Source of the DNA: Bacteroidota bacterium
GTDB lineage: Bacteria > Bacteroidota > Rhodothermia > Rhodothermales > JAHQVL01
Assembly: GCA_039111535.1 (NCBI GenBank)
Contig: JBCCIM010000004.1
Span: forward strand, 1,722-65,721
Direction of reading: 5' to 3'
Length of the DNA stretch: 64,000 nt
Shown: positions 1 to 64,000 of the stretch, in pieces
How positions within the stretch are numbered: the first letter of the stretch is position 1
How the letters are laid out: each line of letters opens with the position of its first letter
The notes under the pieces: model-generated
What the model was told of the DNA's origin: nothing
Seen by the model: the letters and a program-made list of their open reading frames with translations, nothing else
The model's database searches: none
Made by a program: the position numbers and the translations under genes

Positions 1-927
1 GATTTGCAACTGGATCTGCTGAACAGGGAAGCGCAGTTTTATGAGACGATGAACTTCTTGCGGGAGGCACGCCTCTCCATGGAGCAAAATACGCTCAACC
101 TCCGCCAGCAGATTGTGGAGATCAATTACCAGATCACCCGCCTGCAGCGGCAGCACGCGCGTAATGAAGAGCTATTTAGCAAAGAGCTGATTTCAGACAA
201 CGATTACCATGAAGTGGCTGATGAACTGGAATATCAGAAACAGCGCAGAACGCTTACCCTGGCTTCACACAAGCAGGATTCCCTGATGCGGCTTGTACAG
301 GTAAGCTCACTGGAATCTTCGGTTGAGCGGTTGCAACGCAACCTTGATGTGGTGCGGGCGAACCTGGAAAACCTCGTGGTTCGCGCGCCGATTGCCGGCC
401 AACTTACCTCTTTTGATGTGGAAGTAGGGGAAGCCATTGGCGTCAGCCGGCGCATCGGGCAAATAGACAAACTCGATGGCTTTCGGGTCAATGTGCCCAT
501 TGATGAACATTACCTGACCCGCATCAACACAGGACAAATGGGGTCTTTCACCCTCGCGTCGTCAGACTATGCCTTGCAGATCCGGAAAGTTTACCCGGAA
601 GTGCAAAATGGGCGTTTTGAAGTCGACATGGAATTTACCGATGAAAGCCCGGCCGGCATTCGCCGAGGGCAGACCCTTCGCATCCGATTGGAACTGGGTG
701 ACCTGACCGAGGCGCTGCTGGTGCCCAAAGGCGGATTCTTCCAGCAAACGGGTGGCAACTGGATTTTTGTTGTTGAAAATGGCGAGGCCACGCGACGCGA
801 TATCCAGTTGGGCCGGCAAAACCCGCAGTTTTATGAAGTGCTTTCTGGCTTGCAGCAAGGAGAGCGCGTCGTTACATCTTCTTACGATACGTTTGGCAAC
901 GTGGACCGCCTGGTGCTCCAGGAGTAA
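1..927 (+). CDS. HlyD/MacA-type periplasmic adaptor (membrane fusion protein), N-terminus cut by window edge
   Basis: The frame is open from base 1. A coiled-coil-like segment (QQIVEINYQITRLQRQHARNEELF) is followed by a beta-rich C-terminus (GNWIFVVENGEATRRDIQLGRQN). It lies directly upstream of an ABC ATPase and FtsX permeases, as in macAB-type operons. Confidence 0.75.
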   Translation, partial: DLQLDLLNREAQFYETMNFLREARLSMEQNTLNLRQQIVEINYQITRLQRQHARNEELFSKELISDNDYHEVADELEYQKQRRTLTLASHKQDSLMRLVQVSSLESSVERLQRNLDVVRANLENLVVRAPIAGQLTSFDVEVGEAIGVSRRIGQIDKLDGFRVNVPIDEHYLTRINTGQMGSFTLASSDYALQIRKVYPEVQNGRFEVDMEFTDESPAGIRRGQTLRIRLELGDLTEALLVPKGGFFQQTGGNWIFVVENGEATRRDIQLGRQNPQFYEVLSGLQQGERVVTSSYDTFGNVDRLVLQE

Positions 928-984
928 GGTGCACACACCCAAAGCCACGTTCCTCTGAACTTATTCTGAATAGAACCTAACGTT

Positions 985-1680
985 ATGATTCGCACTAAGA
1001 ACCTGACCAAAGTATACCGCACGGAAGACATTGAGACCTCAGCCCTGGGCGGCGTAGATATCGAAATCCAGGCCGGAGAGTTTGTATCAATCATGGGACC
1101 CTCCGGGTGCGGCAAGTCTACTTTGCTGAACATTCTTGGCCTGCTCGACAATCCTTCCGGCGGCGCCTACCATTTCTTCGGCGAAGAAGTTGCCGGCTTT
1201 ACAGAGCGGCAACGCGCCGGCCTCCGCAAAGGCAGCATCGGGTTTGTCTTCCAAAGCTTCAACCTGATCGACGAGCTGTCGGTTTTTGAAAACGTAGAAC
1301 TGCCACTGCTCTATATCGGCGTGAATGCCAAGGAGCGCGAAGAGAAAGTACACGCGGCGCTAGACCGGGTAGGAATGATGCACCGCCGCAAGCACTTCCC
1401 GCAACAACTCTCAGGTGGACAGCAGCAGCGTGTTGCCATAGCGCGGGCTGTGGTAGCCATGCCCAAGTTGATCCTTGCTGACGAACCTACGGGTAACCTG
1501 GATTCGGCGCATGGACAGGAAGTGATGAAGCTGCTGACTGAGCTCAACGAAGCCGGCACAACAATCATCATGGTAACGCACTCGCCAGCAGACGCTGAGT
1601 ATAGCCACCGCGTGATTCACTTGTTTGACGGACACGTCGTGAGCGAGAACTTCATGCGCGAAAAATACGCCCTCAACTAG
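985..1680 (+). CDS. ABC transporter ATP-binding protein (MacB/LolD-type NBD), copy 1
   Basis: Walker A GPSGCGKST, signature LSGGQQQRVAIARA, Walker [14 protein letters not shown]-loop VTHS. Confidence 0.95.
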   Translation: MIRTKNLTKVYRTEDIETSALGGVDIEIQAGEFVSIMGPSGCGKSTLLNILGLLDNPSGGAYHFFGEEVAGFTERQRAGLRKGSIGFVFQSFNLIDELSVFENVELPLLYIGVNAKEREEKVHAALDRVGMMHRRKHFPQQLSGGQQQRVAIARAVVAMPKLILADEPTGNLDSAHGQEVMKLLTELNEAGTTIIMVTHSPADAEYSHRVIHLFDGHVVSENFMREKYALN

Positions 1681-1782
1681 GCGCTGTCCAATAATAAAAA
1701 ACAGCCAGCACCTATCCCGAACCTGATCCGGGATCTCATGACACGGTAGTGAAGGACCATCCTGTACTTAAACCCACCCGCT

Positions 1783-4143
1783 ATGCTAAAGAACTATTTC
1801 AAAATCGCCGGTCGCAATCTGCGGCGCAACCTGGGATATACCTCCATCAATATAGGCGGCCTGGCGGTTGGTATTGCGTGTGTCTTGCTCATTCTGGCAT
1901 ATGTCCGCGATGAGGCGGGGTACGATGATTTTCATGTGGATGCTGAACGCATTTATCGTGTGCATGTCGGGGAAGACCAGGAAGTGACACCGACAGCCAT
2001 TGCGCCCGTTTTGAAGCGTAGTGTCCCTGAAGTGGAAGCCGTAACGCGGCTGTATGACGTCGGGCGATTCCAGCCCCCCGTTGTACGACGCGGGACCATG
2101 CAAGCGCTCGAATCGAGCTTCTTCTATGCGGATTCAACCGTGTTTGATGTGTTTTCGCTACCCCTTGTGGTAGGGAGTCCATCTGATGCTCTCAGCCGGC
2201 CCCGAACCCTGGTTATCTCACAGACCCTGGCAGCCAAATACTTTGGGGATGAGAACCCGATCGGCCAGACCCTGGAAATCGGTCAGCGGCGGACCCCATT
2301 TGAAATAACCGCTGTAATGGCAGATCTCCCGAGTCAGTCTCACGTCCAGTTTGGTTTGATGGCATCATTCAATACAACCGGATGGGCAGATCGGGAGATT
2401 TGGGATTCTGCCAACTTCTTTACCTATGCAAAACTGGTTAATGCCGGCGCTGCATCAGCTGTATCTGCAAAAATGGCTAACCTTGTAGAGGAAGCACGGA
2501 TAAGTGGATTGGTTGATGATGACTACAGCCTGTCGCTGTTTCCGCTGATAGGGATACATCTCGATTTTGAAGGACGGTCGATTTATCTGTACCTGTTGTC
2601 TGCCATTGCATTGATGATTTTGCTGATTGCCTGCGTGAACTACATTAACCTGGCAACTGCTCGTGGGGCTCGGCGCGCGCGGGAAGTCGGGGTGCGCAAG
2701 GTAGCTGGCGCAGAGCGGTTGCAGCTGATAAACCAGTTTCTGAGCGAATCGGCGCTAACAACCTTGCTTGCCTTGGGTTTGGCTGTATTGATAGCTGAAC
2801 TCGCACTGCCCTTTTTCAACGACATCACTGGCAAAACGCTGGACTTGAACTACTTTGCTGATCCCATGCTTTGGGTGAGTATGGCCGGCATATTATTGCT
2901 TGTTGGCATTGCCGGTGGAGCGTACCCGGCGTTTATGCTCTCATCGTACGAGCCCGGGCATATATTCAAAACGACATCGCAAGCCGGAACGGGCGGAAGC
3001 GGGCTGCGGCGCTCACTTGTGGTTTTTCAATTCTCTGTATCAGTGGTGCTGATTGTAGGTACCGCGGTCATTTACCAGCAATTGCGCTACATACAGGACA
3101 AAGACCTGGGGTTCAACAAAGAGCAACTTGTTGTTTTGCCGATGGGACTCGGGAATGCCATTGAAGAATCCTATCCATCGATTCGGGGTGCCCTGTTGCA
3201 GGAAACGCAGATTGAGAGCGTGGCTGCCATCAATCACATTCCAGGGTACCAGGAAGGCGGCTACGGGTTTTGGGCAGCCGGCGTATTTGAAGACAGTAAC
3301 ACACTGCCTGATATCGGTGGGGTGCCTTCAGATCCGCATGTGGTTGAAACACTGGGACTTCGGCTGGTTGCCGGCCAGGACTTTCTTCCAATGACTGCCG
3401 ATTCCATCACTTCCGGTACGTACCAATATCTCCTGAATGAGGCGGCTGTAGCAGAAGCCGGCTGGACACCCGAAGAAGCCATCGGCAGGCGGATTGCGCT
3501 GTCTGGAAACCGTATGGGTGCCGTCCGGGGCGTCATTGCAGACTATCACTTCCTTTCGCTCCACGAGAAAATTCAGCCCCTGGCTTATTTTTATGAGCCT
3601 TCAGGCTGCAACTACATGCTGGTGCGGCTTGCCGCTGGCAATACTTCAGAAGCAATGGAGCGGGTGGCTGAAGTCTGGGCCGCCATGTTGCCTGACAGGC
3701 CATTCAATTACACATTCCTTGATGACGAAATCGGCGCGCTCTATCGCAGTGAGCAGCAAACAAGCCGCGTGTTTTTCCTCTCTGCAATGCTTGCCATTTT
3801 TATCGCCTGTCTGGGCCTGTTTGGGCTAGCTGCTTTCACCACGGCGCAGCGGCGGAAAGAAGTAGGCATCCGCAAAGTGATGGGCGCGAGTGTTTGGCAG
3901 GTCATGGTGCTCCTGACCAAAGAGTTTTCCTGGCTGGTTGTGCTTGGGTTTGGCATTGCAGCGCCAATTGCCTTTGCAATCACGCAGCAGTGGCTACAGA
4001 ATTTTGCATACAAAGCGCCTCTTTCGATCTGGCTATTCCTTACAGCCGGCCTGCTTGTACTCTGTATCGCATGGTTCACGGTTGGCTACCAGGCGTTTCG
4101 TGCAGCGCGTGTCAATCCGGTTAATGCACTACGCTATGAGTAG
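1783..4143 (+). CDS. ABC transporter permease, duplicated FtsX / MacB periplasmic-core architecture (paralog 1)
   Basis: 786 aa. N-terminus is MLKNYFKIAGRNLRRN followed by a TM segment. There are two FtsX-type modules (REVGVRKVAGA and KEVGIRKVMGA, each followed by TM helices). C-terminal tail is ARVNPVNALRYE. Confidence 0.9.
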   Translation: MLKNYFKIAGRNLRRNLGYTSINIGGLAVGIACVLLILAYVRDEAGYDDFHVDAERIYRVHVGEDQEVTPTAIAPVLKRSVPEVEAVTRLYDVGRFQPPVVRRGTMQALESSFFYADSTVFDVFSLPLVVGSPSDALSRPRTLVISQTLAAKYFGDENPIGQTLEIGQRRTPFEITAVMADLPSQSHVQFGLMASFNTTGWADREIWDSANFFTYAKLVNAGAASAVSAKMANLVEEARISGLVDDDYSLSLFPLIGIHLDFEGRSIYLYLLSAIALMILLIACVNYINLATARGARRAREVGVRKVAGAERLQLINQFLSESALTTLLALGLAVLIAELALPFFNDITGKTLDLNYFADPMLWVSMAGILLLVGIAGGAYPAFMLSSYEPGHIFKTTSQAGTGGSGLRRSLVVFQFSVSVVLIVGTAVIYQQLRYIQDKDLGFNKEQLVVLPMGLGNAIEESYPSIRGALLQETQIESVAAINHIPGYQEGGYGFWAAGVFEDSNTLPDIGGVPSDPHVVETLGLRLVAGQDFLPMTADSITSGTYQYLLNEAAVAEAGWTPEEAIGRRIALSGNRMGAVRGVIADYHFLSLHEKIQPLAYFYEPSGCNYMLVRLAAGNTSEAMERVAEVWAAMLPDRPFNYTFLDDEIGALYRSEQQTSRVFFLSAMLAIFIACLGLFGLAAFTTAQRRKEVGIRKVMGASVWQVMVLLTKEFSWLVVLGFGIAAPIAFAITQQWLQNFAYKAPLSIWLFLTAGLLVLCIAWFTVGYQAFRAARVNPVNALRYE

Positions 4144-4196
4144 GGCATATGGGTACCCGGTGATACGCATCAAATGGCTTTAAACAGATCAACACC

Positions 4197-6602
4197 ATGC
4201 TCAAGAATTACCTCAAAGTAGCTTTCCGAAACCTGCGCCGGCATCCCGGACAGACAGGCATCAACATCGTTGGGCTCGGTATGGGCATTGCCTGTGCCAT
4301 GCTTGCCATGCTGTTTCTGCATAACGAGGTCACGTACGACAAATTTCACGATGATATAGATGATATCTACCGGGTGACGTCGCGTTTTGCCAAAACCATC
4401 CAGTTTACTGTTGTCCCAGATCCGATGGTGCCGGCGGCAATTGAAGAGATCCCGGACATCGTTGATGGCACCAGGGTTTGGGCCAGTGAAGTGCTCATTG
4501 CACAAGATACCGAGTTGTACGAGGAGCAGGCATCGTACGTAGATCCTTCGTTTTTTGATGTGTTCTCGTTTCCATTGCTCTCGGGGTCGCGTGTTTTTGA
4601 TAAGCCACATGAAGTGATGCTTTCGCCGGCGCTTGCAAAGAAATATTTTGGCGAAACGAACCCGATAGGGCAGACCCTTTCTTTGCAACTCAATGAAGGC
4701 TTTCAGGCCTATACGGTGGTTGGGGTAACCGCACCCGTCCCCGAAAACTCGTCCATCGATTTTGACATGCTGCTTCCCTTTTCTCAGCGGTATGAACTGA
4801 AAGACCCTGCAGATGAAGAATCATGGGCGAGTTATGGGGTGACCGGGTTTATTCAATTGCGGGCAGATGCGGACACCGCGGCGGTTAGCCAGCAATTGCT
4901 CTCCCTGCTCGATAAGTACAGTGGGGAGCGGATTCGGGAGGAAGAGGCTGCACTGACAGACTATGCGTTTCTCCTTTCCCCACTGGCAAAACACCACCTC
5001 GCCGGGACGGGTCTGGGCGGGCACGGGATTTCATCGGGTACCAACCCGTCGTATGTCTACATCCTCTCAGTTATTGCTGGCCTTGTGCTGTTGATTGCCT
5101 GTTTTAACTTTATGAATTTGTCGATTGGACAGGCTTCGAGTCGGCTTAAGGAAGTGGGGGTGCGCAAGGTCATCGGCGCGGCGAGAAAGCAGCTTGTTTT
5201 GCAGTTTAGCTTTGAAGCGTTATTACTCAGCGCAATTGCTGCTGCCATAGGCGGGATCCTCGTGTATATCGCGTTGCCACATTTCAACAATTTAACGGGT
5301 AGTGCACTTTCCGTCGCATTTGTTGATGGGCCGCTTGTGGCGGGTACGTTTCTCTTTGTCACATGTACAACGGCTTTCTTCGCCGGCGCCTATCCCGCGA
5401 TCATGCTGGCCGGCGTTGGTTCTATGGCGGCTTTTGGAGGCAAATACAAATTTGGCGGGGCCAATTTCTTTACCCGGTCACTTGTTGTGTTACAGTTTGC
5501 CTGCACCATCATGTTTCTGATCGGGACGGTGTTTGTGAGCCAGCAGCAAGCGTTCATGCGCAATGCAAGCCTTGGCTTCGAGCAAGAGCAGCTTGTTGTG
5601 TTGCCCGTTTCAGCACCATCAAATCAGCCACAAGCCGGCGCGCAGCTGCTTGAACGGTTTCAGGCACATATGAATGGACATCCAACGGTCCACGCAATTG
5701 TCGGCACCTCCAATGCATTTGCTGATGGCAATTCAGCAACCATGAAAACCCTCGAAGACGGACGGCAGCAGATTCTCTACACCTACCGGGTTGACAATGC
5801 TTTTGTGGATGTAATGGAAATACCCGTCGCAACTGGCCGCAACTTCGACGCATCGAAACCTACCGATGCCCAGGCCGGCATTCTGGTCAATGAAGCGTTT
5901 GCCCGGGTGTTTGCTATGGATAATCCCGTCGGACAAGTGGTGCCAGTTGACCTGGTTGGTATCGACAATCCTGTTATTCTCGGGGTTATGGAAGACTTCC
6001 ATTTTGAAAGCCTGCACCAGCAAATCAAGCCGGTATTCTTCCATCAGCAAGCTGGCAATTACAAAATCAATTTCTTGCTGGCCCGCATTGCACCACACGA
6101 TGTGCCGGCCAGTATCGACGCGTTGCGGGCTGCATGGGGCGAATTGCAGCCCGGTTATCCTTTTGACTACTACTTCCTCGATGAAGCCATCGATGCCCAG
6201 TACCAGGCTGAAGAAAGATGGGCACGTGCCATGCGCTATGCGTCCTGGATTGCCATTTTCATCGCATGCCTGGGTTTACTCGGACTGACCTCAATCACCA
6301 TGTCCAAACGCACCAAAGAAATCGGAATCCGCAAAGTGCTCGGCGCTTCTGTGCCCGGATTGGTGCAACTGCTTTCTCGTGAGTTTGCGGTGCTTGTTGT
6401 CCTTGCAAACGTACTTGCGTGGCCCCTGGCCTTTTTCGCACTGGAGTGGTGGCTTGGGGCTTTCTCCTACCAGATCGATTTGAGCCTCATTGTTTTTGCC
6501 GGCATCGGTTTGCTCACGCTGGGCATCGCCTTGCTCACGATCAGCTTTCAAAGTATCAGAACGGCCCGGGCAAATCCTGTTTCAGCACTGCGATACGAAT
6601 AG
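4197..6602 (+). CDS. ABC transporter permease, duplicated FtsX/MacB type (paralog 2)
   Basis: 801 aa. Same N-terminal signature (MLKNYLKVAFRNLRRH). Motifs KEVGVRKVIGA and KEIGIRKVLGA. Tail ARANPVSALRYE. Confidence 0.9.
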   Translation: MLKNYLKVAFRNLRRHPGQTGINIVGLGMGIACAMLAMLFLHNEVTYDKFHDDIDDIYRVTSRFAKTIQFTVVPDPMVPAAIEEIPDIVDGTRVWASEVLIAQDTELYEEQASYVDPSFFDVFSFPLLSGSRVFDKPHEVMLSPALAKKYFGETNPIGQTLSLQLNEGFQAYTVVGVTAPVPENSSIDFDMLLPFSQRYELKDPADEESWASYGVTGFIQLRADADTAAVSQQLLSLLDKYSGERIREEEAALTDYAFLLSPLAKHHLAGTGLGGHGISSGTNPSYVYILSVIAGLVLLIACFNFMNLSIGQASSRLKEVGVRKVIGAARKQLVLQFSFEALLLSAIAAAIGGILVYIALPHFNNLTGSALSVAFVDGPLVAGTFLFVTCTTAFFAGAYPAIMLAGVGSMAAFGGKYKFGGANFFTRSLVVLQFACTIMFLIGTVFVSQQQAFMRNASLGFEQEQLVVLPVSAPSNQPQAGAQLLERFQAHMNGHPTVHAIVGTSNAFADGNSATMKTLEDGRQQILYTYRVDNAFVDVMEIPVATGRNFDASKPTDAQAGILVNEAFARVFAMDNPVGQVVPVDLVGIDNPVILGVMEDFHFESLHQQIKPVFFHQQAGNYKINFLLARIAPHDVPASIDALRAAWGELQPGYPFDYYFLDEAIDAQYQAEERWARAMRYASWIAIFIACLGLLGLTSITMSKRTKEIGIRKVLGASVPGLVQLLSREFAVLVVLANVLAWPLAFFALEWWLGAFSYQIDLSLIVFAGIGLLTLGIALLTISFQSIRTARANPVSALRYE

Positions 6603-6651
6603 GTATTCGCCTTTTTGTCCTTATTCAAGCTATAAAACCAAAAAGCTGCAC

Positions 6652-9048
6652 ATGCTCAAGAGTTATTTCAAAAGCGCATTGCGGAGCCTGCGGATGCAAC
6701 CCGGGCTTGCACTTATCAACCTGTTTGGGCTGGCGGTTGGATTGGCCTGCTGCATCTTAATTACGCTTTACCTGCAAGATGAACTCGGATACGATTCTTA
6801 TCACGAAAATGGCCCGCAGATTCACCGTGTTGTGATCGATTACACAACAAACGGCGTCAAGCGCGAGCAGGGGTATACGCAGGGCATGCTGGCGCCGCTG
6901 CTAAAAGAAGAAATCCCCGAAATCAGTGATGCTGTACGATTGCTGGGCACCGGGGGCATCATGAGCTACGGAGACCGGCAGTTCAACGAAACGCGGCTTA
7001 TTGTATCAGACCCGGCTGTGTTTTCTGTTTTCAGTTTTGAACTGCTTCGGGGTGCGCCTGAAGAGGTGTTGTCAGCGCCCGGCAGTATTGTGCTTACGGA
7101 AATGATGGCTGAAAAATACTTTGGCCGTGCTGATCCTATTGGAGAAGTGTTACAGTTTAGCAACGACCGTCAATTGACCGTCACCGGCATTGTAGCTGCA
7201 CCGCCGGCGCAATCACACTTCACATTTGAAGGCATTATTTCCATGGCCACGCTGGACACTGCAGATGCGCCTTCGTGGATGTTCAGCGAATGGCTGTCTA
7301 CTTTTGTACAGACGTACGTGTTGCTCGGCGAGGGCACCACTGCACCACAGGTTGAAGCAAAAATTGCTGGCCTTGTTGAGCGCCGCGCCGGCGAAATGAT
7401 GCGAGGCGCCAACCGATGGGTTGACCTGTACCTTGAACCCTTATCTACGATTTATTTGACCTCTGAACGCGACGGGCTGGGAACGCGGGGCAGCCTGACC
7501 AATCTGTATGTGTTTGGGTTTATTGCCGGCTTTATTCTGCTGATTGCGTGTATCAATTTCATGAACCTCGCCACGGCGAGGGCCATGCGGCGCGCACGAG
7601 AAGTAGGGGTAAGGAAGTCTCTTGGGGCAGCCCGTCAACAGCTGGTTTTACAGTTTTTGCTAGAGGCGCTTTTTACTACGTTACTGGCTACGGCATTGGC
7701 TGTCGGGTTGGCTGGCTTGAGCATGGGGGCCTTTAATGATCTTGCTGGCAAATCCCTCGGGATACAAGCATTGCTTGATGGCCGCAATTTACTCGTGCTA
7801 TTTGCAATGGTAGGCATTGTAACCTTGCTTGCCGGCAGTTATCCCGCGCTGGTATTGTCTGGGTTTGAGCCCATGGGTGTGTTGAAAGGCAAAATGGGGA
7901 ACTGGCGTAGGGGGGAGGGCTTGCGTAAATCGCTCGTTGTATTCCAATTTGCAATCTCGATTGCGCTGATCGTGGCGACGGGCGTGGTGTACTACCAACT
8001 GCAATTTATGAAAGGCCAGCAGCTAGGCTTCGAAAAAGAGCAGGTGCTTGTCCTGGATTTTCAGGGAGATGATGAGGTACAGCAACAACTGCCTGCCATT
8101 AAATCTGAAATGCGCCGGCAGCCGGGGGTACTGGCCGTTTCAACATCGCAAACGGTACCTGGTCGTGGCTTGCCAGCAAGTGGCGGTGCGGTGCAACTCG
8201 CGGATGGCGTTTCGCAGGATATAAGCGTTGGACTGTACATGGTAGATTTCCCGTTTGTTGACTTGTACCAAATGGAAATGGTTGCCGGCCGTGATTTCAA
8301 TAGCCAGATCGCTTCAGATTCTACGGCGGCGCTCCTCTTGAATGAAACAGCTGTTGCCCAACTGGGCCTGTCTTCTCCCGAAGATGCCCTTGGGCTTGAA
8401 GCAAGCTTCTGGGGTAATGCTGGCCGTGTTGTGGGCGTAGTCCGCGATATTCACCACTTCGCCTTGCAAACCAGCGTTACGCCGATGGCCTTGCGGATTG
8501 ATCGGGATAACCAGTCCCTCTTTTCCGTGCGCATCGCACCAGAGAACATTTCACAAACAGTGGCGGCGTTGCAGGGCGTATGGCAGCAGATGGTACCAAG
8601 CCGGCCTTTTACTTACGAATTTTTGGATGAAACCTTTGATGCCCAGTATCGCGCTGAAGAACGGTTTGGTCGTGTCTTTTTTGTCTTCACCGTGCTGGCA
8701 TTGCTGATCGCGTGCCTCGGACTATTTGGGCTTGCTGCCTACACCGTTGCCTATCGCACCAAAGAAATTGGAATACGCAAAGTGCTTGGCGCATCAACGC
8801 AATCTGTGATTTTGTTGTTGTCAAAAGACTTTACGCAGCTTGTGCTGATAGCCGTCTGCCTGGCTACGCCGGCTGCTTACTTTGCCATGCAGTCGTGGCT
8901 AGAGGCCTTTCCTTACCGGATCGGTGTGCCGTGGTGGCTCTTTGTAGGCGCCGGCGCACTTGCGCTCATAATCGCGTCCCTCACGGTTGGCGCGCAGTCG
9001 CTTCGCGCTGCCAATACCAACCCGGTAGAAGCACTAAAGCGCGATTAA
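6652..9048 (+). CDS. ABC transporter permease, duplicated FtsX/MacB type (paralog 3)
   Basis: The track ORF starts at 6490 and overlaps paralog 2. The ATG at 6652 gives MLKSYFKSALRSLR, matching the N-termini of the paralogs. Motifs REVGVRKSLGA and KEIGIRKVLGA. Confidence 0.88.
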   Translation: MLKSYFKSALRSLRMQPGLALINLFGLAVGLACCILITLYLQDELGYDSYHENGPQIHRVVIDYTTNGVKREQGYTQGMLAPLLKEEIPEISDAVRLLGTGGIMSYGDRQFNETRLIVSDPAVFSVFSFELLRGAPEEVLSAPGSIVLTEMMAEKYFGRADPIGEVLQFSNDRQLTVTGIVAAPPAQSHFTFEGIISMATLDTADAPSWMFSEWLSTFVQTYVLLGEGTTAPQVEAKIAGLVERRAGEMMRGANRWVDLYLEPLSTIYLTSERDGLGTRGSLTNLYVFGFIAGFILLIACINFMNLATARAMRRAREVGVRKSLGAARQQLVLQFLLEALFTTLLATALAVGLAGLSMGAFNDLAGKSLGIQALLDGRNLLVLFAMVGIVTLLAGSYPALVLSGFEPMGVLKGKMGNWRRGEGLRKSLVVFQFAISIALIVATGVVYYQLQFMKGQQLGFEKEQVLVLDFQGDDEVQQQLPAIKSEMRRQPGVLAVSTSQTVPGRGLPASGGAVQLADGVSQDISVGLYMVDFPFVDLYQMEMVAGRDFNSQIASDSTAALLLNETAVAQLGLSSPEDALGLEASFWGNAGRVVGVVRDIHHFALQTSVTPMALRIDRDNQSLFSVRIAPENISQTVAALQGVWQQMVPSRPFTYEFLDETFDAQYRAEERFGRVFFVFTVLALLIACLGLFGLAAYTVAYRTKEIGIRKVLGASTQSVILLLSKDFTQLVLIAVCLATPAAYFAMQSWLEAFPYRIGVPWWLFVGAGALALIIASLTVGAQSLRAANTNPVEALKRD

Positions 9049-9091
9049 CCCCGGTAACAATAACATTCTCCATTTATCACCGTTGTGAGCC

Positions 9092-11473
9092 ATGTTTCGT
9101 AATTATCTTCGCATCGCATTTCGTAACCTGTATCGGTATAAAGGATACGCCCTGATCAATATCCTGGGCTTATCGATTGGTATTGCACTGTGCCTGATTA
9201 TCCTGCGGTACGTTCAGTTTGAAAAAAGTTTTGATCGTTTTCATACCCACGCAGCAGATATTGTGCGGGTGGAGAACCTTGTTCAGGCTGAGCAGGGCAT
9301 TCGGCAATGGGCTTACACGCCGCGAGACCTGGCTGATTTTCTGCAAGACACATACCCGGAGATAAAAACGGTTACGCGAATTGGTTCAGAAGATGAGCCG
9401 CTGGTAAGCTTTGAAACAAAGCGATTTTACGAGTCGAATTTCCACTATGCAGATGCCAATGTATTTGATGTATTTGACCTGCGCGTCTTGCGAGGTGATG
9501 TAGAAGCATTGGATCGTCCGGGTACGGTGATGCTTACCCAAGAAATGGTGCGAAAATATTTTGCTGGCGTAGATCCTGTGGGGCAAACCATTGACGTATC
9601 TGATAAGTGGGAGGGGAGCGTACATACCTTCGAAGTTGTTGGTATTATCGAAGCCTTGCCTTCAAACTCGCATTTCTCTGTGCATTTTTTGGGCTCGCTG
9701 GCTACCCTTGATGCATTGTATGAGGACATGAACAGCCAGCAAGTGTACACGTACGTGCGCTTGAAGCGCGGTGCTTCTCCCGCGGCATTTATAGAGAAAG
9801 TGCAGGGGTTGCACGAGCGGTCCCAACTGGCGTGGTTGGAGAATGGCCGGCGGCTCTCAGGGACCCCGCTACTCGACATCCACCTGTATAGCAACAATGA
9901 CCCGACCACAGAAATTGCTGTACAGGGAGATATCCAGGTTGTCTATCTGTTTTCTCTTACCGCTCTTCTGGTCATTATTCTTGCCTGTATCAACTATGCT
10001 AATCTGGCTACGGCGCGTGCATCAGCCAGAGCGATGGAGGTAGGGGTGAGGAAAGTAGTCGGCGCCGGCCGGAGCCAATTAATTGCACAATTTATTGCTG
10101 AATCGTTTGTGTTTGTCATCCTGGCACTCGGACTTGGTATTTTGCTTTCCAACCTGGCGCTACCCTTCTTTTACGGGCTGCTCGACAGGGAATTTGTATT
10201 TGACTGGGTAAACCCTTCCTTCCTTTTGGCAATAGGGCTTGGCACGGTTGCCATTGTGCTGCTGGCCGGCAGCTATCCAGCCTTTTTGTTGTCGGGGCTC
10301 AGGCCTATCCGCATCATCAAGGGCTTTGATTACAAGCAGAGTGGGGTAAGTTTTCGGAAAGGGCTGGTGGTGTTCCAGTTTGTGGTATCGATTGCATTTA
10401 TTGCTGCAACCGTCACGATTTACCATCAGCTCAATTTTGTTACCAGTGAACGCCTCGGATTTGCGCAAGAGCAGCGGCTGATCCTCAAAACGCGCAACCG
10501 GTTAAATGCCAATGCGACAGCGCTAAAAGAAGAGCTGGAGGCTACAGCCGGCGTGAAGCGCGTTTCGCTGAGCTCCGGTTTGCCGGGCCATCCTTCAGCT
10601 ATTTCCTTTTATACCCGTTCTGCTTTTGAAGGGGCAAGCGGAGACCCAGACGAGTATGTCGTTTTTGATCACATTTGGGTCGATCACAACTTTTTGGAGA
10701 CGTTTGATATCCCGATTCAGCAAGGCCGCAATTTTTCAACAGCATTTGGCTCGGATGCAGCTACGGCTGTGCTGATCAACACATCTGCTGCGAAAGCGCT
10801 GGGACTCGACGACCCGGTAGGCAAAACCTTTACGCGAAATGACGTGCAGCTGGAAATCATAGGTGTTGTATCAGACTTCCATATTCACGACCTCAAACAG
10901 CTGGTCCGCCCGCTTATTCTGGAGCTAGACACGGCCACGACGTTTGTTACCGTTCAATTGACGTCGAATGAAGTGAGAGCCAGCCTGGTGGCAGTAGAAG
11001 CCCTCTGGAATAAACACATTCCTGATTTCCCGTTTCAATATGCCTTTCTCGATGAAGAAATAGCCTCGATGTACCGAGAGGAACAGCGACTCGGACATCT
11101 CTTCCTGGTCTTTTCAGGATTGGCTGTACTCGTTGCCTGTTTGGGGCTGTTTGGCCTGGCTGCCTATACTACCGTACAGCGCAGCAAAGAAATCAGCATC
11201 AGAAAAATCCTGGGGGCAAGTGTTCGGAATTTGGTGTCGATGTTGACGGAAGATTACCTGAAACTCGTGGGGATAGCTTTTATCGTGGCAGCGCCGCTTA
11301 CCTACTTTGTGATGGATGCGTGGCTCGCGTCGTTTGTGTATCACATAGACCTTGGGATATGGATTTTCTTACTGGCCGGCGTGCTGGCTGCACTGATTGC
11401 CATTGCCACGGTAGGTTATCAGAGTGTAAGGGCTGCTATTGCAAACCCGGTAGAATCTTTACGGCAATCATAG
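9092..11473 (+). CDS. ABC transporter permease, duplicated FtsX/MacB type (paralog 4)
   Basis: 793 aa. N-terminus MFRNYLRIAFRNLYRYKG. Motifs MEVGVRKVVGA and KEISIRKILGA. Tail AIANPVESLRQS. Confidence 0.9.
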   Translation: MFRNYLRIAFRNLYRYKGYALINILGLSIGIALCLIILRYVQFEKSFDRFHTHAADIVRVENLVQAEQGIRQWAYTPRDLADFLQDTYPEIKTVTRIGSEDEPLVSFETKRFYESNFHYADANVFDVFDLRVLRGDVEALDRPGTVMLTQEMVRKYFAGVDPVGQTIDVSDKWEGSVHTFEVVGIIEALPSNSHFSVHFLGSLATLDALYEDMNSQQVYTYVRLKRGASPAAFIEKVQGLHERSQLAWLENGRRLSGTPLLDIHLYSNNDPTTEIAVQGDIQVVYLFSLTALLVIILACINYANLATARASARAMEVGVRKVVGAGRSQLIAQFIAESFVFVILALGLGILLSNLALPFFYGLLDREFVFDWVNPSFLLAIGLGTVAIVLLAGSYPAFLLSGLRPIRIIKGFDYKQSGVSFRKGLVVFQFVVSIAFIAATVTIYHQLNFVTSERLGFAQEQRLILKTRNRLNANATALKEELEATAGVKRVSLSSGLPGHPSAISFYTRSAFEGASGDPDEYVVFDHIWVDHNFLETFDIPIQQGRNFSTAFGSDAATAVLINTSAAKALGLDDPVGKTFTRNDVQLEIIGVVSDFHIHDLKQLVRPLILELDTATTFVTVQLTSNEVRASLVAVEALWNKHIPDFPFQYAFLDEEIASMYREEQRLGHLFLVFSGLAVLVACLGLFGLAAYTTVQRSKEISIRKILGASVRNLVSMLTEDYLKLVGIAFIVAAPLTYFVMDAWLASFVYHIDLGIWIFLLAGVLAALIAIATVGYQSVRAAIANPVESLRQS

Positions 11474-11518
11474 CAGCCTTTGCGTGAGGCCGTTTCATTT
11501 GGTCAAGACACGATTGAT

Positions 11519-11791
11519 ATGAAAGAAATATGCGTAAATTTGCCCGAATTGGAAGTTGATGAGACCGTTGAGGTGGAAATCCGCGTCAAAGGTAAAAACC
11601 AGGAGCTGCGCTACAGGGTTGAGGCTTTTGATCTGACCGAAAGCAAGGTTGATGCTTCACGTGTGGATCAGCTACGCATCCTCATCCAGGCCTACGATCC
11701 AAACTGGGAGCTTGTACAAATCGGGATTCCAGATGAACAGGTCATCCCGGTGATGTTCAAGCAACGGGCAGAAAAATCCGCCGGCGAGTAA
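11519..11791 (+). CDS. small acidic hypothetical protein (90 aa)
   Basis: ORF between permease 4 and the second ATPase. The ATG at 11519 is in frame with the track ORF (TTG at 11480). I recognise no family. There is no TM segment or signal peptide. Confidence 0.45.
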   Translation: MKEICVNLPELEVDETVEVEIRVKGKNQELRYRVEAFDLTESKVDASRVDQLRILIQAYDPNWELVQIGIPDEQVIPVMFKQRAEKSAGE

Positions 11792-11824
11792 GCGCTGTAA
11801 AAGTTGTGAAATGAGAGGTTTAAC

Positions 11825-12511
11825 ATGTTGAAAATAAAAGAGTTAACCAAGTCATACATGCAGGGGTTTTCCCGGCATTTTATCCTGCGCAACATAAACC
11901 TGGAAATCGAGCAAGGGTCGTTTGTCAGCATCATGGGCCCTTCAGGTGCCGGCAAGTCTACCTTGTTGCATATTCTTGGTATGTTGGATGAGCCTTCTAC
12001 CGGAGAATACCTGTTTAACGATGAGCCCGTGCATAAGCTGAGCGAGAAAAAGCGTACAGCATTGCACCGTGAACACATTGGATTTGTGTTTCAGGCTTAC
12101 CACCTGATTGATGACCTCACTGTGTACGAGAACCTGGAAACGCCGCTGCTCTATAAAAAAATCAAAGGCAGCGAACGCAAGAGCATGGTGGCTGAACTAC
12201 TCGACCGGTTCAATATGGTAGCAAAGAAAGACCTGTTTCCCAGCCAGCTTTCAGGCGGGCAGCAGCAACTCGTTGCCATTGCACGCGCCTTGATCATCAA
12301 GCCCCAATTGATCCTCGCAGATGAGCCTACGGGCAACTTGCACTCCAAGCAGGCGGAAGAGATTATGGAAACCCTCAAGAAATTAAACGAAGAGGGCGTG
12401 ACCATTATTCAGGTAACCCACAATGCAGAGTTAGCCGGTTACGGCAACCGCATCATAGAACTGGTAGATGGGCGCGTTGAAGCAGATTATATCCCTGCGC
12501 CGGCAGCTTAA
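11825..12511 (+). CDS. ABC transporter ATP-binding protein (MacB/LolD-type NBD), copy 2
   Basis: Walker [10 protein letters not shown], signature [14 protein letters not shown], Walker [14 protein letters not shown]-loop VTHN. Confidence 0.93.
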
Positions 12512-12625
12512 AGATAGCCTGCAACTGGTCCTTTTGGATTAGCGACAATTCCCTGTTGGTACATGGCATCTTGGGAAGAGATGTTGCATATTAGATGGGC
12601 TTGATCAATCAGAAAGGATCGTTGT

Positions 12626-13198
12626 ATGTCTTCTAATGAGGCTGCCCGGACCACCGTTGCTGCTCTTTTGAGCTGCCGTGAGGATGAAAAGGGGCCTTCG
12701 GTAGATGAATTACTGCCGTTTATTTATGAGGAGTTGCGTGAAATGGCGCACAGGCAACTCGCCCGTGAGCAGGGGCAGCGTACATTACACACCACCGACC
12801 TCGTTCACGAAGCTTACATGCGGCTCGTAGACGATTCCCAGGTTTCGAAAAAAGGCAAGGCCTACTTTTTCTCTGCTGCAGCCAGCGCCATGCGGCGCGT
12901 CCTTGTCGACCAGGCCCGCAAACGGAATTCGAAGAAAAGGGGAGAAGGGATACAGAAGGTCAAGCTGGACGATGTAGAGATTGGTATCAATGCGTTCGCC
13001 GGCAATTTACTCGACCTTGACGACGCACTCAACGAACTCGCTGCTTTTAGCCCGCGCCAGGCCAGGGTGGTAGAATACCGCTTCTTCGGCGGACTCGGCG
13101 TCGAAGAGACGGCTGATATCCTGCAGATTTCGTCCCGCACGGCAACCAATGACTGGAAGCTGGCGCGGGCCTGGCTCCATCGCCGGCTTAAAGCATAA
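12626..13198 (+). CDS. ECF-type RNA polymerase sigma-70 factor (kinase-associated, ECF43/TIGR02999-like)
   Basis: 190 aa. Region 2 is LVHEAYMRLVD. Region 4 HTH is VEETADILQISSRTATNDWKLARAWL. It is followed 21 nt later by a Ser/Thr kinase rather than an anti-sigma factor. Confidence 0.85.
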   Translation: MSSNEAARTTVAALLSCREDEKGPSVDELLPFIYEELREMAHRQLAREQGQRTLHTTDLVHEAYMRLVDDSQVSKKGKAYFFSAAASAMRRVLVDQARKRNSKKRGEGIQKVKLDDVEIGINAFAGNLLDLDDALNELAAFSPRQARVVEYRFFGGLGVEETADILQISSRTATNDWKLARAWLHRRLKA

Positions 13199-13219
13199 TT
13201 TCTCTATCCTTCCCGACCC

Positions 13220-14644
13220 ATGCAGGACCCAGCACACAACAAGGCACCAAGCCGCGAGCAGTGGCAGGCTGTAGAGCAGTTGTTTCTGAAGGCACTCGAA
13301 CTGCCTACCGATAAAAGGGCCGCTTTCCTCGATGACGCTTGTGTAGCGGATACTACGCTACGCGAAGAGCTAGACTCATTACTGGCGGCCCACGATGAAC
13401 AGCATGGATTCCTCGACGAAATGGATGCGTCGAGCGCTGTTGCCTTAATGCACGACATGCAGCCTGAAGCGGCTCGAACCTATGGTGCGTATCAAGTGGT
13501 ACGGGAAATTGGGCGTGGCGGGATGGGGAAAGTATATCTCGCAGAGCGCAGAGACGGACAGTTTAGTCAGCAAGTAGCCCTTAAGGTGGTCAAGGGCGGG
13601 TTAGATACCGCCGGCATTTCTCAGCGTTTTCTGCAGGAACGGCAGATTCTGGCGCAATTGCAGCACCCCAATATTGCCAGGCTCCTTGACGGTGGATTGA
13701 GTACAGCTGGAGACCCGTACTTCGTGATGGAATACATCGACGGACAGCCATTGTTGATGTATTGCGATGCACAGCGTCTTTCCGTGGATGCCCGCATCCG
13801 TTTGTTTGTGAAAGTGTGTGAGGCGGTTCAGTATGCGCATCAGAATCTTATCGTACATCGTGACCTGAAGCCGGGCAATATATTGGTAACGCCGGCTGGG
13901 GATGTAAAGCTGCTGGATTTCGGCATAGCAAAGCTGATTGCGGACGGCGAAATGGAGGCGCCGGAGCCACTCACGGAAACTGGCTTTAAGGCAATGACAC
14001 CCGAATATGCCTCTCCAGAGCAAGTGCGGGCTGAAGTCATTACAACAGCTACTGACGTTTATGCACTGGGCGTCATTCTGTACGAAATGCTCGTGGGTTG
14101 CCGGCCCTACCAGTTTGATCGGCGATCGATGCAGGAAGTGGTGCAGGCGATTTGCATAAATGAGCCGGCGCGACCGCTCCGGGCCCTCGATTTGCCAGCT
14201 TTGAACCTGCATCCCGTGCCTCAAATAGCTGCAAACCGTGGTCTTTCAATGCCTCGTTTGCAGCGCACGCTGAAAGGTGATGTCGAAGCAATTTTGCTGA
14301 AAGCGTTGCAAAAAGAATCTTCAGCGCGCTACGCCACGGTACAGGCCATTCGCGAAGACCTCGAACGGTATCTGGCGCGTTTACCTGTGAAATCACGTGC
14401 CGGTTCGCTCGGGTATGTATTCAACAAATTTATCCGTCGGCACCGGTTTGCTGTAGCTGGTTTGGGCTTATTTATTCTCTGTCTTGCAGTGTTCAGTATT
14501 GTGCTGGGCGTGCAGGCAAACCGGTTGGCTGCAGAACGCGACCGAAGCCAACGTGAGGCTGAGAAAGCAGTTGCTGTGGCAGACTTTCTGGAAAGTATCT
14601 TGAGTCAACACGTGCCACATTGGGGAATAGCGATGAGCCAGTGA
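13220..14644 (+). CDS. Ser/Thr protein kinase (Hanks type) with one TM helix; upstream part of a frameshift-split kinase-TPR sensor
   Basis: Motifs VALKVV, HRDLKPGNIL, DFGIAK, TPEYASPEQ. TM segment FAVAGLGLFILCLAVFSIVLGV. The ORF ends 24 nt after the start of the next ORF, which lies in another frame. Confidence 0.9.
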   Translation: MQDPAHNKAPSREQWQAVEQLFLKALELPTDKRAAFLDDACVADTTLREELDSLLAAHDEQHGFLDEMDASSAVALMHDMQPEAARTYGAYQVVREIGRGGMGKVYLAERRDGQFSQQVALKVVKGGLDTAGISQRFLQERQILAQLQHPNIARLLDGGLSTAGDPYFVMEYIDGQPLLMYCDAQRLSVDARIRLFVKVCEAVQYAHQNLIVHRDLKPGNILVTPAGDVKLLDFGIAKLIADGEMEAPEPLTETGFKAMTPEYASPEQVRAEVITTATDVYALGVILYEMLVGCRPYQFDRRSMQEVVQAICINEPARPLRALDLPALNLHPVPQIAANRGLSMPRLQRTLKGDVEAILLKALQKESSARYATVQAIREDLERYLARLPVKSRAGSLGYVFNKFIRRHRFAVAGLGLFILCLAVFSIVLGVQANRLAAERDRSQREAEKAVAVADFLESILSQHVPHWGIAMSQ

Positions 14645-16080
14645 CTGCACAAGAGTTGTTAAAATCGGGAGTCGATCGGGTTAAGTCTGATTTCAGCGCT
14701 AACCCGGAAGTGCAGGCCATGTTGTTGCAGGTATTGGGACGTACCCACCTCAGTATGAGCTTTTTTGAGGATGGAAGACAATTGCTGGAGGAGGCATTGG
14801 CTATGTCAATCGCACAGCAGGGGCACGAAAGCCTGGAGACTGTCCAAAACAAAATGCTGCTTTCCTCAGTGCTCCGGACACTCGGGACTCCCGGCTGGAA
14901 AGAAGAGGCCCGCAGGCTTTATGAAGAGGCGCTGGCTACACAACGCCGGCTTGGAGACAAAGAAGAAAACATAGCAAATACACTGCTATATCTTGGCGTG
15001 CACTTGCATGCAATAGGCGATAAGGAATCCGTGAAAGCAACGGCGCAGGAGGCGCTGGCCCTTTGGGGAAGAACGCAGGACTATACCAATCCTGACGTAA
15101 TTAAACGCACGTTTGAGATGGCTTCCTTACAGCGCTATGCAGGCGAATCAGCTGTTGCAGAGTCCCTATACGCTGATGTGATCACCCGTGTGGAGCCAAC
15201 AACTGAAGTTTTACAATATAGGTTGTCGCAGGCTCACACGTACCTCGCCTCGTTGTATTTTACACTGCGCCGGGACAACGCAGAAAAGTTGTTTCATTAC
15301 GAACAAGCCTATGAACTGATCAAAGACTTACCAGATGTAGCGTACGATGATTTTGTGGATAAACAAAATAGTTATGCTGTAGCGCTTGCCGAAAATGGTC
15401 AGACAGAAAAAGCCATTGCATTGCTCAACAAAAGCATTAGCTATTGGCAAAATCTGGATGAGACCTCGCAAGAAGCATACGAAGATCGAGAACGCGCATT
15501 TGGGTTGGCCCAGGCAGAAGGATACTTGCAGAAAGCATATCGCTTGGCCGGCGATTATGCGCAAGCCGAACAGGTACTCAAAAAATCTTTAGGACGTATT
15601 CGAGCGATCTTTGGTACTGACAATTACCAGCCTCGCATTATGGAAATCGAACTGGCCAAATTGCTGGGTGCTCAGGATAAAATGGCGGAAGCATATCTTG
15701 TTTTGGATGGTGCCATAGCCGAGTTGTCCAAACAGTTTGGCAAAGACTATCTCATAGTTAGCACAGCTCGTTCGCTGAAGGCTTCATTTTATATGAAAGA
15801 CGGGCGTATTGATGAAGCAGAGCAGATGCTGTATGAAATAACCGCTGCACTTGCCAGTGATGAGGGCCGCATTCCAACCAGGCACCTGGGGCCAGTTTTT
15901 ATGCTCGCGCGGGCCTTTGGTTTGCAAAACAAGCCCCTTCGTGCAGATTCACTGCTCCACAAACATTATGAAGATATCCTTGCTGTCTCAGAAGAGGAGA
16001 CACTTGTGGGCCTTCGCATGAAAAGCGTGATAGACTCCCTGCACACAGCCGAAGGGTTTTCTGTTATGCACGGGTTTTGA
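14620..16080 (+). CDS. TPR-repeat extracytoplasmic domain protein; downstream part of the split kinase-TPR sensor
   Basis: Repeated helical ~34-aa TPR-like units (A/L/Y-rich). It starts with GNSDEPVTAQELLKSG, which in single-chain kinases of this type follows the post-TM helix. It overlaps the kinase ORF in a -1 frame relation. Confidence 0.75.
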   Translation: MGNSDEPVTAQELLKSGVDRVKSDFSANPEVQAMLLQVLGRTHLSMSFFEDGRQLLEEALAMSIAQQGHESLETVQNKMLLSSVLRTLGTPGWKEEARRLYEEALATQRRLGDKEENIANTLLYLGVHLHAIGDKESVKATAQEALALWGRTQDYTNPDVIKRTFEMASLQRYAGESAVAESLYADVITRVEPTTEVLQYRLSQAHTYLASLYFTLRRDNAEKLFHYEQAYELIKDLPDVAYDDFVDKQNSYAVALAENGQTEKAIALLNKSISYWQNLDETSQEAYEDRERAFGLAQAEGYLQKAYRLAGDYAQAEQVLKKSLGRIRAIFGTDNYQPRIMEIELAKLLGAQDKMAEAYLVLDGAIAELSKQFGKDYLIVSTARSLKASFYMKDGRIDEAEQMLYEITAALASDEGRIPTRHLGPVFMLARAFGLQNKPLRADSLLHKHYEDILAVSEEETLVGLRMKSVIDSLHTAEGFSVMHGF

Positions 16081-16123
16081 GTTGTTTAATGTGTGACGAC
16101 GAAAATCCTTCTAACAGTACCAT

Positions 16124-18484
16124 TTGAGTAAGGACTGGGCTATATTTTTCTATACTCACCACCAAGTACAGGAGAACACCGTGGCTGTAGCTCACCTCAG
16201 CAATTTTCGTAGACCCTTTCTGCTCTTCGTATTGTGTATCGCATGGATGTGTGTTACCCCGCTCTATGCGCAGCCAACCGCGCCAGGAGAGTCATCTGAG
16301 AATGTGGGTATAACGCCACAGGCCCGGGCTGTGCGCGTTACCGAAGCGCCGGCACTCGACGGCGACATCCTCAATGATCCGGTCTGGCAGGCAGCTGAGC
16401 CCGTCGAATCCTTCTGGCAAACGACACCGCTGGAAGGTGCACCTGCCACAGAGAGAACCGTAGTGCGCGTGGTTTTTACAGAAAATGCCTTTCATCTTGG
16501 CGTTGTTTGTTATACTGCAGACCCCGACAAAATCATCGTTTCTGATGCTGTCCGCGATGGCGCGCTCAATGGCATAGACAGCTTTCAGTTTATCCTGGAT
16601 ACCTACAAAGATACCCAGAGTGGTTTCGTGTTTGGTACAAGTCCAGCCGGCATCGAATACGATGCACAGGTAACCAACGAAGGTGCTGGTGTTTTTGGGT
16701 TTGCCGGCCAGACGAGCGGCTCAGGAGGCGGACTGAATGTGAACTGGGATGGATCATGGGAGGTCGCATCGAAAATTGGAGATTATGGCTGGAGTGCCGA
16801 GTTCACCATTCCATTCCGGACGCTGAGGTTTCCAAACAAAGACCTCCAAAGCTGGGGTGTTAACTTCCAACGCAATATCCGCCACAACAACGAAGTGGTA
16901 TTCTGGTCAAAGTTGCCCCGGCAGTTCAACCTGTACAAAGTCTCCATGGCCGGCACCCTCGACGGCCTGGAAGTGCCTGATACGCGCAACCTGAAAATCA
17001 TGCCTTATGCGCTCGGGCAGACCAGCATTGACCGTGTTGGCGACGCAGGCGGGGAAACAGGCGACTTTGGTGTAGATGTGAAATACAGCCTCACCCCCAG
17101 CATGGCACTGGACCTGACTTACAACACCGACTTCGCGCAGGTAGAAGTGGATGATGAGCAGGTTAACCTTGATCGGTTTAACCTGTTCTTTCCTGAAAAA
17201 CGCCCGTTCTTCCTGGAAAATGCCGGCTTGTTTTCGATAAAATCAGATGGCAGTATACGGACGGGAAGCGACGTAGAGCTGTTTTTCAGCCGGCGCATCG
17301 GGATCGGACCTAACGGAGAAACGGTGCCGATTATTGGGGGTGCCCGTGTATCAGGCAACGTGGGCAACAACACGAGTATTGGCCTGCTGAACATGCAAAC
17401 CGAAAAAATCGGTGGTATCACAGCGTCCAATAATTTCGCCGTAGCGCGTGTAGAGCAGCAGCTGAAGAACCGCTCTTCGGTTGGTGCTATGTTTGTGAAT
17501 CGAGAGGGCGATAGCGATCTCAGTCTTGATATTCCATACAACCGCCTGATTGGTGTTGACGGACAGTTAGGCATTGGTGACAATACAGAGATCAATGCAT
17601 ACGTAGCGCGTACCTTCTCGCCACATCTCGATGGTCGGCAGTACGCTTATGACATCTCGGCCCGCCGAAGTACCGAGTCATTGCTGATGACTTTCCAGTA
17701 TGCAGAAATTGCAGACAATTTCAATCCGGAAGTAGGCTTTATGGCAAGGCAGAGCTTTCGCAAGTTGAGTACCTTGATTTTCAACACAATTCGCGTAAAA
17801 GATTACTGGAATTTACTCGAAATCCGCCCGCACATTGCCTATCGCAGCTATTGGGGCTATGCTGATGGATTCCATGAAACGAACTTTGTGCACGTTGACA
17901 CGCACTGGGAATGGATGAGTGGCTTCGAAGTGCATACGGGTGTTAACTTCCGTAAAGAAGGCGTACGGAATACGTTCTCACTGGGCGGTGTTGAAATTCC
18001 ATCTGACACCTACGATTGGGCCGAAGCACAGCTTGTGCTGATCACGGATCCGCGAAAAGACGTCAGCTACAGTATTCGTTCATTTATTGGTGGCTTTTTT
18101 GGAGGCCGGCGTATTACCTCTTCTTCAAACTTGAATTTCCGTGGCGGCGAAAAATTCAACGGTCAGGTAACCCTGCAACGCAGCAATGTCTTTCTCGACA
18201 ATGGCGACTTTACAAGCAACCTGTTGCGGACGCGTTTGAGCTACTCGTTTACGCCCCGCATCTTTTTGCAAGGGTTGGCGCAGTACAATGATCTGGCTGA
18301 AATTTGGTCCTTCAACCTGCGGTTTGGCTGGCTGCAATCTGCAAATACAGGCTTGTTTGTGGTATTCAACCAGGCCAGTGCACTCGATCTGGCGGACGAC
18401 GATGGTATCCTTTACGGGTTTGGAGATTTGCAAATTCGCAGCTTGACGCTCAAGTATACCTACTTGTTTGATGTGTTTAAGTAG
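16124..18484 (+). CDS. DUF5916 / carbohydrate-binding-family-9-like outer-membrane protein
   Basis: Signal-like FRRPFLLFVLCIAWMCVTPLYAQ (a GTG at 16181 is an alternative start). N-terminal motif is WQTTPLEGAPATERTVVRVVFTENAFHLGVVCYTADP...DSFQFILDTYKDTQSGFVF. The C-terminus is long and beta-rich, ending LKYTYLFDVFK. Confidence 0.7.
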   Translation: MSKDWAIFFYTHHQVQENTVAVAHLSNFRRPFLLFVLCIAWMCVTPLYAQPTAPGESSENVGITPQARAVRVTEAPALDGDILNDPVWQAAEPVESFWQTTPLEGAPATERTVVRVVFTENAFHLGVVCYTADPDKIIVSDAVRDGALNGIDSFQFILDTYKDTQSGFVFGTSPAGIEYDAQVTNEGAGVFGFAGQTSGSGGGLNVNWDGSWEVASKIGDYGWSAEFTIPFRTLRFPNKDLQSWGVNFQRNIRHNNEVVFWSKLPRQFNLYKVSMAGTLDGLEVPDTRNLKIMPYALGQTSIDRVGDAGGETGDFGVDVKYSLTPSMALDLTYNTDFAQVEVDDEQVNLDRFNLFFPEKRPFFLENAGLFSIKSDGSIRTGSDVELFFSRRIGIGPNGETVPIIGGARVSGNVGNNTSIGLLNMQTEKIGGITASNNFAVARVEQQLKNRSSVGAMFVNREGDSDLSLDIPYNRLIGVDGQLGIGDNTEINAYVARTFSPHLDGRQYAYDISARRSTESLLMTFQYAEIADNFNPEVGFMARQSFRKLSTLIFNTIRVKDYWNLLEIRPHIAYRSYWGYADGFHETNFVHVDTHWEWMSGFEVHTGVNFRKEGVRNTFSLGGVEIPSDTYDWAEAQLVLITDPRKDVSYSIRSFIGGFFGGRRITSSSNLNFRGGEKFNGQVTLQRSNVFLDNGDFTSNLLRTRLSYSFTPRIFLQGLAQYNDLAEIWSFNLRFGWLQSANTGLFVVFNQASALDLADDDGILYGFGDLQIRSLTLKYTYLFDVFK

Positions 18485-18562
18485 GGAGTTAGGAGAGAGG
18501 AGTGTTGAGTTTGGAGTGTTGAGTTTGGAGAGTGGAGGGATAATCATGTGAGACTCGACACG
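18485..18562 (+). repeat. heptamer-phased G/T-rich repeat directly after a stop codon
   Basis: After the TAG at 18482-18484 come eight in-phase heptamers: GGAGTTA GGAGAGA GGAGTGT TGAGTTT GGAGTGT TGAGTTT GGAGAGT GGAGGGA. These are followed by TAATCAT GTGAGAC TCGACAC. Confidence 0.75.
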
Positions 18563-18564
18563 CC

Positions 18565-20916
18565 TCACACGTTGCGCAGTAAATCGGCCGGGTTGGCTTT
18601 GCTTAGGCGGAATACTTGTGACAGCAGTGTGAGGCCGGCCAGGAGGACAACAAGGCCAAAGGCAATCATGAACGGTGCCGGGCCAAGTGGCATGTGCTCG
18701 AGGGCAAACTGGTCGAGCATGAGCTTGAGGATGACGAAACCAACGGGTGCTGCCAGTACGCCGGCAATCATTAGCAAGACGGCAAACCGCCGGTTGGTCA
18801 ACTTGACAATCTGCCCAACCGATGCGCCGAGGATTTTGCGGATGCTCATTTCTTTCATGCGGCTCGAAACCTGCTGTGCTGCCAGGCCGAAGAGTCCGGC
18901 GCACGACAGGATGAGGGCAAACAAGGCGGCAAAATAAAAGATGTTGTTGATGCGGCCCGATTCAGCGAAGTAGCCAGCAAATGCCTGATCCTGATAAAAT
19001 GAGCTAAACGTAGTTTCGGGGAAGTTTTCCCGCCAGATGGCCGAGAGTTGATTGGTAATCGCTTGCGTAGCTTTTGGTTGTGTGCGTACCGCTAGAAAAA
19101 TGAACCCGTCACTATCAGTTGTGCGAAGGTAGGCCGGTTCGATGGCATGTGAGAAGTTCTGGAAGTAAAAGTCTTGTACAACACCCGCTACCCGGTACGA
19201 CGTACTGTCCAGCACAACAAGCTGATCAACAGCAGTATATGTACCAAGGAGTTCGGCCATGGATGCATTGATCACCACGTCAGCCGGACCGGCAGGATAT
19301 GTGCCGGCAATTAGTTTGGGGCGCACTACATCAAAATAGGTTGGCGCCACTTCGAATTCGAAGGCAGTATGGGAAGTCTCTGTAAGCTGCAGGTTTACTT
19401 CGTGCAGGGGATATGCACCAATATGGTTATTTGCGCCGGCTACGGCTGTAACGCCAGGTAAGGCGCTTGCAGCCTGGAGCATGGTGCCATAAGATTCTGG
19501 CCCTGTATGGAGGACGATTGTGTCTGCGTTGTCGTACCCCCAATCCGTATGTTGTAAATAGTTTTTGTTTAGCGTGAGGCCTACGCTGACGACCATCGTG
19601 ATCAGGGCAAGTACAAACTGTAGACCCAGCAGCGTCAACATGATGCGCTTCGGACCGCCCATTTGCAGCCGGCCGGAAAAAATGGTTACCGGCTTGAATG
19701 CTGATATGTAAAACGCAGGGTAAAGGCCTGATACAAAGCCCAGCGCCACAACGAGGCATCCCAGGTAAATCCATAAATCGGGCCGGGTCAACAGGTTGAA
19801 GCTGAGGTCGAGTCCATTGGTGATATACGTGAAACCGGGAATTAAAAAGCTCCGCGCTACCAATACGCCAATCACCAGCGCAAGACTACATAGCAAGATG
19901 TTCTCAGACAAAAACTGAAATATGAGTTGCCGTTGCTGGCCGCCCATAACCTTTCGAATCCCAATTTCCTGCATCCGCGTGTGCATGGCGCCCAGCGTGA
20001 TATTCATGTAGTTGAAGCAAGCCAACAAGAATAAAAACAGGGTGATGGTGGATAACACAATAATAGGACCCCAGTTAACCTGGTATGCGATGGTATATTT
20101 GACATCCGTTTTATTGTGCGAAATGTCTTTCAGGTTCTTCAGGTAGAACTGTTGGATCTGGTGTTCGAGCGGGGCTGCGCTTTGTTGTGCAGCCGCATAA
20201 GTTTTCAGGCTTGGGGTAACGGAGGCGCCCACTGCCGGCGTAGCAAGCTCAACAAATGTTGCGCGAACCAGGTTTGTCCAGCTGTTGAAATCGGTATCCG
20301 CTTTTTCCAGTACGTTAATCGGTAGCAGCAACGAAAAGCCAAGGCTGGTATTGGGGGGAAGTTTTTCTACAACACCACGCACGGTAAATGCCTGTTCTGG
20401 CGCGCCATCAATACTGAGATAGAGCAACTGTCCGAATGCTTCCCCTGTCGGGAAGTATTTGGCAGCCATTTCCGGTGTAATGACGATGCCATCCGCTGCG
20501 TGTAGGGCATCCTCGTTACCGGCCTGCATGGGGAAAGAGAACATCGACAGAAAAGAGGGATCAACAAACCGGGCGAACTCGGAGAAGTGGAAATCCTCAG
20601 TGATAACCAACACTTGCGCTTCGGCAACTCGGACGGCGTCATTTACCAGCGCTTGTTCATCGCGTAGTGCCGGCCCAAGCGGAGCCGGCGATTTGCCCCA
20701 AGTTTCGATCACTCCGTTCACGTCCGCTGTATGTTCTACAAGAAAGATTCGATCAGCTTTTTCGTGAAAGGTGTCGCGCTGTAGTTCTGAAAAGACAAAC
20801 AGATACGCAAGAATCCCACATCCCAGTGTGATTGACAGGCCAAACAGATTAATACCCGTTGCAACTTTGTTTTTGAGCAAAGCCCGATAAGCAAGTTTGA
20901 AATAGCTTTTCAGCAT
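18565..20916 (-). CDS. ABC transporter permease, duplicated FtsX/MacB type (paralog 5)
   Basis: 783 aa. N-terminus MLKSYFKLAYRALLKNK. Motifs QEIGIRKVMGG and KEMSIRKILGA. Tail SKANPADLLRNV. Confidence 0.9.
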   Translation of the reverse strand: MLKSYFKLAYRALLKNKVATGINLFGLSITLGCGILAYLFVFSELQRDTFHEKADRIFLVEHTADVNGVIETWGKSPAPLGPALRDEQALVNDAVRVAEAQVLVITEDFHFSEFARFVDPSFLSMFSFPMQAGNEDALHAADGIVITPEMAAKYFPTGEAFGQLLYLSIDGAPEQAFTVRGVVEKLPPNTSLGFSLLLPINVLEKADTDFNSWTNLVRATFVELATPAVGASVTPSLKTYAAAQQSAAPLEHQIQQFYLKNLKDISHNKTDVKYTIAYQVNWGPIIVLSTITLFLFLLACFNYMNITLGAMHTRMQEIGIRKVMGGQQRQLIFQFLSENILLCSLALVIGVLVARSFLIPGFTYITNGLDLSFNLLTRPDLWIYLGCLVVALGFVSGLYPAFYISAFKPVTIFSGRLQMGGPKRIMLTLLGLQFVLALITMVVSVGLTLNKNYLQHTDWGYDNADTIVLHTGPESYGTMLQAASALPGVTAVAGANNHIGAYPLHEVNLQLTETSHTAFEFEVAPTYFDVVRPKLIAGTYPAGPADVVINASMAELLGTYTAVDQLVVLDSTSYRVAGVVQDFYFQNFSHAIEPAYLRTTDSDGFIFLAVRTQPKATQAITNQLSAIWRENFPETTFSSFYQDQAFAGYFAESGRINNIFYFAALFALILSCAGLFGLAAQQVSSRMKEMSIRKILGASVGQIVKLTNRRFAVLLMIAGVLAAPVGFVILKLMLDQFALEHMPLGPAPFMIAFGLVVLLAGLTLLSQVFRLSKANPADLLRNV

Positions 20917-21084
20917 GATAGGTGGCCGTGAGTCTTGAAAGCGGTGTATGCCCTATAGTATAACTGAAATCATGCCATTTGTTGTAAGTGTAATAAATAC
21001 AAATGTTTGTGTGTGTTAGTGTTTAGGATTAAGTGTTCGGCGCCGGCACAGCTAATGTGCGATATTGAACAGTTGGGGGGATCT

Positions 21085-21148
21085 GGTGTTTTTTCGGGTT
21101 TTGGTGTTTTCGGGTTTTGGTGTTTTCGTTTTTTTGGGTTTTGGTGCC
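21085..21148. repeat. tandem 16-24 nt G/T repeat (GGTGTTTTCGGGTTTT-like, 3 copies)
   Basis: ggtgttttttcgggtttt / ggtgttttcgggtttt / ggtgttttcgtttttttgggtttt / ggtgcc, read directly. Confidence 0.8.
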
Positions 21149-21160
21149 AGCTTTGCATTT

Positions 21161-21199
21161 CCTCCTCACTCCAAACTCCTCGCTCCAAACACCTCACAC
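21161..21199 (-). repeat. heptamer-phased repeat (minus strand GAGGTGT TTGGAGC GAGGAGT TTGGAGT GAGGAGG)
   Basis: Plus strand reads cctcctcactccaaactcctcgctccaaacacctcacac. It has a 14-nt super-period similar to the 18485 locus. Confidence 0.7.
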
Positions 21200-21238
21200 A
21201 AAAAAAGCCCCGAAGCGCAATGCCTCGGGGCCTTTTTT
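21200..21238 (-). terminator. rho-independent terminator (bidirectional shape) after the TonB-dependent receptor gene
   Basis: aaaaaaa GCCCCGAag cgcaatgcc TCGGGGC cttttttaa. A GC stem is flanked by an A-run and a T-run, 19 nt downstream of the receptor stop. Confidence 0.8.
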
Positions 21239-21256
21239 AAAACCTATCCGGTTAGG

Positions 21257-24200
21257 CTAGAACGTGTAGCGGAAGCCCATTTGCATGAACCAGCGCGAGC
21301 TGTAGCTGCCGGAGTCTTTGATCTGATCTTTGAAGAAGTCATCCTCGGTAGGTGTTCTTTCCGGGTTGAATTCAAGGCGATAGATCGGGGTGAAGTCGTT
21401 GTTGGCAGCGTCAACAAAACCACGGAATTCCACGAGTTCAAAACCACCGTTGCTTGAGCTGGTGAACTTGTCGTAGCGGAGGCCCCAGTCTTTGTTGAGC
21501 ATGTTGCCAATGTTGAAGATATCGAGGGTGAACTCGAGCTTCGTGCGGCGGCTGCCCAGGTTGGCAAACAGCTCCTGAGAGAACTTGAAGTCGAAGATGT
21601 TCTCGAAAGGAAGCCGGCTGCCGTTACGCTGTGCAAAGTCGCCACGGCGATCGCTCAGGTAGTCGCTGCTTTCGATGAAGGCATCGAGGGCTGCTGCTGA
21701 TGCGGCTGCGTCACCTTCCCATACAAAATCGCTGGCACTGTTTGGTACAAACAGCAGGCCGAAGTCGCGATAGCCTGGTGCGTTAACCAGTGCATCGCTG
21801 TTGTCGATTGTGTAGTTGAATGGACGACCGCTCTGGCCTGTGTAGAACAGCGATACGGTTGTACCGAGGTTGTTCAGGAATTCTTTCCGAACGGTTACAG
21901 ACGCCAGGAGGCGGTGACCAATCGAGAAGTCTGAACGGGTGAGCGACAATTCGTTTGGCAGGTTGTCAGCAACCTCTACAGAACGCCACAGGGTGTTGAT
22001 CTGAGAAGAGGTGCCGTCGTTGACTGCAAACGCGTCACCGAAGGTGTAGGAACCTGAGAGGATCAGGTCACTGTCGCGACCCAGCGCTTCCCTGAACGCT
22101 TTGGAAAGTGAAGCCGTGATGTCAAAGCTATGGCCTTCGCTTGTATTGCCAACCCGGTGAACGGCGCTATAGCGTGGGTCAATTACAATGTCGCCATTGT
22201 AAAACGGCCGGCTGCCAACACCTGAAGTCACAGCAACGGCGCTAGGATTCAGGTTGACGTTGGTCACGAGGATGTTGCTCAACGTTTTGGTAAACTGCCC
22301 TTCAAGCGTACCGATGAGGCCGTTGCCAAAGTCGCGGTCGAGCGCGAGGCTTGTACGCAGTACTTGTGGATAACGGAATCCTTCTTCGAAGATTTCGAGG
22401 CGTCCGCTCGGGATGTCACTCTGTCCGAAGTCAGCACCAGTCAACTGCTGCTGAGGATCTGCGATGAACGGTACAGCATCACCTGAAGGCAGTGTGCCTC
22501 CAAAGTTGAAGATGTAGCCCGAGTTGGTACCGTTGTTGAGGAACATGCTACCAGGCCATACAAACGGTACACGGCCCGTAAACACGCCAACACCACCGCG
22601 AAGCTGCAGCGTCTGGTCACCATTGACATCATAGTTGAAGCCAACGCGAGGGGAGAAGTACGGCAGCGCATCAGGTGTTTGGCCTGGTGTTGCGCCGTTC
22701 AGGTCGTACTGGGCTTCGATGTCCGGTATGGTTGTCGTTAACGCATCGGGAACGAAGCCTGGTGTCGAAGTAACTTTCGGGAAGTCTACGCGGAGACCAT
22801 AGGTCAGACGCAAGTCTTCGTTCACCTGCCATTCGTCCTGCGCATAGAAACCAACCTGCATGGCTTTGAACGCGCCAATTGCATTGGTGCCGTCGCCGGC
22901 TACTCCGTCAACCAGTGAATAGCCACGCTGGAAAACACGCGGTGCTACTGGATCAACGTCTGGATTGCCAATGGCGTCGAGCGACTGCAGGAAGTCGTCC
23001 AGGCTATCGTATTCGTATGAACCGAAGTTACGTGGAATGAACAGGTTACCAATGTCATAAAACTCCAGGTGTGCACCGAACGTCCAGGTGTGGTTGCCCG
23101 AGAACAGGTTGAAGTTGTTGGTAATCGTGAAGATATCCTGCTCAAGGATGTTGGCGGTAGAGAAAGGCTCAGAGCCAAGGAAAATCTCACCGTCGCCATC
23201 GTTGATGATAACTTCAGGGAATGGATTGCCCGTGATACCACGGTCGTCTTCAACCCGGGTGAAACCAATGAGCAACTTGTTGGCGAACTGGGTGCCAAAC
23301 GTGCTGTTCAGCTCAAGCGCCGTAGAGTTCGTTTTGTTCGGAAAGAACTCAGAGTTGTTGCCATAATTGAGGGTTGTTGACCGGCTTCTGAAAGCATCAA
23401 TGTTCTCTGAATCTGAGTAGCTGTGACGCAGGCTCAGCTTGTTGGTGTTGTTGATGTTCCAGTCGATCTTGGCGAGGATTTTATTGTCATCCAGGGAAGA
23501 CACTTTGTCGCCGAAGTCGCCCGGGTCGTAGCCCGTGGAGCTGATCAGTGTGTTACGAAGCTCATCAAGCCGGCCGGCAGACGTGCCCAGGTAATCCTGG
23601 AAGTCCTGTGGCGTTTCTGAACGCAGGAGTTCAGCATTGGCGAAGAAGAACAATTTGTTCTTGATGATCGGGCCACCGAGGCGAATACCATAGCGATTGC
23701 TGGAGAAGTCTGCCAGTGATTCGCGATCGATACCCAGGAAGTCAGCCTGAACACCTGGCGTTTTTCCTACAAAGGCTTCGTTTCTCAGGTAAGAGTAAAC
23801 TGAGCCTTCAAAGGTGTTTGTACCAGAGCGGGTAACCGCGTTGATAGAACCGCCTGTGAAACCGCTCTGTGTAACATCATAAGGAGAGATGTTGATCTGG
23901 AACTCTTCGATGGCGTCGATAGAGATCGGCGTAGAGCCGGTCTGGCCGCCGTTGGTACCCTGTGCAGACAGGCCAAAGACGTCATTGTTTACTGTACCAT
24001 CAATGTAGATCGCGTTGTAGCGGTTGTTCTGGCCGGCGATTGAGATGGCTGGGCCATCATCGTCGTCGTTTTCAACGTAAGCCTGAGGCGTGAGGCGCGT
24101 GAAGTCAGCCAGGTCCCGACCGATGGTTGGGGTGTAGTTCAGGCGTTCTTCGTTGATGCTTGTGCCTGTACCAACGCGGCTTGGGTCAAATACGCCGCCA

Positions 24201-24586
24201 CTGGCGACAACTTCGATACCGTCGAGTTCGACAGCTTCTTCGAAGAGCGCAGCGTTGAGCTGGAAGGTCTCACCAAGCTTCAGGTACACATTGTCCAGTG
24301 TGTAGGTCTGGAAGCCGACGAAGCTTACTTCGATTGTGTATGGTCCACCAACGCGCATACCGCGGATGTTGAACACACCCTGAACGTTTGTGGTGGCACC
24401 GTACTGCGTGCCGGAAGGATCGTGGGTAGCAATTGCATTGGCGCCTGGCAGGGTTTCACCTGCTTCGTCAAAGATGTTACCACGCATGGAAGATGTTGTA
24501 ACGCCCTGGCCGAACGCCGGCAGTGCAGCAAAAGCAATCAGGAGGCTAAACATCAAAACCCGCAAGAAGGAGTCTCTGAGGTTCAT
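21257..24586 (-). CDS. TonB-dependent receptor with carboxypeptidase-regulatory-like N-terminal domain
   Basis: Start chosen at MNLRDSFLRVLMFSLLIAFAALPAFGQ (signal peptide). An N-terminal CarbopepD_reg-like domain (MRGNIFDEAGETLPGANAIATH...TIEVSFVGFQ) is followed by plug and barrel regions. The C-terminus GFRYTF ends in an aromatic residue. Confidence 0.9.
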   Translation of the reverse strand: MNLRDSFLRVLMFSLLIAFAALPAFGQGVTTSSMRGNIFDEAGETLPGANAIATHDPSGTQYGATTNVQGVFNIRGMRVGGPYTIEVSFVGFQTYTLDNVYLKLGETFQLNAALFEEAVELDGIEVVASGGVFDPSRVGTGTSINEERLNYTPTIGRDLADFTRLTPQAYVENDDDDGPAISIAGQNNRYNAIYIDGTVNNDVFGLSAQGTNGGQTGSTPISIDAIEEFQINISPYDVTQSGFTGGSINAVTRSGTNTFEGSVYSYLRNEAFVGKTPGVQADFLGIDRESLADFSSNRYGIRLGGPIIKNKLFFFANAELLRSETPQDFQDYLGTSAGRLDELRNTLISSTGYDPGDFGDKVSSLDDNKILAKIDWNINNTNKLSLRHSYSDSENIDAFRSRSTTLNYGNNSEFFPNKTNSTALELNSTFGTQFANKLLIGFTRVEDDRGITGNPFPEVIINDGDGEIFLGSEPFSTANILEQDIFTITNNFNLFSGNHTWTFGAHLEFYDIGNLFIPRNFGSYEYDSLDDFLQSLDAIGNPDVDPVAPRVFQRGYSLVDGVAGDGTNAIGAFKAMQVGFYAQDEWQVNEDLRLTYGLRVDFPKVTSTPGFVPDALTTTIPDIEAQYDLNGATPGQTPDALPYFSPRVGFNYDVNGDQTLQLRGGVGVFTGRVPFVWPGSMFLNNGTNSGYIFNFGGTLPSGDAVPFIADPQQQLTGADFGQSDIPSGRLEIFEEGFRYPQVLRTSLALDRDFGNGLIGTLEGQFTKTLSNILVTNVNLNPSAVAVTSGVGSRPFYNGDIVIDPRYSAVHRVGNTSEGHSFDITASLSKAFREALGRDSDLILSGSYTFGDAFAVNDGTSSQINTLWRSVEVADNLPNELSLTRSDFSIGHRLLASVTVRKEFLNNLGTTVSLFYTGQSGRPFNYTIDNSDALVNAPGYRDFGLLFVPNSASDFVWEGDAAASAAALDAFIESSDYLSDRRGDFAQRNGSRLPFENIFDFKFSQELFANLGSRRTKLEFTLDIFNIGNMLNKDWGLRYDKFTSSSNGGFELVEFRGFVDAANNDFTPIYRLEFNPERTPTEDDFFKDQIKDSGSYSSRWFMQMGFRYTF

Positions 24587-24756
24587 AGTAAGTATATATA
24601 AAGTTAGGGAATACAAAATTGGTGGAGTTCAAAATTACCACTTATTCCACTAATACCTGCTACCGTAATGTTAAGCGCCGATTAACTGCGTCAAATTCCG
24701 CTTTTCTTCATTACAAGCTCAGCTTACCTTCATCAAATCGTTGCACCTCCTTCACA

Positions 24757-24800
24757 GAAAAAGGCCTGCATGTGGAAACCCTGTTCAGCATGCAGGCCTT
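24757..24800 (-). terminator. rho-independent terminator downstream of the 24901-25443 gene
   Basis: Minus strand reads AAGGCCTGCATG ctgaacagggtttcca CATGCAGGCCTT followed by TTTCTGTG. Confidence 0.7.
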
Positions 24801-24802
24801 TT

Positions 24803-24840
24803 GAATATCGAACATCGAACAAGGAACGCTGAATGTCGAA
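24803..24840 (-). repeat. degenerate heptamer-phased repeat (minus strand TTCGACA TTCAGCG TTCCTTG TTCGATG TTCGATA)
   Basis: Read directly. It lies between the perfect heptamer array and the terminator. Confidence 0.55.
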
Positions 24841-24852
24841 GGGAAATTCAAT

Positions 24853-24905
24853 CACTCCTCACTCCTCACTCCTCACTCCTCACTCCTCACTCCTCACTCC
24901 TCACT
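24853..24905 (-). repeat. perfect tandem heptamer array, (CACTCCT)7 on plus = (GGAGTGA)7 on the coding (minus) strand
   Basis: Seven exact copies plus a partial copy. The partial copy contains the TGA stop codon (24901-24903) of the upstream minus-strand gene. Confidence 0.95.
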
Positions 24906-25443
24906 TATCCACCGAATCGTAATCGAGTACGTCTTTGCCGGCTTCGGCTGAGAGGATGTCGAGCGCACAAGAGGCGCCTTCGCCGGCTGAGATGATGGCC
25001 TGACTGCGGCGCAGCTTGGTGCCGCGTCCGATCACATACAGACGATCAATATCGGTGCGTCCGTCTCGGTCCACCTGAACACCTGAAAGGGCCAATTCAA
25101 GGCCCAGGTTATTGCAGAGTTTCATGCCTTTGCCTTCTGCAATGATCAGGTATTTACTGGTATGGGTTTGTTTGTCGTCGGTAGTAATGGTAAACGTATC
25201 GCCAGCTGTAATCGACTCCACAAATTTATCTTCCAGACGTGCGCCGAAACTTGCTACTTGTTTGCGGCTGATTTCCTGAAACGCCGTGCCCGTCATTTCT
25301 TCGATGCCGAGGTAATTGTACAGCATAGCGTAATGCATCGCTGTTTCATTTTTACCAAAAACTGTTACTTCCATGCCTTTCTTCGCAAGAAAAAGGGCTG
25401 CACTCAAGCCGGCTGGCCCGTCGCCAACAATAATGGTACTCAT
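24901..25443 (-). CDS. thioredoxin-reductase-like flavoprotein consisting of the FAD domain only (180 aa)
   Basis: GxGxxG motif in IIVGDGPAGLSAALFLAKKG. YLIIAEGKG matches the ATG-type strand of TrxR. The C-terminal RLYVIGRG...QAIISAGEGASCALDI matches the TrxR FAD-domain end. There is no CxxC and no NADPH domain. The ATG at 25443 is preferred over the TTG at 25458. Confidence 0.7.
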   Translation of the reverse strand: MSTIIVGDGPAGLSAALFLAKKGMEVTVFGKNETAMHYAMLYNYLGIEEMTGTAFQEISRKQVASFGARLEDKFVESITAGDTFTITTDDKQTHTSKYLIIAEGKGMKLCNNLGLELALSGVQVDRDGRTDIDRLYVIGRGTKLRRSQAIISAGEGASCALDILSAEAGKDVLDYDSVDK

Positions 25444-25502
25444 ATCCGCTATCGCCAATGTTTTTAGGAGGAGAACTACATAGATGTCCCTCTAACCACT
25501 AA

Positions 25503-26012
25503 TTACAAATAACGCTCCCTGATTACAGCGATGTGGTGTAATTCGTGTCCCGAAATGATATACATCAACGCGTGTACGGTGAATAGGCCATTGTTTGCGG
25601 TACCGGTGCGTGCCAATTCATCTTCAGATAAATGTTTGAAAAAGTGAATCGTCCCTTGTCTAACGGAATCATATTCTTCAATAAGCGATTCTATAGTACG
25701 GCCGGCAAAATTAACATTCGCCATATACAAGTCCTGGTCCATGCCAGGCAATGATTGCTGATCACCTCTTGCCATGCTAAGGGCACGGTACACAAAGACA
25801 CGTTCTGTGTCAATTAAATGCCCTAACACCTCTTTTAGCGTCCATTTTCCTGGTGCGTACGCATAGTCACCCTGGGCCGCTGAAAGGCTTTTGTAAAGCG
25901 CGATGGTTTCATCAGATTGAACCTTCAGTTGGTTGGGGAATTTGACATCAGGTACCTTTTCTACGTATCGTTTGTAGAAAGGCGGGTATGCTGTAGACTC
26001 AGGGTTTGGCAT
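25503..26012 (-). CDS. DinB-family (four-helix-bundle metal-binding) protein
   Basis: 169 aa. WTLKEVLGHLIDTERVF and ISGHELHHIAVIRE give the histidine pattern typical of the DinB/YfiT-like family. Confidence 0.75.
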   Translation of the reverse strand: MPNPESTAYPPFYKRYVEKVPDVKFPNQLKVQSDETIALYKSLSAAQGDYAYAPGKWTLKEVLGHLIDTERVFVYRALSMARGDQQSLPGMDQDLYMANVNFAGRTIESLIEEYDSVRQGTIHFFKHLSEDELARTGTANNGLFTVHALMYIISGHELHHIAVIRERYL

Positions 26013-26133
26013 GATTTAGGTAGAGGCAAATGGAACTGTAGCAGTAGGAATATAAGTCGGCTGTGTGTATTTCAACGTGAGAATATAGCATATTTTATTT
26101 GTGATGCCCGTACAATCTGTTTCTAAATCCCAG

Positions 26134-26571
26134 ATGAGTAAAGATCCTGTTTTAATTCGGCGCTTCAGCCTGAATCAGCAGGCCATGCATGCCCAGGAAT
26201 TCCTTCGCAAAGAGGGAATTGAAGCATTCATCTATATGGATGCCATATGGAGTGGAGGAGGGGAAACACAGCAAGGTATTCAGCTGGTTGTGAAAGCTGC
26301 TGATGCTGATGAAGCCTTTGGTCTTTTGCGCGCTTACGATACGCGTGATGAGGTCGTATCCCCCAATGTTATCGCCGGCGAGAAACAAGAAGGCCGGTTC
26401 TATTTGCAGGCTGCCTGGTTTGTTAGTGTCCTTTTTGCCTTTCTACTCGGTAGCTTCCTTACCGATAAAACCCTCGACAGCACCGAAGTGGCTGTTGGAT
26501 GTGGTTTCCTTATTACCGCCGGCTACCTTTTCTTTGTAGCCAACATGCAAAAACGCAAGATTCACGCCTGA
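26134..26571 (+). CDS. DUF2007-like domain protein with C-terminal TM helices
   Basis: The N-terminal ~70 aa (AMHAQEFLRKEGIEAFIY...IQLVVKAADADEAFGLL) resemble the DUF2007 fold. Two hydrophobic helices follow. The start is uncertain (GTG 26101, ATG 26104 or ATG 26134). Confidence 0.5.
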   Translation: MSKDPVLIRRFSLNQQAMHAQEFLRKEGIEAFIYMDAIWSGGGETQQGIQLVVKAADADEAFGLLRAYDTRDEVVSPNVIAGEKQEGRFYLQAAWFVSVLFAFLLGSFLTDKTLDSTEVAVGCGFLITAGYLFFVANMQKRKIHA

Positions 26572-26667
26572 TAAGCCCGTAAACGCCCGCCTTATCTGTA
26601 ACATTGTTTGGTCGAAACTTATCTCAAGGAAAATATTAAGATAGGTTGCTATCCAACGAGGTTAATT

Positions 26668-26868
26668 ATGGCTACTGTAGTTCTTACTTTGGCAGTTATG
26701 GGGATGTGTTTTGCAATGATTGCAACGCGTATTCTCCTGGTTAAAGACGGCGAGTTTAAAGGGACTTGCAGTAGCAATAACCCCTATCTAAAAGACGACC
26801 TGGGCGAGTGTACTGTCTGTGGCAAAAAGGTTGATGAACCCTGCCAGATGGACGCCCAGAAGGCCTGA
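26668..26868 (+). CDS. nqrM: (Na+)-NQR maturation protein NqrM
   Basis: 66 aa. One TM helix (VVLTLAVMGMCFAMIA) is followed by the Cys motif GTCSSNNPYLKDDLGECTVCG...PC. It lies next to apbE and the nqr operon. Confidence 0.8.
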   Translation: MATVVLTLAVMGMCFAMIATRILLVKDGEFKGTCSSNNPYLKDDLGECTVCGKKVDEPCQMDAQKA

Positions 26869-26873
26869 TTTAT

Positions 26874-27944
26874 CTATTCTACTGTTCCGCTGCGGCTTAC
26901 ATCCTGCAATGATTGCGCTTCAGGGAAGCCTGCTGTTGTGGCCTCTTCAAATCCACCCTTTCCGTCTGCTGTAATAAAATACGCTTCAATGTCTGCTTGC
27001 GCCTCTGCCATTTGATGCGCTTTATCTTTTCCCATGACCATAAACGCTGTTGCATACGCGTCGGCTGTCATGCAATCTGGTCCTATTACCGACACACTTA
27101 GCAGGTCACTTTCTTCCGGATATCCCGTTTCCGGGTTAATGGTGTGTACGTATTTCTGTCCGTCGCGGACGTAGAAATTTCTGTAGTTACCTGATGTAGC
27201 AAGCGCCTGGTTGCCCAGGGTTATAGCAGCTTGCAGTTCACGCACTTCACTCTGTTCAAAAGAGGGTTTGTCAATGCCGGCGCGCCAGGGTCGGTTTTCT
27301 GGGTGCTGGCCTTTTGTACGCACTTCGCCGCCTATCTCCACAAAGTAGCTCTTGATGTTATGCCGCTCCAGTAATGCTGCAACAACATCTACACCGTAGC
27401 CTTTGGCGATTGCGCTAAAATCGACCTGTGCGCCCGGGTTTAGCTTTTTAAGGGTACTGTCTTTCAAAATAAACGCATCAAAGTCTGTGAGCCGTAACAG
27501 CGCATCAACTTCCTGTTGCGTGAGCGTGGAAGGGGCGTCTGCGCCAAATCCCCACGCAGTAATAAGCGGCCCCAGGGCAGGGTTAAACGCGCCAGCTGTT
27601 GAGGTGTGAATTGCTTTTGCGCGCTCGAATACGGTTACAAAATGCACATCAACAGGATGCCAGACACTCGTATCTGACGATGCATTGATGCGTGAGATGA
27701 TCGACGTGTCAATGTACGTTGAAAGGGATTCATTGACTTTGATGAGCCATCCGTCAGTCAATAATTTGAGTTTTTTAGGCGCTGTCGTTACATCGTGGCT
27801 AGCAACTGCCGTAATGTTGTAGGTGGTGCCCATGGTTTGTCCTGAATACTGAATCAAGGAGTCAACGGGCAGGGCCGGCGTGTCGTTGGTACAACCGGTA
27901 AACAAGACCAGCGAAAGGAGAAGGAGGAAGCTGAAGCGTACCAT
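26874..27944 (-). CDS. apbE: FAD:protein FMN transferase ApbE (lipoprotein)
   Basis: Lipobox LSLVLFTGC at the chosen start (ATG 27944). Motifs ALATSGNYRNF and HTINPETGYP. It lies immediately downstream of nqrF. Confidence 0.9.
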   Translation of the reverse strand: MVRFSFLLLLSLVLFTGCTNDTPALPVDSLIQYSGQTMGTTYNITAVASHDVTTAPKKLKLLTDGWLIKVNESLSTYIDTSIISRINASSDTSVWHPVDVHFVTVFERAKAIHTSTAGAFNPALGPLITAWGFGADAPSTLTQQEVDALLRLTDFDAFILKDSTLKKLNPGAQVDFSAIAKGYGVDVVAALLERHNIKSYFVEIGGEVRTKGQHPENRPWRAGIDKPSFEQSEVRELQAAITLGNQALATSGNYRNFYVRDGQKYVHTINPETGYPEESDLLSVSVIGPDCMTADAYATAFMVMGKDKAHQMAEAQADIEAYFITADGKGGFEEATTAGFPEAQSLQDVSRSGTVE

Positions 27945-28062
27945 GAAGCTGAGGTGCAAGATCGTAAGTGTAATGAAACGGGCACAACAAAAAAGGGGAA
28001 TAGCTTGCAGGCCATTCCCCTTTGAAGGTGTCAACGTGAATGCATTGCATCCACAGCGTCAA

Positions 28063-29319
28063 TCAACCGAAGTCATCGAACGCAATGTTGCTTGGTGGAA
28101 CGCCGAGCTCGTCGAGCATATTCATAACAGCTTTGAGCATGAGCGGTGGGCCACACAGGTAGTATTCAATCTCTTCGGGCTCAGGGTGTTTGCTGAGGTA
28201 CTGGTCGAGCACAACCTGGTGAATAAAACCGACTGGGCCTTCCCAATTATCCTCTGGCAGCGGCTCTGAAAGACCAATGTGGTACTTGAAGTTCGGAAAA
28301 TCTTTCTCGATATCCCGGAAATGGTCTGTATAGAACAGCTCCCGCAAAGAACGGCCGCCATACCAGTACGATACGGTACGGTCTGTTTTTAGCGTATGGA
28401 ACAGGTGGAAGATGTGCGACCGGAGCGGAGCCATGCCGGCACCACCACCAATGTAGACCATCTCTTTGCCGGTATCCTTGATGAAGAACTCACCGTAAGG
28501 ACCAGAAATCGTAACTTTGTCGCCCACGTTACGCGAGAATACGTAAGAAGAACAGAGGCCTGGATTCACATCCATCCACTGGTTTTTCGCGCGATCCCAC
28601 GGCGGCGTAGCAATACGGATGTTGAGCATAACGATGTTGCCTTCTGCAGGATGGTTGGCCATTGAGTAGGCACGGTAGGCAAGCTCATCGTTTTTCATTT
28701 TCAGGCCCCATAGCCCGAATTTGTCCCAATCGGCGTGGTATTCTTCCTGGACCTTCATGTCCTTGAAGTTTACCTCGATAGGGGGGACGTCGATCTGGAT
28801 GTAACCACCAGACTGGAAATCGAGGATTTCGCCTTCAGGCAGCTTAACAACAAACTCCTTGATAAAGGTAGCCACGTTGTCGTTGCCGATGACTTCGCAA
28901 TCCCACTTTTTGATACCGAAGATTTCTTCTTCGACGTGGATTTCCATGTCCTGCTTCACTTTGACCTGACAACCCAGACGCCAGTTTTCGCCGGCTTCTT
29001 TCCGGGTAAGGTGGTTCATTTCAGTTGGCAGTACATCACCACCACCTTCCATAACCTGGCAACGGCACATCGCGCAGGTACCCCCGCCACCACAGGCAGA
29101 GGGGAGAAAGATGTTCTTTTCAGAGAGTGCCGTGAGCAGGGTGTCACCTGGCTTCACAACAAGCGGGTTTTCTTCGTCACCATTGACGATAATCTTCACG
29201 TCGCCAGAAGGCATCAACTTCTCTTTTGCCAACACAAGCAGACCCACAAGGATCAGTGTCAGGGCAACAAAAGCGCCGATGCTCGCCAGCAGGACGGGTA
29301 CCATATTCATTAATTCCAT
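28063..29319 (-). CDS. nqrF: Na+-translocating NADH:quinone oxidoreductase subunit F
   Basis: N-terminal TM segment. 2Fe-2S motif [15 protein letters not shown] motif RAYSMAN. NADH motif GGGAGMAP. Confidence 0.97.
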
Positions 29320-29345
29320 ATCTATCTGCAGCTTTGATTAAAGCT

Positions 29346-29957
29346 TTATAATTGGATACCGGCAAAACTCATGAAGGCAACACCCATGAGTCCGGTAATG
29401 ATAAACGCGAGACCCAGTCCTCTCAATGCAGGGGGGATATGGGAGTAACGCAGTTTTTCACGAATAGATGCAATGGCAACAATGGCGAGGAAAAAACCGA
29501 AACCAGAGCCAATACCAAAGACAACAGCCTCATCGAATGCGTAGTCGCGCTCCATGATGAAGAGCGAGCCACCAAGGATGGCGCAGTTCACCGTGATCAG
29601 CGGTAGGAAAATGCCAAGGGAGGTATAGAGCGCCGGGAAATACCGCTCTACTACGATTTCTACGAGCTGTACCATTGATGCAATTACCGCGATAAAAACG
29701 ATGAACTGCAGGAAGGTCAGGTCTACATTGGCGAGGCTTGGCGACAGGGCTGCGAGGGCACCTTCTTTCAAAACGAACGTGTTGACGATCCAGTTGATTG
29801 GTGCAGTGATCGCGAGTACAAAAATTACTGCAAGCCCGAGACCGAATGCCGTCTTGACCGTTTTGGAGACCGCGAGGTAAGAACACATACCCAGGAAATA
29901 CGCCAGGATCATGTTCTCAATGAAAGCGGATTTTATAAATAAGTTAACCAGTTCCAT
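29346..29957 (-). CDS. nqrE: Na+-NQR subunit E
   Basis: [24 protein letters not shown]. Polytopic protein of about 200 aa. Confidence 0.95.
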
Positions 29958-30007
29958 GGTTCTAATGTGCTACTAGGGTTGAAAGACACCAGTGAAAAAC
30001 AACGGCT

Positions 30008-30700
30008 TTAGGATACATCAACAAGTTTGCTGTTGATGGAGCGTTGCAGCCAGATCAACAGGCCGATGATGAACATCGCTGCTGCTGACGTGAGCATGAT
30101 GCCATTGTTTTCATAGCCCATGTCGTAGAGAAACTGCGGGATTACTTGAACACCGAACAAGGTGCCGGCGCCAAACAGTTCGCGGAAGAAGGCAACCACC
30201 AGCAGGATGGCACCATAGCCAATGCCGTTCCCGAGGCCGTCAAGCAATGAGGGCCATGGTTTGTTGCCCATAGCAAAAGCTTCCAGCCGGCCCATCACGA
30301 TACAGTTGGTGATGATCAGGCCGATGTAAACGGACAATTCCCGGCTTACATCGTACACAAATGCTTTCAGCACCTGGTCAACCAGAATTACAAGGCTGGC
30401 AATTACAGTCAACTGTACGATCATCCTGATACGCGACGGGATGGTGTTGCGCAATACAGAAATGATGAAGTTGGCGCTAGAGATAACCACAATTACAGAG
30501 AGCGTCATTACAAACGCCGGCTTCATTTGTGTGGTTACTGCCAGTGCAGAACATACCCCCAACACCTGGACCGTAATCGGGTTGTTGTCATTGAACGGGT
30601 CCGTAATGAGTCGCTTGTTCTTTTTCGAGAACAACGGCTCTTTAGGTTCTGGTTTTAGAACTTCGGCACCCGAGGTTTTATCAACGGTTTCGGTACTCAT
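30008..30700 (-). CDS. nqrD: Na+-NQR subunit D
   Basis: DNNPITVQVLGVCSALAVT, polytopic, with the operon position expected for nqrD. Confidence 0.95.
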   Translation of the reverse strand: MSTETVDKTSGAEVLKPEPKEPLFSKKNKRLITDPFNDNNPITVQVLGVCSALAVTTQMKPAFVMTLSVIVVISSANFIISVLRNTIPSRIRMIVQLTVIASLVILVDQVLKAFVYDVSRELSVYIGLIITNCIVMGRLEAFAMGNKPWPSLLDGLGNGIGYGAILLVVAFFRELFGAGTLFGVQVIPQFLYDMGYENNGIMLTSAAAMFIIGLLIWLQRSINSKLVDVS

Positions 30701-30707
30701 ACCAGAT

Positions 30708-31403
30708 CTATGATTTAATTTTGTTGAAGTATGGGGAGTAGTTTTGCAGTTCCTCGCCGAACATGGTTGTTACACCATTGGTTGTCATCGTGGAGCCGGA
30801 AATGCCATCTACGATGTGGGGCTCACTTTCTACGTCATTACCGCTGCCTTTCAGCACGGCAATTGTAGCAAAAGTGCCGGAGATATCATAAATTTTTTTG
30901 CCTTTATACTGATCCTGAAATCGGTCGGTTTTGATTTCAGCACCCAGGCCTGGCGTTTCTTTTTCATGATCAAAGACGACACCGTAGATCGTAGTTACGT
31001 CATCTTCCAGCGCCACAAAAGCACTGATTGGCCCCCAGAGGCCGGTGCCCTGAATCGGGATGATGAAGTTGGTGCGTGAGTCGTCTTTATACACGAACAG
31101 GGGAAGCAGACGTTCTTCAGGGCTTTTCTTTGATTCTTTCGCTACATCTAAATCAAATGCAACCGCATCAGCTACTTCTTCACCATCCACGTTTACAACA
31201 ACTTCTGTGATGAAATTGCTATAGTCCGCTTCCAGGGTTTCTTCATTTACCTCCATGACGCTCTGCAAAATTGCTTTGCGCTTGGCCTGGTCTTCATTGA
31301 TCTTTTGTAACGGGTACAAACTGGTTGCCGCAACAGCCAGTACGAGCGCGACGAGCGCCGTAAAGCCCATAGCGTAAAGGAATGTATATCTATTTGAGTG
31401 CAC
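30708..31403 (-). CDS. nqrC: Na+-NQR subunit C (FMN-binding)
   Basis: N-terminal TM segment. DGISGSTMT flavinylation-type motif. Operon position fits nqrC. Confidence 0.93.
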   Translation of the reverse strand: MHSNRYTFLYAMGFTALVALVLAVAATSLYPLQKINEDQAKRKAILQSVMEVNEETLEADYSNFITEVVVNVDGEEVADAVAFDLDVAKESKKSPEERLLPLFVYKDDSRTNFIIPIQGTGLWGPISAFVALEDDVTTIYGVVFDHEKETPGLGAEIKTDRFQDQYKGKKIYDISGTFATIAVLKGSGNDVESEPHIVDGISGSTMTTNGVTTMFGEELQNYSPYFNKIKS

Positions 31404-32574
31404 GGCTCAGCCTCCGTTTAATGTTCGACTGTACAACAAGGTGGTCAATGGTTGGGGCAAAAACGTTCATGAACAAGATTGCAAGCATCCAGCCTTCCGG
31501 ATATGCCGGGTTGAGGACGCGGATAATCATGCCAAAGACACCAATAAAAAATCCATAGACCCATTTGCCTCGAATGGTTTGTGAGGCGGTGACCGGGTCG
31601 GTGGCCATAAATACCATAGCGAACAGCATGCTGCCCATCACGAGGTGGTAATGCGCAGGTACATCCGGGAAAGGATTAATGTCTGCAATGGCAAGCACAG
31701 ATGCAGTAACGAAGCCGCCGATGAGCATGCTCAGCATAATGCGCCAACTGCCAATACCGGTTGCAAGCAGGATCAGGGCACCAATAGCGATCGCAATAAT
31801 TGACGTCTCACCAATTGAGCCCGGGATAAAGCCTAGCGTGATATTGGACAGGCTGTACGAGACGTGTTGCATGGCATCCAGGCCGGCAATGCCGTTTTGG
31901 AAAGCTACAGCCAGTGGTGTAGCGCCTGAGAACCCATCTACGAAGAGACTGGAGTCGCCGGCGATCCAGACTTTGTCGCCTGAGATATACGTTGGATAGG
32001 CAAAGAAAATGAACACACGTGCGGTAAGCGCAACATTCAAAATGTTCATGCCTGTACCGCCAAAAGCCTCTTTACCAACAACTACCGCAAAAATGGTTGC
32101 CAGCGCGACCATCCAAAGCGGAACAGTTGGCGGCATCACCAGCGGAATCAGCATCCCGGTCACCAGGAAGCCTTCATTCACCGAATGCTGTCGCGAGACG
32201 GCAAAAGCAAACTCAACACCAAGGCCGACGCCGTAGGATACGATCACAATAGGGAGCACTTTAAGCGCGCCATACATGATTTTATCGACGAAGCCTTCGC
32301 CGAGTCCAGCAAACTCACCCATGGCGAGGAAATGCTGGTGGCCGACATTCCAGATACCAAAGAGCAGGCATGGAATCATCGCAACAACCACGGTAAACAT
32401 GGTGCGCTTCAGATCAATGCCGTCTTTAATGTGTGCTTCTCCTTTACCGGTTGCATGACCCGGCACAAAGAGGAAGGTCTCAAAAGCATCATACGCGTAG
32501 TACAGCTTATTCAGCTTGCCGCCTTCCTCAAAATGGGGCTTTAAACCGCCCAGTATATTTTCAAATAGTTTCAT
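31390..32574 (-). CDS. nqrB: Na+-NQR subunit B
   Basis: FGGTGMNILNVAL and DGFSGATPL motifs. Polytopic. Overlaps nqrC by 14 nt. Confidence 0.95.
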   Translation of the reverse strand: MKLFENILGGLKPHFEEGGKLNKLYYAYDAFETFLFVPGHATGKGEAHIKDGIDLKRTMFTVVVAMIPCLLFGIWNVGHQHFLAMGEFAGLGEGFVDKIMYGALKVLPIVIVSYGVGLGVEFAFAVSRQHSVNEGFLVTGMLIPLVMPPTVPLWMVALATIFAVVVGKEAFGGTGMNILNVALTARVFIFFAYPTYISGDKVWIAGDSSLFVDGFSGATPLAVAFQNGIAGLDAMQHVSYSLSNITLGFIPGSIGETSIIAIAIGALILLATGIGSWRIMLSMLIGGFVTASVLAIADINPFPDVPAHYHLVMGSMLFAMVFMATDPVTASQTIRGKWVYGFFIGVFGMIIRVLNPAYPEGWMLAILFMNVFAPTIDHLVVQSNIKRRLSRALK

Positions 32575-32607
32575 ATTCAGTCAGAATCTCTTCCCGATTC
32601 AAGTGTG

Positions 32608-33960
32608 TCATCCTTCGATGCGTACAAGGTCGAGACCTTCGCGCAAAATCTTCTGTACAGGCTGTTTGGACGTGCAAACAAACTCACACAGTGCTACATC
32701 TTCTTCCACAAGCTCGTAAATGCCAAGGCCTTCCATCTGGTCAAAGTCCTGGTACATAATGGACTTGATCAGGTGTTGAGGCAAGACATCCATCGGCATA
32801 ACCTTTTCGTACTGTCCGGTCATTACGTAGGCACGCTCTTCTCCGTGGTTGTTGGAGTTGACGTGGTACTCGCGGTTGGGGAAGAGGAACGATGGGAAGG
32901 TCCTTGAGAGGCTTGGGCGCGGGTAGCTTGGGAATAACCATCCCAGGAATTCGTGCTTGTTGCCTTCTTCGATGACGCTCACGAGGTCGTCAAACATACC
33001 TACAAATCCTTCGCTGGTAATCTGGGTCCCAGTAAGTACGTTGCCGCTGATATAGCGTACGTTGTCGTGGTTTACGTTGTTTTCCACGACCGACTTAATG
33101 GACGCGCCGATCCGCGTTTTGAAGTAGCCTGTTGTTTTCAGCTCGTCGCCTGCAAAGGCAACCGTACGCTCAGCATCATAAATGCCTTCTGCGAAAAGTT
33201 TACCGATGATGGCAACATCTTGGGGCCGAATGGTCCAGACCGTGTCTCCTTTGCTGATGGCTGAAACGTGGTGAATGTGAACACCAACGTTGCCGGCAGG
33301 GTGGGGGCCTTTGAACGCATGCGTTTTGACACCTTCTGCGCGTTTGTAAACTTCTGCAGAGGTTGACGTGACGCCCAGGTGAACTGCGCCGGCTGTAAGC
33401 TTCCCTAGCACATTCAGGCCATGCTGGAAATCTTTTTCCTTGCCCTGAATGACATAGTTTTGGTCAGCCGCCAGCGGAGCTGTGTCGAAGCAGGAGACAA
33501 AAATGTCTCGCGGTACGACATCCGGGTTTGGCACCACGTTGTACGGGCGTTGACGCATCAGCACCCAGGCACCCGATTCGAGGAGTCGGTTTACGATGTC
33601 TTCGCGAGATGCCGATGAAGGATCCATTTTTCCAAACTCGTGATATTTGATATCAGAGTCGGGCAGGATCACAATCTCGCTGATCGCGCGTTTCGCTCCG
33701 CGTCGAACTTCTACAATTTCGCCGCTAACAGGCGCCGAATAGATGATGTTCGGGGAGGGTTTATCAAAAAAGAGAGGTTCGCCGGCGCGAACCTCTTCTC
33801 CTTCTTTAACTCTTAATTTTGGTATAGGGGCAATGCCAATAATGTCCGTTGGCTTTAAAGCAAATAGACTGGGCTGCGCCACATCAAGGATTTTGTTTTC
33901 AGCTGTTCCTTTGAGCCGAATATCAAACCCTTTTTTTAGATTTTTAACGCCGTTGTTCAT
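32608..33960 (-). CDS. nqrA: Na+-NQR subunit A
   Basis: Start chosen at MNNGVKNLKKGFDIRLKG (ATG 33960). Soluble protein of about 450 aa at the head of nqrBCDEF. Confidence 0.93.
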   Translation of the reverse strand: MNNGVKNLKKGFDIRLKGTAENKILDVAQPSLFALKPTDIIGIAPIPKLRVKEGEEVRAGEPLFFDKPSPNIIYSAPVSGEIVEVRRGAKRAISEIVILPDSDIKYHEFGKMDPSSASREDIVNRLLESGAWVLMRQRPYNVVPNPDVVPRDIFVSCFDTAPLAADQNYVIQGKEKDFQHGLNVLGKLTAGAVHLGVTSTSAEVYKRAEGVKTHAFKGPHPAGNVGVHIHHVSAISKGDTVWTIRPQDVAIIGKLFAEGIYDAERTVAFAGDELKTTGYFKTRIGASIKSVVENNVNHDNVRYISGNVLTGTQITSEGFVGMFDDLVSVIEEGNKHEFLGWLFPSYPRPSLSRTFPSFLFPNREYHVNSNNHGEERAYVMTGQYEKVMPMDVLPQHLIKSIMYQDFDQMEGLGIYELVEEDVALCEFVCTSKQPVQKILREGLDLVRIEG

Positions 33961-34003
33961 AAAGCGTGTGACAAAAACCGAATAATTCCTCAAAATTGAT
34001 GCA

Positions 34004-34030
34004 AAAGAGCGTGGAGTAGCTCCACCTTTT
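34004..34030 (-). terminator. short hairpin with flanking A/T runs between the 119-aa ORF and nqrA
   Basis: aaaagagc GTGGAG tag CTCCAC ctttt. On the minus strand the hairpin is followed by tcttttgcatcaatttt. Confidence 0.45.
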
Positions 34031-34109
34031 ACATCGCTTGCTTAAACGCACTAGTATAGATAATCCTTTCCAGTATCTGCTACATTCACGTATTATTAAT
34101 ACCACACGA

Positions 34110-34469
34110 TCAAAAAATGTTAATTTGATCGATTTTGAATGGTCCGGAAGCAATCATCAAATGCGCTACCTGTTGTGCACTTATGTTGATCGGGCGGAGG
34201 CGCATATCAAACCCCTCGTGCTCAATCGAAAACTGTGTGGCTCCCAATAATTGGGCGCCCTCCAGTACCAACTTTACAACCTTGATCAGAAACGCCTCAT
34301 CCGAAGTATGCACAACAACGGCGAGTTCGGGCGCCCTGAAACCTGCTCCTTTTTCCAGTACCTCAAATTCCACCGGATCCGCTTCTGGGTCCACACTGTC
34401 TGTCAGGAGATCAGCCAGCTTTTGTGTGGAAATATTCGGGATGTAAACCGGAATTTTTTTAGAGGCCAT
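34110..34469 (-). CDS. hypothetical protein (119 aa), upstream of nqrA on the same strand
   Basis: Clean ORF with an ATG start. I recognise no family. Confidence 0.5.
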   Translation of the reverse strand: MASKKIPVYIPNISTQKLADLLTDSVDPEADPVEFEVLEKGAGFRAPELAVVVHTSDEAFLIKVVKLVLEGAQLLGATQFSIEHEGFDMRLRPINISAQQVAHLMIASGPFKIDQINIF

Positions 34470-34580
34470 AGGGCATGCATTCTACCTTTGTCATAGCAGC
34501 GCTTATGTCCTGTAGAGCAAATTTTCACACCATGAAATAGGTATAGGAAGACATAGTTTCCACTTTTCCATGGTTTCATA

Positions 34581-34639
34581 ATCCAGGGTGAAACTTCAAC
34601 AAACCGGTTTAACGGATGGTGCAGCTATTCACCCTGGAT
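34581..34639. repeat. 12-bp perfect inverted repeat ATCCAGGGTGAA / TTCACCCTGGAT with 35-nt spacer containing the palindrome AAACCGGTTT
   Basis: Read directly. It lies between the mdh stop (34690) and the start of the 119-aa ORF (34469). Confidence 0.8.
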
Positions 34640-34689
34640 ATGAACGAAAATTGCGCATCAGGGACGACGCCCTGACGCCCGAGTGTGCC

Positions 34690-35622
34690 TCAGGATGCAT
34701 CCAGTCTAGCGAGTGCTTCCAGATTGGCTTTCACGTGCTCTGCAGAATTGTTCATCAGTGCTTTCTCTTCACTGCTCAAGTCTACTTCAATGATTTCTTT
34801 GATGCCGCCTTTGCCAAGTTTTGCTGGCACGCCGAGGAAAATATCATTGAGTCCGTACTGGCCTTCAAGCCGCGCAGCGCAAGGCAACACGCGGTTGGAA
34901 TCTTTAACGATGGCTTCAGCCATTTCAGCTGCTGCAGCGCCCGGTGCGTACCAGGCTGAGGTGCCCATCAGTTTTACAATCTCGCCGCCACCAAACTTGG
35001 TGCGCTCTACAATTGCGTTGATGGTTGCTTCATCCATCAGTTCAGGGAGGGGGATGCCTGAAACCGAGGTGTAGCGTGGGAGGGGTACCATGGTGTCACC
35101 GTGTCCACCTAGAAGCAGGGCTTCGATGGTTTTAACAGAAACGCCAAGTTCCATGGCAATAAATGCGCGGTACCGGGCCGTATCGAGCACGCCGGCCATA
35201 CCCATTACGCGTTCGCTTGGCAAGCCGCTTTCTTTGAATGCTGCATAAGCCATTACGTCGAGCGGATTGGAAACCACAATCAGAATGGCGTTGGGGCTAT
35301 CTGCCATGAGCAGCTTTGTCACTGAGCGGACAATCTTGGCGTTGATCGCGAGAAGATCGTCGCGGCTCATGCCGGGCTTCCGCGGAGAGCCGGCTGTGAT
35401 AATGGCGATGTCGGTACCTGCGGTATCTTTGTAATCGTTGGTACCTACAACGCGTGTATCGAAGAGGTGAATCGGAGCTGACTCCTGGATGTCGAGTGCC
35501 TTGCCCTGTGGCAGGCCGTCTACGATATCAATAATGACAACTTCATCCGCAATGTCTTTCCGCGCTACGCAGTCCGCTGCGGTGGCGCCTACATTCCCTG
35601 CGCCTATAACAGTGATTTTCAT
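34690..35622 (-). CDS. mdh: malate dehydrogenase (LDH-like MDH family)
   Basis: MKITVIGAGNVGAT Rossmann motif, GMSRDDL, LLGGHGDTMVP. The ATG at 35622 is preferred over the upstream track start. Confidence 0.95.
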   Translation of the reverse strand: MKITVIGAGNVGATAADCVARKDIADEVVIIDIVDGLPQGKALDIQESAPIHLFDTRVVGTNDYKDTAGTDIAIITAGSPRKPGMSRDDLLAINAKIVRSVTKLLMADSPNAILIVVSNPLDVMAYAAFKESGLPSERVMGMAGVLDTARYRAFIAMELGVSVKTIEALLLGGHGDTMVPLPRYTSVSGIPLPELMDEATINAIVERTKFGGGEIVKLMGTSAWYAPGAAAAEMAEAIVKDSNRVLPCAARLEGQYGLNDIFLGVPAKLGKGGIKEIIEVDLSSEEKALMNNSAEHVKANLEALARLDAS

Positions 35623-35810
35623 CTTAATACTTACGGGGTAACATGAACATATATGTGGAAACAGAACCAACTATAATCTGCGCTATACTAAGGCCGCCGG
35701 ACCTTATGCCGCATGCAAACTAATCCAAGATTTATCGAATTAACTGCATCGAAGAAAATTGTGGCGCATCAGCACGTGTGCCTTCACATCGAACGCAATT
35801 GGCGTGGCTT

Positions 35811-36248
35811 CTATTGGCTGGTCACGTTGAAGGTTTCATCGTAAGTAGAAACGGCAGCAATTATGTCTTGCTCGGTGAGGCCGTCTACGGTTAGCGTGAC
35901 CTGGTTGCTGTGGTCCTCGCTTTGTCCGATGATAACCAGGCCGCGGGTGTCTGCGGTAAAAGTGAACGTGCCATGGATGGTGGCGTGGGGCGTATTGAGT
36001 GAGATGGCATTGAAGGTGAACCCGGTATAGTCCATCGGGTCATTGCGGTGGGTGCCACTCTGGCCGCCAAAGGTGGGGGGGCGTACTTTCCATGCTTGCG
36101 CTGAAATGGCAATGTTCATGGCATCCGAAATGAGCGATTCTGCATTGCTCTTTTTCAGATTGTCTTCAAAGGTAAAAATGCCGGCAACGATAGCAACTGC
36201 TACGAGGACGATACCCAATACAAGAAGTAATAGCTGCTGCTGACCCAT
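35811..36248 (-). CDS. membrane-anchored hypothetical protein (145 aa)
   Basis: Single N-terminal hydrophobic helix LLLLVLGIVLVAVAIVAGIF followed by a beta-rich ectodomain. I recognise no family. Confidence 0.55.
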   Translation of the reverse strand: MGQQQLLLLVLGIVLVAVAIVAGIFTFEDNLKKSNAESLISDAMNIAISAQAWKVRPPTFGGQSGTHRNDPMDYTGFTFNAISLNTPHATIHGTFTFTADTRGLVIIGQSEDHSNQVTLTVDGLTEQDIIAAVSTYDETFNVTSQ

Positions 36249-36502
36249 TGCTCCGGGGGGAAGGGGATCCGGTCTTTAGTGAAGTAAAGTGTAAGGAGTT
36301 GTGAAAATACTAATCTTTTCCCAAAAATAAATAGCCTGGGGTCAACTATTCGCGATTCTGAGAACTTTTTCTGTTTTTGAAACCTGTATATGTTTAAATT
36401 ATGTAATACACTGTTTGTATCATTCCTGTACCTGTGCGCCCCTTTGGCGCCCACTGTGCTGCCAGTTGCCTGTTGTCGTTTCCCGTGCCGGCCTGATTCC
36501 CC

Positions 36503-38209
36503 ATGGATTTGTCAGATACCTCTTTTGTAGTTGTAGACACCGAGACGACGGGTGTGCGGCCGGCTACCGAGCGTATTATCGAAATTGCTGCCGTGCGGGT
36601 TGTCGGCGGGGAAGTGGTGGATACCTACAGCCAACTCATCAACCCGGATCGCATCATTCCGGGTCGGATTACCCAGATTACCGGGATCTCCAACAGCATG
36701 GTTTACGAGCAACCCTTTGCCGATCGGGTGCTGCCAGAATTCCTGGACTTTCTTGGTGATGATGTCTTTGTTGCCCACAACCTGGGCTTCGACCTTGGGT
36801 TCATAAACGCTGAATTGGCCCGGCTAGACCTGCCCGGCCTCGCCAATCCCTCCCTATGCACGCTTCGTCTTGCGCGCCGGCTATTGCGAGGGCTTCGGTC
36901 AAAAGGACTCACCGCCGTTGCTGCTTTTTATGGGATCAAAATTAAAGGCCGGCACCGGGCCCTCGGAGATGCCACGGCCACGGCAACCATTCTCGGCCAT
37001 TTCCTCCAGAAGGTGCAGTACGAAAACGAAGTTGAAAACCTCGACGACCTGCTGCGTTTTCAGTACGCAACGTATGTGGGCAAAACAGGCACGAAGAAGA
37101 ACCTGATCCACATCAAACAAAATGTACTGCCCGAATTGCCGCGCGACCCCGGCGTCTATTTTATGCGCGATGGCCGCAACAAGATCATCTACGTGGGCAA
37201 AGCCAAAAACCTGCGTAGCCGGGTCAAGAGTTATTTCAACGCCATCGAAGGCCATGAAACCAAAACCCGCAACCTTGTTGACCGTGTTGCCAATATCACC
37301 TGGGAGACGTTCGATACAGAGTTGCAGGCCCTGCTCGAAGAGTCTCGGCTGATTAAAGAATTGAAGCCCCGTTTTAACAAGGCCCAAAAGTTTTACCGCA
37401 ACCGGCCTTTTATCAAGGTATCCGTAAACGAACTTTTCCCGCGCGCATCTCTGCATACCTACCTCGTTGATGATGGGGCGGACTACTTTGGTCCGGTTGC
37501 CACGCGCCGGCAAGGGGAACTGCTGCTCGACCTGATCAACAGGTTTTTTCTACTGCGCGAATGTGACGACACCACCTTTAATCGACGTACAACCTGCTTG
37601 TATCAGGATCTGAAACGGTGCAAGGCCCCTTGTGAGCGAAGCAACAAAAATGACTGGTATGACGATGAGGTTGAGCGGGTTAAACGGTTCCTTCGAGGAG
37701 AAGATGGGGACGTGATACTCGAACACCTCGATGAGGCCATGCGGGCGGCATCCATCGCGATGGACTATGAGCAGGCGGCGCTGTACCGGGATCACAGGGA
37801 TCTTGTGTCGTTGCTGCTGGAAAAACAAAGCTACATCGCTTCGCCGGTGTTAGAACACAACGCCATTGTTGTGGACAATTCTATTCATGATAGTCATGTG
37901 CGCTTGCTGTTTGTGTGTCGCGGTCGGCTGGTTGAGACCTTGAAATGGGCACTGCCACTGGCCGATGACAGGGAAGCAATCTTGCGCGAACGGATTGCAA
38001 CGCATTTCATCATCGAGACCAATCCAGACGAAGAGGCGCCTGAACCCACGCGCTACTTTAAAGCCGAGATTGAAGAAATAAGATTGTTGGCGCACTGGCT
38101 TTATGTTAACCGGGAGGCAAGCCAGAAAATTGATTGGCAACAGGATACCACCGAGGCAGAAATGGTTGGTCAAGTCATGTCTTTTTTGCAGGATATCCCT
38201 GTTGGGTAG
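36503..38209 (+). CDS. DEDD (DnaQ/epsilon-like) 3'-5' exonuclease fused to GIY-YIG (UvrC/Cho-like) nuclease domain
   Basis: Exo motifs are VVVDTETTG, VAHNLGFDLGF and HRALGDATATA. These are followed by the GIY-YIG motif GVYFMRDGRNKIIYVGKAKNLRSRVKSYF and the UvrC-like segment E...LLEESRLIKELKPRFN. Confidence 0.85.
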   Translation: MDLSDTSFVVVDTETTGVRPATERIIEIAAVRVVGGEVVDTYSQLINPDRIIPGRITQITGISNSMVYEQPFADRVLPEFLDFLGDDVFVAHNLGFDLGFINAELARLDLPGLANPSLCTLRLARRLLRGLRSKGLTAVAAFYGIKIKGRHRALGDATATATILGHFLQKVQYENEVENLDDLLRFQYATYVGKTGTKKNLIHIKQNVLPELPRDPGVYFMRDGRNKIIYVGKAKNLRSRVKSYFNAIEGHETKTRNLVDRVANITWETFDTELQALLEESRLIKELKPRFNKAQKFYRNRPFIKVSVNELFPRASLHTYLVDDGADYFGPVATRRQGELLLDLINRFFLLRECDDTTFNRRTTCLYQDLKRCKAPCERSNKNDWYDDEVERVKRFLRGEDGDVILEHLDEAMRAASIAMDYEQAALYRDHRDLVSLLLEKQSYIASPVLEHNAIVVDNSIHDSHVRLLFVCRGRLVETLKWALPLADDREAILRERIATHFIIETNPDEEAPEPTRYFKAEIEEIRLLAHWLYVNREASQKIDWQQDTTEAEMVGQVMSFLQDIPVG

Positions 38210-38450
38210 TACGGGACAAAAAGGAGCTGTTAGACTGGTTTTTAGTACGATAATTCTGCGCCAAATTGGCATTCACGGTAGTTTTGGATTAATATAACCT
38301 AAACAGACTGCGTACCCATTGCCCTCCGGGTAGCTGCGTTTTACGTGATTTTACGTCGCCCATTCGCCGCATTCTGTCGCCTTAAAGTTGCAATAGCCCA
38401 CATCTCCGACAGGACCCACCTTTTCCTGCCATAAAACTTAAGGCTTAAAC

Positions 38451-39077
38451 ATGAACAAGTATGTAACAGAGTTTATCGGAACGTTTTTTCTCGTGCTTAC
38501 CATCGGATTGTGTGTAACCCAGGAGGTGGCTATGGCCCCGCTTGCCATTGGGTGTTCACTTATGATTATGGTATACATGGGAGGCCACGTCTCCGGTGCC
38601 CATTATAATCCCGCTGTGACGCTGGCTGTGTGGATGCGCGGCTCACTTTCCTCCAAAGAAGTTGCGCCTTACATGATCTCACAGATCCTTGGTGCTATTG
38701 TAGCGAGCTTGGCGGTCAATGGTATCCTTGGTCAGACTTTTGCGCCGGCTCCTTCAGCAGCGGCTGGCCCTGCGATAACAGTCGAAATTCTGTTTACCTT
38801 TGCCCTGGCGCTTGTTGTATTGAATACAGCAACTGCCAAGGCTACCGAGAATAACTCTTTTTATGGCCTCGCGATCGGCTTTACCGTCGTTGTTGCTGCG
38901 TTTTCAGGAGGGGGTATCTCTGGCGGTGCATTTAACCCGGCAGTTGGTATTGGACCAACAATTATTGATGCAACGATGGGTAACGGGACCTTCAATAACC
39001 TTTGGTTGTATCTCGTAGGGCCCCTTGTTGGTGGCGCGCTTGCTGCCATCGTATTCAAATTTCAGGATAACGATTAA
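38451..39077 (+). CDS. MIP/aquaporin family channel
   Basis: Two NPA boxes (SGAHYNPAVTLA and GGAFNPAVGIG). Six hydrophobic segments. Confidence 0.9.
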   Translation: MNKYVTEFIGTFFLVLTIGLCVTQEVAMAPLAIGCSLMIMVYMGGHVSGAHYNPAVTLAVWMRGSLSSKEVAPYMISQILGAIVASLAVNGILGQTFAPAPSAAAGPAITVEILFTFALALVVLNTATAKATENNSFYGLAIGFTVVVAAFSGGGISGGAFNPAVGIGPTIIDATMGNGTFNNLWLYLVGPLVGGALAAIVFKFQDND

Positions 39078-39114
39078 ATCTACAGATTTAGTCCGATAAC
39101 CTGTATAACATTTA

Positions 39115-39159
39115 CCGAAACCCCTCGGATAACGCATTCGATGGGGTTTCGGATTTTTT
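39115..39159 (+). terminator. rho-independent terminator after the aquaporin gene
   Basis: CCGAAACCCCtCG gataacgcatt CGatGGGGTTTCGG followed by ATTTTTTCC. Confidence 0.85.
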
Positions 39160-39175
39160 CCAGGCTAGAGAAGCG

Positions 39176-40861
39176 ATGAAGAGATTCCATGTAATCCAGG
39201 TACTTTGGGTAGTTTTACTGCTGGCTGGTTGTTCTGCGGGTACACAAGTCACAACACCAGCAACGGTGCCGGCCAATCCGCCGCCTTCTATGCCTGCGGC
39301 TGAAGCCGAAGAGGTCGATGCAGAAGAGGCTTCTGAGGAAGAACGGCTCAACCACTGGATGCATCTCACAGGAGATGATGGCGCCTACGTAGGTGTTGGC
39401 ACGCGTCGCGCGTATACCGCCCTGTTGAAAGACCGCACACCAAAGCAAACGGTCATTGTGGCGGTTATCGACTCTGGGGTTGACATCCATCACGAAGATA
39501 TCAATGTGTGGACGAATACCGATGAAGTTGCCGGCAACGGCGTAGACGACGACAAAAATGGCTATGTAGATGATACCCATGGCTGGAATTTCATCGGCGG
39601 TGCTTCGGGAGAAAACGTGTATTACGACACCTTTGAAGTGACCCGCGAATACGCGCGGCTGAAAGGGCAATACGAAAGCGTAAATCCTGAAACACTTGAC
39701 GAAGCCGGCCGCGCTGAACTGGCCTACTTCGAAGAAATCCGGGTTGCCTTTAATGATGAAGTGCGGCAAATGACGGAAATCTACAACAACATAAATGCAG
39801 CTGCGGGCATGCTGGATGCTGCAAACGGCATCATGGGTGATTTCCTCGGTAACGCTGACTTTACCATCGAAGAGGTGAAGAAAGTATCCTCTGCAAGGGA
39901 AGACGTAAAGCAGGCAAAATCGATCCTCGAATACTTTGATCAAATCGATCTCTCGCAATCACAGCTTCTTGATGAAAAAGCCACCTTTGAAGGCTACCTG
40001 CAGAAAGGGTTGAACCCGGATTTCGATCCCCGATCTATCGTTGGTGATACCTATAACGACAGCGAAGAACAGTATTACGGCAACAATGATGTGATAGGCC
40101 CGGATGCGTTCCATGGCACACACGTGGCCGGCATCATCGGGGCCAAACGTGGGAATATGCTGGGCATTGACGGTGTCGCTGATGCTGTCGAAATTATGGC
40201 TGTTCGGGCTGTGCCTAAAGGTGATGAGCGCGATAAAGATATCGCGAATGCCATTCGCTATGCAGTAGACAACGGTGCGCACGTTATCAACATGAGTTTT
40301 GGCAAAGGCTTCTCACCGCAAAAAGAAGTGGTTGACGCGGCCATTGCGTATGCTGCTGCCAATGATGTTTTGATGATACACGCAGCCGGCAACGATGGGG
40401 AGAGCAACGACAGCACCATGAATTTTCCAACACCGATTTTGCTTGAAGAAGCCGGCGAAGTTGATCCATGGATTGAAGTTGGCGCTTCTTCCTGGGAGGG
40501 ACCGCAGAAACTGGCCGCCAGCTTCTCTAACTTTGGTAAGCAGAATGTAGATGTATTTGCTCCCGGCGTCGACATCTATTCAACGACGCCGGGTAACAAG
40601 TACAAGCACTCGGATGGTACCAGCATGGCCTCGCCCGTAGTTGCCGGCCTTGCGGCCCTCATTATGGCTTATTACCCCGATTTTTCGGCCAATGAGGTGA
40701 AAGAAATCTTGCTCTCGTCAGCCGCCTCCTACGCAGACCAGATGGTCACCCAACCCGGCACAGAATCAACCCAGATTGCTTTTGGGGTGCTGTCGCGTTC
40801 CGGCGGCATCGTAAACGCCTACGAAGCGCTCCGCCTTGCAGAAGAACGCGCCGGCAGATAG
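39176..40861 (+). CDS. S8 (subtilisin-like) serine peptidase, lipoprotein
   Basis: Lipobox LLLAGCSAG. Catalytic triad motifs VIDSGVD, HGTHVAGIIGA and GTSMASPVVAG. Confidence 0.92.
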   Translation: MKRFHVIQVLWVVLLLAGCSAGTQVTTPATVPANPPPSMPAAEAEEVDAEEASEEERLNHWMHLTGDDGAYVGVGTRRAYTALLKDRTPKQTVIVAVIDSGVDIHHEDINVWTNTDEVAGNGVDDDKNGYVDDTHGWNFIGGASGENVYYDTFEVTREYARLKGQYESVNPETLDEAGRAELAYFEEIRVAFNDEVRQMTEIYNNINAAAGMLDAANGIMGDFLGNADFTIEEVKKVSSAREDVKQAKSILEYFDQIDLSQSQLLDEKATFEGYLQKGLNPDFDPRSIVGDTYNDSEEQYYGNNDVIGPDAFHGTHVAGIIGAKRGNMLGIDGVADAVEIMAVRAVPKGDERDKDIANAIRYAVDNGAHVINMSFGKGFSPQKEVVDAAIAYAAANDVLMIHAAGNDGESNDSTMNFPTPILLEEAGEVDPWIEVGASSWEGPQKLAASFSNFGKQNVDVFAPGVDIYSTTPGNKYKHSDGTSMASPVVAGLAALIMAYYPDFSANEVKEILLSSAASYADQMVTQPGTESTQIAFGVLSRSGGIVNAYEALRLAEERAGR

Positions 40862-40876
40862 CGCAGCAAGCTTTCC

Positions 40877-41575
40877 TTACCGTATCATGTGATTGTAATC
40901 CTTGATAACCGTTTGCAGGAATGCGATAGGAGAGAGTGGGGAATCTGCTTCCAGCTTCTTCAACAACGTAGCCTTCATCTTTTCGCCAATTGGGCCGGCA
41001 TTGCCTCCCTGCTGTAGCGTGTCGAGCACTTCTTTTGCCAGCGTAATTTCTGCTTCACTGAGCAGGCTTGCGTTGTCGAATGTGGGTGAGTAGTCTGTGT
41101 CAAGTTTGGTGTAGATGGTATCTTGCAACCCAACGGATCTTGAGATTTTAACAACGGCCGTGTTGGCCGCCATATCGCCGATCCGCTGGCCTTTGCCCCG
41201 CACAATGACTGTGACGAGAGCCACAAGCCCTAGTGTCATTTCAACTTCAATGAGTCGAAATAGCCACCTGATTATATAGTCTCCTACGTGCGGTGCAGTA
41301 CCATCCAGGCGGGTAACTTTGATCCCGCGCAATTTTTTTCCTATTGTTTGACCGTTAAAGAGAATTTCTGAAAGGACAAAGTAGAGAAAGTAGGGGATTA
41401 AAATGACGATGGTCGTAGCAGTGGACTGGACGGCCTGGGTTGCAAGCGTCATACTTATCAAGTAAGAAATAAGAATGCATAAGTCGATGATTGCAGCAAT
41501 AGCTCGATCCCCGACGCCGGCAGCCTCATAATCTATATAGACATTCTGTGCGGTTGTTATCTTAACCCGGTCCAT
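40877..41575 (-). CDS. RDD-family membrane protein
   Basis: AGVGDRAIAAIIDLCILISY plus three TM segments and RLDGT...YIIRWLFRLIE, the pattern typical of RDD proteins. Confidence 0.75.
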   Translation of the reverse strand: MDRVKITTAQNVYIDYEAAGVGDRAIAAIIDLCILISYLISMTLATQAVQSTATTIVILIPYFLYFVLSEILFNGQTIGKKLRGIKVTRLDGTAPHVGDYIIRWLFRLIEVEMTLGLVALVTVIVRGKGQRIGDMAANTAVVKISRSVGLQDTIYTKLDTDYSPTFDNASLLSEAEITLAKEVLDTLQQGGNAGPIGEKMKATLLKKLEADSPLSPIAFLQTVIKDYNHMIR

Positions 41576-41611
41576 AACTCAATCCTGTGCCTTTTGCTGG
41601 CACCCATTCAA

Positions 41612-42583
41612 ATGCGCGAATTAGCGTTCCTTCATCAGCGTGCTGAACAATGGAAAACCTTTGAGTCAGCGCTGGAAGGCAAATCTGAATATGATTCTGA
41701 TCAACTGGCAGACCTGTTTACACAGGTGCTGGAAGATCTGTCTTATGCCCAGACTTTTTACCCCGGCTCCAATACCACGTCGTATCTACAGGGCCTCGCG
41801 GCGAAAGCACACCAGGAGATCTATAAAAACAAACCCGAAAGCAAAAGCAGGCTACGCGCATTCTGGTTGGATGAACTACCAGGTATCATGTACACGGTGC
41901 GCAAGGAACTGCTTGTCTCACTTGTGATTTTTGTTGTCGCCATTTCGATCGGCACCATTTCAGCCAGCCAGGATACCGGTTTTGTGCGGCTGATTCTCGG
42001 TGACGCGTATGTAAACAAGACCCTGGAGAACATCCAAAACAATGACCCCATGGGCATCTATAAAAGCATGCAACCGGTCGACATGTTTCTTGCAATTACC
42101 TTTAACAACGTACGGGTATCGTTCATCGCGTTTGCCGCCGGCATGTTGTTTTCAGTGGGTACAGGCTACGTATTGTTCTCAAACGGCGTAATGCTTGGGG
42201 CTTTTCAGTACATGTTTTATGAACGGGGCTTGCTGGGTGAAGCCCTGCTTGTGGTCTATATCCATGGCACGTTGGAGATATGCGCAATCATCATTGCGGG
42301 TTGTGCCGGCATTGTGATGGGCAATGGACTCCTGTTTCCCGGCACGTACCCCAGGATTACATCGTTCATAGAGGCCGCCCGCAAAGGAGCCAAAATTGTA
42401 ATTGGTCTCGTCCCTGTATTTATCGTTGCAGGATTCCTCGAAGGTTTTGTGACGCGCCAGACCGACATGCCGATCTACTTGAGCCTTTTCATTATCATAA
42501 GTTCTCTTGTATTCATTCTCTGGTACTTCATCTTGTACCCAATCCAACGATACAAGGCTACATCAAAACCCAACGCCGCATGA
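41612..42583 (+). CDS. SpoIIM-like (PF01944/DUF95) membrane protein
   Basis: NNVRVSFIAFAAGMLFSVGTGYVLFSNGVMLGAF...IHGTLEICAIIIAG core. The ATG at 41612 was chosen as the start. Confidence 0.75.
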   Translation: MRELAFLHQRAEQWKTFESALEGKSEYDSDQLADLFTQVLEDLSYAQTFYPGSNTTSYLQGLAAKAHQEIYKNKPESKSRLRAFWLDELPGIMYTVRKELLVSLVIFVVAISIGTISASQDTGFVRLILGDAYVNKTLENIQNNDPMGIYKSMQPVDMFLAITFNNVRVSFIAFAAGMLFSVGTGYVLFSNGVMLGAFQYMFYERGLLGEALLVVYIHGTLEICAIIIAGCAGIVMGNGLLFPGTYPRITSFIEAARKGAKIVIGLVPVFIVAGFLEGFVTRQTDMPIYLSLFIIISSLVFILWYFILYPIQRYKATSKPNAA

Positions 42584-43545
42584 GTATGCTTGAACAAATA
42601 GAATTCCGGAAACAGCGGGATTTTGGCGATGTAATCAACGTTACGTTCCAGTTTTTGCGTCAGAATTTTTCTCTGTTAAGCAAGAGCCTGCTTTTTATAG
42701 TGGGTCCGGTTGCGCTACTTGGTGGGCTGAGTGGTGTCGGGTACATCGATTCGTTGCCCACTGTACTGGACGATTCAGAGGCGGTACCGGATGCGCTGAG
42801 CATGGGCCTCTTTGGGTTGTATTACATGTTACTCATCGTCATGGGCTTGCTGGCAAGTGTCCTTGCGGTGACGGTAGTGAGCAGTTTCATGTTTCTGTAC
42901 CAGGCGCGCGGTGCCGGCGGTTTTGATTTTGAAGATGTTTGGGCAAAAGTCAAAGAGCGCCTGTGGGATATGGCAAAAACAACGATGCTGGCTGTTGTGT
43001 TGTACATGTCGAGTTTTGTTTTCATGCTTGCTCCAATGATGATTATTGCGCTGAGTACTTCATCTGGCGCCATGATGTTGGCCGCAGTTGCGACGTTCAT
43101 TGGTATCATCATATGTATTGCAATCTTTTTCTATTTCGTCGTGGTGATTGCCTTGTTGTATCCTGTTCGTATGTTCGAATCTTCCTCAACAGGGGTGACG
43201 TTTTCGCGCAGTCGCTTTTTGCTGAAAGACAACTATTTGAACTCTTTTGCGGTGTTAATCGTCTCGGCGATTCTGATGATGATTTTGGGAATGGTATTTA
43301 GCGCGCCCAACTATGCCTTTGCGTTTGTTGGCGGATTACACTCCCTCACAGATGGGGAGGCAGGGGTAGTTAAATACCCGTTGATGCTGTTGAGTGTATT
43401 GGGATCAATCGGGAGCAGCCTCATGTATGCGGTGCCCGTTACAGCTATGAACCTGCAGTATTTTAGCCTTGTCGAGAAAAAAGAGCAGACTGGACTCATG
43501 GGACGCATTGACGCGCTGGACAAACAGGCGGGAGATGGTGTATAG
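42580..43545 (+). CDS. polytopic membrane protein, unknown function
   Basis: The ATG at 42580 overlaps the upstream stop (ATGA). There are five to six hydrophobic segments. The longer track ORF from 42280 lies inside the previous gene. Confidence 0.65.
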   Translation: MSMLEQIEFRKQRDFGDVINVTFQFLRQNFSLLSKSLLFIVGPVALLGGLSGVGYIDSLPTVLDDSEAVPDALSMGLFGLYYMLLIVMGLLASVLAVTVVSSFMFLYQARGAGGFDFEDVWAKVKERLWDMAKTTMLAVVLYMSSFVFMLAPMMIIALSTSSGAMMLAAVATFIGIIICIAIFFYFVVVIALLYPVRMFESSSTGVTFSRSRFLLKDNYLNSFAVLIVSAILMMILGMVFSAPNYAFAFVGGLHSLTDGEAGVVKYPLMLLSVLGSIGSSLMYAVPVTAMNLQYFSLVEKKEQTGLMGRIDALDKQAGDGV

Positions 43546-44296
43546 CCGACGAACATACGTGGCTTTCCTTTTTGCACTGGCGTTCGGATTGTACCTTCCA
43601 GCCAGTTTGCCGACATACGCGTTAGCGAAGGCCAACCCATCGGACCAATCCCATGCTTCAGCCGGCCAAGCTGATTCAATTGCCGTAGCTGTTCGTCAAC
43701 CTCCGACATCGGTATTGTCAGCCTATCGCGACAATCCTGATTACGCGTATCGACAACGCACAGACCAGGCGCTTACGTTCTGGCAGAAAGTGCGGCGTAT
43801 GTTTCTGGATTGGCTAAGCAGAATATTCGATACCAACAATCAGGGCAGCATTTGGGAATACGTGATGTATGGGGTTGCAATTGGGCTGGTCCTGTTTGCT
43901 GTGCTAAGGGTCATGAAAATGGATTTCCGTGCCCTCTTTAGTCCCAGGGATGGCCCTGTGCCCGAAATTGTCGAGTTACCAGAAGAGTTACGGCAAGAGA
44001 CTAATTTTATTGCACTGGCAGAGGCCGCCACCAATGAAGGGCATTTTCGGCTAGCAGCCCGGATGTACTATATGCATGTATTGCGCGCGCTCGATGCCAA
44101 CAACATCATCGGCTGGTCACCCCGGAAAACGAATCAAGATTACCTGAAGGAATGCCGGAATTCAGATATTCATACCTCTTTTCGCCGGTTGACCTACCTC
44201 TTTGATTACGCGTGGTATGGCGACTTTCCTGTGGATCAGGCCCATATTACCGAAATGCAGGTCTTGGCACAGGACGTTGCCAAACGGGTAGGGTGA
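43535..44296 (+). CDS. DUF4129 domain protein
   Basis: Signal/TM segment VAFLFALAFGLYLPASLPTYA and a central TM segment. The C-terminal ...QDYLKECRNSDIHTSFRRLTYLFDYAWYGDFPVD resembles DUF4129. Confidence 0.65.
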   Translation: MVYSRRTYVAFLFALAFGLYLPASLPTYALAKANPSDQSHASAGQADSIAVAVRQPPTSVLSAYRDNPDYAYRQRTDQALTFWQKVRRMFLDWLSRIFDTNNQGSIWEYVMYGVAIGLVLFAVLRVMKMDFRALFSPRDGPVPEIVELPEELRQETNFIALAEAATNEGHFRLAARMYYMHVLRALDANNIIGWSPRKTNQDYLKECRNSDIHTSFRRLTYLFDYAWYGDFPVDQAHITEMQVLAQDVAKRVG

Positions 44297-44298
44297 CG

Positions 44299-45597
44299 AT
44301 GATATCGCGAAAAGATGCCAAATATCTAAGTGTCTTCCTGCTGGTGTTTGCACTTGTCGTTTGGGCCAACGCCAAAAGCACCGAAAACCCATGGGAGGTG
44401 TCCTTTCAACGGGGAGATACACGGGCATATGGCAGCAGTATCTTGTTTGATACGATGCCGTATCTATTTGAAAATAAAGAGATTAGGTCTATAAATTTTC
44501 CACCCTATACGCTGCTGGAAGATACCTCGATTGTTAACACGAATTACCTCTTCATTACAAGAAATTTCGATATAGACAAAGCAGAAGCGGACGCGCTGTT
44601 GCGGTATGTTGCCCGCGGCAATACCCTGTTTATCGCCGCTGATGTTATTCAACCACCCCTTAGTGACTTGTTGGATATTAAAACAGATGTTGAGTTTATA
44701 GAAAATGTTGAAAACCTGCAGGCGCTTGCAGAGACCAGTCTTTTTGATACGACGAGAATAAATCTAGCATACCCGGAAGTTGCCGCGCCGGGCGGATATT
44801 ATTATTCGACAGACTTGCTGTATTCGACGCTACAAAAAGTAAACCGGGAAGATTCTGCCAGTGAAGATTCTGCCAGTGAAGATTCTGCCAGTGAAGATTC
44901 AGTCGATGCACATTCGCCGGCGGTGACCCTTCCGTATGAAGTGTTGGGAAGTTATGAGGATGGGGGGTATAATTTTTTAAGAGTGGCGTATGGCGCCGGC
45001 GCTGTGCTGGTGAGTTCGGTGCCCCTGGCGTTTACCAATTTCAATATGCTGTACGAAGGCAATGATGCCTATGCGTATGCTGCCCTTTCCTATTTGCCTG
45101 ACCAGCTTACATACTGGGATGCCTACTACAAACCAGGCCGGCCCTCGCAGCAAACGCCCCTACGCTATGTGTTGTCATCAGAAGCTTTGCGGATGGCGTA
45201 TTACCTCGGCATATTTGGGTTGCTTTTTTTCATGGCTTCCAATGCACGGCGCCGGCAGCGGGTTATGCCAATTGTAGTGCCAAAAGAAAATCGAACGTTG
45301 GAATTTGCTACCACGGTGGGGCGGTTGTATTTCAACGAAGGGGACCACACGAACCTGGCGCAAAAGCAACTGGAGCAATTCAAACATTTTATGCACAGTA
45401 CACTGCATTTGCCCAATCGGCCATTGACTGAAGTAGAGACTTCAATAATCGCAGCCCGAACCGGCGTGCCCGCAGTGCAGGTAGACACGCTGTTTACGCA
45501 TTTGCTCGCAGTAGAACAAGGAAAGCAGGTCGATGCGGCAGGGTTAAGTGCGCTGGCCAATGAACTGGATCAATTTTATAAAGCAAGTACCCGGTAA
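44299..45597 (+). CDS. DUF4350-like protein with internal (EDSAS)n repeat
   Basis: N-terminal TM segment YLSVFLLVFALVVWA, GNTLFIAADV segment and a late TM segment YYLGIFGLLFFMA. Its position upstream of MoxR/DUF58 is as in known clusters. Confidence 0.6.
   Translation: MISRKDAKYLSVFLLVFALVVWANAKSTENPWEVSFQRGDTRAYGSSILFDTMPYLFENKEIRSINFPPYTLLEDTSIVNTNYLFITRNFDIDKAEADALLRYVARGNTLFIAADVIQPPLSDLLDIKTDVEFIENVENLQALAETSLFDTTRINLAYPEVAAPGGYYYSTDLLYSTLQKVNREDSASEDSASEDSASEDSVDAHSPAVTLPYEVLGSYEDGGYNFLRVAYGAGAVLVSSVPLAFTNFNMLYEGNDAYAYAALSYLPDQLTYWDAYYKPGRPSQQTPLRYVLSSEALRMAYYLGIFGLLFFMASNARRRQRVMPIVVPKENRTLEFATTVGRLYFNEGDHTNLAQKQLEQFKHFMHSTLHLPNRPLTEVETSIIAARTGVPAVQVDTLFTHLLAVEQGKQVDAAGLSALANELDQFYKASTR
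44848..44901 (+). repeat. 15-bp in-frame tandem repeat GAAGATTCTGCCAGT x3 plus a partial copy
   Basis: Read directly. It encodes EDSASEDSASEDSASEDS. Confidence 0.95.
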
Positions 45598-45609
45598 CAA
45601 CTGAATATT

Positions 45610-46590
45610 ATGCAAGAAGAGCGAAGATTTGAGAACCGTGTTGCATTGGATGAAATACGATCCGCGGTCGAAAAGGTGCGACTGGAAGTGCAAAAGATCA
45701 TGGTTGGACAGCATGCACTGATTGATGCTTTGCTTGCAGCTGTGTTGGCAAACGGACATGTGCTGATTGAGGGTGTCCCCGGCGTTGCTAAAACGCTTGC
45801 TGCCAAACTGTTGGCCCGCACCCTGGATGTGGGCTTTGCGCGCATACAGTTTACCCCCGACCTGATGCCTTCAGACATTCTCGGGACAGCAATTTTTAAC
45901 CCCAAAACCACAGCTTTTGAGTTCAAGGCCGGCCCCATTTTTTCGAACATGATATTGATTGACGAAGTGAACCGCGCGCCGGCAAAAACGCAATCTGCCA
46001 TGTTTGAGGTGATGGAGGAGCGGCAGGTGACCATGGATGGGGTAACCCATAAAATGAAGCAGCCCTTTCTGGTATTTGCAACGCAAAACCCGATTGAGCA
46101 TGAGGGGACATACCGGCTGCCTGAAGCGCAACTGGATCGCTTCCTGTTTAAGCTCAACGTTGGATATCCGTCGATGGACGAAGAAGCGCAAATGCTGGCC
46201 GGGCACCATGCCGGCCGTACGGGGCAAGATCTGAGCAACGTAAAGCCTGTTGTGTCAGCGTCCCAGTTGGTCGCATTTCAGCAAACTGTGCGGTCTTTGC
46301 ACATTGAACCACGCTTGCTTCGCTACATCACCGAGGTGGTACAGGCCACACGCAACCATGAAGCCTTGTATCTGGGCGCGTCACCTCGCGCTTCGCTTGC
46401 CATGATGGGGGCTGCAAAAGCATTTGCTGCGATGGGAGGGCGTGATTTTGTGACGCCAGAGGATGTTCAGCAAACAGCAGTACCGGTGCTGCAGCACCGT
46501 ATTATGCTTACGCCGGATCAGGAAATGGAAGGCGCTACGCCGGCGCAGGTTGTTGAACGGTTGATCAGTAAAATCGAAGTGCCTCGATGA
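45610..46590 (+). CDS. MoxR-family AAA+ ATPase
   Basis: Walker A GVPGVAKT, Walker B ILIDEVNRAPAKTQSAM, ATQNPIEHEGTYRLPEAQLDRF. Confidence 0.95.
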   Translation: MQEERRFENRVALDEIRSAVEKVRLEVQKIMVGQHALIDALLAAVLANGHVLIEGVPGVAKTLAAKLLARTLDVGFARIQFTPDLMPSDILGTAIFNPKTTAFEFKAGPIFSNMILIDEVNRAPAKTQSAMFEVMEERQVTMDGVTHKMKQPFLVFATQNPIEHEGTYRLPEAQLDRFLFKLNVGYPSMDEEAQMLAGHHAGRTGQDLSNVKPVVSASQLVAFQQTVRSLHIEPRLLRYITEVVQATRNHEALYLGASPRASLAMMGAAKAFAAMGGRDFVTPEDVQQTAVPVLQHRIMLTPDQEMEGATPAQVVERLISKIEVPR

Positions 46591-47921
46591 TGCACGTGCT
46601 GCGATCCCTTTTTCTGACACCACGATGCTTTCTGGTGATCAGTTTGCTTACAACGGCATTTATCCTTGCCCACTTTTATCCGGCATTGCTGGCCGCAACC
46701 CGCATTACATTTTTTGTTTTTGTTGCACTTGTCGCGCTGGATGTATGGCTCTTGTACCGCGTACGAACAGGGATCTCTGGTACGCGGGTCTGTCCGGACC
46801 GGCTTTCCAATGGCGACGAAAACCCGATTTCTATTGAACTCAACAATCACTATACTTTTCCACTTACGGCCGAAGTTATAGATGAATTGCCGCTTCAATT
46901 TCAGGCGCGTGACAATGCACATCATCGGATACTTAAAGCCGGAATGCGGGAGGTCATTGCTTTTACGCTCCGACCAACAGAACGGGGGCTTTATCGTTTT
47001 GGGCATGTTAACGTGTTAGCCTGTACGCCGCTCCACCTGGTGCAACGTCGCTATCAGGTTGCGACAGCGCGCGAAGTGCCTGTATACCCTTCATTTTTGC
47101 AGATGCGCGGCTTTGAGTTAATGGCAGCCAGCAATCGACTGCATGAGGTGGGTGTGAAGCGGATTCGCCGCATCGGGCAAGCTTCCGCGTTTGAGCGTAT
47201 TAAGGAGTATGTTGTTGGAGATGATCCGCGAACAGTAAACTGGCGAGCCACTGCACGGCGAGGCGAACTGATGGTGAACCAGTACCAGGATGAGCGGGCC
47301 CAGCCGGTGTATTGTTTGCTCGACGCGGGGCGGGTCATGGAGTTGCCTTTTGATGGCATGACCTTGCTGGATCACAGCATCAACGCGTCGCTGGTAATCA
47401 GCAATGTTGCGCTCAAGAAGCAGGACAAAGTCGGACTCATCGCGTTCTCCAGCGAGATCCATAACGTTTTGCCGGCCTCAGCCGGGGTGCGGCAATTGGG
47501 CCAGATGATGGATCGCTTGTACGGGCTGCAAACCAATTTTCTGGCAACAGATTATGAGCGACTTTACAGTACGGTCCGGCGCCAGGCGCGACAGCGCAGT
47601 TTAATGCTCCTGTTTACGAACTTTGCTTCGATGGCAGCATTAAAGCGGCAACTACCGTATCTGAAGGCGCTGGCTCGCAACCATCTACTTGTTGTAATCT
47701 TCTTCGAAAACACCGAACTCACGGCCCTCGCGTCCATACCACCTGCCGATACAGCGGCTGTTTATACCCGCACCATCGCAGCGCAGTTTATGCTGCAAAA
47801 GCAACAGATTGTCAAAGAGCTTCAGAAGCATCTTATACAATCGGTTTTAACGCGGCCCGAAAATCTATCGGTGGATACACTCAACAAATATCTGGAGCTT
47901 AAAGCCAGAGGGCTCTTCTAA
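46587..47921 (+). CDS. DUF58 domain protein (vWA-like, MoxR partner)
   Basis: The start overlaps the moxR stop (ATGA). Two N-terminal TM segments. EYVVGDDPRTVNWRATARRGELMVNQYQDER is the DUF58 core. Confidence 0.88.
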   Translation: MMHVLRSLFLTPRCFLVISLLTTAFILAHFYPALLAATRITFFVFVALVALDVWLLYRVRTGISGTRVCPDRLSNGDENPISIELNNHYTFPLTAEVIDELPLQFQARDNAHHRILKAGMREVIAFTLRPTERGLYRFGHVNVLACTPLHLVQRRYQVATAREVPVYPSFLQMRGFELMAASNRLHEVGVKRIRRIGQASAFERIKEYVVGDDPRTVNWRATARRGELMVNQYQDERAQPVYCLLDAGRVMELPFDGMTLLDHSINASLVISNVALKKQDKVGLIAFSSEIHNVLPASAGVRQLGQMMDRLYGLQTNFLATDYERLYSTVRRQARQRSLMLLFTNFASMAALKRQLPYLKALARNHLLVVIFFENTELTALASIPPADTAAVYTRTIAAQFMLQKQQIVKELQKHLIQSVLTRPENLSVDTLNKYLELKARGLF

Positions 47922-47978
47922 CGGCTGAAGGGCAGGCCCAACGCACAAGAAACCTAAACCTTAGCATACACTCCCCCT

Positions 47979-48833
47979 ATGGCAGGAATACTTTTAGACG
48001 GAAAGGCGTTGGCGCGTAATCTTGAAAAAGAACTGGCGAAACGCGTAGCGCATCTTGTTACCCAAACCGGACGCACCCCCATCCTCGCGACAATTCTGGT
48101 TGGTGATGACCCGGCATCTGCGACGTATGTACGCATGAAAGGCAATTCCTGCAAGCGCGTCGGCATGGATTCAGAGCGCGTAATTTTGCCGGCAGAAACA
48201 ACAACAGCGGAGCTAGAGCAGGTAATCCACGACCTCAACGCAAATCCTGATGTACACGGTATTCTGCTGCAGCATCCGGTGCCCTCACAAATTGATGAGC
48301 GGAAGTGCTTTGACGCCATCTCTATAAAAAAAGACGTAGACGGCGTTACCACGGCCGGCTTCGGGCTGATGGCGATGAAAGAAGAAGCTTACGGATCCGC
48401 GACGCCGGCTGGCATTATGCGTCTGTTGAAGCACTACGAAATTCCGCTGGAAGGCAAACATGCCGTTGTAATTGGAAGGAGCCCGATTTTGGGCAAACCC
48501 ATGGCATTTATGCTGCTGAATGAAAACTGCACGGTAACCATTTGCCATTCGCGAACGCAAAACCTGCCCGAGCATGTGAAACAGGCTGATGTGATTGTGG
48601 GCGCAGTAGGCCGGCCTGAATTTATTCGGGGCAGTTGGATAAAACCCGGTGCCGTTGTGGTGGATGCCGGCTACAATCCGGGGCCGGTAGGCGATATTGA
48701 AATATCAGCCATCATCGACACCTGCAGCGCCTACACACCAGTGCCGGGCGGGGTAGGGCCAATGACCATCGCAACGCTTATTGCGCAGACCGTAGAAGCC
48801 GCTGAGAAGGCTGCTGGAGTCGATGTGCATTAA
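47979..48833 (+). CDS. folD: bifunctional 5,10-methylene-THF dehydrogenase / methenyl-THF cyclohydrolase
   Basis: [48 protein letters not shown]. Confidence 0.96.
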
Positions 48834-48945
48834 TTCATAATTTGTTCTATATTTCTAGTCCTTGCTGTAGCCTGGTGTAACCGAATGCGTGGTGGTTTAC
48901 ACCTGGGGTACAACGGTCTGCGTCTGCAGATACCGGCGAGATTCA

Positions 48946-49027
48946 TACTGGTGTGACCCTGCGCTATCATCACCGTGATACCATCAACGCAGGGGGCCTT
49001 ATACCTTAGGTCTCACCCGCACCAGTA
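48946..49027 (+). promoter_or_regulatory. candidate structured RNA element (perfect three-way junction) in the leader of the NhaD-like transporter
   Basis: P1 is TACTGGTG+TGA (48946-48956) pairing with TCA..CACCAGTA (49013-49027). P2 is CCCTGCG (48957-63) with CGCAGGG (48988-94), plus an inner TATCA/TGATA stem. P3 is GGCCT (48995-99) with AGGTC (49008-12). The helices abut with no junction nucleotides. Confidence 0.3.
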
Positions 49028-49226
49028 CATCGTGCCCACCAGGTATCTCATGCCATCGACGCATGACACTCCTTCTGATTAGAGAAGATCATCTCGGATG
49101 AATTTCCATTTATCTGCTACCCTTGGACTATCTGTACGGATGGATGCCATGAAGTATGTGCAGCGTCTGCTTCAGATGCGCATGTGTATTGTTAACCCTT
49201 ATTTCAAGCGAGTATTTGTGGAGCGA

Positions 49227-50756
49227 ATGAGCCTGTCGCGTGTTCTTGTGCTTGTCTGTGTGGTGGTGGGGCTATCCCTTGCTGGCATTGCGGATGCCGG
49301 CGCTTCGCCGCTCGATCCCGAGTTGCTAGTTGCTGAATCGGTAATCGCCGAAACCCTACCCACCGAATCAGTGGTTTCGCCGGCGCACCCGGCAAATGTG
49401 TTGCCCGCCGCTATGCCGGCTGCTGCGGATGGGGAGGCACCCCCCGTATGGTTGGTTATCCCGTTCATGTTGCTCCTCATCATGATTGCCACCGGGCCGC
49501 TCTTTTATGCCCATCACTGGCATCATCACTACCCCAAATACTCCGTTGCTTTTGGGGTGTTGGTTGTAGGATATTACCTGTTTACCAGCAACAGTTCGCC
49601 TGTCCTGCACGCCTTGCAAGAATACTTCTCTTTCATTGCACTGGTAGCCTCCTTATTTATTGCAGCAAGCGGTATTTATCTTGGGATTAATGCAAAAGGG
49701 ACCCCGTTCAACAACGCGATCCTGCTTTTTGTCGGTTCCGTCATTGCCAACCTGATTGCTACAACAGGGGCGGCGATGCTATTCATTCGGTCGTACATGC
49801 GCCTCAATAAAGGCCGGCTGCGCCCGTACCACATTGTCTTCTTCATTTTCCTTGTGGCCAATATTGGTGGTGCGCTTACCCCCATTGGTGATCCCCCTCT
49901 TTTTCTTGGCTTTCTGCGTGGTGTGCCGTTTTTCTGGACCTTAACGCATGTGTGGTATATCTGGCTGCCCACAACGATTGTGCTGCTTGGTATTTTTTAT
50001 GTGATCGATTCGCGTAACAAGAACCAGGGCAATGTACCTGATGCGAATGAGCCGGTGGTAACACTGGAAGGCTCCAAGAGCTTTATCTGGATTGGCATCA
50101 TCATTTGCAGTGTATTTATCGATCCTAACGTGCTATCCTTTGTACCCAACCTCTACAAGGAATTTCACTTTCCAATTGGCATCCGTGAAATGATCATGTT
50201 CCTGGTAGCTTTCCTTGCCTACCGGTTTGCCAATAAAGCATGTTTCGAGAAAAATGAGTTTTCCTTTGAGCCCATTCGCGAAGTAGGCTGGCTGTTTTTG
50301 GGGATATTCTGCACCATGCAGCCGGCGCTGCAACTCATCAGCAATTTTGCCAAAGAGAACGCCGATAACCTCGGTGTTGGTGTGTTCTACTGGGGTACCG
50401 GGTCGCTTTCGGGTATTCTCGATAATGCGCCTACCTATCTGAATTTCCTTTCTGCTTCAATGGGTAAATTCGGACTCAATGTGGATGACCCGGCAGCTGT
50501 AAAACAATTTGCTGAGTCAGCTGCTGCCCACCCGGAGAGTTGGTTCTACCTGCAAGCCATCTCAGTCGCTGCCGTATTCTTTGGCGCGCTGACCTACATT
50601 GGCAATGCACCAAACTTCATGGTGAAAGCCATTGCTGAGGGGAATGGTGTTCGCACGCCTTCTTTCTTTGGCTACCTTGCGCGGTATTCGATTCCCATTC
50701 TCTTGCCCGTGTATTTCATTATTTGGCTGATTGTTTACAGTGGCTATATCCTCTAG
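49227..50756 (+). CDS. ArsB/NhaD-superfamily cation transporter (putative Na+/H+ antiporter)
   Basis: Start chosen at MSLSRVLVLVCVVVGLSLAG. Polytopic. ANIGGALTPIGDPPLFLGF and SGILDNAPTYLNF motifs are typical of NhaD-like permeases. Confidence 0.75.
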   Translation: MSLSRVLVLVCVVVGLSLAGIADAGASPLDPELLVAESVIAETLPTESVVSPAHPANVLPAAMPAAADGEAPPVWLVIPFMLLLIMIATGPLFYAHHWHHHYPKYSVAFGVLVVGYYLFTSNSSPVLHALQEYFSFIALVASLFIAASGIYLGINAKGTPFNNAILLFVGSVIANLIATTGAAMLFIRSYMRLNKGRLRPYHIVFFIFLVANIGGALTPIGDPPLFLGFLRGVPFFWTLTHVWYIWLPTTIVLLGIFYVIDSRNKNQGNVPDANEPVVTLEGSKSFIWIGIIICSVFIDPNVLSFVPNLYKEFHFPIGIREMIMFLVAFLAYRFANKACFEKNEFSFEPIREVGWLFLGIFCTMQPALQLISNFAKENADNLGVGVFYWGTGSLSGILDNAPTYLNFLSASMGKFGLNVDDPAAVKQFAESAAAHPESWFYLQAISVAAVFFGALTYIGNAPNFMVKAIAEGNGVRTPSFFGYLARYSIPILLPVYFIIWLIVYSGYIL

Positions 50757-50823
50757 CGGATCATTCCCGCGCCGGGTGAGGTAAAGTTGTATCGTTTCGG
50801 CACATTGTTTACAGGTTTTTACA

Positions 50824-51408
50824 TTGGAAAAACTCATCCGCGAGTATATCCCGCACGACCCCACAGTCGGCCTTTATGTCGCGCCAGACATCCCATTCAA
50901 GAAGCTGCACAATGCCCTTGAAGACTACGCCAAGAAGGTGCGACGCAAAGAAGTGGTTGCGCTGTATGATGCAACCCTGATGGGGTCTGCAAAAGACGGC
51001 GCGCTCTTTATGGCGGACCGGTTTGTGTTTCAGAACAACAACCTGGAGCCGGCTTACGAAATTCTGTATGACGATCTTGTCGAAGTGAATCTGAAAAAGA
51101 AAATGATGGGCGGCCAGCGGCTACAGCTTAGTGTAAATCGCGGACGCGCCACCATCAATCTTGAACTCGACTTCTCCGGGAAAGCGAAAGCTGCGCCTTT
51201 TGTAGCCCGTTTGTTGGAAGATGTAATGTTCAGGACCACCGAAGCGGAGATGGCAAGGGACACCCGTCGTCGGTCAGATGATCGCACCCGCGAAGCCCAG
51301 GAGACCGATGTGCGCGTCGTTGAAGAAACCCTGATTGCACTCGTTAGAGAAGGCCATTTGCTGGAAGACGACTTTCGGGATATGCTGCGCGTACTCAACC
51401 AGCGATAA
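50824..51408 (+). CDS. hypothetical protein (194 aa, TTG start in track)
   Basis: Clean ORF. N-terminal ~130 aa globular region and a charged C-terminal helix. I recognise no family. Confidence 0.5.
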   Translation: MEKLIREYIPHDPTVGLYVAPDIPFKKLHNALEDYAKKVRRKEVVALYDATLMGSAKDGALFMADRFVFQNNNLEPAYEILYDDLVEVNLKKKMMGGQRLQLSVNRGRATINLELDFSGKAKAAPFVARLLEDVMFRTTEAEMARDTRRRSDDRTREAQETDVRVVEETLIALVREGHLLEDDFRDMLRVLNQR

Positions 51409-51465
51409 TCTTGCCCGTCGTCCTTCGACGGGTGCCTGGGCTTTTGAGATTGCATACGTAAAGGC

Positions 51466-51942
51466 ATGAATAAGTACACAATTCGCCCCGCTAAAAAAGC
51501 AGATGCAGCGCCCCTTTTGGAATTGGTACAGGCGCTTTGCACCCACACAGGCGACGGCATTGAACACTTCGATGACGACCGCTTCCTGGAAGATGCGTTT
51601 GGAGATGATCCCCAGTTTACCGTACTGGTTGCTTCGGATGAAGCAGGCCAATTGGGCGGGTATACGCTTTTCTTCGATGCTTATGAGCCGAGCCACACAG
51701 CACGCGGGGTTTACATTTCCGATTTGTTTGTGGCGACGCATGCCCGACAAGCTGGGCTGGGCCGGCAACTGATCGCTGCGGTAGCGAAAGATGCCAAAGC
51801 CAGGGGCCGTTCCTTTCTCTGGCTGGTCTCACCCAATGCGGATGCCCACCCATTCTATAACAAAATAATGGACGTCTCGCAGGCCCTTGTTGCATTTGCG
51901 CTTACTTACGACGCCTTCGATGCGTTAGCTGCGGCAGACTGA
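51466..51942 (+). CDS. GNAT-family N-acetyltransferase
   Basis: 158 aa. Acetyl-CoA motif in VATHARQAGLGRQLIAAV. Confidence 0.85.
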   Translation: MNKYTIRPAKKADAAPLLELVQALCTHTGDGIEHFDDDRFLEDAFGDDPQFTVLVASDEAGQLGGYTLFFDAYEPSHTARGVYISDLFVATHARQAGLGRQLIAAVAKDAKARGRSFLWLVSPNADAHPFYNKIMDVSQALVAFALTYDAFDALAAAD

Positions 51943-52189
51943 TCTCTTTTTGGCACCACCATTTCTCTTTTTTGCCGGCCTGTCACATGGCTGCTTGCAT
52001 CGCTATTTCTAATCCGCGCTGGATAGACCTTGCAACGATAGCGGGGTAGCAGTTCGGTATAAAAACATCTCCCCCTTAAATCTTGGTCCCGAAAAGCTGA
52101 TACACTCATTTAGAGCAGTTTTGACCCAACGATAGATAGACGCACTATTAATAATTCAATTCAGTCTATCCTTAAGTATTAACTAAGCA

Positions 52190-54769
52190 ATGCAGAAGCC
52201 AGATTCTTCAGGTACAACAGCGTTAGATGGCGCGCAAGGATCTTTTTTGGACTTTAAACTGGGCGACATCAAACTGGGCGATTACGTCCTGCTGGCCTTG
52301 CAACTGGCGTTATTTTACGTGGTTGTTAGCCTGTTCAGCATTGAAGAGTCATTCGGGTTTTCAAAAATAGTCCCGATCATTGTCGGGGGCTTTTTGATTC
52401 ATGCCTTGCTACCGTTGCGGTTCAGGATGCCGTTCTTTACGCTGATTTCGCTCGGCGCCATCGTAAGTGTACTGGGGCCGGTCGGGGGTGGTATACTCAT
52501 CGGCATTGGCTTGCTCATGATCGGGGTCTGTCATATTCCGATTGCGCGTTGGATGCGGGTTGTGTTGCTGCTGGCCATTACAGGCGTTCTTGCAATGTAC
52601 AGGAGCGAAATCATCGCTTCATCCTGGAGCGCTTTGGTTATGCCGATTTTGGGCTCCATTTTCATGTTTAGGCTCGTTGTCTACTTTTACGACCTGAAAG
52701 ACGAGAAGCCGGGCACCACTATTTGGACGCGCCTGTCCTACTTTTTCCTGCTGCCTAACGTCTGTTTCCCGCTTTTCCCTGTTGTTGATTACAGGATGTA
52801 CAAGCGTACCTACTACAACTCGGATGCTGCTACCATATACCAGCAGGGCATGTTGTGGATGATGCGTGGGACGGTGCAGTTGATATTGTATCGGGTGGTC
52901 TATTACTACCTGCTGGTTGCGCCGGGCGATGTGAACGGACTCTGGACCTTTGTGCAGGCAGTGCTGACAACGTACCTGTTATACCTGCGTATCTCAGGAC
53001 AATTCCACCTCATTGTTGGGATTCTCTGTCTGTTTGGGATGAACCTCCCTGAAACGCATCACCTCTATTACCTGGCTTCTAGCTTTAGCGATTACTGGCG
53101 CCGTATCAATATTTATTGGAAAGACTTCATGATGAAGATCTTTTTCTACCCGGCGTTTACCCGTTTTCGCGGCATGGGCACAACCCCGGCGCTTGTTATT
53201 GCAACGAGCCTGGTATTCCTCATGACCTGGATCCTGCATTCTTACCAGTGGTACTGGCTGCAGGCGCAATTCCCGATTACGGTGCCAGATGGTCTATTCT
53301 GGGCCATTTTGGGACTTGTTGTGGTTGTCAACTCTTTGCGTGAAATCAAAAATCCGCCAAAGAAAGCACTGGGCAAAAAAGCATTTTCCTTTAAAGATGC
53401 CTTTGTGCATTCTTCCAAGGTTGTAGGGATGTTTGTATTCATCTCTGTGTTGTGGTATCTGTGGAGCAGTGAAAGTGTTGAGGCATTTATCCTGGCCGTT
53501 GAAGCGGCCGGACAAGAGCCGGCCAGCGCCTACCTCCAACTGCTTGCCGGACTGGCAGGACTTATCGTTGTTGGCGTACTGCTTCAGTTTGCAGCATCCA
53601 AAAACTGGTTGTTTGATTCTGCTCCATCCAAAGGCGCCATTTTCAAAACAGCTGTATACTGCGCCGTATCGTTCATGATGCTTATTGGCATAGATCATCA
53701 GGTATTCAAGTCACAGTTGAACGAAGAAAATCTGGCGTTTGTAGAGTCGATCCAGTCGGAGGGCTTCAATCAGCAGGACCAAACGGATTTTGAACGTGGG
53801 TATTACGAGTCGCTACTCACCACGAACAAGTACACGTCGGCGCTTTGGCGGACAAACATGAACAAGCCAGCCGGCTGGGCAGGTATCCAGGATTCAGATG
53901 CAGTGCGGCCAACAAACGACATCAGGATTTACGAATTGATTCCTTCTATTCAGACGGAGCTCAAACAGGCGCAGCTTACAACCAACCAGTACGGCTTGCG
54001 CGACAAAGAATACCCGATGGAGAAGCCTGAAAACACGTACAGGATTGCCTTGTTGGGTACGTCGTACGTGATGGGGTCGGGTGTAGCAGACGACGAAAAC
54101 TTCGAGACCTACGTCGAAAACAAGTTGAATAGCCAGGACGATGGGATCAACTATGAGATCATGAACTTCGCAGTAGGGGGGTACGGTTTGATGCAGCAGG
54201 TAGATGTTGCTGCGAAGCGGGTATTCGACTTTAAGCCTGATGCCCTGTTCTACGTGGCGCAGCCGTCTGAAGTTGAGCGTTCATACCTCCGCCTGATCAA
54301 ACCCATTCGCTCTGGTGTGCCTATCGAGTATGAAGGCTTGAAAGCGGTCATCGAGACGCTGGATGTGGATCCGGGTGACGAGCCGGCCAAAGTCAACCAG
54401 GCATTGGCGCCGGCAGCAGAAGAAATGGCGCGTTGGGCGTATGATTATATTGCGCAGTTGGCAATCCAGCATGGGGCTGAACCAGTGATGGTATTTTTGC
54501 CGCAGACCAAACGTGCTTTTGAGCCAGGTGAAATCGATTACCTGACCAACATGGGTCGTGAAGCAGGCTTTACGCATACCATCGAACTCGATGATGTGTA
54601 TGATCCTATTGACATCGAGTCCATTCTATTGGCCCCGTGGGATTATCATCCGAATGTACGCGGGCATAAACTGATAGGGTCACTCTTTTACAAACGGTTG
54701 AGCGAATCTCCACTGACACAGGAAATTCGACAATCAGTGCAGACGGCTGAGTTGGAGACGGGCCGGTAA
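52190..54769 (+). CDS. MBOAT-family O-acyltransferase (AlgI-like) fused to a C-terminal SGNH/GDSL-like domain
   Basis: The MBOAT core is YLRISGQFHLIVGILCLFGMNLPETHH...FSDYWRRINIYWKDFMMKIFFYP...LMTWILHS (Asn plus invariant His pattern). Extra TM segments follow. The SGNH-like blocks are IALLGTSYVMGSG, NFAVGGYG and PWDYHPNVRGHKLIG. Confidence 0.75.
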   Translation: MQKPDSSGTTALDGAQGSFLDFKLGDIKLGDYVLLALQLALFYVVVSLFSIEESFGFSKIVPIIVGGFLIHALLPLRFRMPFFTLISLGAIVSVLGPVGGGILIGIGLLMIGVCHIPIARWMRVVLLLAITGVLAMYRSEIIASSWSALVMPILGSIFMFRLVVYFYDLKDEKPGTTIWTRLSYFFLLPNVCFPLFPVVDYRMYKRTYYNSDAATIYQQGMLWMMRGTVQLILYRVVYYYLLVAPGDVNGLWTFVQAVLTTYLLYLRISGQFHLIVGILCLFGMNLPETHHLYYLASSFSDYWRRINIYWKDFMMKIFFYPAFTRFRGMGTTPALVIATSLVFLMTWILHSYQWYWLQAQFPITVPDGLFWAILGLVVVVNSLREIKNPPKKALGKKAFSFKDAFVHSSKVVGMFVFISVLWYLWSSESVEAFILAVEAAGQEPASAYLQLLAGLAGLIVVGVLLQFAASKNWLFDSAPSKGAIFKTAVYCAVSFMMLIGIDHQVFKSQLNEENLAFVESIQSEGFNQQDQTDFERGYYESLLTTNKYTSALWRTNMNKPAGWAGIQDSDAVRPTNDIRIYELIPSIQTELKQAQLTTNQYGLRDKEYPMEKPENTYRIALLGTSYVMGSGVADDENFETYVENKLNSQDDGINYEIMNFAVGGYGLMQQVDVAAKRVFDFKPDALFYVAQPSEVERSYLRLIKPIRSGVPIEYEGLKAVIETLDVDPGDEPAKVNQALAPAAEEMARWAYDYIAQLAIQHGAEPVMVFLPQTKRAFEPGEIDYLTNMGREAGFTHTIELDDVYDPIDIESILLAPWDYHPNVRGHKLIGSLFYKRLSESPLTQEIRQSVQTAELETGR

Positions 54770-54789
54770 TCATTAGGTTGGCGTCAATA

Positions 54790-56178
54790 ATGGGCAAACT
54801 TCTTTGTATTTCTTACCGTTTTGCGCCGGAGACCTATCCGCTTGCCATTCGGGTGGACAACTTTGTAAAACACCTCAGCAATTCTTTTGAGATTGAGGCC
54901 ATCACGGCTGCGGAAGATGCACAGGCTCCGGATAATGTAAACACCCACCATGTGAAGCCGCGGGTACCAACCCGGATGATTCGCCGGCTCCGTAAGCTCC
55001 GGCTCGGTAAACTGGTCCCTTTCCTGTTCTGGCCCGACATGTTTCTGTTTTGGATCTGGCCGGCCTACAAAAAGGCCAAAGCCCTGATCAAGGCAAATCG
55101 GCCAGATGCTATTGTCGTGTTCATGATGCCCTATTCGCAGGGACTCGTTGGCATTCTGCTGAAGCGCAAATTTGGTATACCGTTAATCCTGAACCTGAAC
55201 GACTCACCTACGTGTTCGTCGTTACATCCGGTTTTTCCTTCTCGCCTACACTTTTATCTGGCAAAAAAACTGGAATCGCTTTACATCAGATCTGCAGACG
55301 CTATCGTTTATGTGTCCAAGCAGAACCTGGATCGACTAAAAGCAGACGTGCCGTCTGCAACCCGTGATCGGATGCATCTTATCCGACGTGGCGCACCAAC
55401 GGTGCAGCTAGATACGCTGCCTGAGAAGAAGGACAACAACCTGCACATCGTATATGGCGGCGGCATGGGAGGGTGGTACGCGTTCACTGAGCCTGAAAAA
55501 CCTTCTTTTGCCAAGCGGATGTACACTGCCTGGGAGCAATTAGGCACGTACAGGCTGGTAAAGCTTGATCACCGCAGTCACAGTCCCGTATACCTTGGGC
55601 TGGCAATCAAACAGTTGATTGAAAGAAAACCGGAGTGGAAAGGTCGGATTACGCTGGATATTTATGGCAACAAGTACCCGATGCCCCTGGTGAACCAGGT
55701 TTTACAGCAGCATGGCATCGAAGACCTGGTCAACATCAACGGTGTACTGCCACACAAAGAAGTACTACAAAAGGTGTTTGGTGCGGACGCGCTGTTTATG
55801 GCGCTACCCGAGCGGAATGATGGCTCTCCGGATGCGCGTATTTCTGCCAAAACCTACGAATACCTGATGAGCGAACGGCCAATTATTGCCGGCCTGTCTA
55901 TGGGGGAGAACACGCGCTTCCTTTCCCGTTTTGATGGGGTGCATATTGTCTCTCCGCGTGATGTGGATGCAATGGAAACGGCTATAGAAAATCTCGCAAC
56001 GCGATTCTTCGCCGGCGAATCGCTCAAAGCGAACCGGAGTCAGCATTTTGATGCGCTCGGCGTCCCCAAAAAGGCAAGGGACTTCGAAGCTGTTGTCCGA
56101 CACGCCATGGCGCCTGATACCTATCCACGTCCGGATACAGAGGCAGAAGAGACACCGCAGGTCTCAGCAACCGCATGA
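54790..56178 (+). CDS. GT-B fold glycosyltransferase (GT4/GT1-like)
   Basis: N-terminus is MGKLLCISYRFAPE. The C-terminal nucleotide-sugar pocket pattern is ISAKTYEYLMSERPIIAG. The ATG at 54790 is preferred to the TTG at 54778. Confidence 0.75.
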   Translation: MGKLLCISYRFAPETYPLAIRVDNFVKHLSNSFEIEAITAAEDAQAPDNVNTHHVKPRVPTRMIRRLRKLRLGKLVPFLFWPDMFLFWIWPAYKKAKALIKANRPDAIVVFMMPYSQGLVGILLKRKFGIPLILNLNDSPTCSSLHPVFPSRLHFYLAKKLESLYIRSADAIVYVSKQNLDRLKADVPSATRDRMHLIRRGAPTVQLDTLPEKKDNNLHIVYGGGMGGWYAFTEPEKPSFAKRMYTAWEQLGTYRLVKLDHRSHSPVYLGLAIKQLIERKPEWKGRITLDIYGNKYPMPLVNQVLQQHGIEDLVNINGVLPHKEVLQKVFGADALFMALPERNDGSPDARISAKTYEYLMSERPIIAGLSMGENTRFLSRFDGVHIVSPRDVDAMETAIENLATRFFAGESLKANRSQHFDALGVPKKARDFEAVVRHAMAPDTYPRPDTEAEETPQVSATA

Positions 56179-56417
56179 GCAGCTAAGTTTGATGAGGGAA
56201 TGTTGATTGGGGAGCGTATGATATATGCCAGGCTCACCTCCGCTTTATCCCGCGTTAGATTTGATATCCCCCGATACACCACAACGATCAGCGTCGCATC
56301 ACGAGTGGGCCGGCTAAAGATCAGATCACGACTTATTTAAGCAACCATTTAAGTGTGCGAAAAGGCCGCCGATAATACAGGCTCATAGCAAAACCCGATC
56401 ACTTAAAGGTATATATC

Positions 56418-57305
56418 ATGAGTCGGATTAAACCTGAAGATTTGCCAACTCCAAAGAAAGTCTCCAGGAAGCGAGCCCAGCAGTTGCTTGCACAATTCTC
56501 AGTTAGCGGCACCAGCAAGTACGACGTCTATGTCGAAGCAGCGCAGAACCTGATTCCAGGTGAAGCACTGGACACGATGGTGTTGCCAGAAAATGTCATC
56601 ACAAGCATCCAGAAAAAATTCCGCGAGCAGGGTCTGAACCGTAAAAGCGGATTTTACGTAATCAGCAAATCTACGGGAAGCGAAAAGAAAGGCTTCAAAT
56701 CCCTGCTGATCGGTCGTTATGCTTCCGTACCGTCTACCCGTGCAGCTGCCAAGCCGGCTCCGCGCAAGACGACAACGCGTTCTACCGCGAAAGCCAAACC
56801 AGCTTCACGGACACGGACCACGACAAAAGCAACGTCAACACGGCGCACTTCCAAAGCGTCTGCCGCTTCTAGCGCGAAGAAAGCAACAAAAGCTTCTACC
56901 GCTAAAGTGAGCCGCAAAGCCAAGCCTGTGGTAAAAAAAGCAGCACCTAAAACTGCTGCCCGCAAGACCACAGCTAAAAAAGCCGTGGCTAAAAAGCCAG
57001 TAGCTAAAAAGCCAGTAGCCAAAAAAGCTTCTGCCAAAAAGGTTGTTGCCAAAAAGCCAGCTGCTCGGAAAACTGCCGCCAAGAAAACAGTTGCTAAAAA
57101 GACTGTTGCCAAGAAAGCAGTAACCAAAAAGACTGTTGCCAAAAAGACGGTCGCTAAAAAAGCAGTAGCCAAGAAAGCACCCGTTGCTAAAAAGACCACT
57201 GCTCGGAAGACAACAGCTGCTCGCAAAAGCACAGCAGCTAAGAAAGCAGCTGCCAAGCCGGCAACTGCTGCAAAAAGAACAAACGGCGTGGCTGTGGTTG
57301 CATAA
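56418..57305 (+). CDS. histone-H1-like / AlgP-like Lys-Ala repeat protein
   Basis: A ~105-aa N-terminal globular part is followed by a ~190-aa tail of AKK/KKPVAKK/KKTVAKK repeats (pI clearly basic). Confidence 0.8.
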   Translation: MSRIKPEDLPTPKKVSRKRAQQLLAQFSVSGTSKYDVYVEAAQNLIPGEALDTMVLPENVITSIQKKFREQGLNRKSGFYVISKSTGSEKKGFKSLLIGRYASVPSTRAAAKPAPRKTTTRSTAKAKPASRTRTTTKATSTRRTSKASAASSAKKATKASTAKVSRKAKPVVKKAAPKTAARKTTAKKAVAKKPVAKKPVAKKASAKKVVAKKPAARKTAAKKTVAKKTVAKKAVTKKTVAKKTVAKKAVAKKAPVAKKTTARKTTAARKSTAAKKAAAKPATAAKRTNGVAVVA

Positions 57306-57327
57306 ATCACAGCCCGTTTTTTTGTCC

Positions 57328-57389
57328 AGCCCCGACACACGTTCGGCAAACCCTTTTGGGGATGCCGATCAGGTGCCGGGGCTTTTTTT
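57328..57389 (+). terminator. candidate terminator after the H1-like gene
   Basis: The outer stem AGCCCCG (57328-34) / CGGGGCT (57377-83) encloses the hairpin GGCAaaCCCttttGGGgaTGCC. A T7 run follows. Confidence 0.45.
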
Positions 57390-57516
57390 GTGCTACTTGA
57401 ACTGGGAAAGCCGCTGTCCTCCCGGGTGTCGCTAAGGATCTCAGGAGGAAATGATGCCCCTTTGGAAATACCCGGGACAAAAGCAGGAACACAGAATTAC
57501 GAACAGACTACCTTTA

Positions 57517-57558
57517 CTCGACACTCGACACTCGACACTCGACACTCGACACTCGACA
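57517..57558 (+). repeat. perfect tandem heptamer array (CTCGACA)6
   Basis: Read directly. It ends 77 nt upstream of the SOD start codon. Confidence 0.95.
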
Positions 57559-57634
57559 CGCGAACCCAACGCAGTTTTGGACGTACGAAGGCCGTCTTAC
57601 ACCTGTAATCACCCAATAAACCAAGAAGAGACTT

Positions 57635-58246
57635 ATGGCATTCTCGCTTCCAGATCTGCCCTACGCACACGATGCACTGGAGCCACATGTAGACGCCCGG
57701 ACCATGCAGATTCACCATGGGAAACACCACCAGGGCTATACCAACAAATTGAACGCTGCACTGGAAGGGCATGCAGACCTTGAAGCCAAATCAATCGAAG
57801 CATTGCTTCGCGGTATTGACGACTTGCCTGATGCTGTAAAAGGCGCGGTACGCAACAACGGTGGCGGATTTGCCAACCACAGCTTGTTCTGGTCAGTTAT
57901 GTCGCCGAACGGCGGTGGTGCACCTGCAGGCGACCTTGGCGCAGCAATCGACAGTACTTTTGGTTCGTATGATGATTTCAAAGCCAAATTTGCTGCAGCT
58001 GCCGGCACACGCTTTGGCAGTGGCTGGGCCTGGTTGGTAGTTGATGGCCAGGGCACACTCAAAGTTTACAGCACTGCAAACCAGGACAGCCCCTTCATGA
58101 AAGGCGATACGCCGATTATGGGGCTCGATGTATGGGAGCATGCCTATTACCTCAACTACCAAAACCGTCGCCCCGACTACGTGGCTGCCTTTTGGAATGT
58201 TGTCAACTGGGAGCAGGTAGCTGCTAACTACGCAGCAGCCAAGTAA
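57635..58246 (+). CDS. Fe/Mn-family superoxide dismutase
   Basis: [35 protein letters not shown]. Confidence 0.96.
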
Positions 58247-58291
58247 GCTGCTTTCATGGACATGACGCAACGCATGTCGGAGTTTTGACGG

Positions 58292-58330
58292 AGTGGGCAG
58301 TAGATCGCTACTGCCCACTTCTCGTTTTTA
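58292..58330 (+). terminator. rho-independent terminator after the SOD gene
   Basis: AGTGGGCAGTAG atcg CTACTGCCCACT (12-bp perfect stem) followed by tctcgttttta. Confidence 0.85.
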
Positions 58331-58331
58331 T

Positions 58332-58958
58332 ATGGTACTGCCTGATCACATAGCTTATACCCATGCCCGGATGCAAGACGTGGATTTGCACCTGGCTGGC
58401 AGTATATTGTCAGCGCGTGAGCAAGCATACCTCGAAACGATACCCCATGAAGGCCGGCAAACCGAATACACCGCCGGTCGGATTGTCGCCCGTCAACTGG
58501 CTGCAGATATCCTCCAGCTCTCGCCGCAGGATGTGCCAATTGATGTGGCTGATGATGGTTCACTGGTCCTGACCGGACGCAACTATGGGTTGTCGCTGGC
58601 ACATGCGCATGGTGGGGTGTGCGCTGTTGTTGCCCGTGATACCAGTGTTGGAATCGACCTTGAGCGTATTAAGCCACGGCATCCTGAACTGTACCGTTTT
58701 ATCCTCCATCCAGACGAATATCACTTGCTCGAATCGCTGGATCTGGAACGGGATCAAATACTCATCCTTTGCTGGGCGCTCAAAGAGGCGACGTTGAAAG
58801 GCATGAAGACAGGATTTCGATGCTCTCCCAAAAAACTTAAAATAGCTGTTGATCTTCCCAACCAGCAGGCGCGTATTACGGCTGACGGCGGATCCGCATG
58901 GCAACTGGGATTTGAAGAAATTGATGGGTGTTATCTGGCTATTGCTTATCCAGCTTAG
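58332..58958 (+). CDS. 4'-phosphopantetheinyl transferase (Sfp-type)
   Basis: GIDLERI and CWALKEATLKG motifs. The ATG at 58332 was chosen because the longer track ORF would include the SOD terminator. Confidence 0.8.
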   Translation: MVLPDHIAYTHARMQDVDLHLAGSILSAREQAYLETIPHEGRQTEYTAGRIVARQLAADILQLSPQDVPIDVADDGSLVLTGRNYGLSLAHAHGGVCAVVARDTSVGIDLERIKPRHPELYRFILHPDEYHLLESLDLERDQILILCWALKEATLKGMKTGFRCSPKKLKIAVDLPNQQARITADGGSAWQLGFEEIDGCYLAIAYPA

Positions 58959-59017
58959 CTATCCAGTATAGCAACTGCCCATTTTGCTTTAACTCTCGAT
59001 AAGACAAGACAATCAAC

Positions 59018-62000
59018 ATGTCTCCAGAGAAATATCAGCCTAAACACAAAATCAGATTTGTAACGGCAGCCAGCCTATTTGATGGGCACGACGCAGCGAT
59101 AAACCTGATGCGTCGCATACTTCAGGGATCCGGGGCCGAGGTGATTCACCTGGGGCACAACCGTTCGGTGCAGGAAATTGTAGATACAGCCATTCAGGAG
59201 GATGTCCAGGGGATTGCGATCTCTTCTTATCAGGGGGGGCATATCGAGTTTTTCAAATACATGCACGACCTGCTCCAGCAGCAAAATGCCGGCTACATCA
59301 AAATTTTCGGCGGCGGTGGTGGTGTTATTGTTGATGCTGAAATCGAAGAGTTGGAAGCTTACGGTATTGCCAAAATCTTTTCGCCGGAAGCCGGCATGCA
59401 GCTTGGCTTGCAGGGCATGATCAATTATATGCTCGAACAATGTGACTTTGACACCGAAGCGCACGATGCACAGTTGCTTGCAGAGCCTGTTGCGCATACC
59501 GCCACTTCATTTAGAAAACTCGCACGGCATCTTACACGGGTCGAGCAGGGGGTAGGTAAGTCCCTGTCTGTTTCTGCAGAAGGCGTATTAGAGTCGCCGC
59601 CGGCAATGACATCTGATAAAGATGTCCCCGTTGTCGGAATCACGGGTACCGGGGGCGCCGGCAAATCTACTTTGACAGATGAACTTGTGCGCCGGTTTAT
59701 GAATGACTTTCCCGACTTGCGGATGGCTGTGCTATCTGTTGACCCGAGTAAACGGGTTACGGGTGGGGCATTGCTAGGCGACCGGATACGGATGAACGCC
59801 ATCTACGGCAAAAATGCAGAACGCGTGTACATGCGATCCTTTGCCACGCGGCAGGCGCATCGTGCTACGTCTCAGGCAATGGCTACAAGCATCGAAATTT
59901 GTAAAGAGGCCGGCTTTGACGTTGTTATTCTTGAAACCGCCGGCATCGGGCAAAGCGACACAGAAATCACGGAGTTGACCGATACTTCAATTTATGTAAT
60001 GACGCACGATTTTGGCGCCCCAACCCAGCTTGAGAAAATTGGAATGTTGGATGTGGCGGATTTTGTAGTTATCAATAAATTTGAAAAACGGGGCAGCGCA
60101 GACGCATTGCGCGACATCCGCAAGCAGGTACAGCGCAACCGGGGACTGTTTCACCTCAACCCTGACCAGATGCCTGTCTACCCAACGATGGCATCCCAGT
60201 TTAACGACCCGGGGGTAACACGGCTGTACCTCGGGTTGCTCGAACGGTTTAATGCTGATTATGCTTTTGACCGCGAAACCGCTGTATACGGTGGCACACT
60301 GCCCGAAGTAAATCCAAACGAGCTTGCCATCATCCCGCCCAAACGCCAGCGTTACCTGGGCGAAGTGGTTGACACTTGTCGCGAGTACAGGAAAAAGGCA
60401 GAAGAGGCGATTGCGTACGCGCGCAAGTGGGGTGAAGCCCGCGGGGTATTGGCACAACTCGATGAGTGGAAAGCCGGCGATGAGGGAGAAACGCGCGTCC
60501 GGATCGAGCAAATGCGGGACCACTGGTGGAACCGGCTAAGTGCCCGTGCCCGGCGTATTCTGAAAGATTGGGATGTGATGGCTGAGAAGTACACATCGGA
60601 CACGTTTGTATATGAAGTGCGCGGGAAACGGTTTACGGTGCCCCTCTATACGACGTCGCTCTCAGGATTGAAAATTCCTAAAGTTGCCATTCCTCGAACA
60701 CAAGATGCAGGGGAGCGCTTGCGCTTTGCGCTGCTTGAGAATGCACCCGGATTCTTTCCGTATACATCGGGTGTTTTTCCGTTTAAACGCGCAGGCGAAG
60801 ATCCTACGCGTATGTTTGCCGGCGAAGGCTCTCCTGAACGTACCAACCGCAGGTTTCACCTGGTTTCGCTTGGCATGCCTGCGCGCCGGCTTTCTACCGC
60901 TTTTGATTCGGTTACGCTCTACGGATTCGATCCGCACACGCGTCCGGATATCTATGGGAAGGTAGGCAACTCAGGTGTATCGATTTGTACACTGGATGAC
61001 ATGAAGAAGCTGTATTCCGGCTTCGACCTGTGCGACAAGGCAACCAGTGTGTCGATGACCATCAATGGGCCGGCGCCCATGATTTTGGCGCTGTTTATGA
61101 ACACAGCCATTGACCAGCAGGTTGAGTTCTATCTAAAAGAGAAAGGGACCTGGAATACGGTTGCAGCTGCAATCGCAGAAAAGGTAAATCGAGACGACGT
61201 ACAGTACGTCCCGTATGGCCCACAAGGCCCTGAAGAGGGGCTGCCAGAAGGACACGATGGCAGTGGACTTGGGCTGCTCGGGACCACAGGTGAAGAACTG
61301 GTCCGCTGGGGATTACTCGATGCTGATGCATATGCCGAAATCAAAGCCCGGACGCTCAGCACGGTGCGCGGCACAGTACAAGCTGACATTTTGAAAGAAG
61401 ACCAGGCGCAGAACACCTGCATTTTCTCAACTGAATTTGCGCTGCGGATGATGGGAGATGTACAACAGTACTTTATCGACCACAAGGTGCGGAATTACTA
61501 CTCGGTATCGATATCAGGGTACCATATCGCGGAAGCAGGCGCCAATCCAATTTCACAGCTTGCGTTCACGCTGGCAAACGGACTCACCTTTGTTGAGTAT
61601 TACCTCTCTAGGGGTATGGACATCGATGACTTTGCCGCTAATCTATCGTTCTTCTTTTCAAACGGGCTCGATCCCGAGTACACCGTCATTGGCCGCGTTG
61701 CCCGTCGTATTTGGGCGGTGGTCATGCGGGATAAGTATGGGGCAAACGAGCGTAGTCAGAAGCTGAAATACCATATCCAGACATCCGGCCGCAGCCTGCA
61801 CGCAAAAGAAATTCAGTTTAACGATATCCGTACAACGCTTCAGGCCCTCATTGCCATTTACGACAATTGTAATTCGCTGCATACCAATGCATTCGATGAG
61901 GCTATTACAACGCCCACTGAAGAGAGCGTTCGTCGTGCCATGGCGATTCAGCTTATCATCAACCGTGAACTTGGGCTCGCAAAAAATGAAAACCCCAACC

Positions 62001-62473
62001 AGGGCGCATTCATCATCGACGAGTTAACCGACCTGGTTGAAGAGGCTGTGCTTACCGAATTTGAGCGCATCAATGACCGTGGTGGTGTATTGGGTGCAAT
62101 GGAAACCATGTACCAGCGCGGTAAAATTCAGGAAGAGTCGATGCTGTACGAGCACAAGAAGCACAGTGGTGAACTACCCGTAATTGGTGTCAACACCTTC
62201 TTGTCGAAAAATGGCAAGCACGAGAACGAAGAAGCCCCTGTAGAGCTGATGCGCTCGAGTACGGATGAGAAGCAGCATCAGATTGATAACCTGGAGCGCG
62301 TGCAACGCCGGCACACGGAAGCAGCGCAGGCTGCCCTGAACACCCTGCAGGAAAAAGCGCGGGCTGGGGGTAACCTGTTCGAAGCACTCATGGACACCGT
62401 CAAAGTATGCTCACTTGGTCAGATTACGGATGCACTCTTTGAAGTAGGCGGACAGTACCGGCGCAATATGTAG
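59018..62473 (+). CDS. icmF: fused isobutyryl-CoA mutase IcmF (B12-binding domain + MeaB-like GTPase + mutase domain)
   Basis: The N-terminal B12 motif is [12 protein letters not shown]. The G-domain has the P-loop [17 protein letters not shown] and NKFE. The C-terminal ~600 aa are a methylmalonyl/isobutyryl-CoA-mutase-like barrel. Total length is 1151 aa. Confidence 0.9.
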
Positions 62474-62498
62474 CGTTGAGTGCTCAGTCTTAAATTCC

Positions 62499-64000
62499 TC
62501 AGTCTTTGAGCGGGTTGCGTGGGTCGTTTGGCGACCAGTGTGCTGTCCATGATCCCAGGTGAATGGCGCCGGCGCCACTTGCGCCATCTCCCATGAGCAT
62601 ACCAATTGCACCCACATCAGATGTTAGCGTAGTGTTTGCACCCAGGTCGATGTCTAAGCCATAATCGGCAGACTTAAGGTCAGACACGAGATCTTCCATT
62701 TTATCGTTATACGCTTCAATCTCGTCTGTTCGCCGGTGCCAGTACATGGAGGCTTCGTAGACTTTGTATTCAGATGCACCAGATACTTTGTACAGGGCCA
62801 GGGTAAGTGATAACATGCGGTCGCGTGCGTAGCCCACACATACAGGACCACTGGTTGTGGTACAACCTGGATATTTACTGCCTGTATCCCACATCTTTCT
62901 TAGTGAGCTGAGGCGCAGGATATCGAGGTGCATGTATTTCAACTCATTGACTTTGAACGTTCTGGAGCGGTATGAATTGGTGGGGGAGGCGACAGAAGAT
63001 TCAAAGCCGGCTGCTACCGGATTGGACACGCGGGCTTCTCCATTCAGTTCAATAGTCAGACTGCCTCGGCCGTGTGCTGCCGTGTTGTAGATCTCAAAAA
63101 AGACTTCGTCTGTTCCATTGAATTTTTTGAGCGTTTCATTCAAGTGAATCTCTCGCTCATGAATGCGCTCGCTGCTGTTGGTGGAAAAGTAAGTAATAGA
63201 ATTACCGTATTTGGACGTGAAGTCATGCTTGTGATACATACACCAGCTCCAGTACCACAATTTACGGTCGGGACCCTGTGCCTGTGACCACGTACCGTTC
63301 ATATCGCGAAAAGTGGTGATGTCCATATGACCGGAGTTTGGCATCGCTTCGTGGAGGGCAATGAGGCCGCCGTTGATGTTCACAGTGCCGACAAAGTCGA
63401 TACGTGGGTTCTGGTTTTCTGCCGGCGGTTTCACAATCACCATCCCATCCCAGTTGAATGTAGCCCCATCTGGCACAATCAGGTTACCTTCGATAACAAG
63501 GATACCTGATCCGCTAAAGTCTCCGTTGATTGTCAGGTCATCTTTTACCCGTAATACCCCTTCGCCATTGGCAGCATCAAATTGATCTGGTAAGTTGGCG
63601 CCGTCCTGGATTGTTGTTTCAATGCCCGGGTTGGCATTTATATAGCTACCAAGGGCTGACTCCACCTGGTCGGGAAAAAACATCCCGGTTTCCTGCTCAA
63701 GTTGCAGGCGATCAGCGGTGTCGATGATATCAATGCCGATATTCGAGTTGCCGCTTCCGCTCAGCGCGTCTTCGAGTACGGAGTTGATGTTTTGTACGCC
63801 AAGACCCATTTCATTCAGATCATTGGCAAGTGCAAGGTCCTGGATGAGCACATTGTCGAGGTCAGCAAGCGCCTGGTCGTCTAGGGTAATTGTTGGAATT
63901 TCGAGCGTTGCCCCGTTGTTGATATCGAGGTCAACTTTGGCGGCTTTGATTTGAAAGGCGTTCATTGCGCCGCCCGGGTTCCAGCGGTACTGACTCCGAA
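62499..64000 (-). CDS. large hypothetical protein, probably secreted; N-terminus likely beyond the window
   Basis: The frame stays open from the annotated Met (63965) to base 64000. It is beta-rich with Cys pairs. The segment GILVIEGNLIVPDGATFNWDGMVIV is reminiscent of PilX/minor-pilin-like tip proteins. I cannot assign a family. Confidence 0.55.
   Translation of the reverse strand, partial: RSQYRWNPGGAMNAFQIKAAKVDLDINNGATLEIPTITLDDQALADLDNVLIQDLALANDLNEMGLGVQNINSVLEDALSGSGNSNIGIDIIDTADRLQLEQETGMFFPDQVESALGSYINANPGIETTIQDGANLPDQFDAANGEGVLRVKDDLTINGDFSGSGILVIEGNLIVPDGATFNWDGMVIVKPPAENQNPRIDFVGTVNINGGLIALHEAMPNSGHMDITTFRDMNGTWSQAQGPDRKLWYWSWCMYHKHDFTSKYGNSITYFSTNSSERIHEREIHLNETLKKFNGTDEVFFEIYNTAAHGRGSLTIELNGEARVSNPVAAGFESSVASPTNSYRSRTFKVNELKYMHLDILRLSSLRKMWDTGSKYPGCTTTSGPVCVGYARDRMLSLTLALYKVSGASEYKVYEASMYWHRRTDEIEAYNDKMEDLVSDLKSADYGLDIDLGANTTLTSDVGAIGMLMGDGASGAGAIHLGSWTAHWSPNDPRNPLKD

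Follow-up and report, generated by a model that had tools for sequence, protein, structure and literature searches.

The window, a stretch of 64,000 nucleotides from an uncultured Rhodothermales-related bacterium, probably holds two independent modules side by side: a MacAB-like efflux operon and an ECF43-type sigma factor with its kinase. The first, of the type VII ABC kind, would comprise one adaptor, two soluble nucleotide-binding domain (NBD) genes, tandem fused-dimer permeases and a 90-aa protein. Conserved sequence elements suggest that it is transcribed from a sigma-54 (−24/−12) promoter just upstream of the adaptor, outside the window. The second would pair the sigma factor with a membrane Hanks kinase, whose kinase domain is predicted to be cytoplasmic and linked by one TM helix to a TPR region in the periplasm; this module appears between NBD2 and a DUF5916 gene in one sublineage only.

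Composition of the efflux operon

Profile matches recovered the pump genes that a preliminary description of this DNA had listed: one adaptor, NBD1, four permeases of about 790 aa, a 90-aa acidic ORF and NBD2. The periplasmic adaptor (membrane-fusion protein; 4-927, + strand; HlyD_3 7.7e-09, TIGR01730 4e-34) is cut at its 5′ end by the window start. Its full length, 440 aa, is found in L082 (1326-2648), which is the window's own upstream DNA; the overlap is 100% identical, as are the adaptors across their common part. The gaps upstream of NBD1 (a MacB/LolD/DarD-like ABC ATPase; 985-1680, +; ABC_tran 1.4e-33) and of permease 1 (start at 1783) are only 57 and 102 nt, and the operon likely starts outside the window. 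NBD1 and NBD2 (11825-12511, +; ABC_tran 1.5e-34) are 53% identical, each with intact Walker A, LSGGQ and Walker B motifs. NBD2 is the array's most conserved gene, with 79-95% identity across related arrays.

The tandem permeases 1 (1783-4143; 786 aa; MacB_PCD 8e-28), 2 (4197-6602; 801 aa; 2.7e-33), 3 (about 6652-9048; 798 aa; 1.3e-28) and 4 (9092-11473; 793 aa; 2.5e-37) all lie on the + strand. Permease 5 was found on the opposite strand, as described (18565-20916, −; MacB_PCD 2e-26). The ORF of permease 3 opens at 6490; since the paralogs align with this long ORF from residue 55 onward, the real start should be near 6652. Every permease carries MacB_PCD and two FtsX domains, in agreement with their description as duplicated-FtsX, MacB-type and ADOP-like; ADOP (TIGR03434) is the top NCBIfam family for all five, below its cut-off (181-298 bits against 622; 294 for permease 1, 298 for permease 2). 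Their N-terminal signatures had been called near-identical, which proved an overstatement: only the motif MLKNYxKxAxRNLxR..G...IN..GL..G.A is common, and the tandem paralogs are 32-40% identical in pairs. Permease 5, 26-29% identical to permeases 1-4 and missing from the corresponding position in the related loci L002 and L088, is a divergent paralog specific to the window's lineage.

The hydropathy profile of permease 1 has eight peaks, corresponding to about 8 TM helices. Each permease would thus consist of two halves of the MacB type, together contributing two periplasmic core domains and some 8 TM helices, and would form a pseudo-dimer that may bind an NBD dimer. The paralogs would therefore draw on a common ATPase pool and probably differ in substrate. 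The excess of permeases over NBD genes is genuine, and other loci commonly show it too.

The 90-aa protein (11519-11791, +), acidic and predicted to be cytoplasmic, has 19 D+E against 12 K+R. It has 24 homologues at 53-100% identity and 179 cluster representatives at E≤0.001, and a Pfam search returned no match for it. Its gene adjoins an NBD gene in all loci examined.

A candidate sigma-54 control region

Upstream of the adaptor, L082 carries a divergent gene for an NtrC-type activator (Response_reg 2e-22, Sigma54_activat 1.6e-65), a palindrome, GTGTTCGataaCGAACAC, at 1158-1175, and TGGCACtgcttTTGG at 1263-1277, about 50 nt ahead of the adaptor ATG. The latter contains the candidate promoter TGGCAC-N5-TTG that precedes the adaptor gene, with the palindromic site 80-105 nt upstream of it. 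This design of activator, palindrome and promoter is seen again in two distant loci: L084, where GTGTTCGtaatCGGACAC is found with TGGCACgacccTTGT despite an adaptor just 47% identical, and L113, with CCGTTCGtttcCGAACGG and GGCACaacaaTTGT. The palindrome shared by L082 and L084 is absent from the rest of the 92 loci compared. In L108, the gene order is activator, TolC-family outer-membrane efflux protein (OEP), adaptor, NBD, two permeases, NBD and three permeases.

From these sequence elements we infer a conserved sigma-54 control specific to the pump operon, made up of an activator, an upstream site and a −24/−12 promoter; the divergent response regulator would activate the pump by binding the palindromic site. 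The arrangement resembles NtrC-type sigma-54 operons in its divergent regulator with receiver and AAA+ sigma-54-interaction domains, its palindromic site, the TGGCAC-N5-TTG element and, in L084, a histidine kinase gene next to the regulator. Counting against such control, it departs from them in the candidate −12 element, which reads TTGG or TTGT instead of TTGC, and in the activator loop, GAFTDA as against the canonical GAFTGA. For the window's genome, whose contig breaks off here, neither rpoN nor a partner histidine kinase gene came into view.

The sigma factor and its interrupted kinase gene

The sigma factor (12626-13198, +; PF07638 1.6e-49) scores 203.5 bits with TIGR02999, over the cut-off of 126. 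Of 81 loci, 73 have a kinase gene within 10 kb of the sigma gene, either adjacent or divergent, and an anti-sigma domain went undetected among the genes neighbouring the window's copy. Its classification as an ECF43-like, kinase-associated sigma factor with no adjoining anti-sigma gene is thus upheld. To equate kinase-linked ECFs with ECF43, as had been done, is too narrow: kinases also accompany ECF59-62, ECF217, ECF267 and ECF283 (PMC7826278). Outside the window's order, the closest relatives of the sigma factor are acidobacterial.

As in ECF43, sigma2.2 has a Thr-containing motif in place of the acidic DAED/DxxD patch: HTTD in the window, the counterparts being QTTA in the family, STTA in EcfP and QATE in EcfK (PMC13147305, PMC8999054). 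The window sigma keeps one acidic residue, the D of HTTD, like about 16% of ECF43 members (PMC13147305), and a Thr stands at the putative phospho-site in 78 of 82 aligned relatives. If it works as PknT does on EcfP and PknS on EcfK, the kinase would phosphorylate the Thr of HTTD, allowing the sigma factor to bind core RNA polymerase.

The kinase gene starts 21 nt downstream of the sigma gene, as described (13198 to 13220). Its first ORF (13220-14644, +; 474 aa; Pkinase 1.5e-46) has the motifs GRGGMG, VALK, HRD and DFG and a TM helix at about residues 410-432. The TPR region (14603-16080 or, by another delimitation, 14620-16080, +; TPR_12 6.5e-20), the predicted periplasmic sensor part, occupies a different frame. 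The kinase genes of L002 and L003 run uninterrupted through the break point ('FLESIFESTRAT'), where the window has atcttgagtca and L002 attttcgaatcc (I F E S). A base is therefore missing from a Phe codon (TT-) at about 14600-14602 (+), and the resulting frameshift ends the kinase early; with one T inserted, the two frames join into a 953-aa ORF that is collinear with both kinases. Of the kinase with one TM helix and a TPR ectodomain that had been reported, the domains are present and the single ORF is not.

This 1-nt deletion may be genuine and inactivate the gene, or it may stem from faulty assembly. If it is genuine, the kinase has lost its sensor region, the sigma factor is orphaned and the module is a non-functional remnant, a tentative reading that is compatible with two separate modules. 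It draws on the frameshift relative to both L002 and L003, on the dispensability of the module in sister lineages, and on the intactness of the other genes examined in 1-25 kb, which indicates that the assembly is not generally error-prone. Against it, errors of assembly or consensus can produce a run-length difference of one base, the frameshift is known from one contig, and the kinase catalytic motifs and the sigma factor are otherwise intact.

Junctions around the sigma/kinase genes

All genes from the adaptor through DUF5916 lie on one strand with gaps of 21-114 nt, and the 114-nt NBD2-sigma gap of the window has no convincing terminator or sigma-70-type promoter. The sigma factor, the kinase and perhaps DUF5916 could on these grounds be the tail of the sigma-54 operon, so that a two-component signal would raise the amounts of inactive sigma factor and kinase and prime a phosphorylation-gated response elsewhere. 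We consider such a read-through cascade unlikely: in L002, the same gap carries about 110 nt extra with a terminator-like perfect hairpin, GCAAACGCATtaaaATGCGTTTGC, followed by a T-rich stretch; in L088, it measures 207 nt and does not align to the window; and DUF5916 has its own upstream block with the look of a Bacteroidetes-type promoter, kept in L087, which is without the sigma gene.

The DUF5916 gene (16181, probable start, to 18484, +; DUF5916 4.7e-18) encodes a 767-aa product with a signal peptide; an identical protein is already on record. Of its earlier labelling as a DUF5916/CBM9-like outer-membrane protein, DUF5916 stands, the outer-membrane location is predicted, and a CBM9 domain was not detected in this copy. 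Beyond permease 5 lies a gene for a large beta-barrel protein of the outer membrane whose N-terminus carries a CarboxypepD_reg domain (21257-24586, −, from a predicted start codon; OMP_b-brl_4 7.8e-57). It is conserved in L002 and is taken as a neighbour of the candidate system.

Occurrence of the two modules together

Seen from the sigma side, L002 (sigma 89% identical) is the only relative with a permease array; none of the 79 other sigma loci has one, and in six of them one lone permease gene lies within 10 kb. The Rhodothermales MAG L003, whose sigma factor is 59% identical and whose kinase-TPR protein measures 933 aa, has no pump nearby. Seen from the pump side, among arrays marked by the 90-aa protein and NBD2, the sigma/kinase pair is present only in the window, L002 and L088 (sigma 65%, kinase 59% identical) and absent from five lineages with the array (L083, L084, L086, L087 and L089/L090/L091). 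In L087, NBD2 (86%) is followed by a 475-nt gap and DUF5916 (70%), with no trace of sigma or kinase. Among 36 NBD2-like metagenome loci of at least 8 kb, none has the sigma or kinase gene, 18 have permeases (arrays of 3-7) and six a sigma-54 activator. Arrays combining sigma, kinase and permeases are thus confined to a narrow Rhodothermales sublineage.

No bipartite motif common to the sigma and pump upstream regions was found, nor one common to the sigma upstream regions of the window, L002 and L088, and a family promoter PWM gave no match above shuffle level; the shared ECF-type promoter that had been envisaged upstream of the pump genes thus did not emerge from these searches, each a weak negative.

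ECF sigma factors usually regulate adjacent genes. The proposal that adaptor, NBD and permease transcription is driven directly by the ECF43 sigma once its TPR-sensing kinase has activated it built on this adjacency, and the co-orientation, the short gaps, the repetition of the layout in L002 and the more distant L088, and the response of EcfP/PknT to polymyxin (PMC8999054) speak for it; it is nonetheless improbable, the least likely of the readings considered, given the narrow synteny on both sides, the promoter searches, the frameshifted kinase and a pump regulation already accounted for by the conserved candidate sigma-54 module. Taken together, the comparisons suggest that the pump genes have in the sigma/kinase pair a lineage-specific neighbour and not a conserved regulator. 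Counting against two independent modules, the pair stays beside NBD2 across the moderate divergence to L088, co-oriented and with short gaps, and a functional tie between them is possible.

Relation to known systems

What the pump has in common with MacAB-TolC and other type VII ABC pumps is the pairing of a MacB periplasmic core with an FtsX transmembrane domain, together with NBDs of the MacB/LolD kind and an adaptor resembling MacA; the related locus L108 adds a TolC-family OEP. Unlike in those pumps, the NBD is encoded as a protein of its own, the permeases are fused dimers of some 790 aa, each locus has 4-5 permease paralogs, and a TolC gene is missing from the window. ADOP sets are similar in their duplicated MacB_PCD and FtsX domains and their wealth of paralogs; the window permeases, unlike these, are not orphan, with NBD and adaptor genes adjoining, and come without PadR from a host that is not an acidobacterium.

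Separate NBDs with fused two-half FtsX permeases are also known from the darobactin exporter DarBCD, which likewise has an adaptor, and from E. coli YbbAP, for which the YbbP-type fusion has been described (PMC5985334). The best NCBIfam matches of the pump include DarB, DarC and DarD, yet the scores all fall far under the equivalog cut-offs (DarD, the best match of NBD1, reaches 277 bits against 375), and darA- or darE-like genes are missing. YbbP has two additional linking TM helices, against the roughly 8 TM helices that hydropathy suggests for the window permeases.

The sigma/kinase module matches EcfP-PknT of Vibrio parahaemolyticus and EcfK-PknS of Xanthomonas citri in having a transmembrane Ser/Thr kinase encoded next to an ECF sigma factor, without an anti-sigma gene. 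It differs in its Rhodothermales-related host, the TPR ectodomain of the kinase and the frameshift; moreover, those examples control polymyxin resistance or the T6SS, not a MacB array. Both modules of the window are ordinary, each belonging to an already known kind of system.

Gene organization of the array

A gene map of the window, built from an ORF map and Pfam/NCBIfam scans, bears out almost the entire gene list of the preliminary description. On the forward strand, a 5'-truncated HlyD-type adaptor (4-927) is followed by NBD1 (985-1680), by four tandem permeases of 786-801 aa (1783-4143, 4197-6602, about 6652-9048 and 9092-11473), by a 90-aa acidic ORF (11519-11791; 19 acidic and 12 basic residues) and by NBD2 (11825-12511). 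Both nucleotide-binding subunits, of 228-231 aa, are encoded as separate proteins. Downstream on the same strand lie an ECF sigma factor (12626-13198; PF07638, TIGR02999), a Hanks kinase starting at 13220, a TPR region ending at 16080 and a DUF5916 protein (16181-18484) that carries a signal peptide. The reverse strand holds a fifth permease (18565-20916).

The rest of the window holds several unrelated features. A DinB-family gene (25503-26012) and, on the reverse strand, an ApbE gene (26874-28034) are present; the related locus L088 also has DinB and ApbE genes 3' of its array. The adjoining segment 28063-29957 (reverse strand) encodes an NqrF-like oxidoreductase (Fer2, FAD_binding_6, NAD_binding_1) and an Rnf-Nqr membrane subunit. 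Judging from gene order, we take 26874-33993 on this strand to be a putative Na+-NQR-type operon, the domain scan having reached position 29957. Two long forward-strand ORFs, of 859 aa (52190-54769) and 421 aa (42280-43545), have no Pfam match at 1e-5, and the latter clusters with DUF4350 and DUF58 genes. Finally, 59018-62473 (forward strand) encodes a 1151-aa fusion of B12-binding, MeaB GTPase and methylmalonyl-CoA-mutase domains, an IcmF-like architecture.

A MacAB-like pump with several permeases per ATPase

FtsX matches each permease in two stretches and MacB_PCD (the periplasmic core domain) in one or two, reflecting an internal duplication. Identity among the four tandem copies is 32-40%, and between these and permease 5 it is 26-29%, so the duplications are old. 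Their N-terminal signatures, previously called near-identical, do share a motif; the near-identity did not hold up.

Three parts of a MacAB-TolC system (type VII ABC) are present: a MacB_PCD and FtsX permease, a MacB/LolD-like NBD and a MacA-like adaptor. In MacB, however, the NBD is fused to the N-terminus of a homodimerising 4-TM permease, whereas here the NBDs are separate and each permease, of about 790 aa, is a fused dimer. The combination of a fused-dimer permease with a separate NBD is shared with DarB and YbbP. Scores for DarB-like (86-128 bits against 700), DarC-like (167 against 450) and DarD-like proteins (250-277 against 375) all fall below the equivalog cut-offs. ADOP are orphan permeases with no ABC ATPase gene adjacent; mentions of them were found in two papers, each a passing one. 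The window's permeases resemble them in their internally duplicated FtsX, but they are not orphans, as NBD1 and NBD2 flank the array; against the ADOP model TIGR03434 the five score 181-298 bits, below the curated cut-off of 622.3. As a whole, the pump is MacAB-like, and neither it nor the sigma/kinase pair beside it is categorically new.

No OEP match was found among the longer ORFs of the window scanned against Pfam or among the listed genes of L082, the window's own upstream DNA. The TolC-family duct of this system may be encoded elsewhere; the related locus L108 encodes a TolC-family OEP. L108 also carries, between adaptor and first NBD (3810-4172), a '23S rRNA-intervening sequence protein' (PF05635, 3.7e-35).

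The small number of NBD genes relative to permease genes, noted earlier for this locus, recurs well beyond it. A metagenome scan with NBD2 yielded 36 loci of at least 8 kb, half of which (18/36) contain duplicated FtsX permeases, often as tandem sets of three to seven accompanied by one or two NBD genes; a scan with permease 4 as query returned nothing. Together with the loci that carry the 90-aa protein as marker, this survey identifies several permeases per NBD as a common design. Across related arrays (L083, L086, L087, L088, L089), NBD2 keeps 79-95% identity, while the permeases vary in number and share no more than 33-55% identity with any permease of the window. A constant NBD2 next to divergent permeases suggests birth-and-death turnover of putatively substrate-specific permeases around a constant ATPase motor. 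Permease 5 is missing at the same position in L088 and in L002, a closely related Rhodothermales locus where DUF5916 is followed directly by the outer-membrane protein (OMP) gene; by this comparison we read it as a divergent paralog that was inserted recently and in this lineage only.

The 90-aa protein has 24 homologues at 53-100% identity. Its family, of stand-alone proteins of about 85-100 aa, comprises 179 cluster representatives at E<=0.001 and has no Pfam model. In every context seen, an NBD gene adjoins the 90-aa gene, which comes first (window, L083, L086-L089) or second (L084, L094). AF2 predicts its elements in the order beta-beta-alpha-beta-beta, at low confidence (pLDDT 64), and a Foldseek search of the PDB with this model gave no match at E<=0.001.

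A candidate sigma-54 promoter ahead of the pump operon

L082 extends the window upstream, with 100% identity over the overlap, and completes the adaptor to 440 aa. Divergent from the adaptor, it encodes an NtrC-type activator (2-1114, reverse strand; Response_reg 2e-22, Sigma54_activat 1.6e-65), whose activator loop reads GAFTDA after ESELFGH, the canonical form being GAFTGA. The 211-bp intergenic region contains a perfect palindrome, GTGTTCGataaCGAACAC, at 1158-1175. It is followed, after about 90 nt, by TGGCACtgcttTTGG, which sits about 50 nt ahead of the adaptor ATG.

The same design recurs in L084, whose adaptor is 47% identical: GTGTTCGtaatCGGACAC is followed by TGGCACgacccTTGT, and a histidine kinase gene stands beside the activator. 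In a third locus, L113, the corresponding position is taken by CCGTTCGtttcCGAACGG and GGCACaacaaTTGT. The sigma-54 consensus at -24/-12 is TGGCAC-N5-TTGC. The candidate -24 element is exact (TGGCAC) in L082 and L084, with TTGG or TTGT at -12; L113 has aGGCAC and TTGT. The palindrome core TTCG-N4-CGAAC is found 82-105 nt upstream in L082 and L084, and about 120 nt upstream in L113; among 92 loci, the exact 18-nt palindrome pattern does not occur beyond L082 and L084. Inside the window, the sigma-54 pattern has a single, unrelated match, at 45269.

Activator genes are also present at related loci. The order in L084 is activator, histidine kinase, adaptor, NBD and 90-aa protein, with no permease nearby; in L108 it is activator, TolC-family OEP, adaptor, NBD, two permeases, NBD and three permeases. 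The upstream region of L108 has an exact TGGCAC and no recognisable -12 element, and was not counted as support. Six of the 36 NBD2-like metagenome loci encode a sigma-54 activator. From these gene orders and DNA elements, the NtrC-type/sigma-54 system appears to be a better candidate regulator of the pump than the ECF sigma factor.

An ECF43-like sigma factor and its kinase

The ECF sigma factor consists of sigma2 and sigma4 only: PF07638 covers residues 11-189 of 190 (1.6e-49), and Sigma70_r4_2 matches as well. It scores 203.5 bits against TIGR02999 (cut-off 126.15), used here as a proxy for the ECF-group HMMs of Casas-Pastor et al. ECF43 factors have a sigma2.2 consensus QTTA, with a phospho-acceptor Thr in place of the DAED/DxxD patch (PMC13147305); EcfP (STTA) and EcfK (QATE) are described ECF43 signatures (PMC13147305, PMC8999054). 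Across 82 aligned family members, Q-T/P/A-T-A (Q-x-T-A) occupies the sigma2.2 position of DAED in ordinary ECFs, and the Thr is present in 78. The window sigma reads HTTD-LVHE, keeping one acidic residue (D).

In 73/81 loci the sigma gene has a kinase gene, adjacent or divergent, no more than 10 kb away; here the kinase gene begins 21 nt downstream. The sigma's only neighbours (the 90-aa protein, NBD2 and the kinase) match no anti-sigma Pfam family, although a distant or novel anti-sigma could escape Pfam. The TIGR02999 score, the sigma2.2 Thr motif and the kinase gene nearby in most loci lead us to accept the earlier assignment: by its sequence, the protein is an ECF43-like, predicted kinase-activated sigma factor with no anti-sigma, a label that does not formally set it apart from ECF59-62, ECF217 and ECF283. 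Its nearest relatives are in Rhodothermales MAGs, at 89% (L002) and 59% identity (L003); all further ones are acidobacterial or planctomycetal, at 42-54%. The sigma/kinase pair joins the ECF43-type class, in a phylum where the class has had little attention.

The kinase was first taken for a single ORF, which the sequence contradicts: the kinase domain with its TM helix (13220-14644) and the TPR region (14620-16080) occupy different frames. L002 and L003 read through the break point (FLESIFESTRAT), relative to which the window is short of one base in a Phe codon at about 14600-14602. With one T inserted, the frame stays open to give a 953-aa protein that aligns end to end in the same order with its counterparts in L002 and L003. 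The catalytic motifs GRGGMG, VALK, HRD and DFG are intact, and one TM helix spans about residues 410-432. Unless the frameshift is an assembly error, the kinase in this sequence lacks its sensor region. The 474-aa kinase-TM ORF has no exact match on record. Short contigs identical to the window are present in the Logan assembly of SRR22824298; two Logan contigs (L001 and L092) end before the frameshift site.

The catalytic domain is preceded by a conserved N-terminal extension of about 85 aa (residues 1-85; window 13220-13480; …WQAVEQLFLKALELPTDKRAAFLDDAC…LREELDSLLAAH…). This extension has no Pfam match, can be aligned with L002 and L003 and may serve as a docking site for the sigma factor.

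Linkage between the sigma/kinase pair and the pump

The preliminary description proposed the pair as regulator of the pump set. From the sigma side, we compared all window proteins by tblastn with the 10 kb on either side of 80 sigma relatives, and L002 alone shares the layout. A single permease lies within 10 kb in six acidobacterial sigma loci and an NBD in two; outside L002, no sigma locus contains a permease array. In L003, the sigma gene and a 933-aa kinase-TPR gene neighbour a T9SS-sorted beta-lactamase-family protein and metabolic genes, with no ABC pump nearby.

From the pump side, we inspected the genes 3' of NBD2 in each locus carrying the 90-aa protein as marker. L088 has the same layout as the window and L002 (sigma 65%, kinase-TPR 59%, DUF5916 75% identical). 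In L087, NBD2 (86%) is followed by a 475-nt gap, with no trace of sigma or kinase, and then by DUF5916 (70%). NBD2 is followed by a DUF5916 paralog on the other strand in L086, by aconitase in L083 and by another permease in L089, L090 and L091. DUF5916 itself is 64-75% identical in L002, L087 and L088, the L086 paralog 30%. None of the 36 NBD2-like metagenome loci of at least 8 kb contains the sigma or kinase.

Sigma/kinase and permease genes do co-occur outside this genome, in L002 and L088, yet narrowly and patchily. On this comparison the pair is an accessory of one sublineage (window, L002, L088), and the comparative evidence gives no support to its role as pump regulator. In L002 the NBD2-sigma gap (9780-9905) is longer by about 110 nt that the window lacks; this insert holds a perfect hairpin, GCAAACGCATtaaaATGCGTTTGC, and then a run rich in T, together resembling a terminator.

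Searches for target promoters of the sigma factor

Within 160 nt upstream of TIGR02999/PF07638 sigma genes, a strong bipartite motif, GgTAAGCGGAAA-N11-AAAACTatAAt, was found at 38 of about 77 loci (L004-L081), nearly all in Acidobacteriota, at 16-42 bits and often trailed by TATAAT; the Rhodothermales copies lack it. This is probably a family-wide ECF-type promoter, possibly autoregulatory. A weight matrix made from the acidobacterial GgTAAGCGGAAA-N11-AAAACT scored no better than on shuffled sequence in any of the window, L002, L088 and L082. A look-alike upstream of the window OMP gene, AAGCGGAA, is not conserved in L002 and was rejected.

The sigma upstream regions of the window, L002 and L088 have no exact bipartite word in common, nor does the sigma upstream region share one with those of the pump, DUF5916, permease-5 or OMP genes. 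In the NBD2-sigma gap, the window and L002 are too alike for footprinting to resolve a motif, and L088 is unalignable. The shared promoter envisaged earlier did not emerge: a de novo search over the upstream regions in question, with the adaptor-NBD1 gap replacing the adaptor upstream region (outside the window) and with the small-ORF and sigma upstream regions added, stayed at chance level. These negatives weigh little, since the window sigma may have another specificity.

One upstream block is conserved. Ahead of DUF5916 (window 16081-16180 and its equivalents in L002, L087 and L088) we find CATTTgAg ... CCTATATTT ... AGGAG (TTTG ... TATATTT), with or without the sigma/kinase pair. It is similar to a Bacteroidetes-type TTTG / TAnnTTTG promoter. 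Because the block is kept in L087, which has no sigma, DUF5916 is no obvious sigma target and we judge that role unlikely. We found no mention of DUF5916 in the literature.

Proposed mechanism and implications

Domain content, gene order, the conservation pattern and the conserved DNA elements were observed directly, and from them we infer the following steps. In each permease of about 790 aa, two covalently joined MacB-type halves would form a pseudo-dimer onto which an NBD dimer docks, and the paralogs would share one NBD pool. With the adaptor and an outer-membrane duct encoded elsewhere, this would make up a tripartite exporter working by mechanotransmission (PMC5985334). The NtrC-type two-component system would activate the candidate sigma-54 promoter ahead of the adaptor gene. 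The kinase would sense a periplasmic cue through its TPR region and phosphorylate the second Thr of HTTD, allowing core polymerase binding.

We regard as improbable a fuller scheme, in which the pair entered one Rhodothermales sublineage at the 3' end of an array under sigma-54 control and provides a second, phosphorylation-gated input on the array or its outer-membrane partner. Two-component and envelope signals would then choose among permease paralogs sharing one conserved NBD and the 90-aa accessory protein. The sigma-pump coupling of the preliminary description, were it real, would provide the first example of a multi-permease ABC efflux set controlled by a phospho-activated ECF sigma factor.

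An ECF43-like sigma/kinase pair in Rhodothermota is a modest but useful outcome. The array design under candidate sigma-54 control, the 90-aa NBD-associated family and the acidobacterial promoter motif are by-products worth noting. The sigma/kinase pair, the uncharacterised 90-aa family tied to these NBDs and the operon design are leads for researchers of type VII ABC transporters. The operon itself represents a little-described, widespread design, in which a sigma-54 activator and an adaptor are joined by one or two NBD genes and by three to seven MacB-type permeases of the fused-dimer form.

Follow-up and report, generated by a model that had tools for sequence, protein, structure and literature searches.

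The perfect (GGAGTGA)7 run within the window, the whole 64,000-nucleotide stretch of DNA that was analysed, is the 5' arm of a hairpin element of approximately 103 nt on the minus strand, located in the 3' UTR of an oxidoreductase gene, where it lies between the stop codon and a distinct intrinsic terminator. It is a member of a widespread and apparently undescribed family of dispersed intergenic hairpins with a G-R-A 5' arm, a Y-T-C 3' arm and a variable apex. The interpretation preferred here, which is considered probable but not secure, is that of a REP/MITE-like heptad-phased 3'-UTR hairpin of putative function, one arm of which was overwritten by replication slippage. Coordinates of the element, its parts and the related arrays are collected in Table 1.

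Table 1. Features of the hairpin element, its host gene and other heptamer arrays in the window
Feature	Position	Strand	Basis
Small FAD/NAD(P) oxidoreductase gene ('thioredoxin-reductase-like'), 180 aa, TGA stop 24901-24903	24901..25443	-	ORF, Pfam
Whole heptad-phased hairpin element (5' arm, apex, 3' arm)	24800..24902	-	Covariance model R1
5' arm, perfect GTGA + (GGAGTGA)x7, overlapping the stop codon	24852..24904	-	Sequence, TRF, shuffle count
Short apex/linker TTGAATTTC	24843..24851	-	Sequence, R1 alignment
3' arm, conserved TTC-phased module CCTTCGACATTCAGCGTTCCTTGTTCGATGTTCGATATTC	24803..24842	-	Family consensus, pattern counts
Separate intrinsic terminator, 10-bp GC-rich stem + T5	24758..24801	-	Sequence, fold
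Second element, degenerate GGA/TGA-phased array 18485-18537 + CTCGACA-type arm	18485..18568	+	TRF, fold
Third G-type array, degenerate (GGA-N4)x4-5 at 21159-21197	21091..21197	-	TRF, sequence
YTC-type array (ACTCGAC)x6.9, 97% identity, at 57516-57563, after three GAA-phased units	57484..57563	+	TRF
Weakly phased run of 4-5 NNNN-KGA units, directly following TGA stop 56176-56178	56179..56225	+	Sequence only

Array structure and host gene

On the minus strand the oxidoreductase gene ends ...GTG GAT AAG TGA, and seven exact copies of GGAGTGA come next, at 24900-24852, with the stop codon itself forming the tail of a partial GTGA repeat unit. TRF reported the array at 24852-24905 with a period of 7, 7.7 copies, 100% matches and a score of 108, confirming the fusion of a perfect sevenfold repeat to a stop codon that had been described in an earlier sequence-only reading of this DNA; that the array places TGA in all three frames also held. 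With up to two mismatches allowed, GGAGTGAGGAGTGA matched the window 11 times against 0.19 expected from shuffles, and all 11 matches fall within the three arrays at 18485, 21159 and 24852. By both TRF and shuffles, the array consists of head-to-tail units within the 1-11 nt range of long simple sequence repeats and is longer than expected by chance.

The gene product matched Pfam Pyr_redox_2 (E = 8e-15) and its homologs are 179-184 aa long, indicating that the C-terminus is essentially native, with the array-bearing lineage being one codon longer. No match was returned by an exact-protein look-up with the oxidoreductase sequence, nor by a metagenome scan for the array together with its 3' junction, and short-read contigs probably break at this array, as at the array upstream of sodA. 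The next gene downstream encodes an outer-membrane surface beta-barrel protein. The terminator and approximately 170 nt of spacer lie between the array and the next start codon.

Hairpin element and terminator

Beyond the array, the sequence-only reading had noted the heptamers TTCGACA, TTCAGCG, TTCCTTG, TTCGATG and TTCGATA followed by a terminator, and had taken the heptamers to be degenerate array copies. They are present, at 24840-24806, but form the other, conserved arm of a hairpin element of dispersed type, and depart from the family consensus for this arm at 3 of 33 positions. A single exact match to CCTTCGAYATTCRGNGTTCCTTG exists in the window (0 expected by chance), and 24803-24900 is the only place in the window with at least five phased GRA-N4 units, which occur there on both strands (again 0 expected by chance), carrying the G-R-A 5' arm and Y-T-C 3' arm of the family with the purine arm first on both strands. 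A covariance model, R1, built only from 16 metagenomic hairpins, matched the element over its full length (model positions 1-123; 43.8 bits, E = 5.8e-9) and aligned the GGAGTGA array as the 5' arm, with approximately 4 of 28 pairs non-canonical. Part of this score reflects generic architecture, as (GGAGTGA)n...(TCACTCC)n hairpins of other phyla, which are unrelated, also receive 20-39.5 bits from R1.

The element RNA folds at -28.7 kcal/mol on the sense strand versus -9.5 on the antisense strand. The fold of the window hairpin does not clearly stand out from that of shuffled sequence: z was -1.8 relative to dinucleotide shuffles and -0.6 with shuffling confined to the 3' arm. Any U/C-rich stretch would pair about equally well with the G/A-rich array. 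The intrinsic terminator is a distinct structure, with a stem formed by 24789-24798 and 24763-24772 and a T5 run at 24758-24762, and several differences between the stems of the window and of a sister genome leave the pairing intact in both. The array hairpin itself runs into AAA rather than into the U-run that directly follows the GC-rich stem of an intrinsic terminator. Searches of Rfam gave 0 matches for the whole window at gathering thresholds, chance-level matches only at the locus at E <= 1, and only an unrelated group II intron for eight metagenomic members; the family is absent from Rfam 15.

Distribution in metagenomes and other phyla

The CCTTCGAYATTCRGNGTTCCTTG pattern was found in 39 metagenome contigs spanning 39-67% GC, some of which carry two copies, and in approximately half of the 39 it forms the 3' arm of a hairpin 105-160 nt long with a 5' arm bearing GAA every 7 nt. 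As the contigs were chosen by the 3'-arm pattern, conservation of that arm is partly circular. The 5' arm played no part in sequence selection for alignment A2, which showed (near-)invariant G-A at columns 11, 18, 25, 32 and 39, exactly 7 apart, and compensatory changes in 8 of 28 pairs. Across A2 the triplets are invariant and the 4-nt spacers variable, and most family members have GAA in place of GGA (16/16 counted). Folding energies of full-length members from metagenomes are approximately -55 to -93 kcal/mol. The metagenomic copies are mostly intergenic, and the longest ORFs of the GC-rich contigs are mostly spurious-looking.

Arrays of at least three GGAGTGA units occur at no fewer than 120 loci in many phyla. 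The sequence-only reading had presented the window array as the lead example of a 3'-end repeat family, and this stands for those elements located at, or a few bases from, stops on the coding strand (24901 and 18484 in the window, and L221:19528 in the sister genome). The stop-adjacent tendency extends to other phyla, where an upstream ORF stop lies within 12 nt of 20 of the 45 sense-oriented GGAGTGA arrays, with 16 of those 20 ORFs being Pfam-verified genes. The purine arm comes first in 36 hairpins from other phyla versus 1 with the opposite order. A role for the array hairpins as intrinsic terminators was rejected, given T-runs after only 3/35 in other phyla. In viral contigs (GGAGTGA)3 was found at 23 loci and composition-matched controls at 9, 12 and 46, and the idea of GGAGTGA as a special unit combining a stop with a Shine-Dalgarno (SD) sequence was rejected, as composition-matched heptamers form arrays about equally often.

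Comparison with a sister genome

L121 and L221 belong to a sister genome whose assembly has 4-6x coverage and contains frameshifted genes. At the same site in L121 the array is 100% identical, with seven full units, despite divergence from the window of 51% at 4-fold sites and 24% in the flanking spacer. At the spacer substitution rate, 49 nt would remain unchanged with a probability of ~2e-6, and under concerted evolution alone the chance of an unchanged 7-nt consensus unit is ~0.007-0.15; there are hints that the unit sequence is under selection, which the slippage model does not explain. A comparison of copy number, suggested in the sequence-only reading as a check for variability, found seven units in both available genomes, and no variation was seen at the 24852 locus.

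Three copies of the element are present in 31 kb of the sister genome, with two occurrences of the exact CCTTCGAYATTCRGNGTTCCTTG pattern, and R1 scores of 47.4 bits for L121 and 46.3 bits for L221:8463-8571. The copy at L221:19468-19526(-) reads TAG C (GGAGTGA)4 GGA AATTTT, then the module, and begins 1 nt past the stop of a different gene. Linkers similar to TTGAATTTC, namely GTGAATTT and GGAAATTTT, stand ahead of the module both in L121 and in the L221 paralogue. At L221:8473-8568 a 5' module is followed by (ATTCGAC)7.6, i.e. here it is the opposite arm that was homogenised. Relatives at 80-83% protein identity are without the array; in L127, which is among them, the corresponding position is occupied by a different heptamer-like hairpin of 28 bp.

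These copies bear directly on the possibility that the array is a free-standing, neutral heptanucleotide microsatellite (LSSR7) made by slippage beside an unrelated decaying repeat, its contact with the stop being a tolerance effect. Such an origin is suggested by the abundance of GGAGTGA arrays in many phyla, by the similar frequency of composition-matched units, by a window hairpin not clearly better than shuffles and, according to the summary of Mrazek 2007 in PMC4679880, by heptamers being the commonest class of bacterial long SSR and attributed to slippage. It does not readily account for the joint occurrence of array and module, joined by similar linkers, at two loci that are not orthologous, for a third locus where it is the opposite arm, beside the module, that forms a perfect array, for the full-length match of the window element to R1, or for the perfect retention of the array despite the 4-fold-site divergence, and is considered unlikely.

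Related arrays in the window

The arrays at 18485, 21159 and 57516 all keep the GGA/TGA-N4 or YTC-N4 phase. The array reported after the stop at 18484 (+) was confirmed and begins directly after the TAG stop 18482-18484, pairing with a CTCGACA-type arm that ends at the stop of a convergent FtsX-type permease gene (18565-18567); the RNA of 18485..18568 folds at -24.4 kcal/mol (z = -3.0), with 0/200 shuffles as good. The array assigned to the stop at 21257 (-) exists, but lies past the terminator of the upstream gene and approximately 60 nt from its stop, placing it ahead of the next gene and not within a 3' UTR. It is followed by a C/A-rich array with an 8-nt period at 21091-21146, is diverged and approximately 14 nt shorter in the sister genome, and has no significant fold over 21091..21197 (z = +0.6).

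The YTCGACA array reported at 57517 is likewise present but not adjacent to a stop, being located 72 nt upstream of sodA and past the terminator of the previous gene, and the match of 57484..57563 to R1 was not significant (12.2 bits, E = 1.6). The sodA-upstream site carries GGCATTC units in the close relatives L222 and L223 and degenerate AATCAAC in L221, and relatives differing in their unit at this site have SodA proteins that are 94-100% identical. Of two weaker look-alikes proposed, the one after 56178 amounts to a weakly phased stretch on which TRF made no call, with clear period-14 arrays beginning at the stop of the orthologous L221 site, and nothing periodic was seen after 62473.

Relationship to known repeats

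No description of the hairpin element was found in literature on GGAGTGA, STRR, the module sequence or small dispersed repeats, and the hairpin family is apparently new, with G-rich heptamer arrays near stops being already known in other bacteria. STRR heptamer repeats were reportedly described from heterocystous cyanobacteria by Mazel and colleagues in 1990. They are dispersed tandem heptamers of intergenic DNA, with units such as CCCCAGT, and are not defined as hairpin arms; the window array shares their dispersed intergenic tandem character, but occurs in other taxa, has another unit and forms a hairpin arm.

The sequence-only reading, which knew of no description of the arrangement in Bacteroidota-like genomes, is corrected on this point: Bacteroidetes are already on record as carrying heptamer arrays (PMC4679880), and Xanthomonas and Nostoc as carrying G-rich heptamer arrays after stops (PMC4692102). 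The first of these, TAACTGA direct repeats, are found in Beggiatoaceae, cyanobacteria and five Bacteroidetes (MacGregor 2015, PMC4679880), and resemble the window array in being intergenic heptamer arrays with forward-orientation stop codons that limit coding overlap, and in varying in presence among close relatives. They differ in their unit, in their position mostly immediately upstream of start codons, where the window array follows a stop, and in having no predicted RNA structure and only one indirect repeat (PMC4679880). The GGGNATC arrays of Xanthomonas and Nostoc lie up to 50 bp past stops on the coding strand (Rehm et al. 2015, PMC4692102), a placement similar to that of the window array, which overlaps its stop. 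These repeats contain G3-4 tracts, occur preferentially as four units and fold into G-quadruplexes, and have no described partner arm or hairpin (PMC4692102), whereas the window array has seven units, with tracts of only GG, and a partner arm.

For LSSR5-11 (5-11 nt units; Mrazek, Guo & Shah 2007, summarised in PMC4679880), an origin by slippage has been proposed. In terms of that summary, the window array is similar in being a non-coding tandem heptanucleotide array far beyond chance length in a non-pathogen, and differs in being an arm of a conserved hairpin element that is perfect across deep divergence.

REP, REPIN and BIME elements are palindromes found chiefly 3' of coding sequences and in the gaps separating convergent genes; they are often transcribed, carry a GTAG or CGTC tag at one palindrome end, and form pairs that fold into larger hairpins with a hypothesised role in mRNA stabilisation (Di Nocera et al. 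2013, PMC3733652). The window family is similarly composed of multi-copy, dispersed, intergenic palindromes located mostly downstream of ORFs. Unlike REP and REPIN, it has no GTAG or CGTC tag at the window copy or at either end of the A2 consensus, its arms are approximately 40 nt long with strict 7-nt triplet phasing, and its sequence is common to contigs of very different GC. No transposase or target-site duplication was seen for the element.

Proposed origin and alternative explanations

In the proposed mechanism, the heptad phasing of the arms would have provided 3-nt microhomologies at 7-nt spacing, through which slippage could have duplicated and homogenised the unit GUGA-GGA across the 5' arm, with ongoing slippage possibly keeping the array pure. 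In slippage's favour are the turnover of units at the sodA-upstream site and the difference of approximately 14 nt between the 21159 array and its sister-genome counterpart. G-U pairs would allow the homogenised arm to keep pairing with the UUC-phased 3' arm, and would do so only in the coding-strand RNA. Elements appear to lodge tight against ORF ends, where only the TGA-bearing purine arm may be tolerated because TGA closes every reading frame, and the present element would supply a stop one codon later than the point where array-less relatives terminate. Function is the weakest step: any role would most likely be that of a REP-like RNA hairpin protecting or processing the mRNA 3' end, or alternatively that of a 3'-UTR hairpin hindering the terminating ribosome. 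It is just as plausible that the element survives as repeat DNA of a selfish or self-renewing kind.

An explanation regarded as quite improbable is that the phasing exists to be read, by analogy with TRAP, which reads spaced triplets. A protein, ring or filament might recognise the 7-nt-spaced G-R-A (or Y-T-C) on RNA or single-stranded DNA, with the hairpin masking or presenting the sites. This could account for invariant triplets with variable 4-nt spacers, for sequence conservation across 39-67% GC, for a unit more conserved than concerted evolution predicts, and for the predominance of the purine-arm-first order in other phyla. The compensatory changes in the basal stem instead point to pairing rather than single-strand reading, slippage alone can produce periodicity, and no candidate protein was identified.

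It is very unlikely that the array acts as a ribosome or CsrA sponge, with its GGAG/GGA motifs tying up either a CsrA-type protein or the anti-SD end of the 16S rRNA, although seven AGGAG motifs do lie in the probably transcribed 3' UTR. The sequence-only reading had emphasised an SD-like GGAG, but the conserved feature is the G-R-A / Y-T-C triplet every 7 nt, and that this G-R-A is mostly GAA argues against a logic based on either SD or CsrA GGA motifs. SD cores are not enriched upstream of genes in this window (3/45 versus 7% background), i.e. SD is not used here, leaving the proposed anti-SD sequestration unsupported. CsrB/RsmZ-type sponge RNAs are stand-alone sRNAs with many GGA motifs in hairpin loops; the window RNA also has many GGA motifs, but these are in a stem in the model alignment, within a 3' UTR, and are replaced by GAA in most family members. 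GGAGTGA is, in addition, no more array-prone than its composition-matched controls, and an Rfam match is absent. Phase variation is scarcely credible: SSRs are classic switches, 7 nt is not a multiple of 3 and the downstream product is a surface protein, so that gain or loss of units might alter expression of the oxidoreductase or the outer-membrane protein, but unit changes past the stop, with TGA in all frames, leave the protein unaltered and shift neither frame nor promoter spacing, a terminator separates the array from the next gene, and copy number is the same in two diverged genomes.

Implications

Under the preferred interpretation of a heptad-phased hairpin with one slippage-overwritten arm, this locus suggests an origin for heptamer arrays in 7-nt-phased hairpins. 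A broader and more doubtful extension is that many phyla share an undescribed superfamily of purine-arm-first hairpins with G-R-A / Y-T-C heptads, located against stops and often between convergent genes, that are read by a dedicated protein or spread by a mobility mechanism and seed heptanucleotide microsatellites via one-arm slippage; if so, many STRR-like or LSSR7 arrays would grow from such hairpins. Heptamer arrays also break short-read assemblies, truncating adjacent gene calls. Transcription of the hairpins next to stops, if it occurs, could give them an influence on termination, on the stability of the mRNA or on the end of translation, similar to that proposed for REP elements.

Heptamer array at the oxidoreductase stop codon

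On the minus strand, the gene for a 180-aa Pyr_redox_2 oxidoreductase ends ...GTG GAT AAG TGA and runs directly into seven exact GGAGTGA units (24900-24852; TRF period 7, 7.7 copies, 100% matches), as the sequence-only reading had described. Homologs of this protein are 179-184 aa long, so the stop lies essentially at its native position. The array is followed, in order, by a linker (TTGAATTTCCC), five TTC-led heptamers (TTCGACA TTCAGCG TTCCTTG TTCGATG TTCGATA) and a terminator-like hairpin, also as described; the heptamers had however been taken for degenerate array copies, and instead form a conserved module that recurs elsewhere in the sister genome (contig L221) and in metagenome contigs. 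With up to two mismatches allowed, GGAGTGAGGAGTGA has 11 matches in the window against 0.19 expected, all confined to three successive intergenic spacers, those of the arrays at 18485, 21159 and 24852.

In the sister genome, a low-coverage assembly, the orthologous oxidoreductase (locus L121) has 93% protein identity and differs at 51% of 4-fold sites, and the site reads GAC CGG TGA GTGA (GGAGTGA)7 GTGAATTTCC..., again with exactly seven perfect units, such that the anticipated copy-number variation was not seen between these two genomes. The spacer 3' of the array shows 24% mismatches to the window, a rate at which the probability of zero substitutions in 49 nt is approximately 2e-6. Under concerted evolution alone, the 7-nt consensus unit would remain unchanged between the window and L121 with a probability of approximately 0.007-0.15, and some selection on the unit sequence may also have acted. 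The array is absent from relatives at 80-83% protein identity (L122-126 and L129), in which the TGA lies one codon earlier than in the array-bearing lineage, while another relative at 80% identity (L127:2027-2110) carries a hairpin of a different kind, perfect over 28 bp (-47 kcal/mol), directly after the same gene's stop, its arms built of the heptamer-like units GTGATTA, GTGGTTG and GTTTTTA. These patterns indicate that the stretch between stop and terminator is a hot spot for such elements, and the array itself is lineage-restricted yet long-lived.

A hairpin family with heptad-phased arms

A further 20.6 kb of the sister genome (L221), retrieved via SodA, contains a second copy 1 nt past the stop of an unrelated gene, TAG C (GGAGTGA)4 GGA AATTTT CCTTCGACATTCGGGGTTCCTTG..., with array and post-array sequence as in the window and a linker similar to the window's. 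A single match to the module pattern CCTTCGAYATTCRGNGTTCCTTG lies in the window (0 expected); the pattern is also present in both sister-genome loci and in 39 metagenome contigs from approximately 26 samples (GC 0.39-0.67), which were picked by it. In about half of these contigs the module is the 3' arm of a hairpin of 105-160 nt that folds at about -55 to -93 kcal/mol, with a 5' arm of GAACCGCAGAA TATCGAA CAAGGAA nnnnGAA nnnnGAA G, a variable apex, and a 3' arm of CC TTCGACA TTCGGAG TTCCTTG TTCGATA TTCTGCG GTTC. In an alignment of 16 full elements (A2), for which the 5' arm had played no part in selection, G-A is invariant or nearly so exactly every 7 columns of that arm and the 4-nt spacers are variable; RNAalifold predicted 28 pairs, eight of them with compensatory changes. 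No such hairpin family was found in Rfam.

A covariance model with A2 as its sole input (R1) recovered the window element over its full length, aligning (GGAGTGA)7 as the 5' arm with approximately 4 of 28 pairs non-canonical. Runs of five or more phased GRA-N4 units are confined, within the window, to this element, which has them on both of its strands. Unrelated (GGAGTGA)n/(TCACTCC)n hairpins from other phyla scored 20-39 bits, indicating that the R1 score partly reflects shared architecture, and most other control loci, with arrays lacking a complementary arm, gave no match. The window hairpin is much more stable on the coding strand than on the opposite strand (-28.7 vs -9.5 kcal/mol), and is not clearly better than shuffled sequences (z = -1.8; z = -0.6 with the 3' arm alone shuffled).

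Features of the heptamer-phased elements; L121 and L221 are sister-genome loci, other positions are those of the window, and E-values are rough
Feature	Location	Strand	Details
R1 match	24800-24902	-	43.8 bits, E 5.8e-9; full length, model positions 1-123
R1 match	L121 689-790		47.4 bits, E 6.2e-10; orthologous copy
R1 match	L221 8463-8571	-	46.3 bits, E 1.2e-9; arm facing module is perfect (ATTCGAC)7.6
R1 match	L221 19468-19514	-	20.9 bits, E 0.0075; partial
Hairpin beyond heptamers	24758-24801	-	10-bp GC-rich stem plus T5
Array	18485-18537	+	starts directly after TAG stop
Array	21159-21197	-	past upstream gene's terminator
(ACTCGAC)6.9	57516		72 nt upstream of sodA

Among the metagenome contigs, L234 (675-2870) carries two module copies 2.1 kb apart and, within the same 6-kb stretch, a 430-aa ORF resembling a group II intron reverse transcriptase by eye; in L237 (1046-1121) an Rfam group II intron domain lies approximately 800 nt from the hairpin, and group II introns may home to these hairpins. 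The GC-rich contig L250 (6025-7034) has perfect (GTTCAAG)6 and (GGTTCAA)10 arrays, also TTC-phased, approximately 1-2 kb from a full element.

Array turnover and other repeats in the window

Of the related arrays that had been noted from sequence, that after the stop at 18484 was recovered and exactly fits the 80-nt gap separating two convergent stop codons, with a significant fold (z = -3.0). The array near 21257 is present but does not directly follow its gene, and is diverged and approximately 14 nt shorter in the sister genome. The YTCGACA-type array near 57517 was likewise found, whereas of two suspected look-alikes only that after 56178 has any units (4-5, weakly phased), with no periodicity seen in the window sequence after 62473.

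The array that directly precedes the conserved leader of sodA is (ACTCGAC)n in the window and L220, (GGCATTC)n in L222 and L223, and degenerate (AATCAAC)n in L221, with SodA identities of 94-100% across these five. Three independent short-read contigs (L220:1-40, L222:1-25, L223:1-35; orthologous to 57516-57563) start within the array: heptamer arrays break assemblies, which is probably why the exact oxidoreductase protein is absent from records. The units in this lineage are of YTC-N4 type (ATTCGAC, ACTCGAC, ATTCGGC, TTCGAYA) or GRA-N4 type, and the turnover is consistent with slippage and homogenisation of arms already phased at 7 nt.

Several other repeats were observed. A C/A-rich array of approximately six CACCAAAAC-like units with an 8-nt period (21091-21146) directly follows the G-type array at 21159-21197, upstream of the FtsX/MacB permease gene, with a shorter AAACACGA array at the matching place in the sister genome (L121:4699-4723). 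Tandem 98-nt units at L221:7842-8220, of which 56179-56225 is a weak remnant, combine period-14 heptamer pairs (GATTGCT GAATCCG) with a repeated GC-rich motif (...CATCCTGAGCCCCGCGAAGGATCTCT...); the pairs start at a TGA that is the apparent end of the upstream glycosyltransferase ORF, for which the gene call stops at 7599. A histone H1-like HC2 gene (56418-57305) contains long 15/30/45-nt coding repeats of AKKxx type, the source of several TRF rows (56972-57196), and a perfect 15-nt repeat, GAAGATTCTGCCAGT (3.5 copies, 44848-44900), encodes an in-frame 5-aa repeat in a 461-aa ORF.

GGAGTGA arrays in other phyla

When one genome per species was scanned, at least 120 (GGAGTGA)3 loci were obtained; the counts that follow are among the matches listed, which included Planctomycetota, Campylobacterota, cyanobacteria, Proteobacteria, Bacteroidota and Clostridia. 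With ORFs called crudely (greedy longest, minimum 100 aa), 45 arrays lay 3' of a same-strand ORF, 20 of them within 12 nt of the stop, and 16 of these 20 ORFs had strong Pfam matches, several extending to the C-terminus. For single-arm arrays, a stop within 12 nt was found in 13/29 in sense against 2/19 in antisense (Fisher p = 0.024). A complementary (TCACTCC)>=2 array lay within 150 nt downstream at 36/118 loci and upstream at 1/114, indicating that purine-arm-first hairpins are common, and of 13 convergent genes downstream of these hairpins, 10 have their stop no more than 10 nt from the end of the C-arm. A T-run followed only 3/35 hairpins, which are thus not classical terminators. Variant heptamers (GGAGTTA, GGAGTAA, GGGGTGA, GAAGTGA, GGAGATA) usually border these arrays, and approximately a quarter lie within predicted antisense ORFs, TCACTCC being open in every frame. 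In viral contigs (GGAGTGA)3 occurred at 23 loci and composition-matched control units at 9, 12 and 46, so GGAGTGA was rejected as a special unit.

Interpretation

MAGs of Rhodothermales or Bacteroidota supply the nearest named homologs, and an NCBI 'Bacteroidota bacterium' MAG encodes a SodA with 100% identity to that of the window. Absence of Shine-Dalgarno use is typical of Bacteroidota. Of the 45 predicted genes, 3 have a Shine-Dalgarno core upstream (background 7%), suggesting that the organism does without this pairing and arguing against the proposed anti-SD sequestration; an outer-membrane protein gene near 24640 is preceded by a TAATTTTG box that resembles the -7 promoter motif of Bacteroidetes. 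The anti-SD or CsrA sponge, phase variation and G-quadruplex readings were all graded as unsupported.

Among the long SSRs of bacteria, heptamers are the commonest class (Mrazek 2007, as summarised in PMC4679880). TAACTGA arrays are known from Beggiatoaceae, cyanobacteria and five Bacteroidetes, their stop codons restricting coding-sequence overlap (PMC4679880), and GGGNATC arrays of Xanthomonas and Nostoc are transcribed and lie preferentially 0-50 bp after stops on the coding strand (PMC4692102). REPs are dispersed palindromes, mostly downstream of ORFs (PMC3733652), and unlike the heptad-phased hairpins carry GTAG or CGTC tags. Given the known LSSR, TAACTGA and GGGNATC arrays, the GGAGTGA array as such is of a kind already known. 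The array is real; it is conserved in the sister species, more distant relatives lack it, and both physically and statistically it belongs to a dispersed family of hairpins whose arms are heptad-phased. To our knowledge, such a family has not been described before, nor have perfect arrays been read as homogenised hairpin arms. Slippage would have homogenised one arm of the hairpin, and against an ORF end selection would tolerate the purine, TGA-bearing arm; the putative function of the family, if any, would be REP-like and act at the RNA level.
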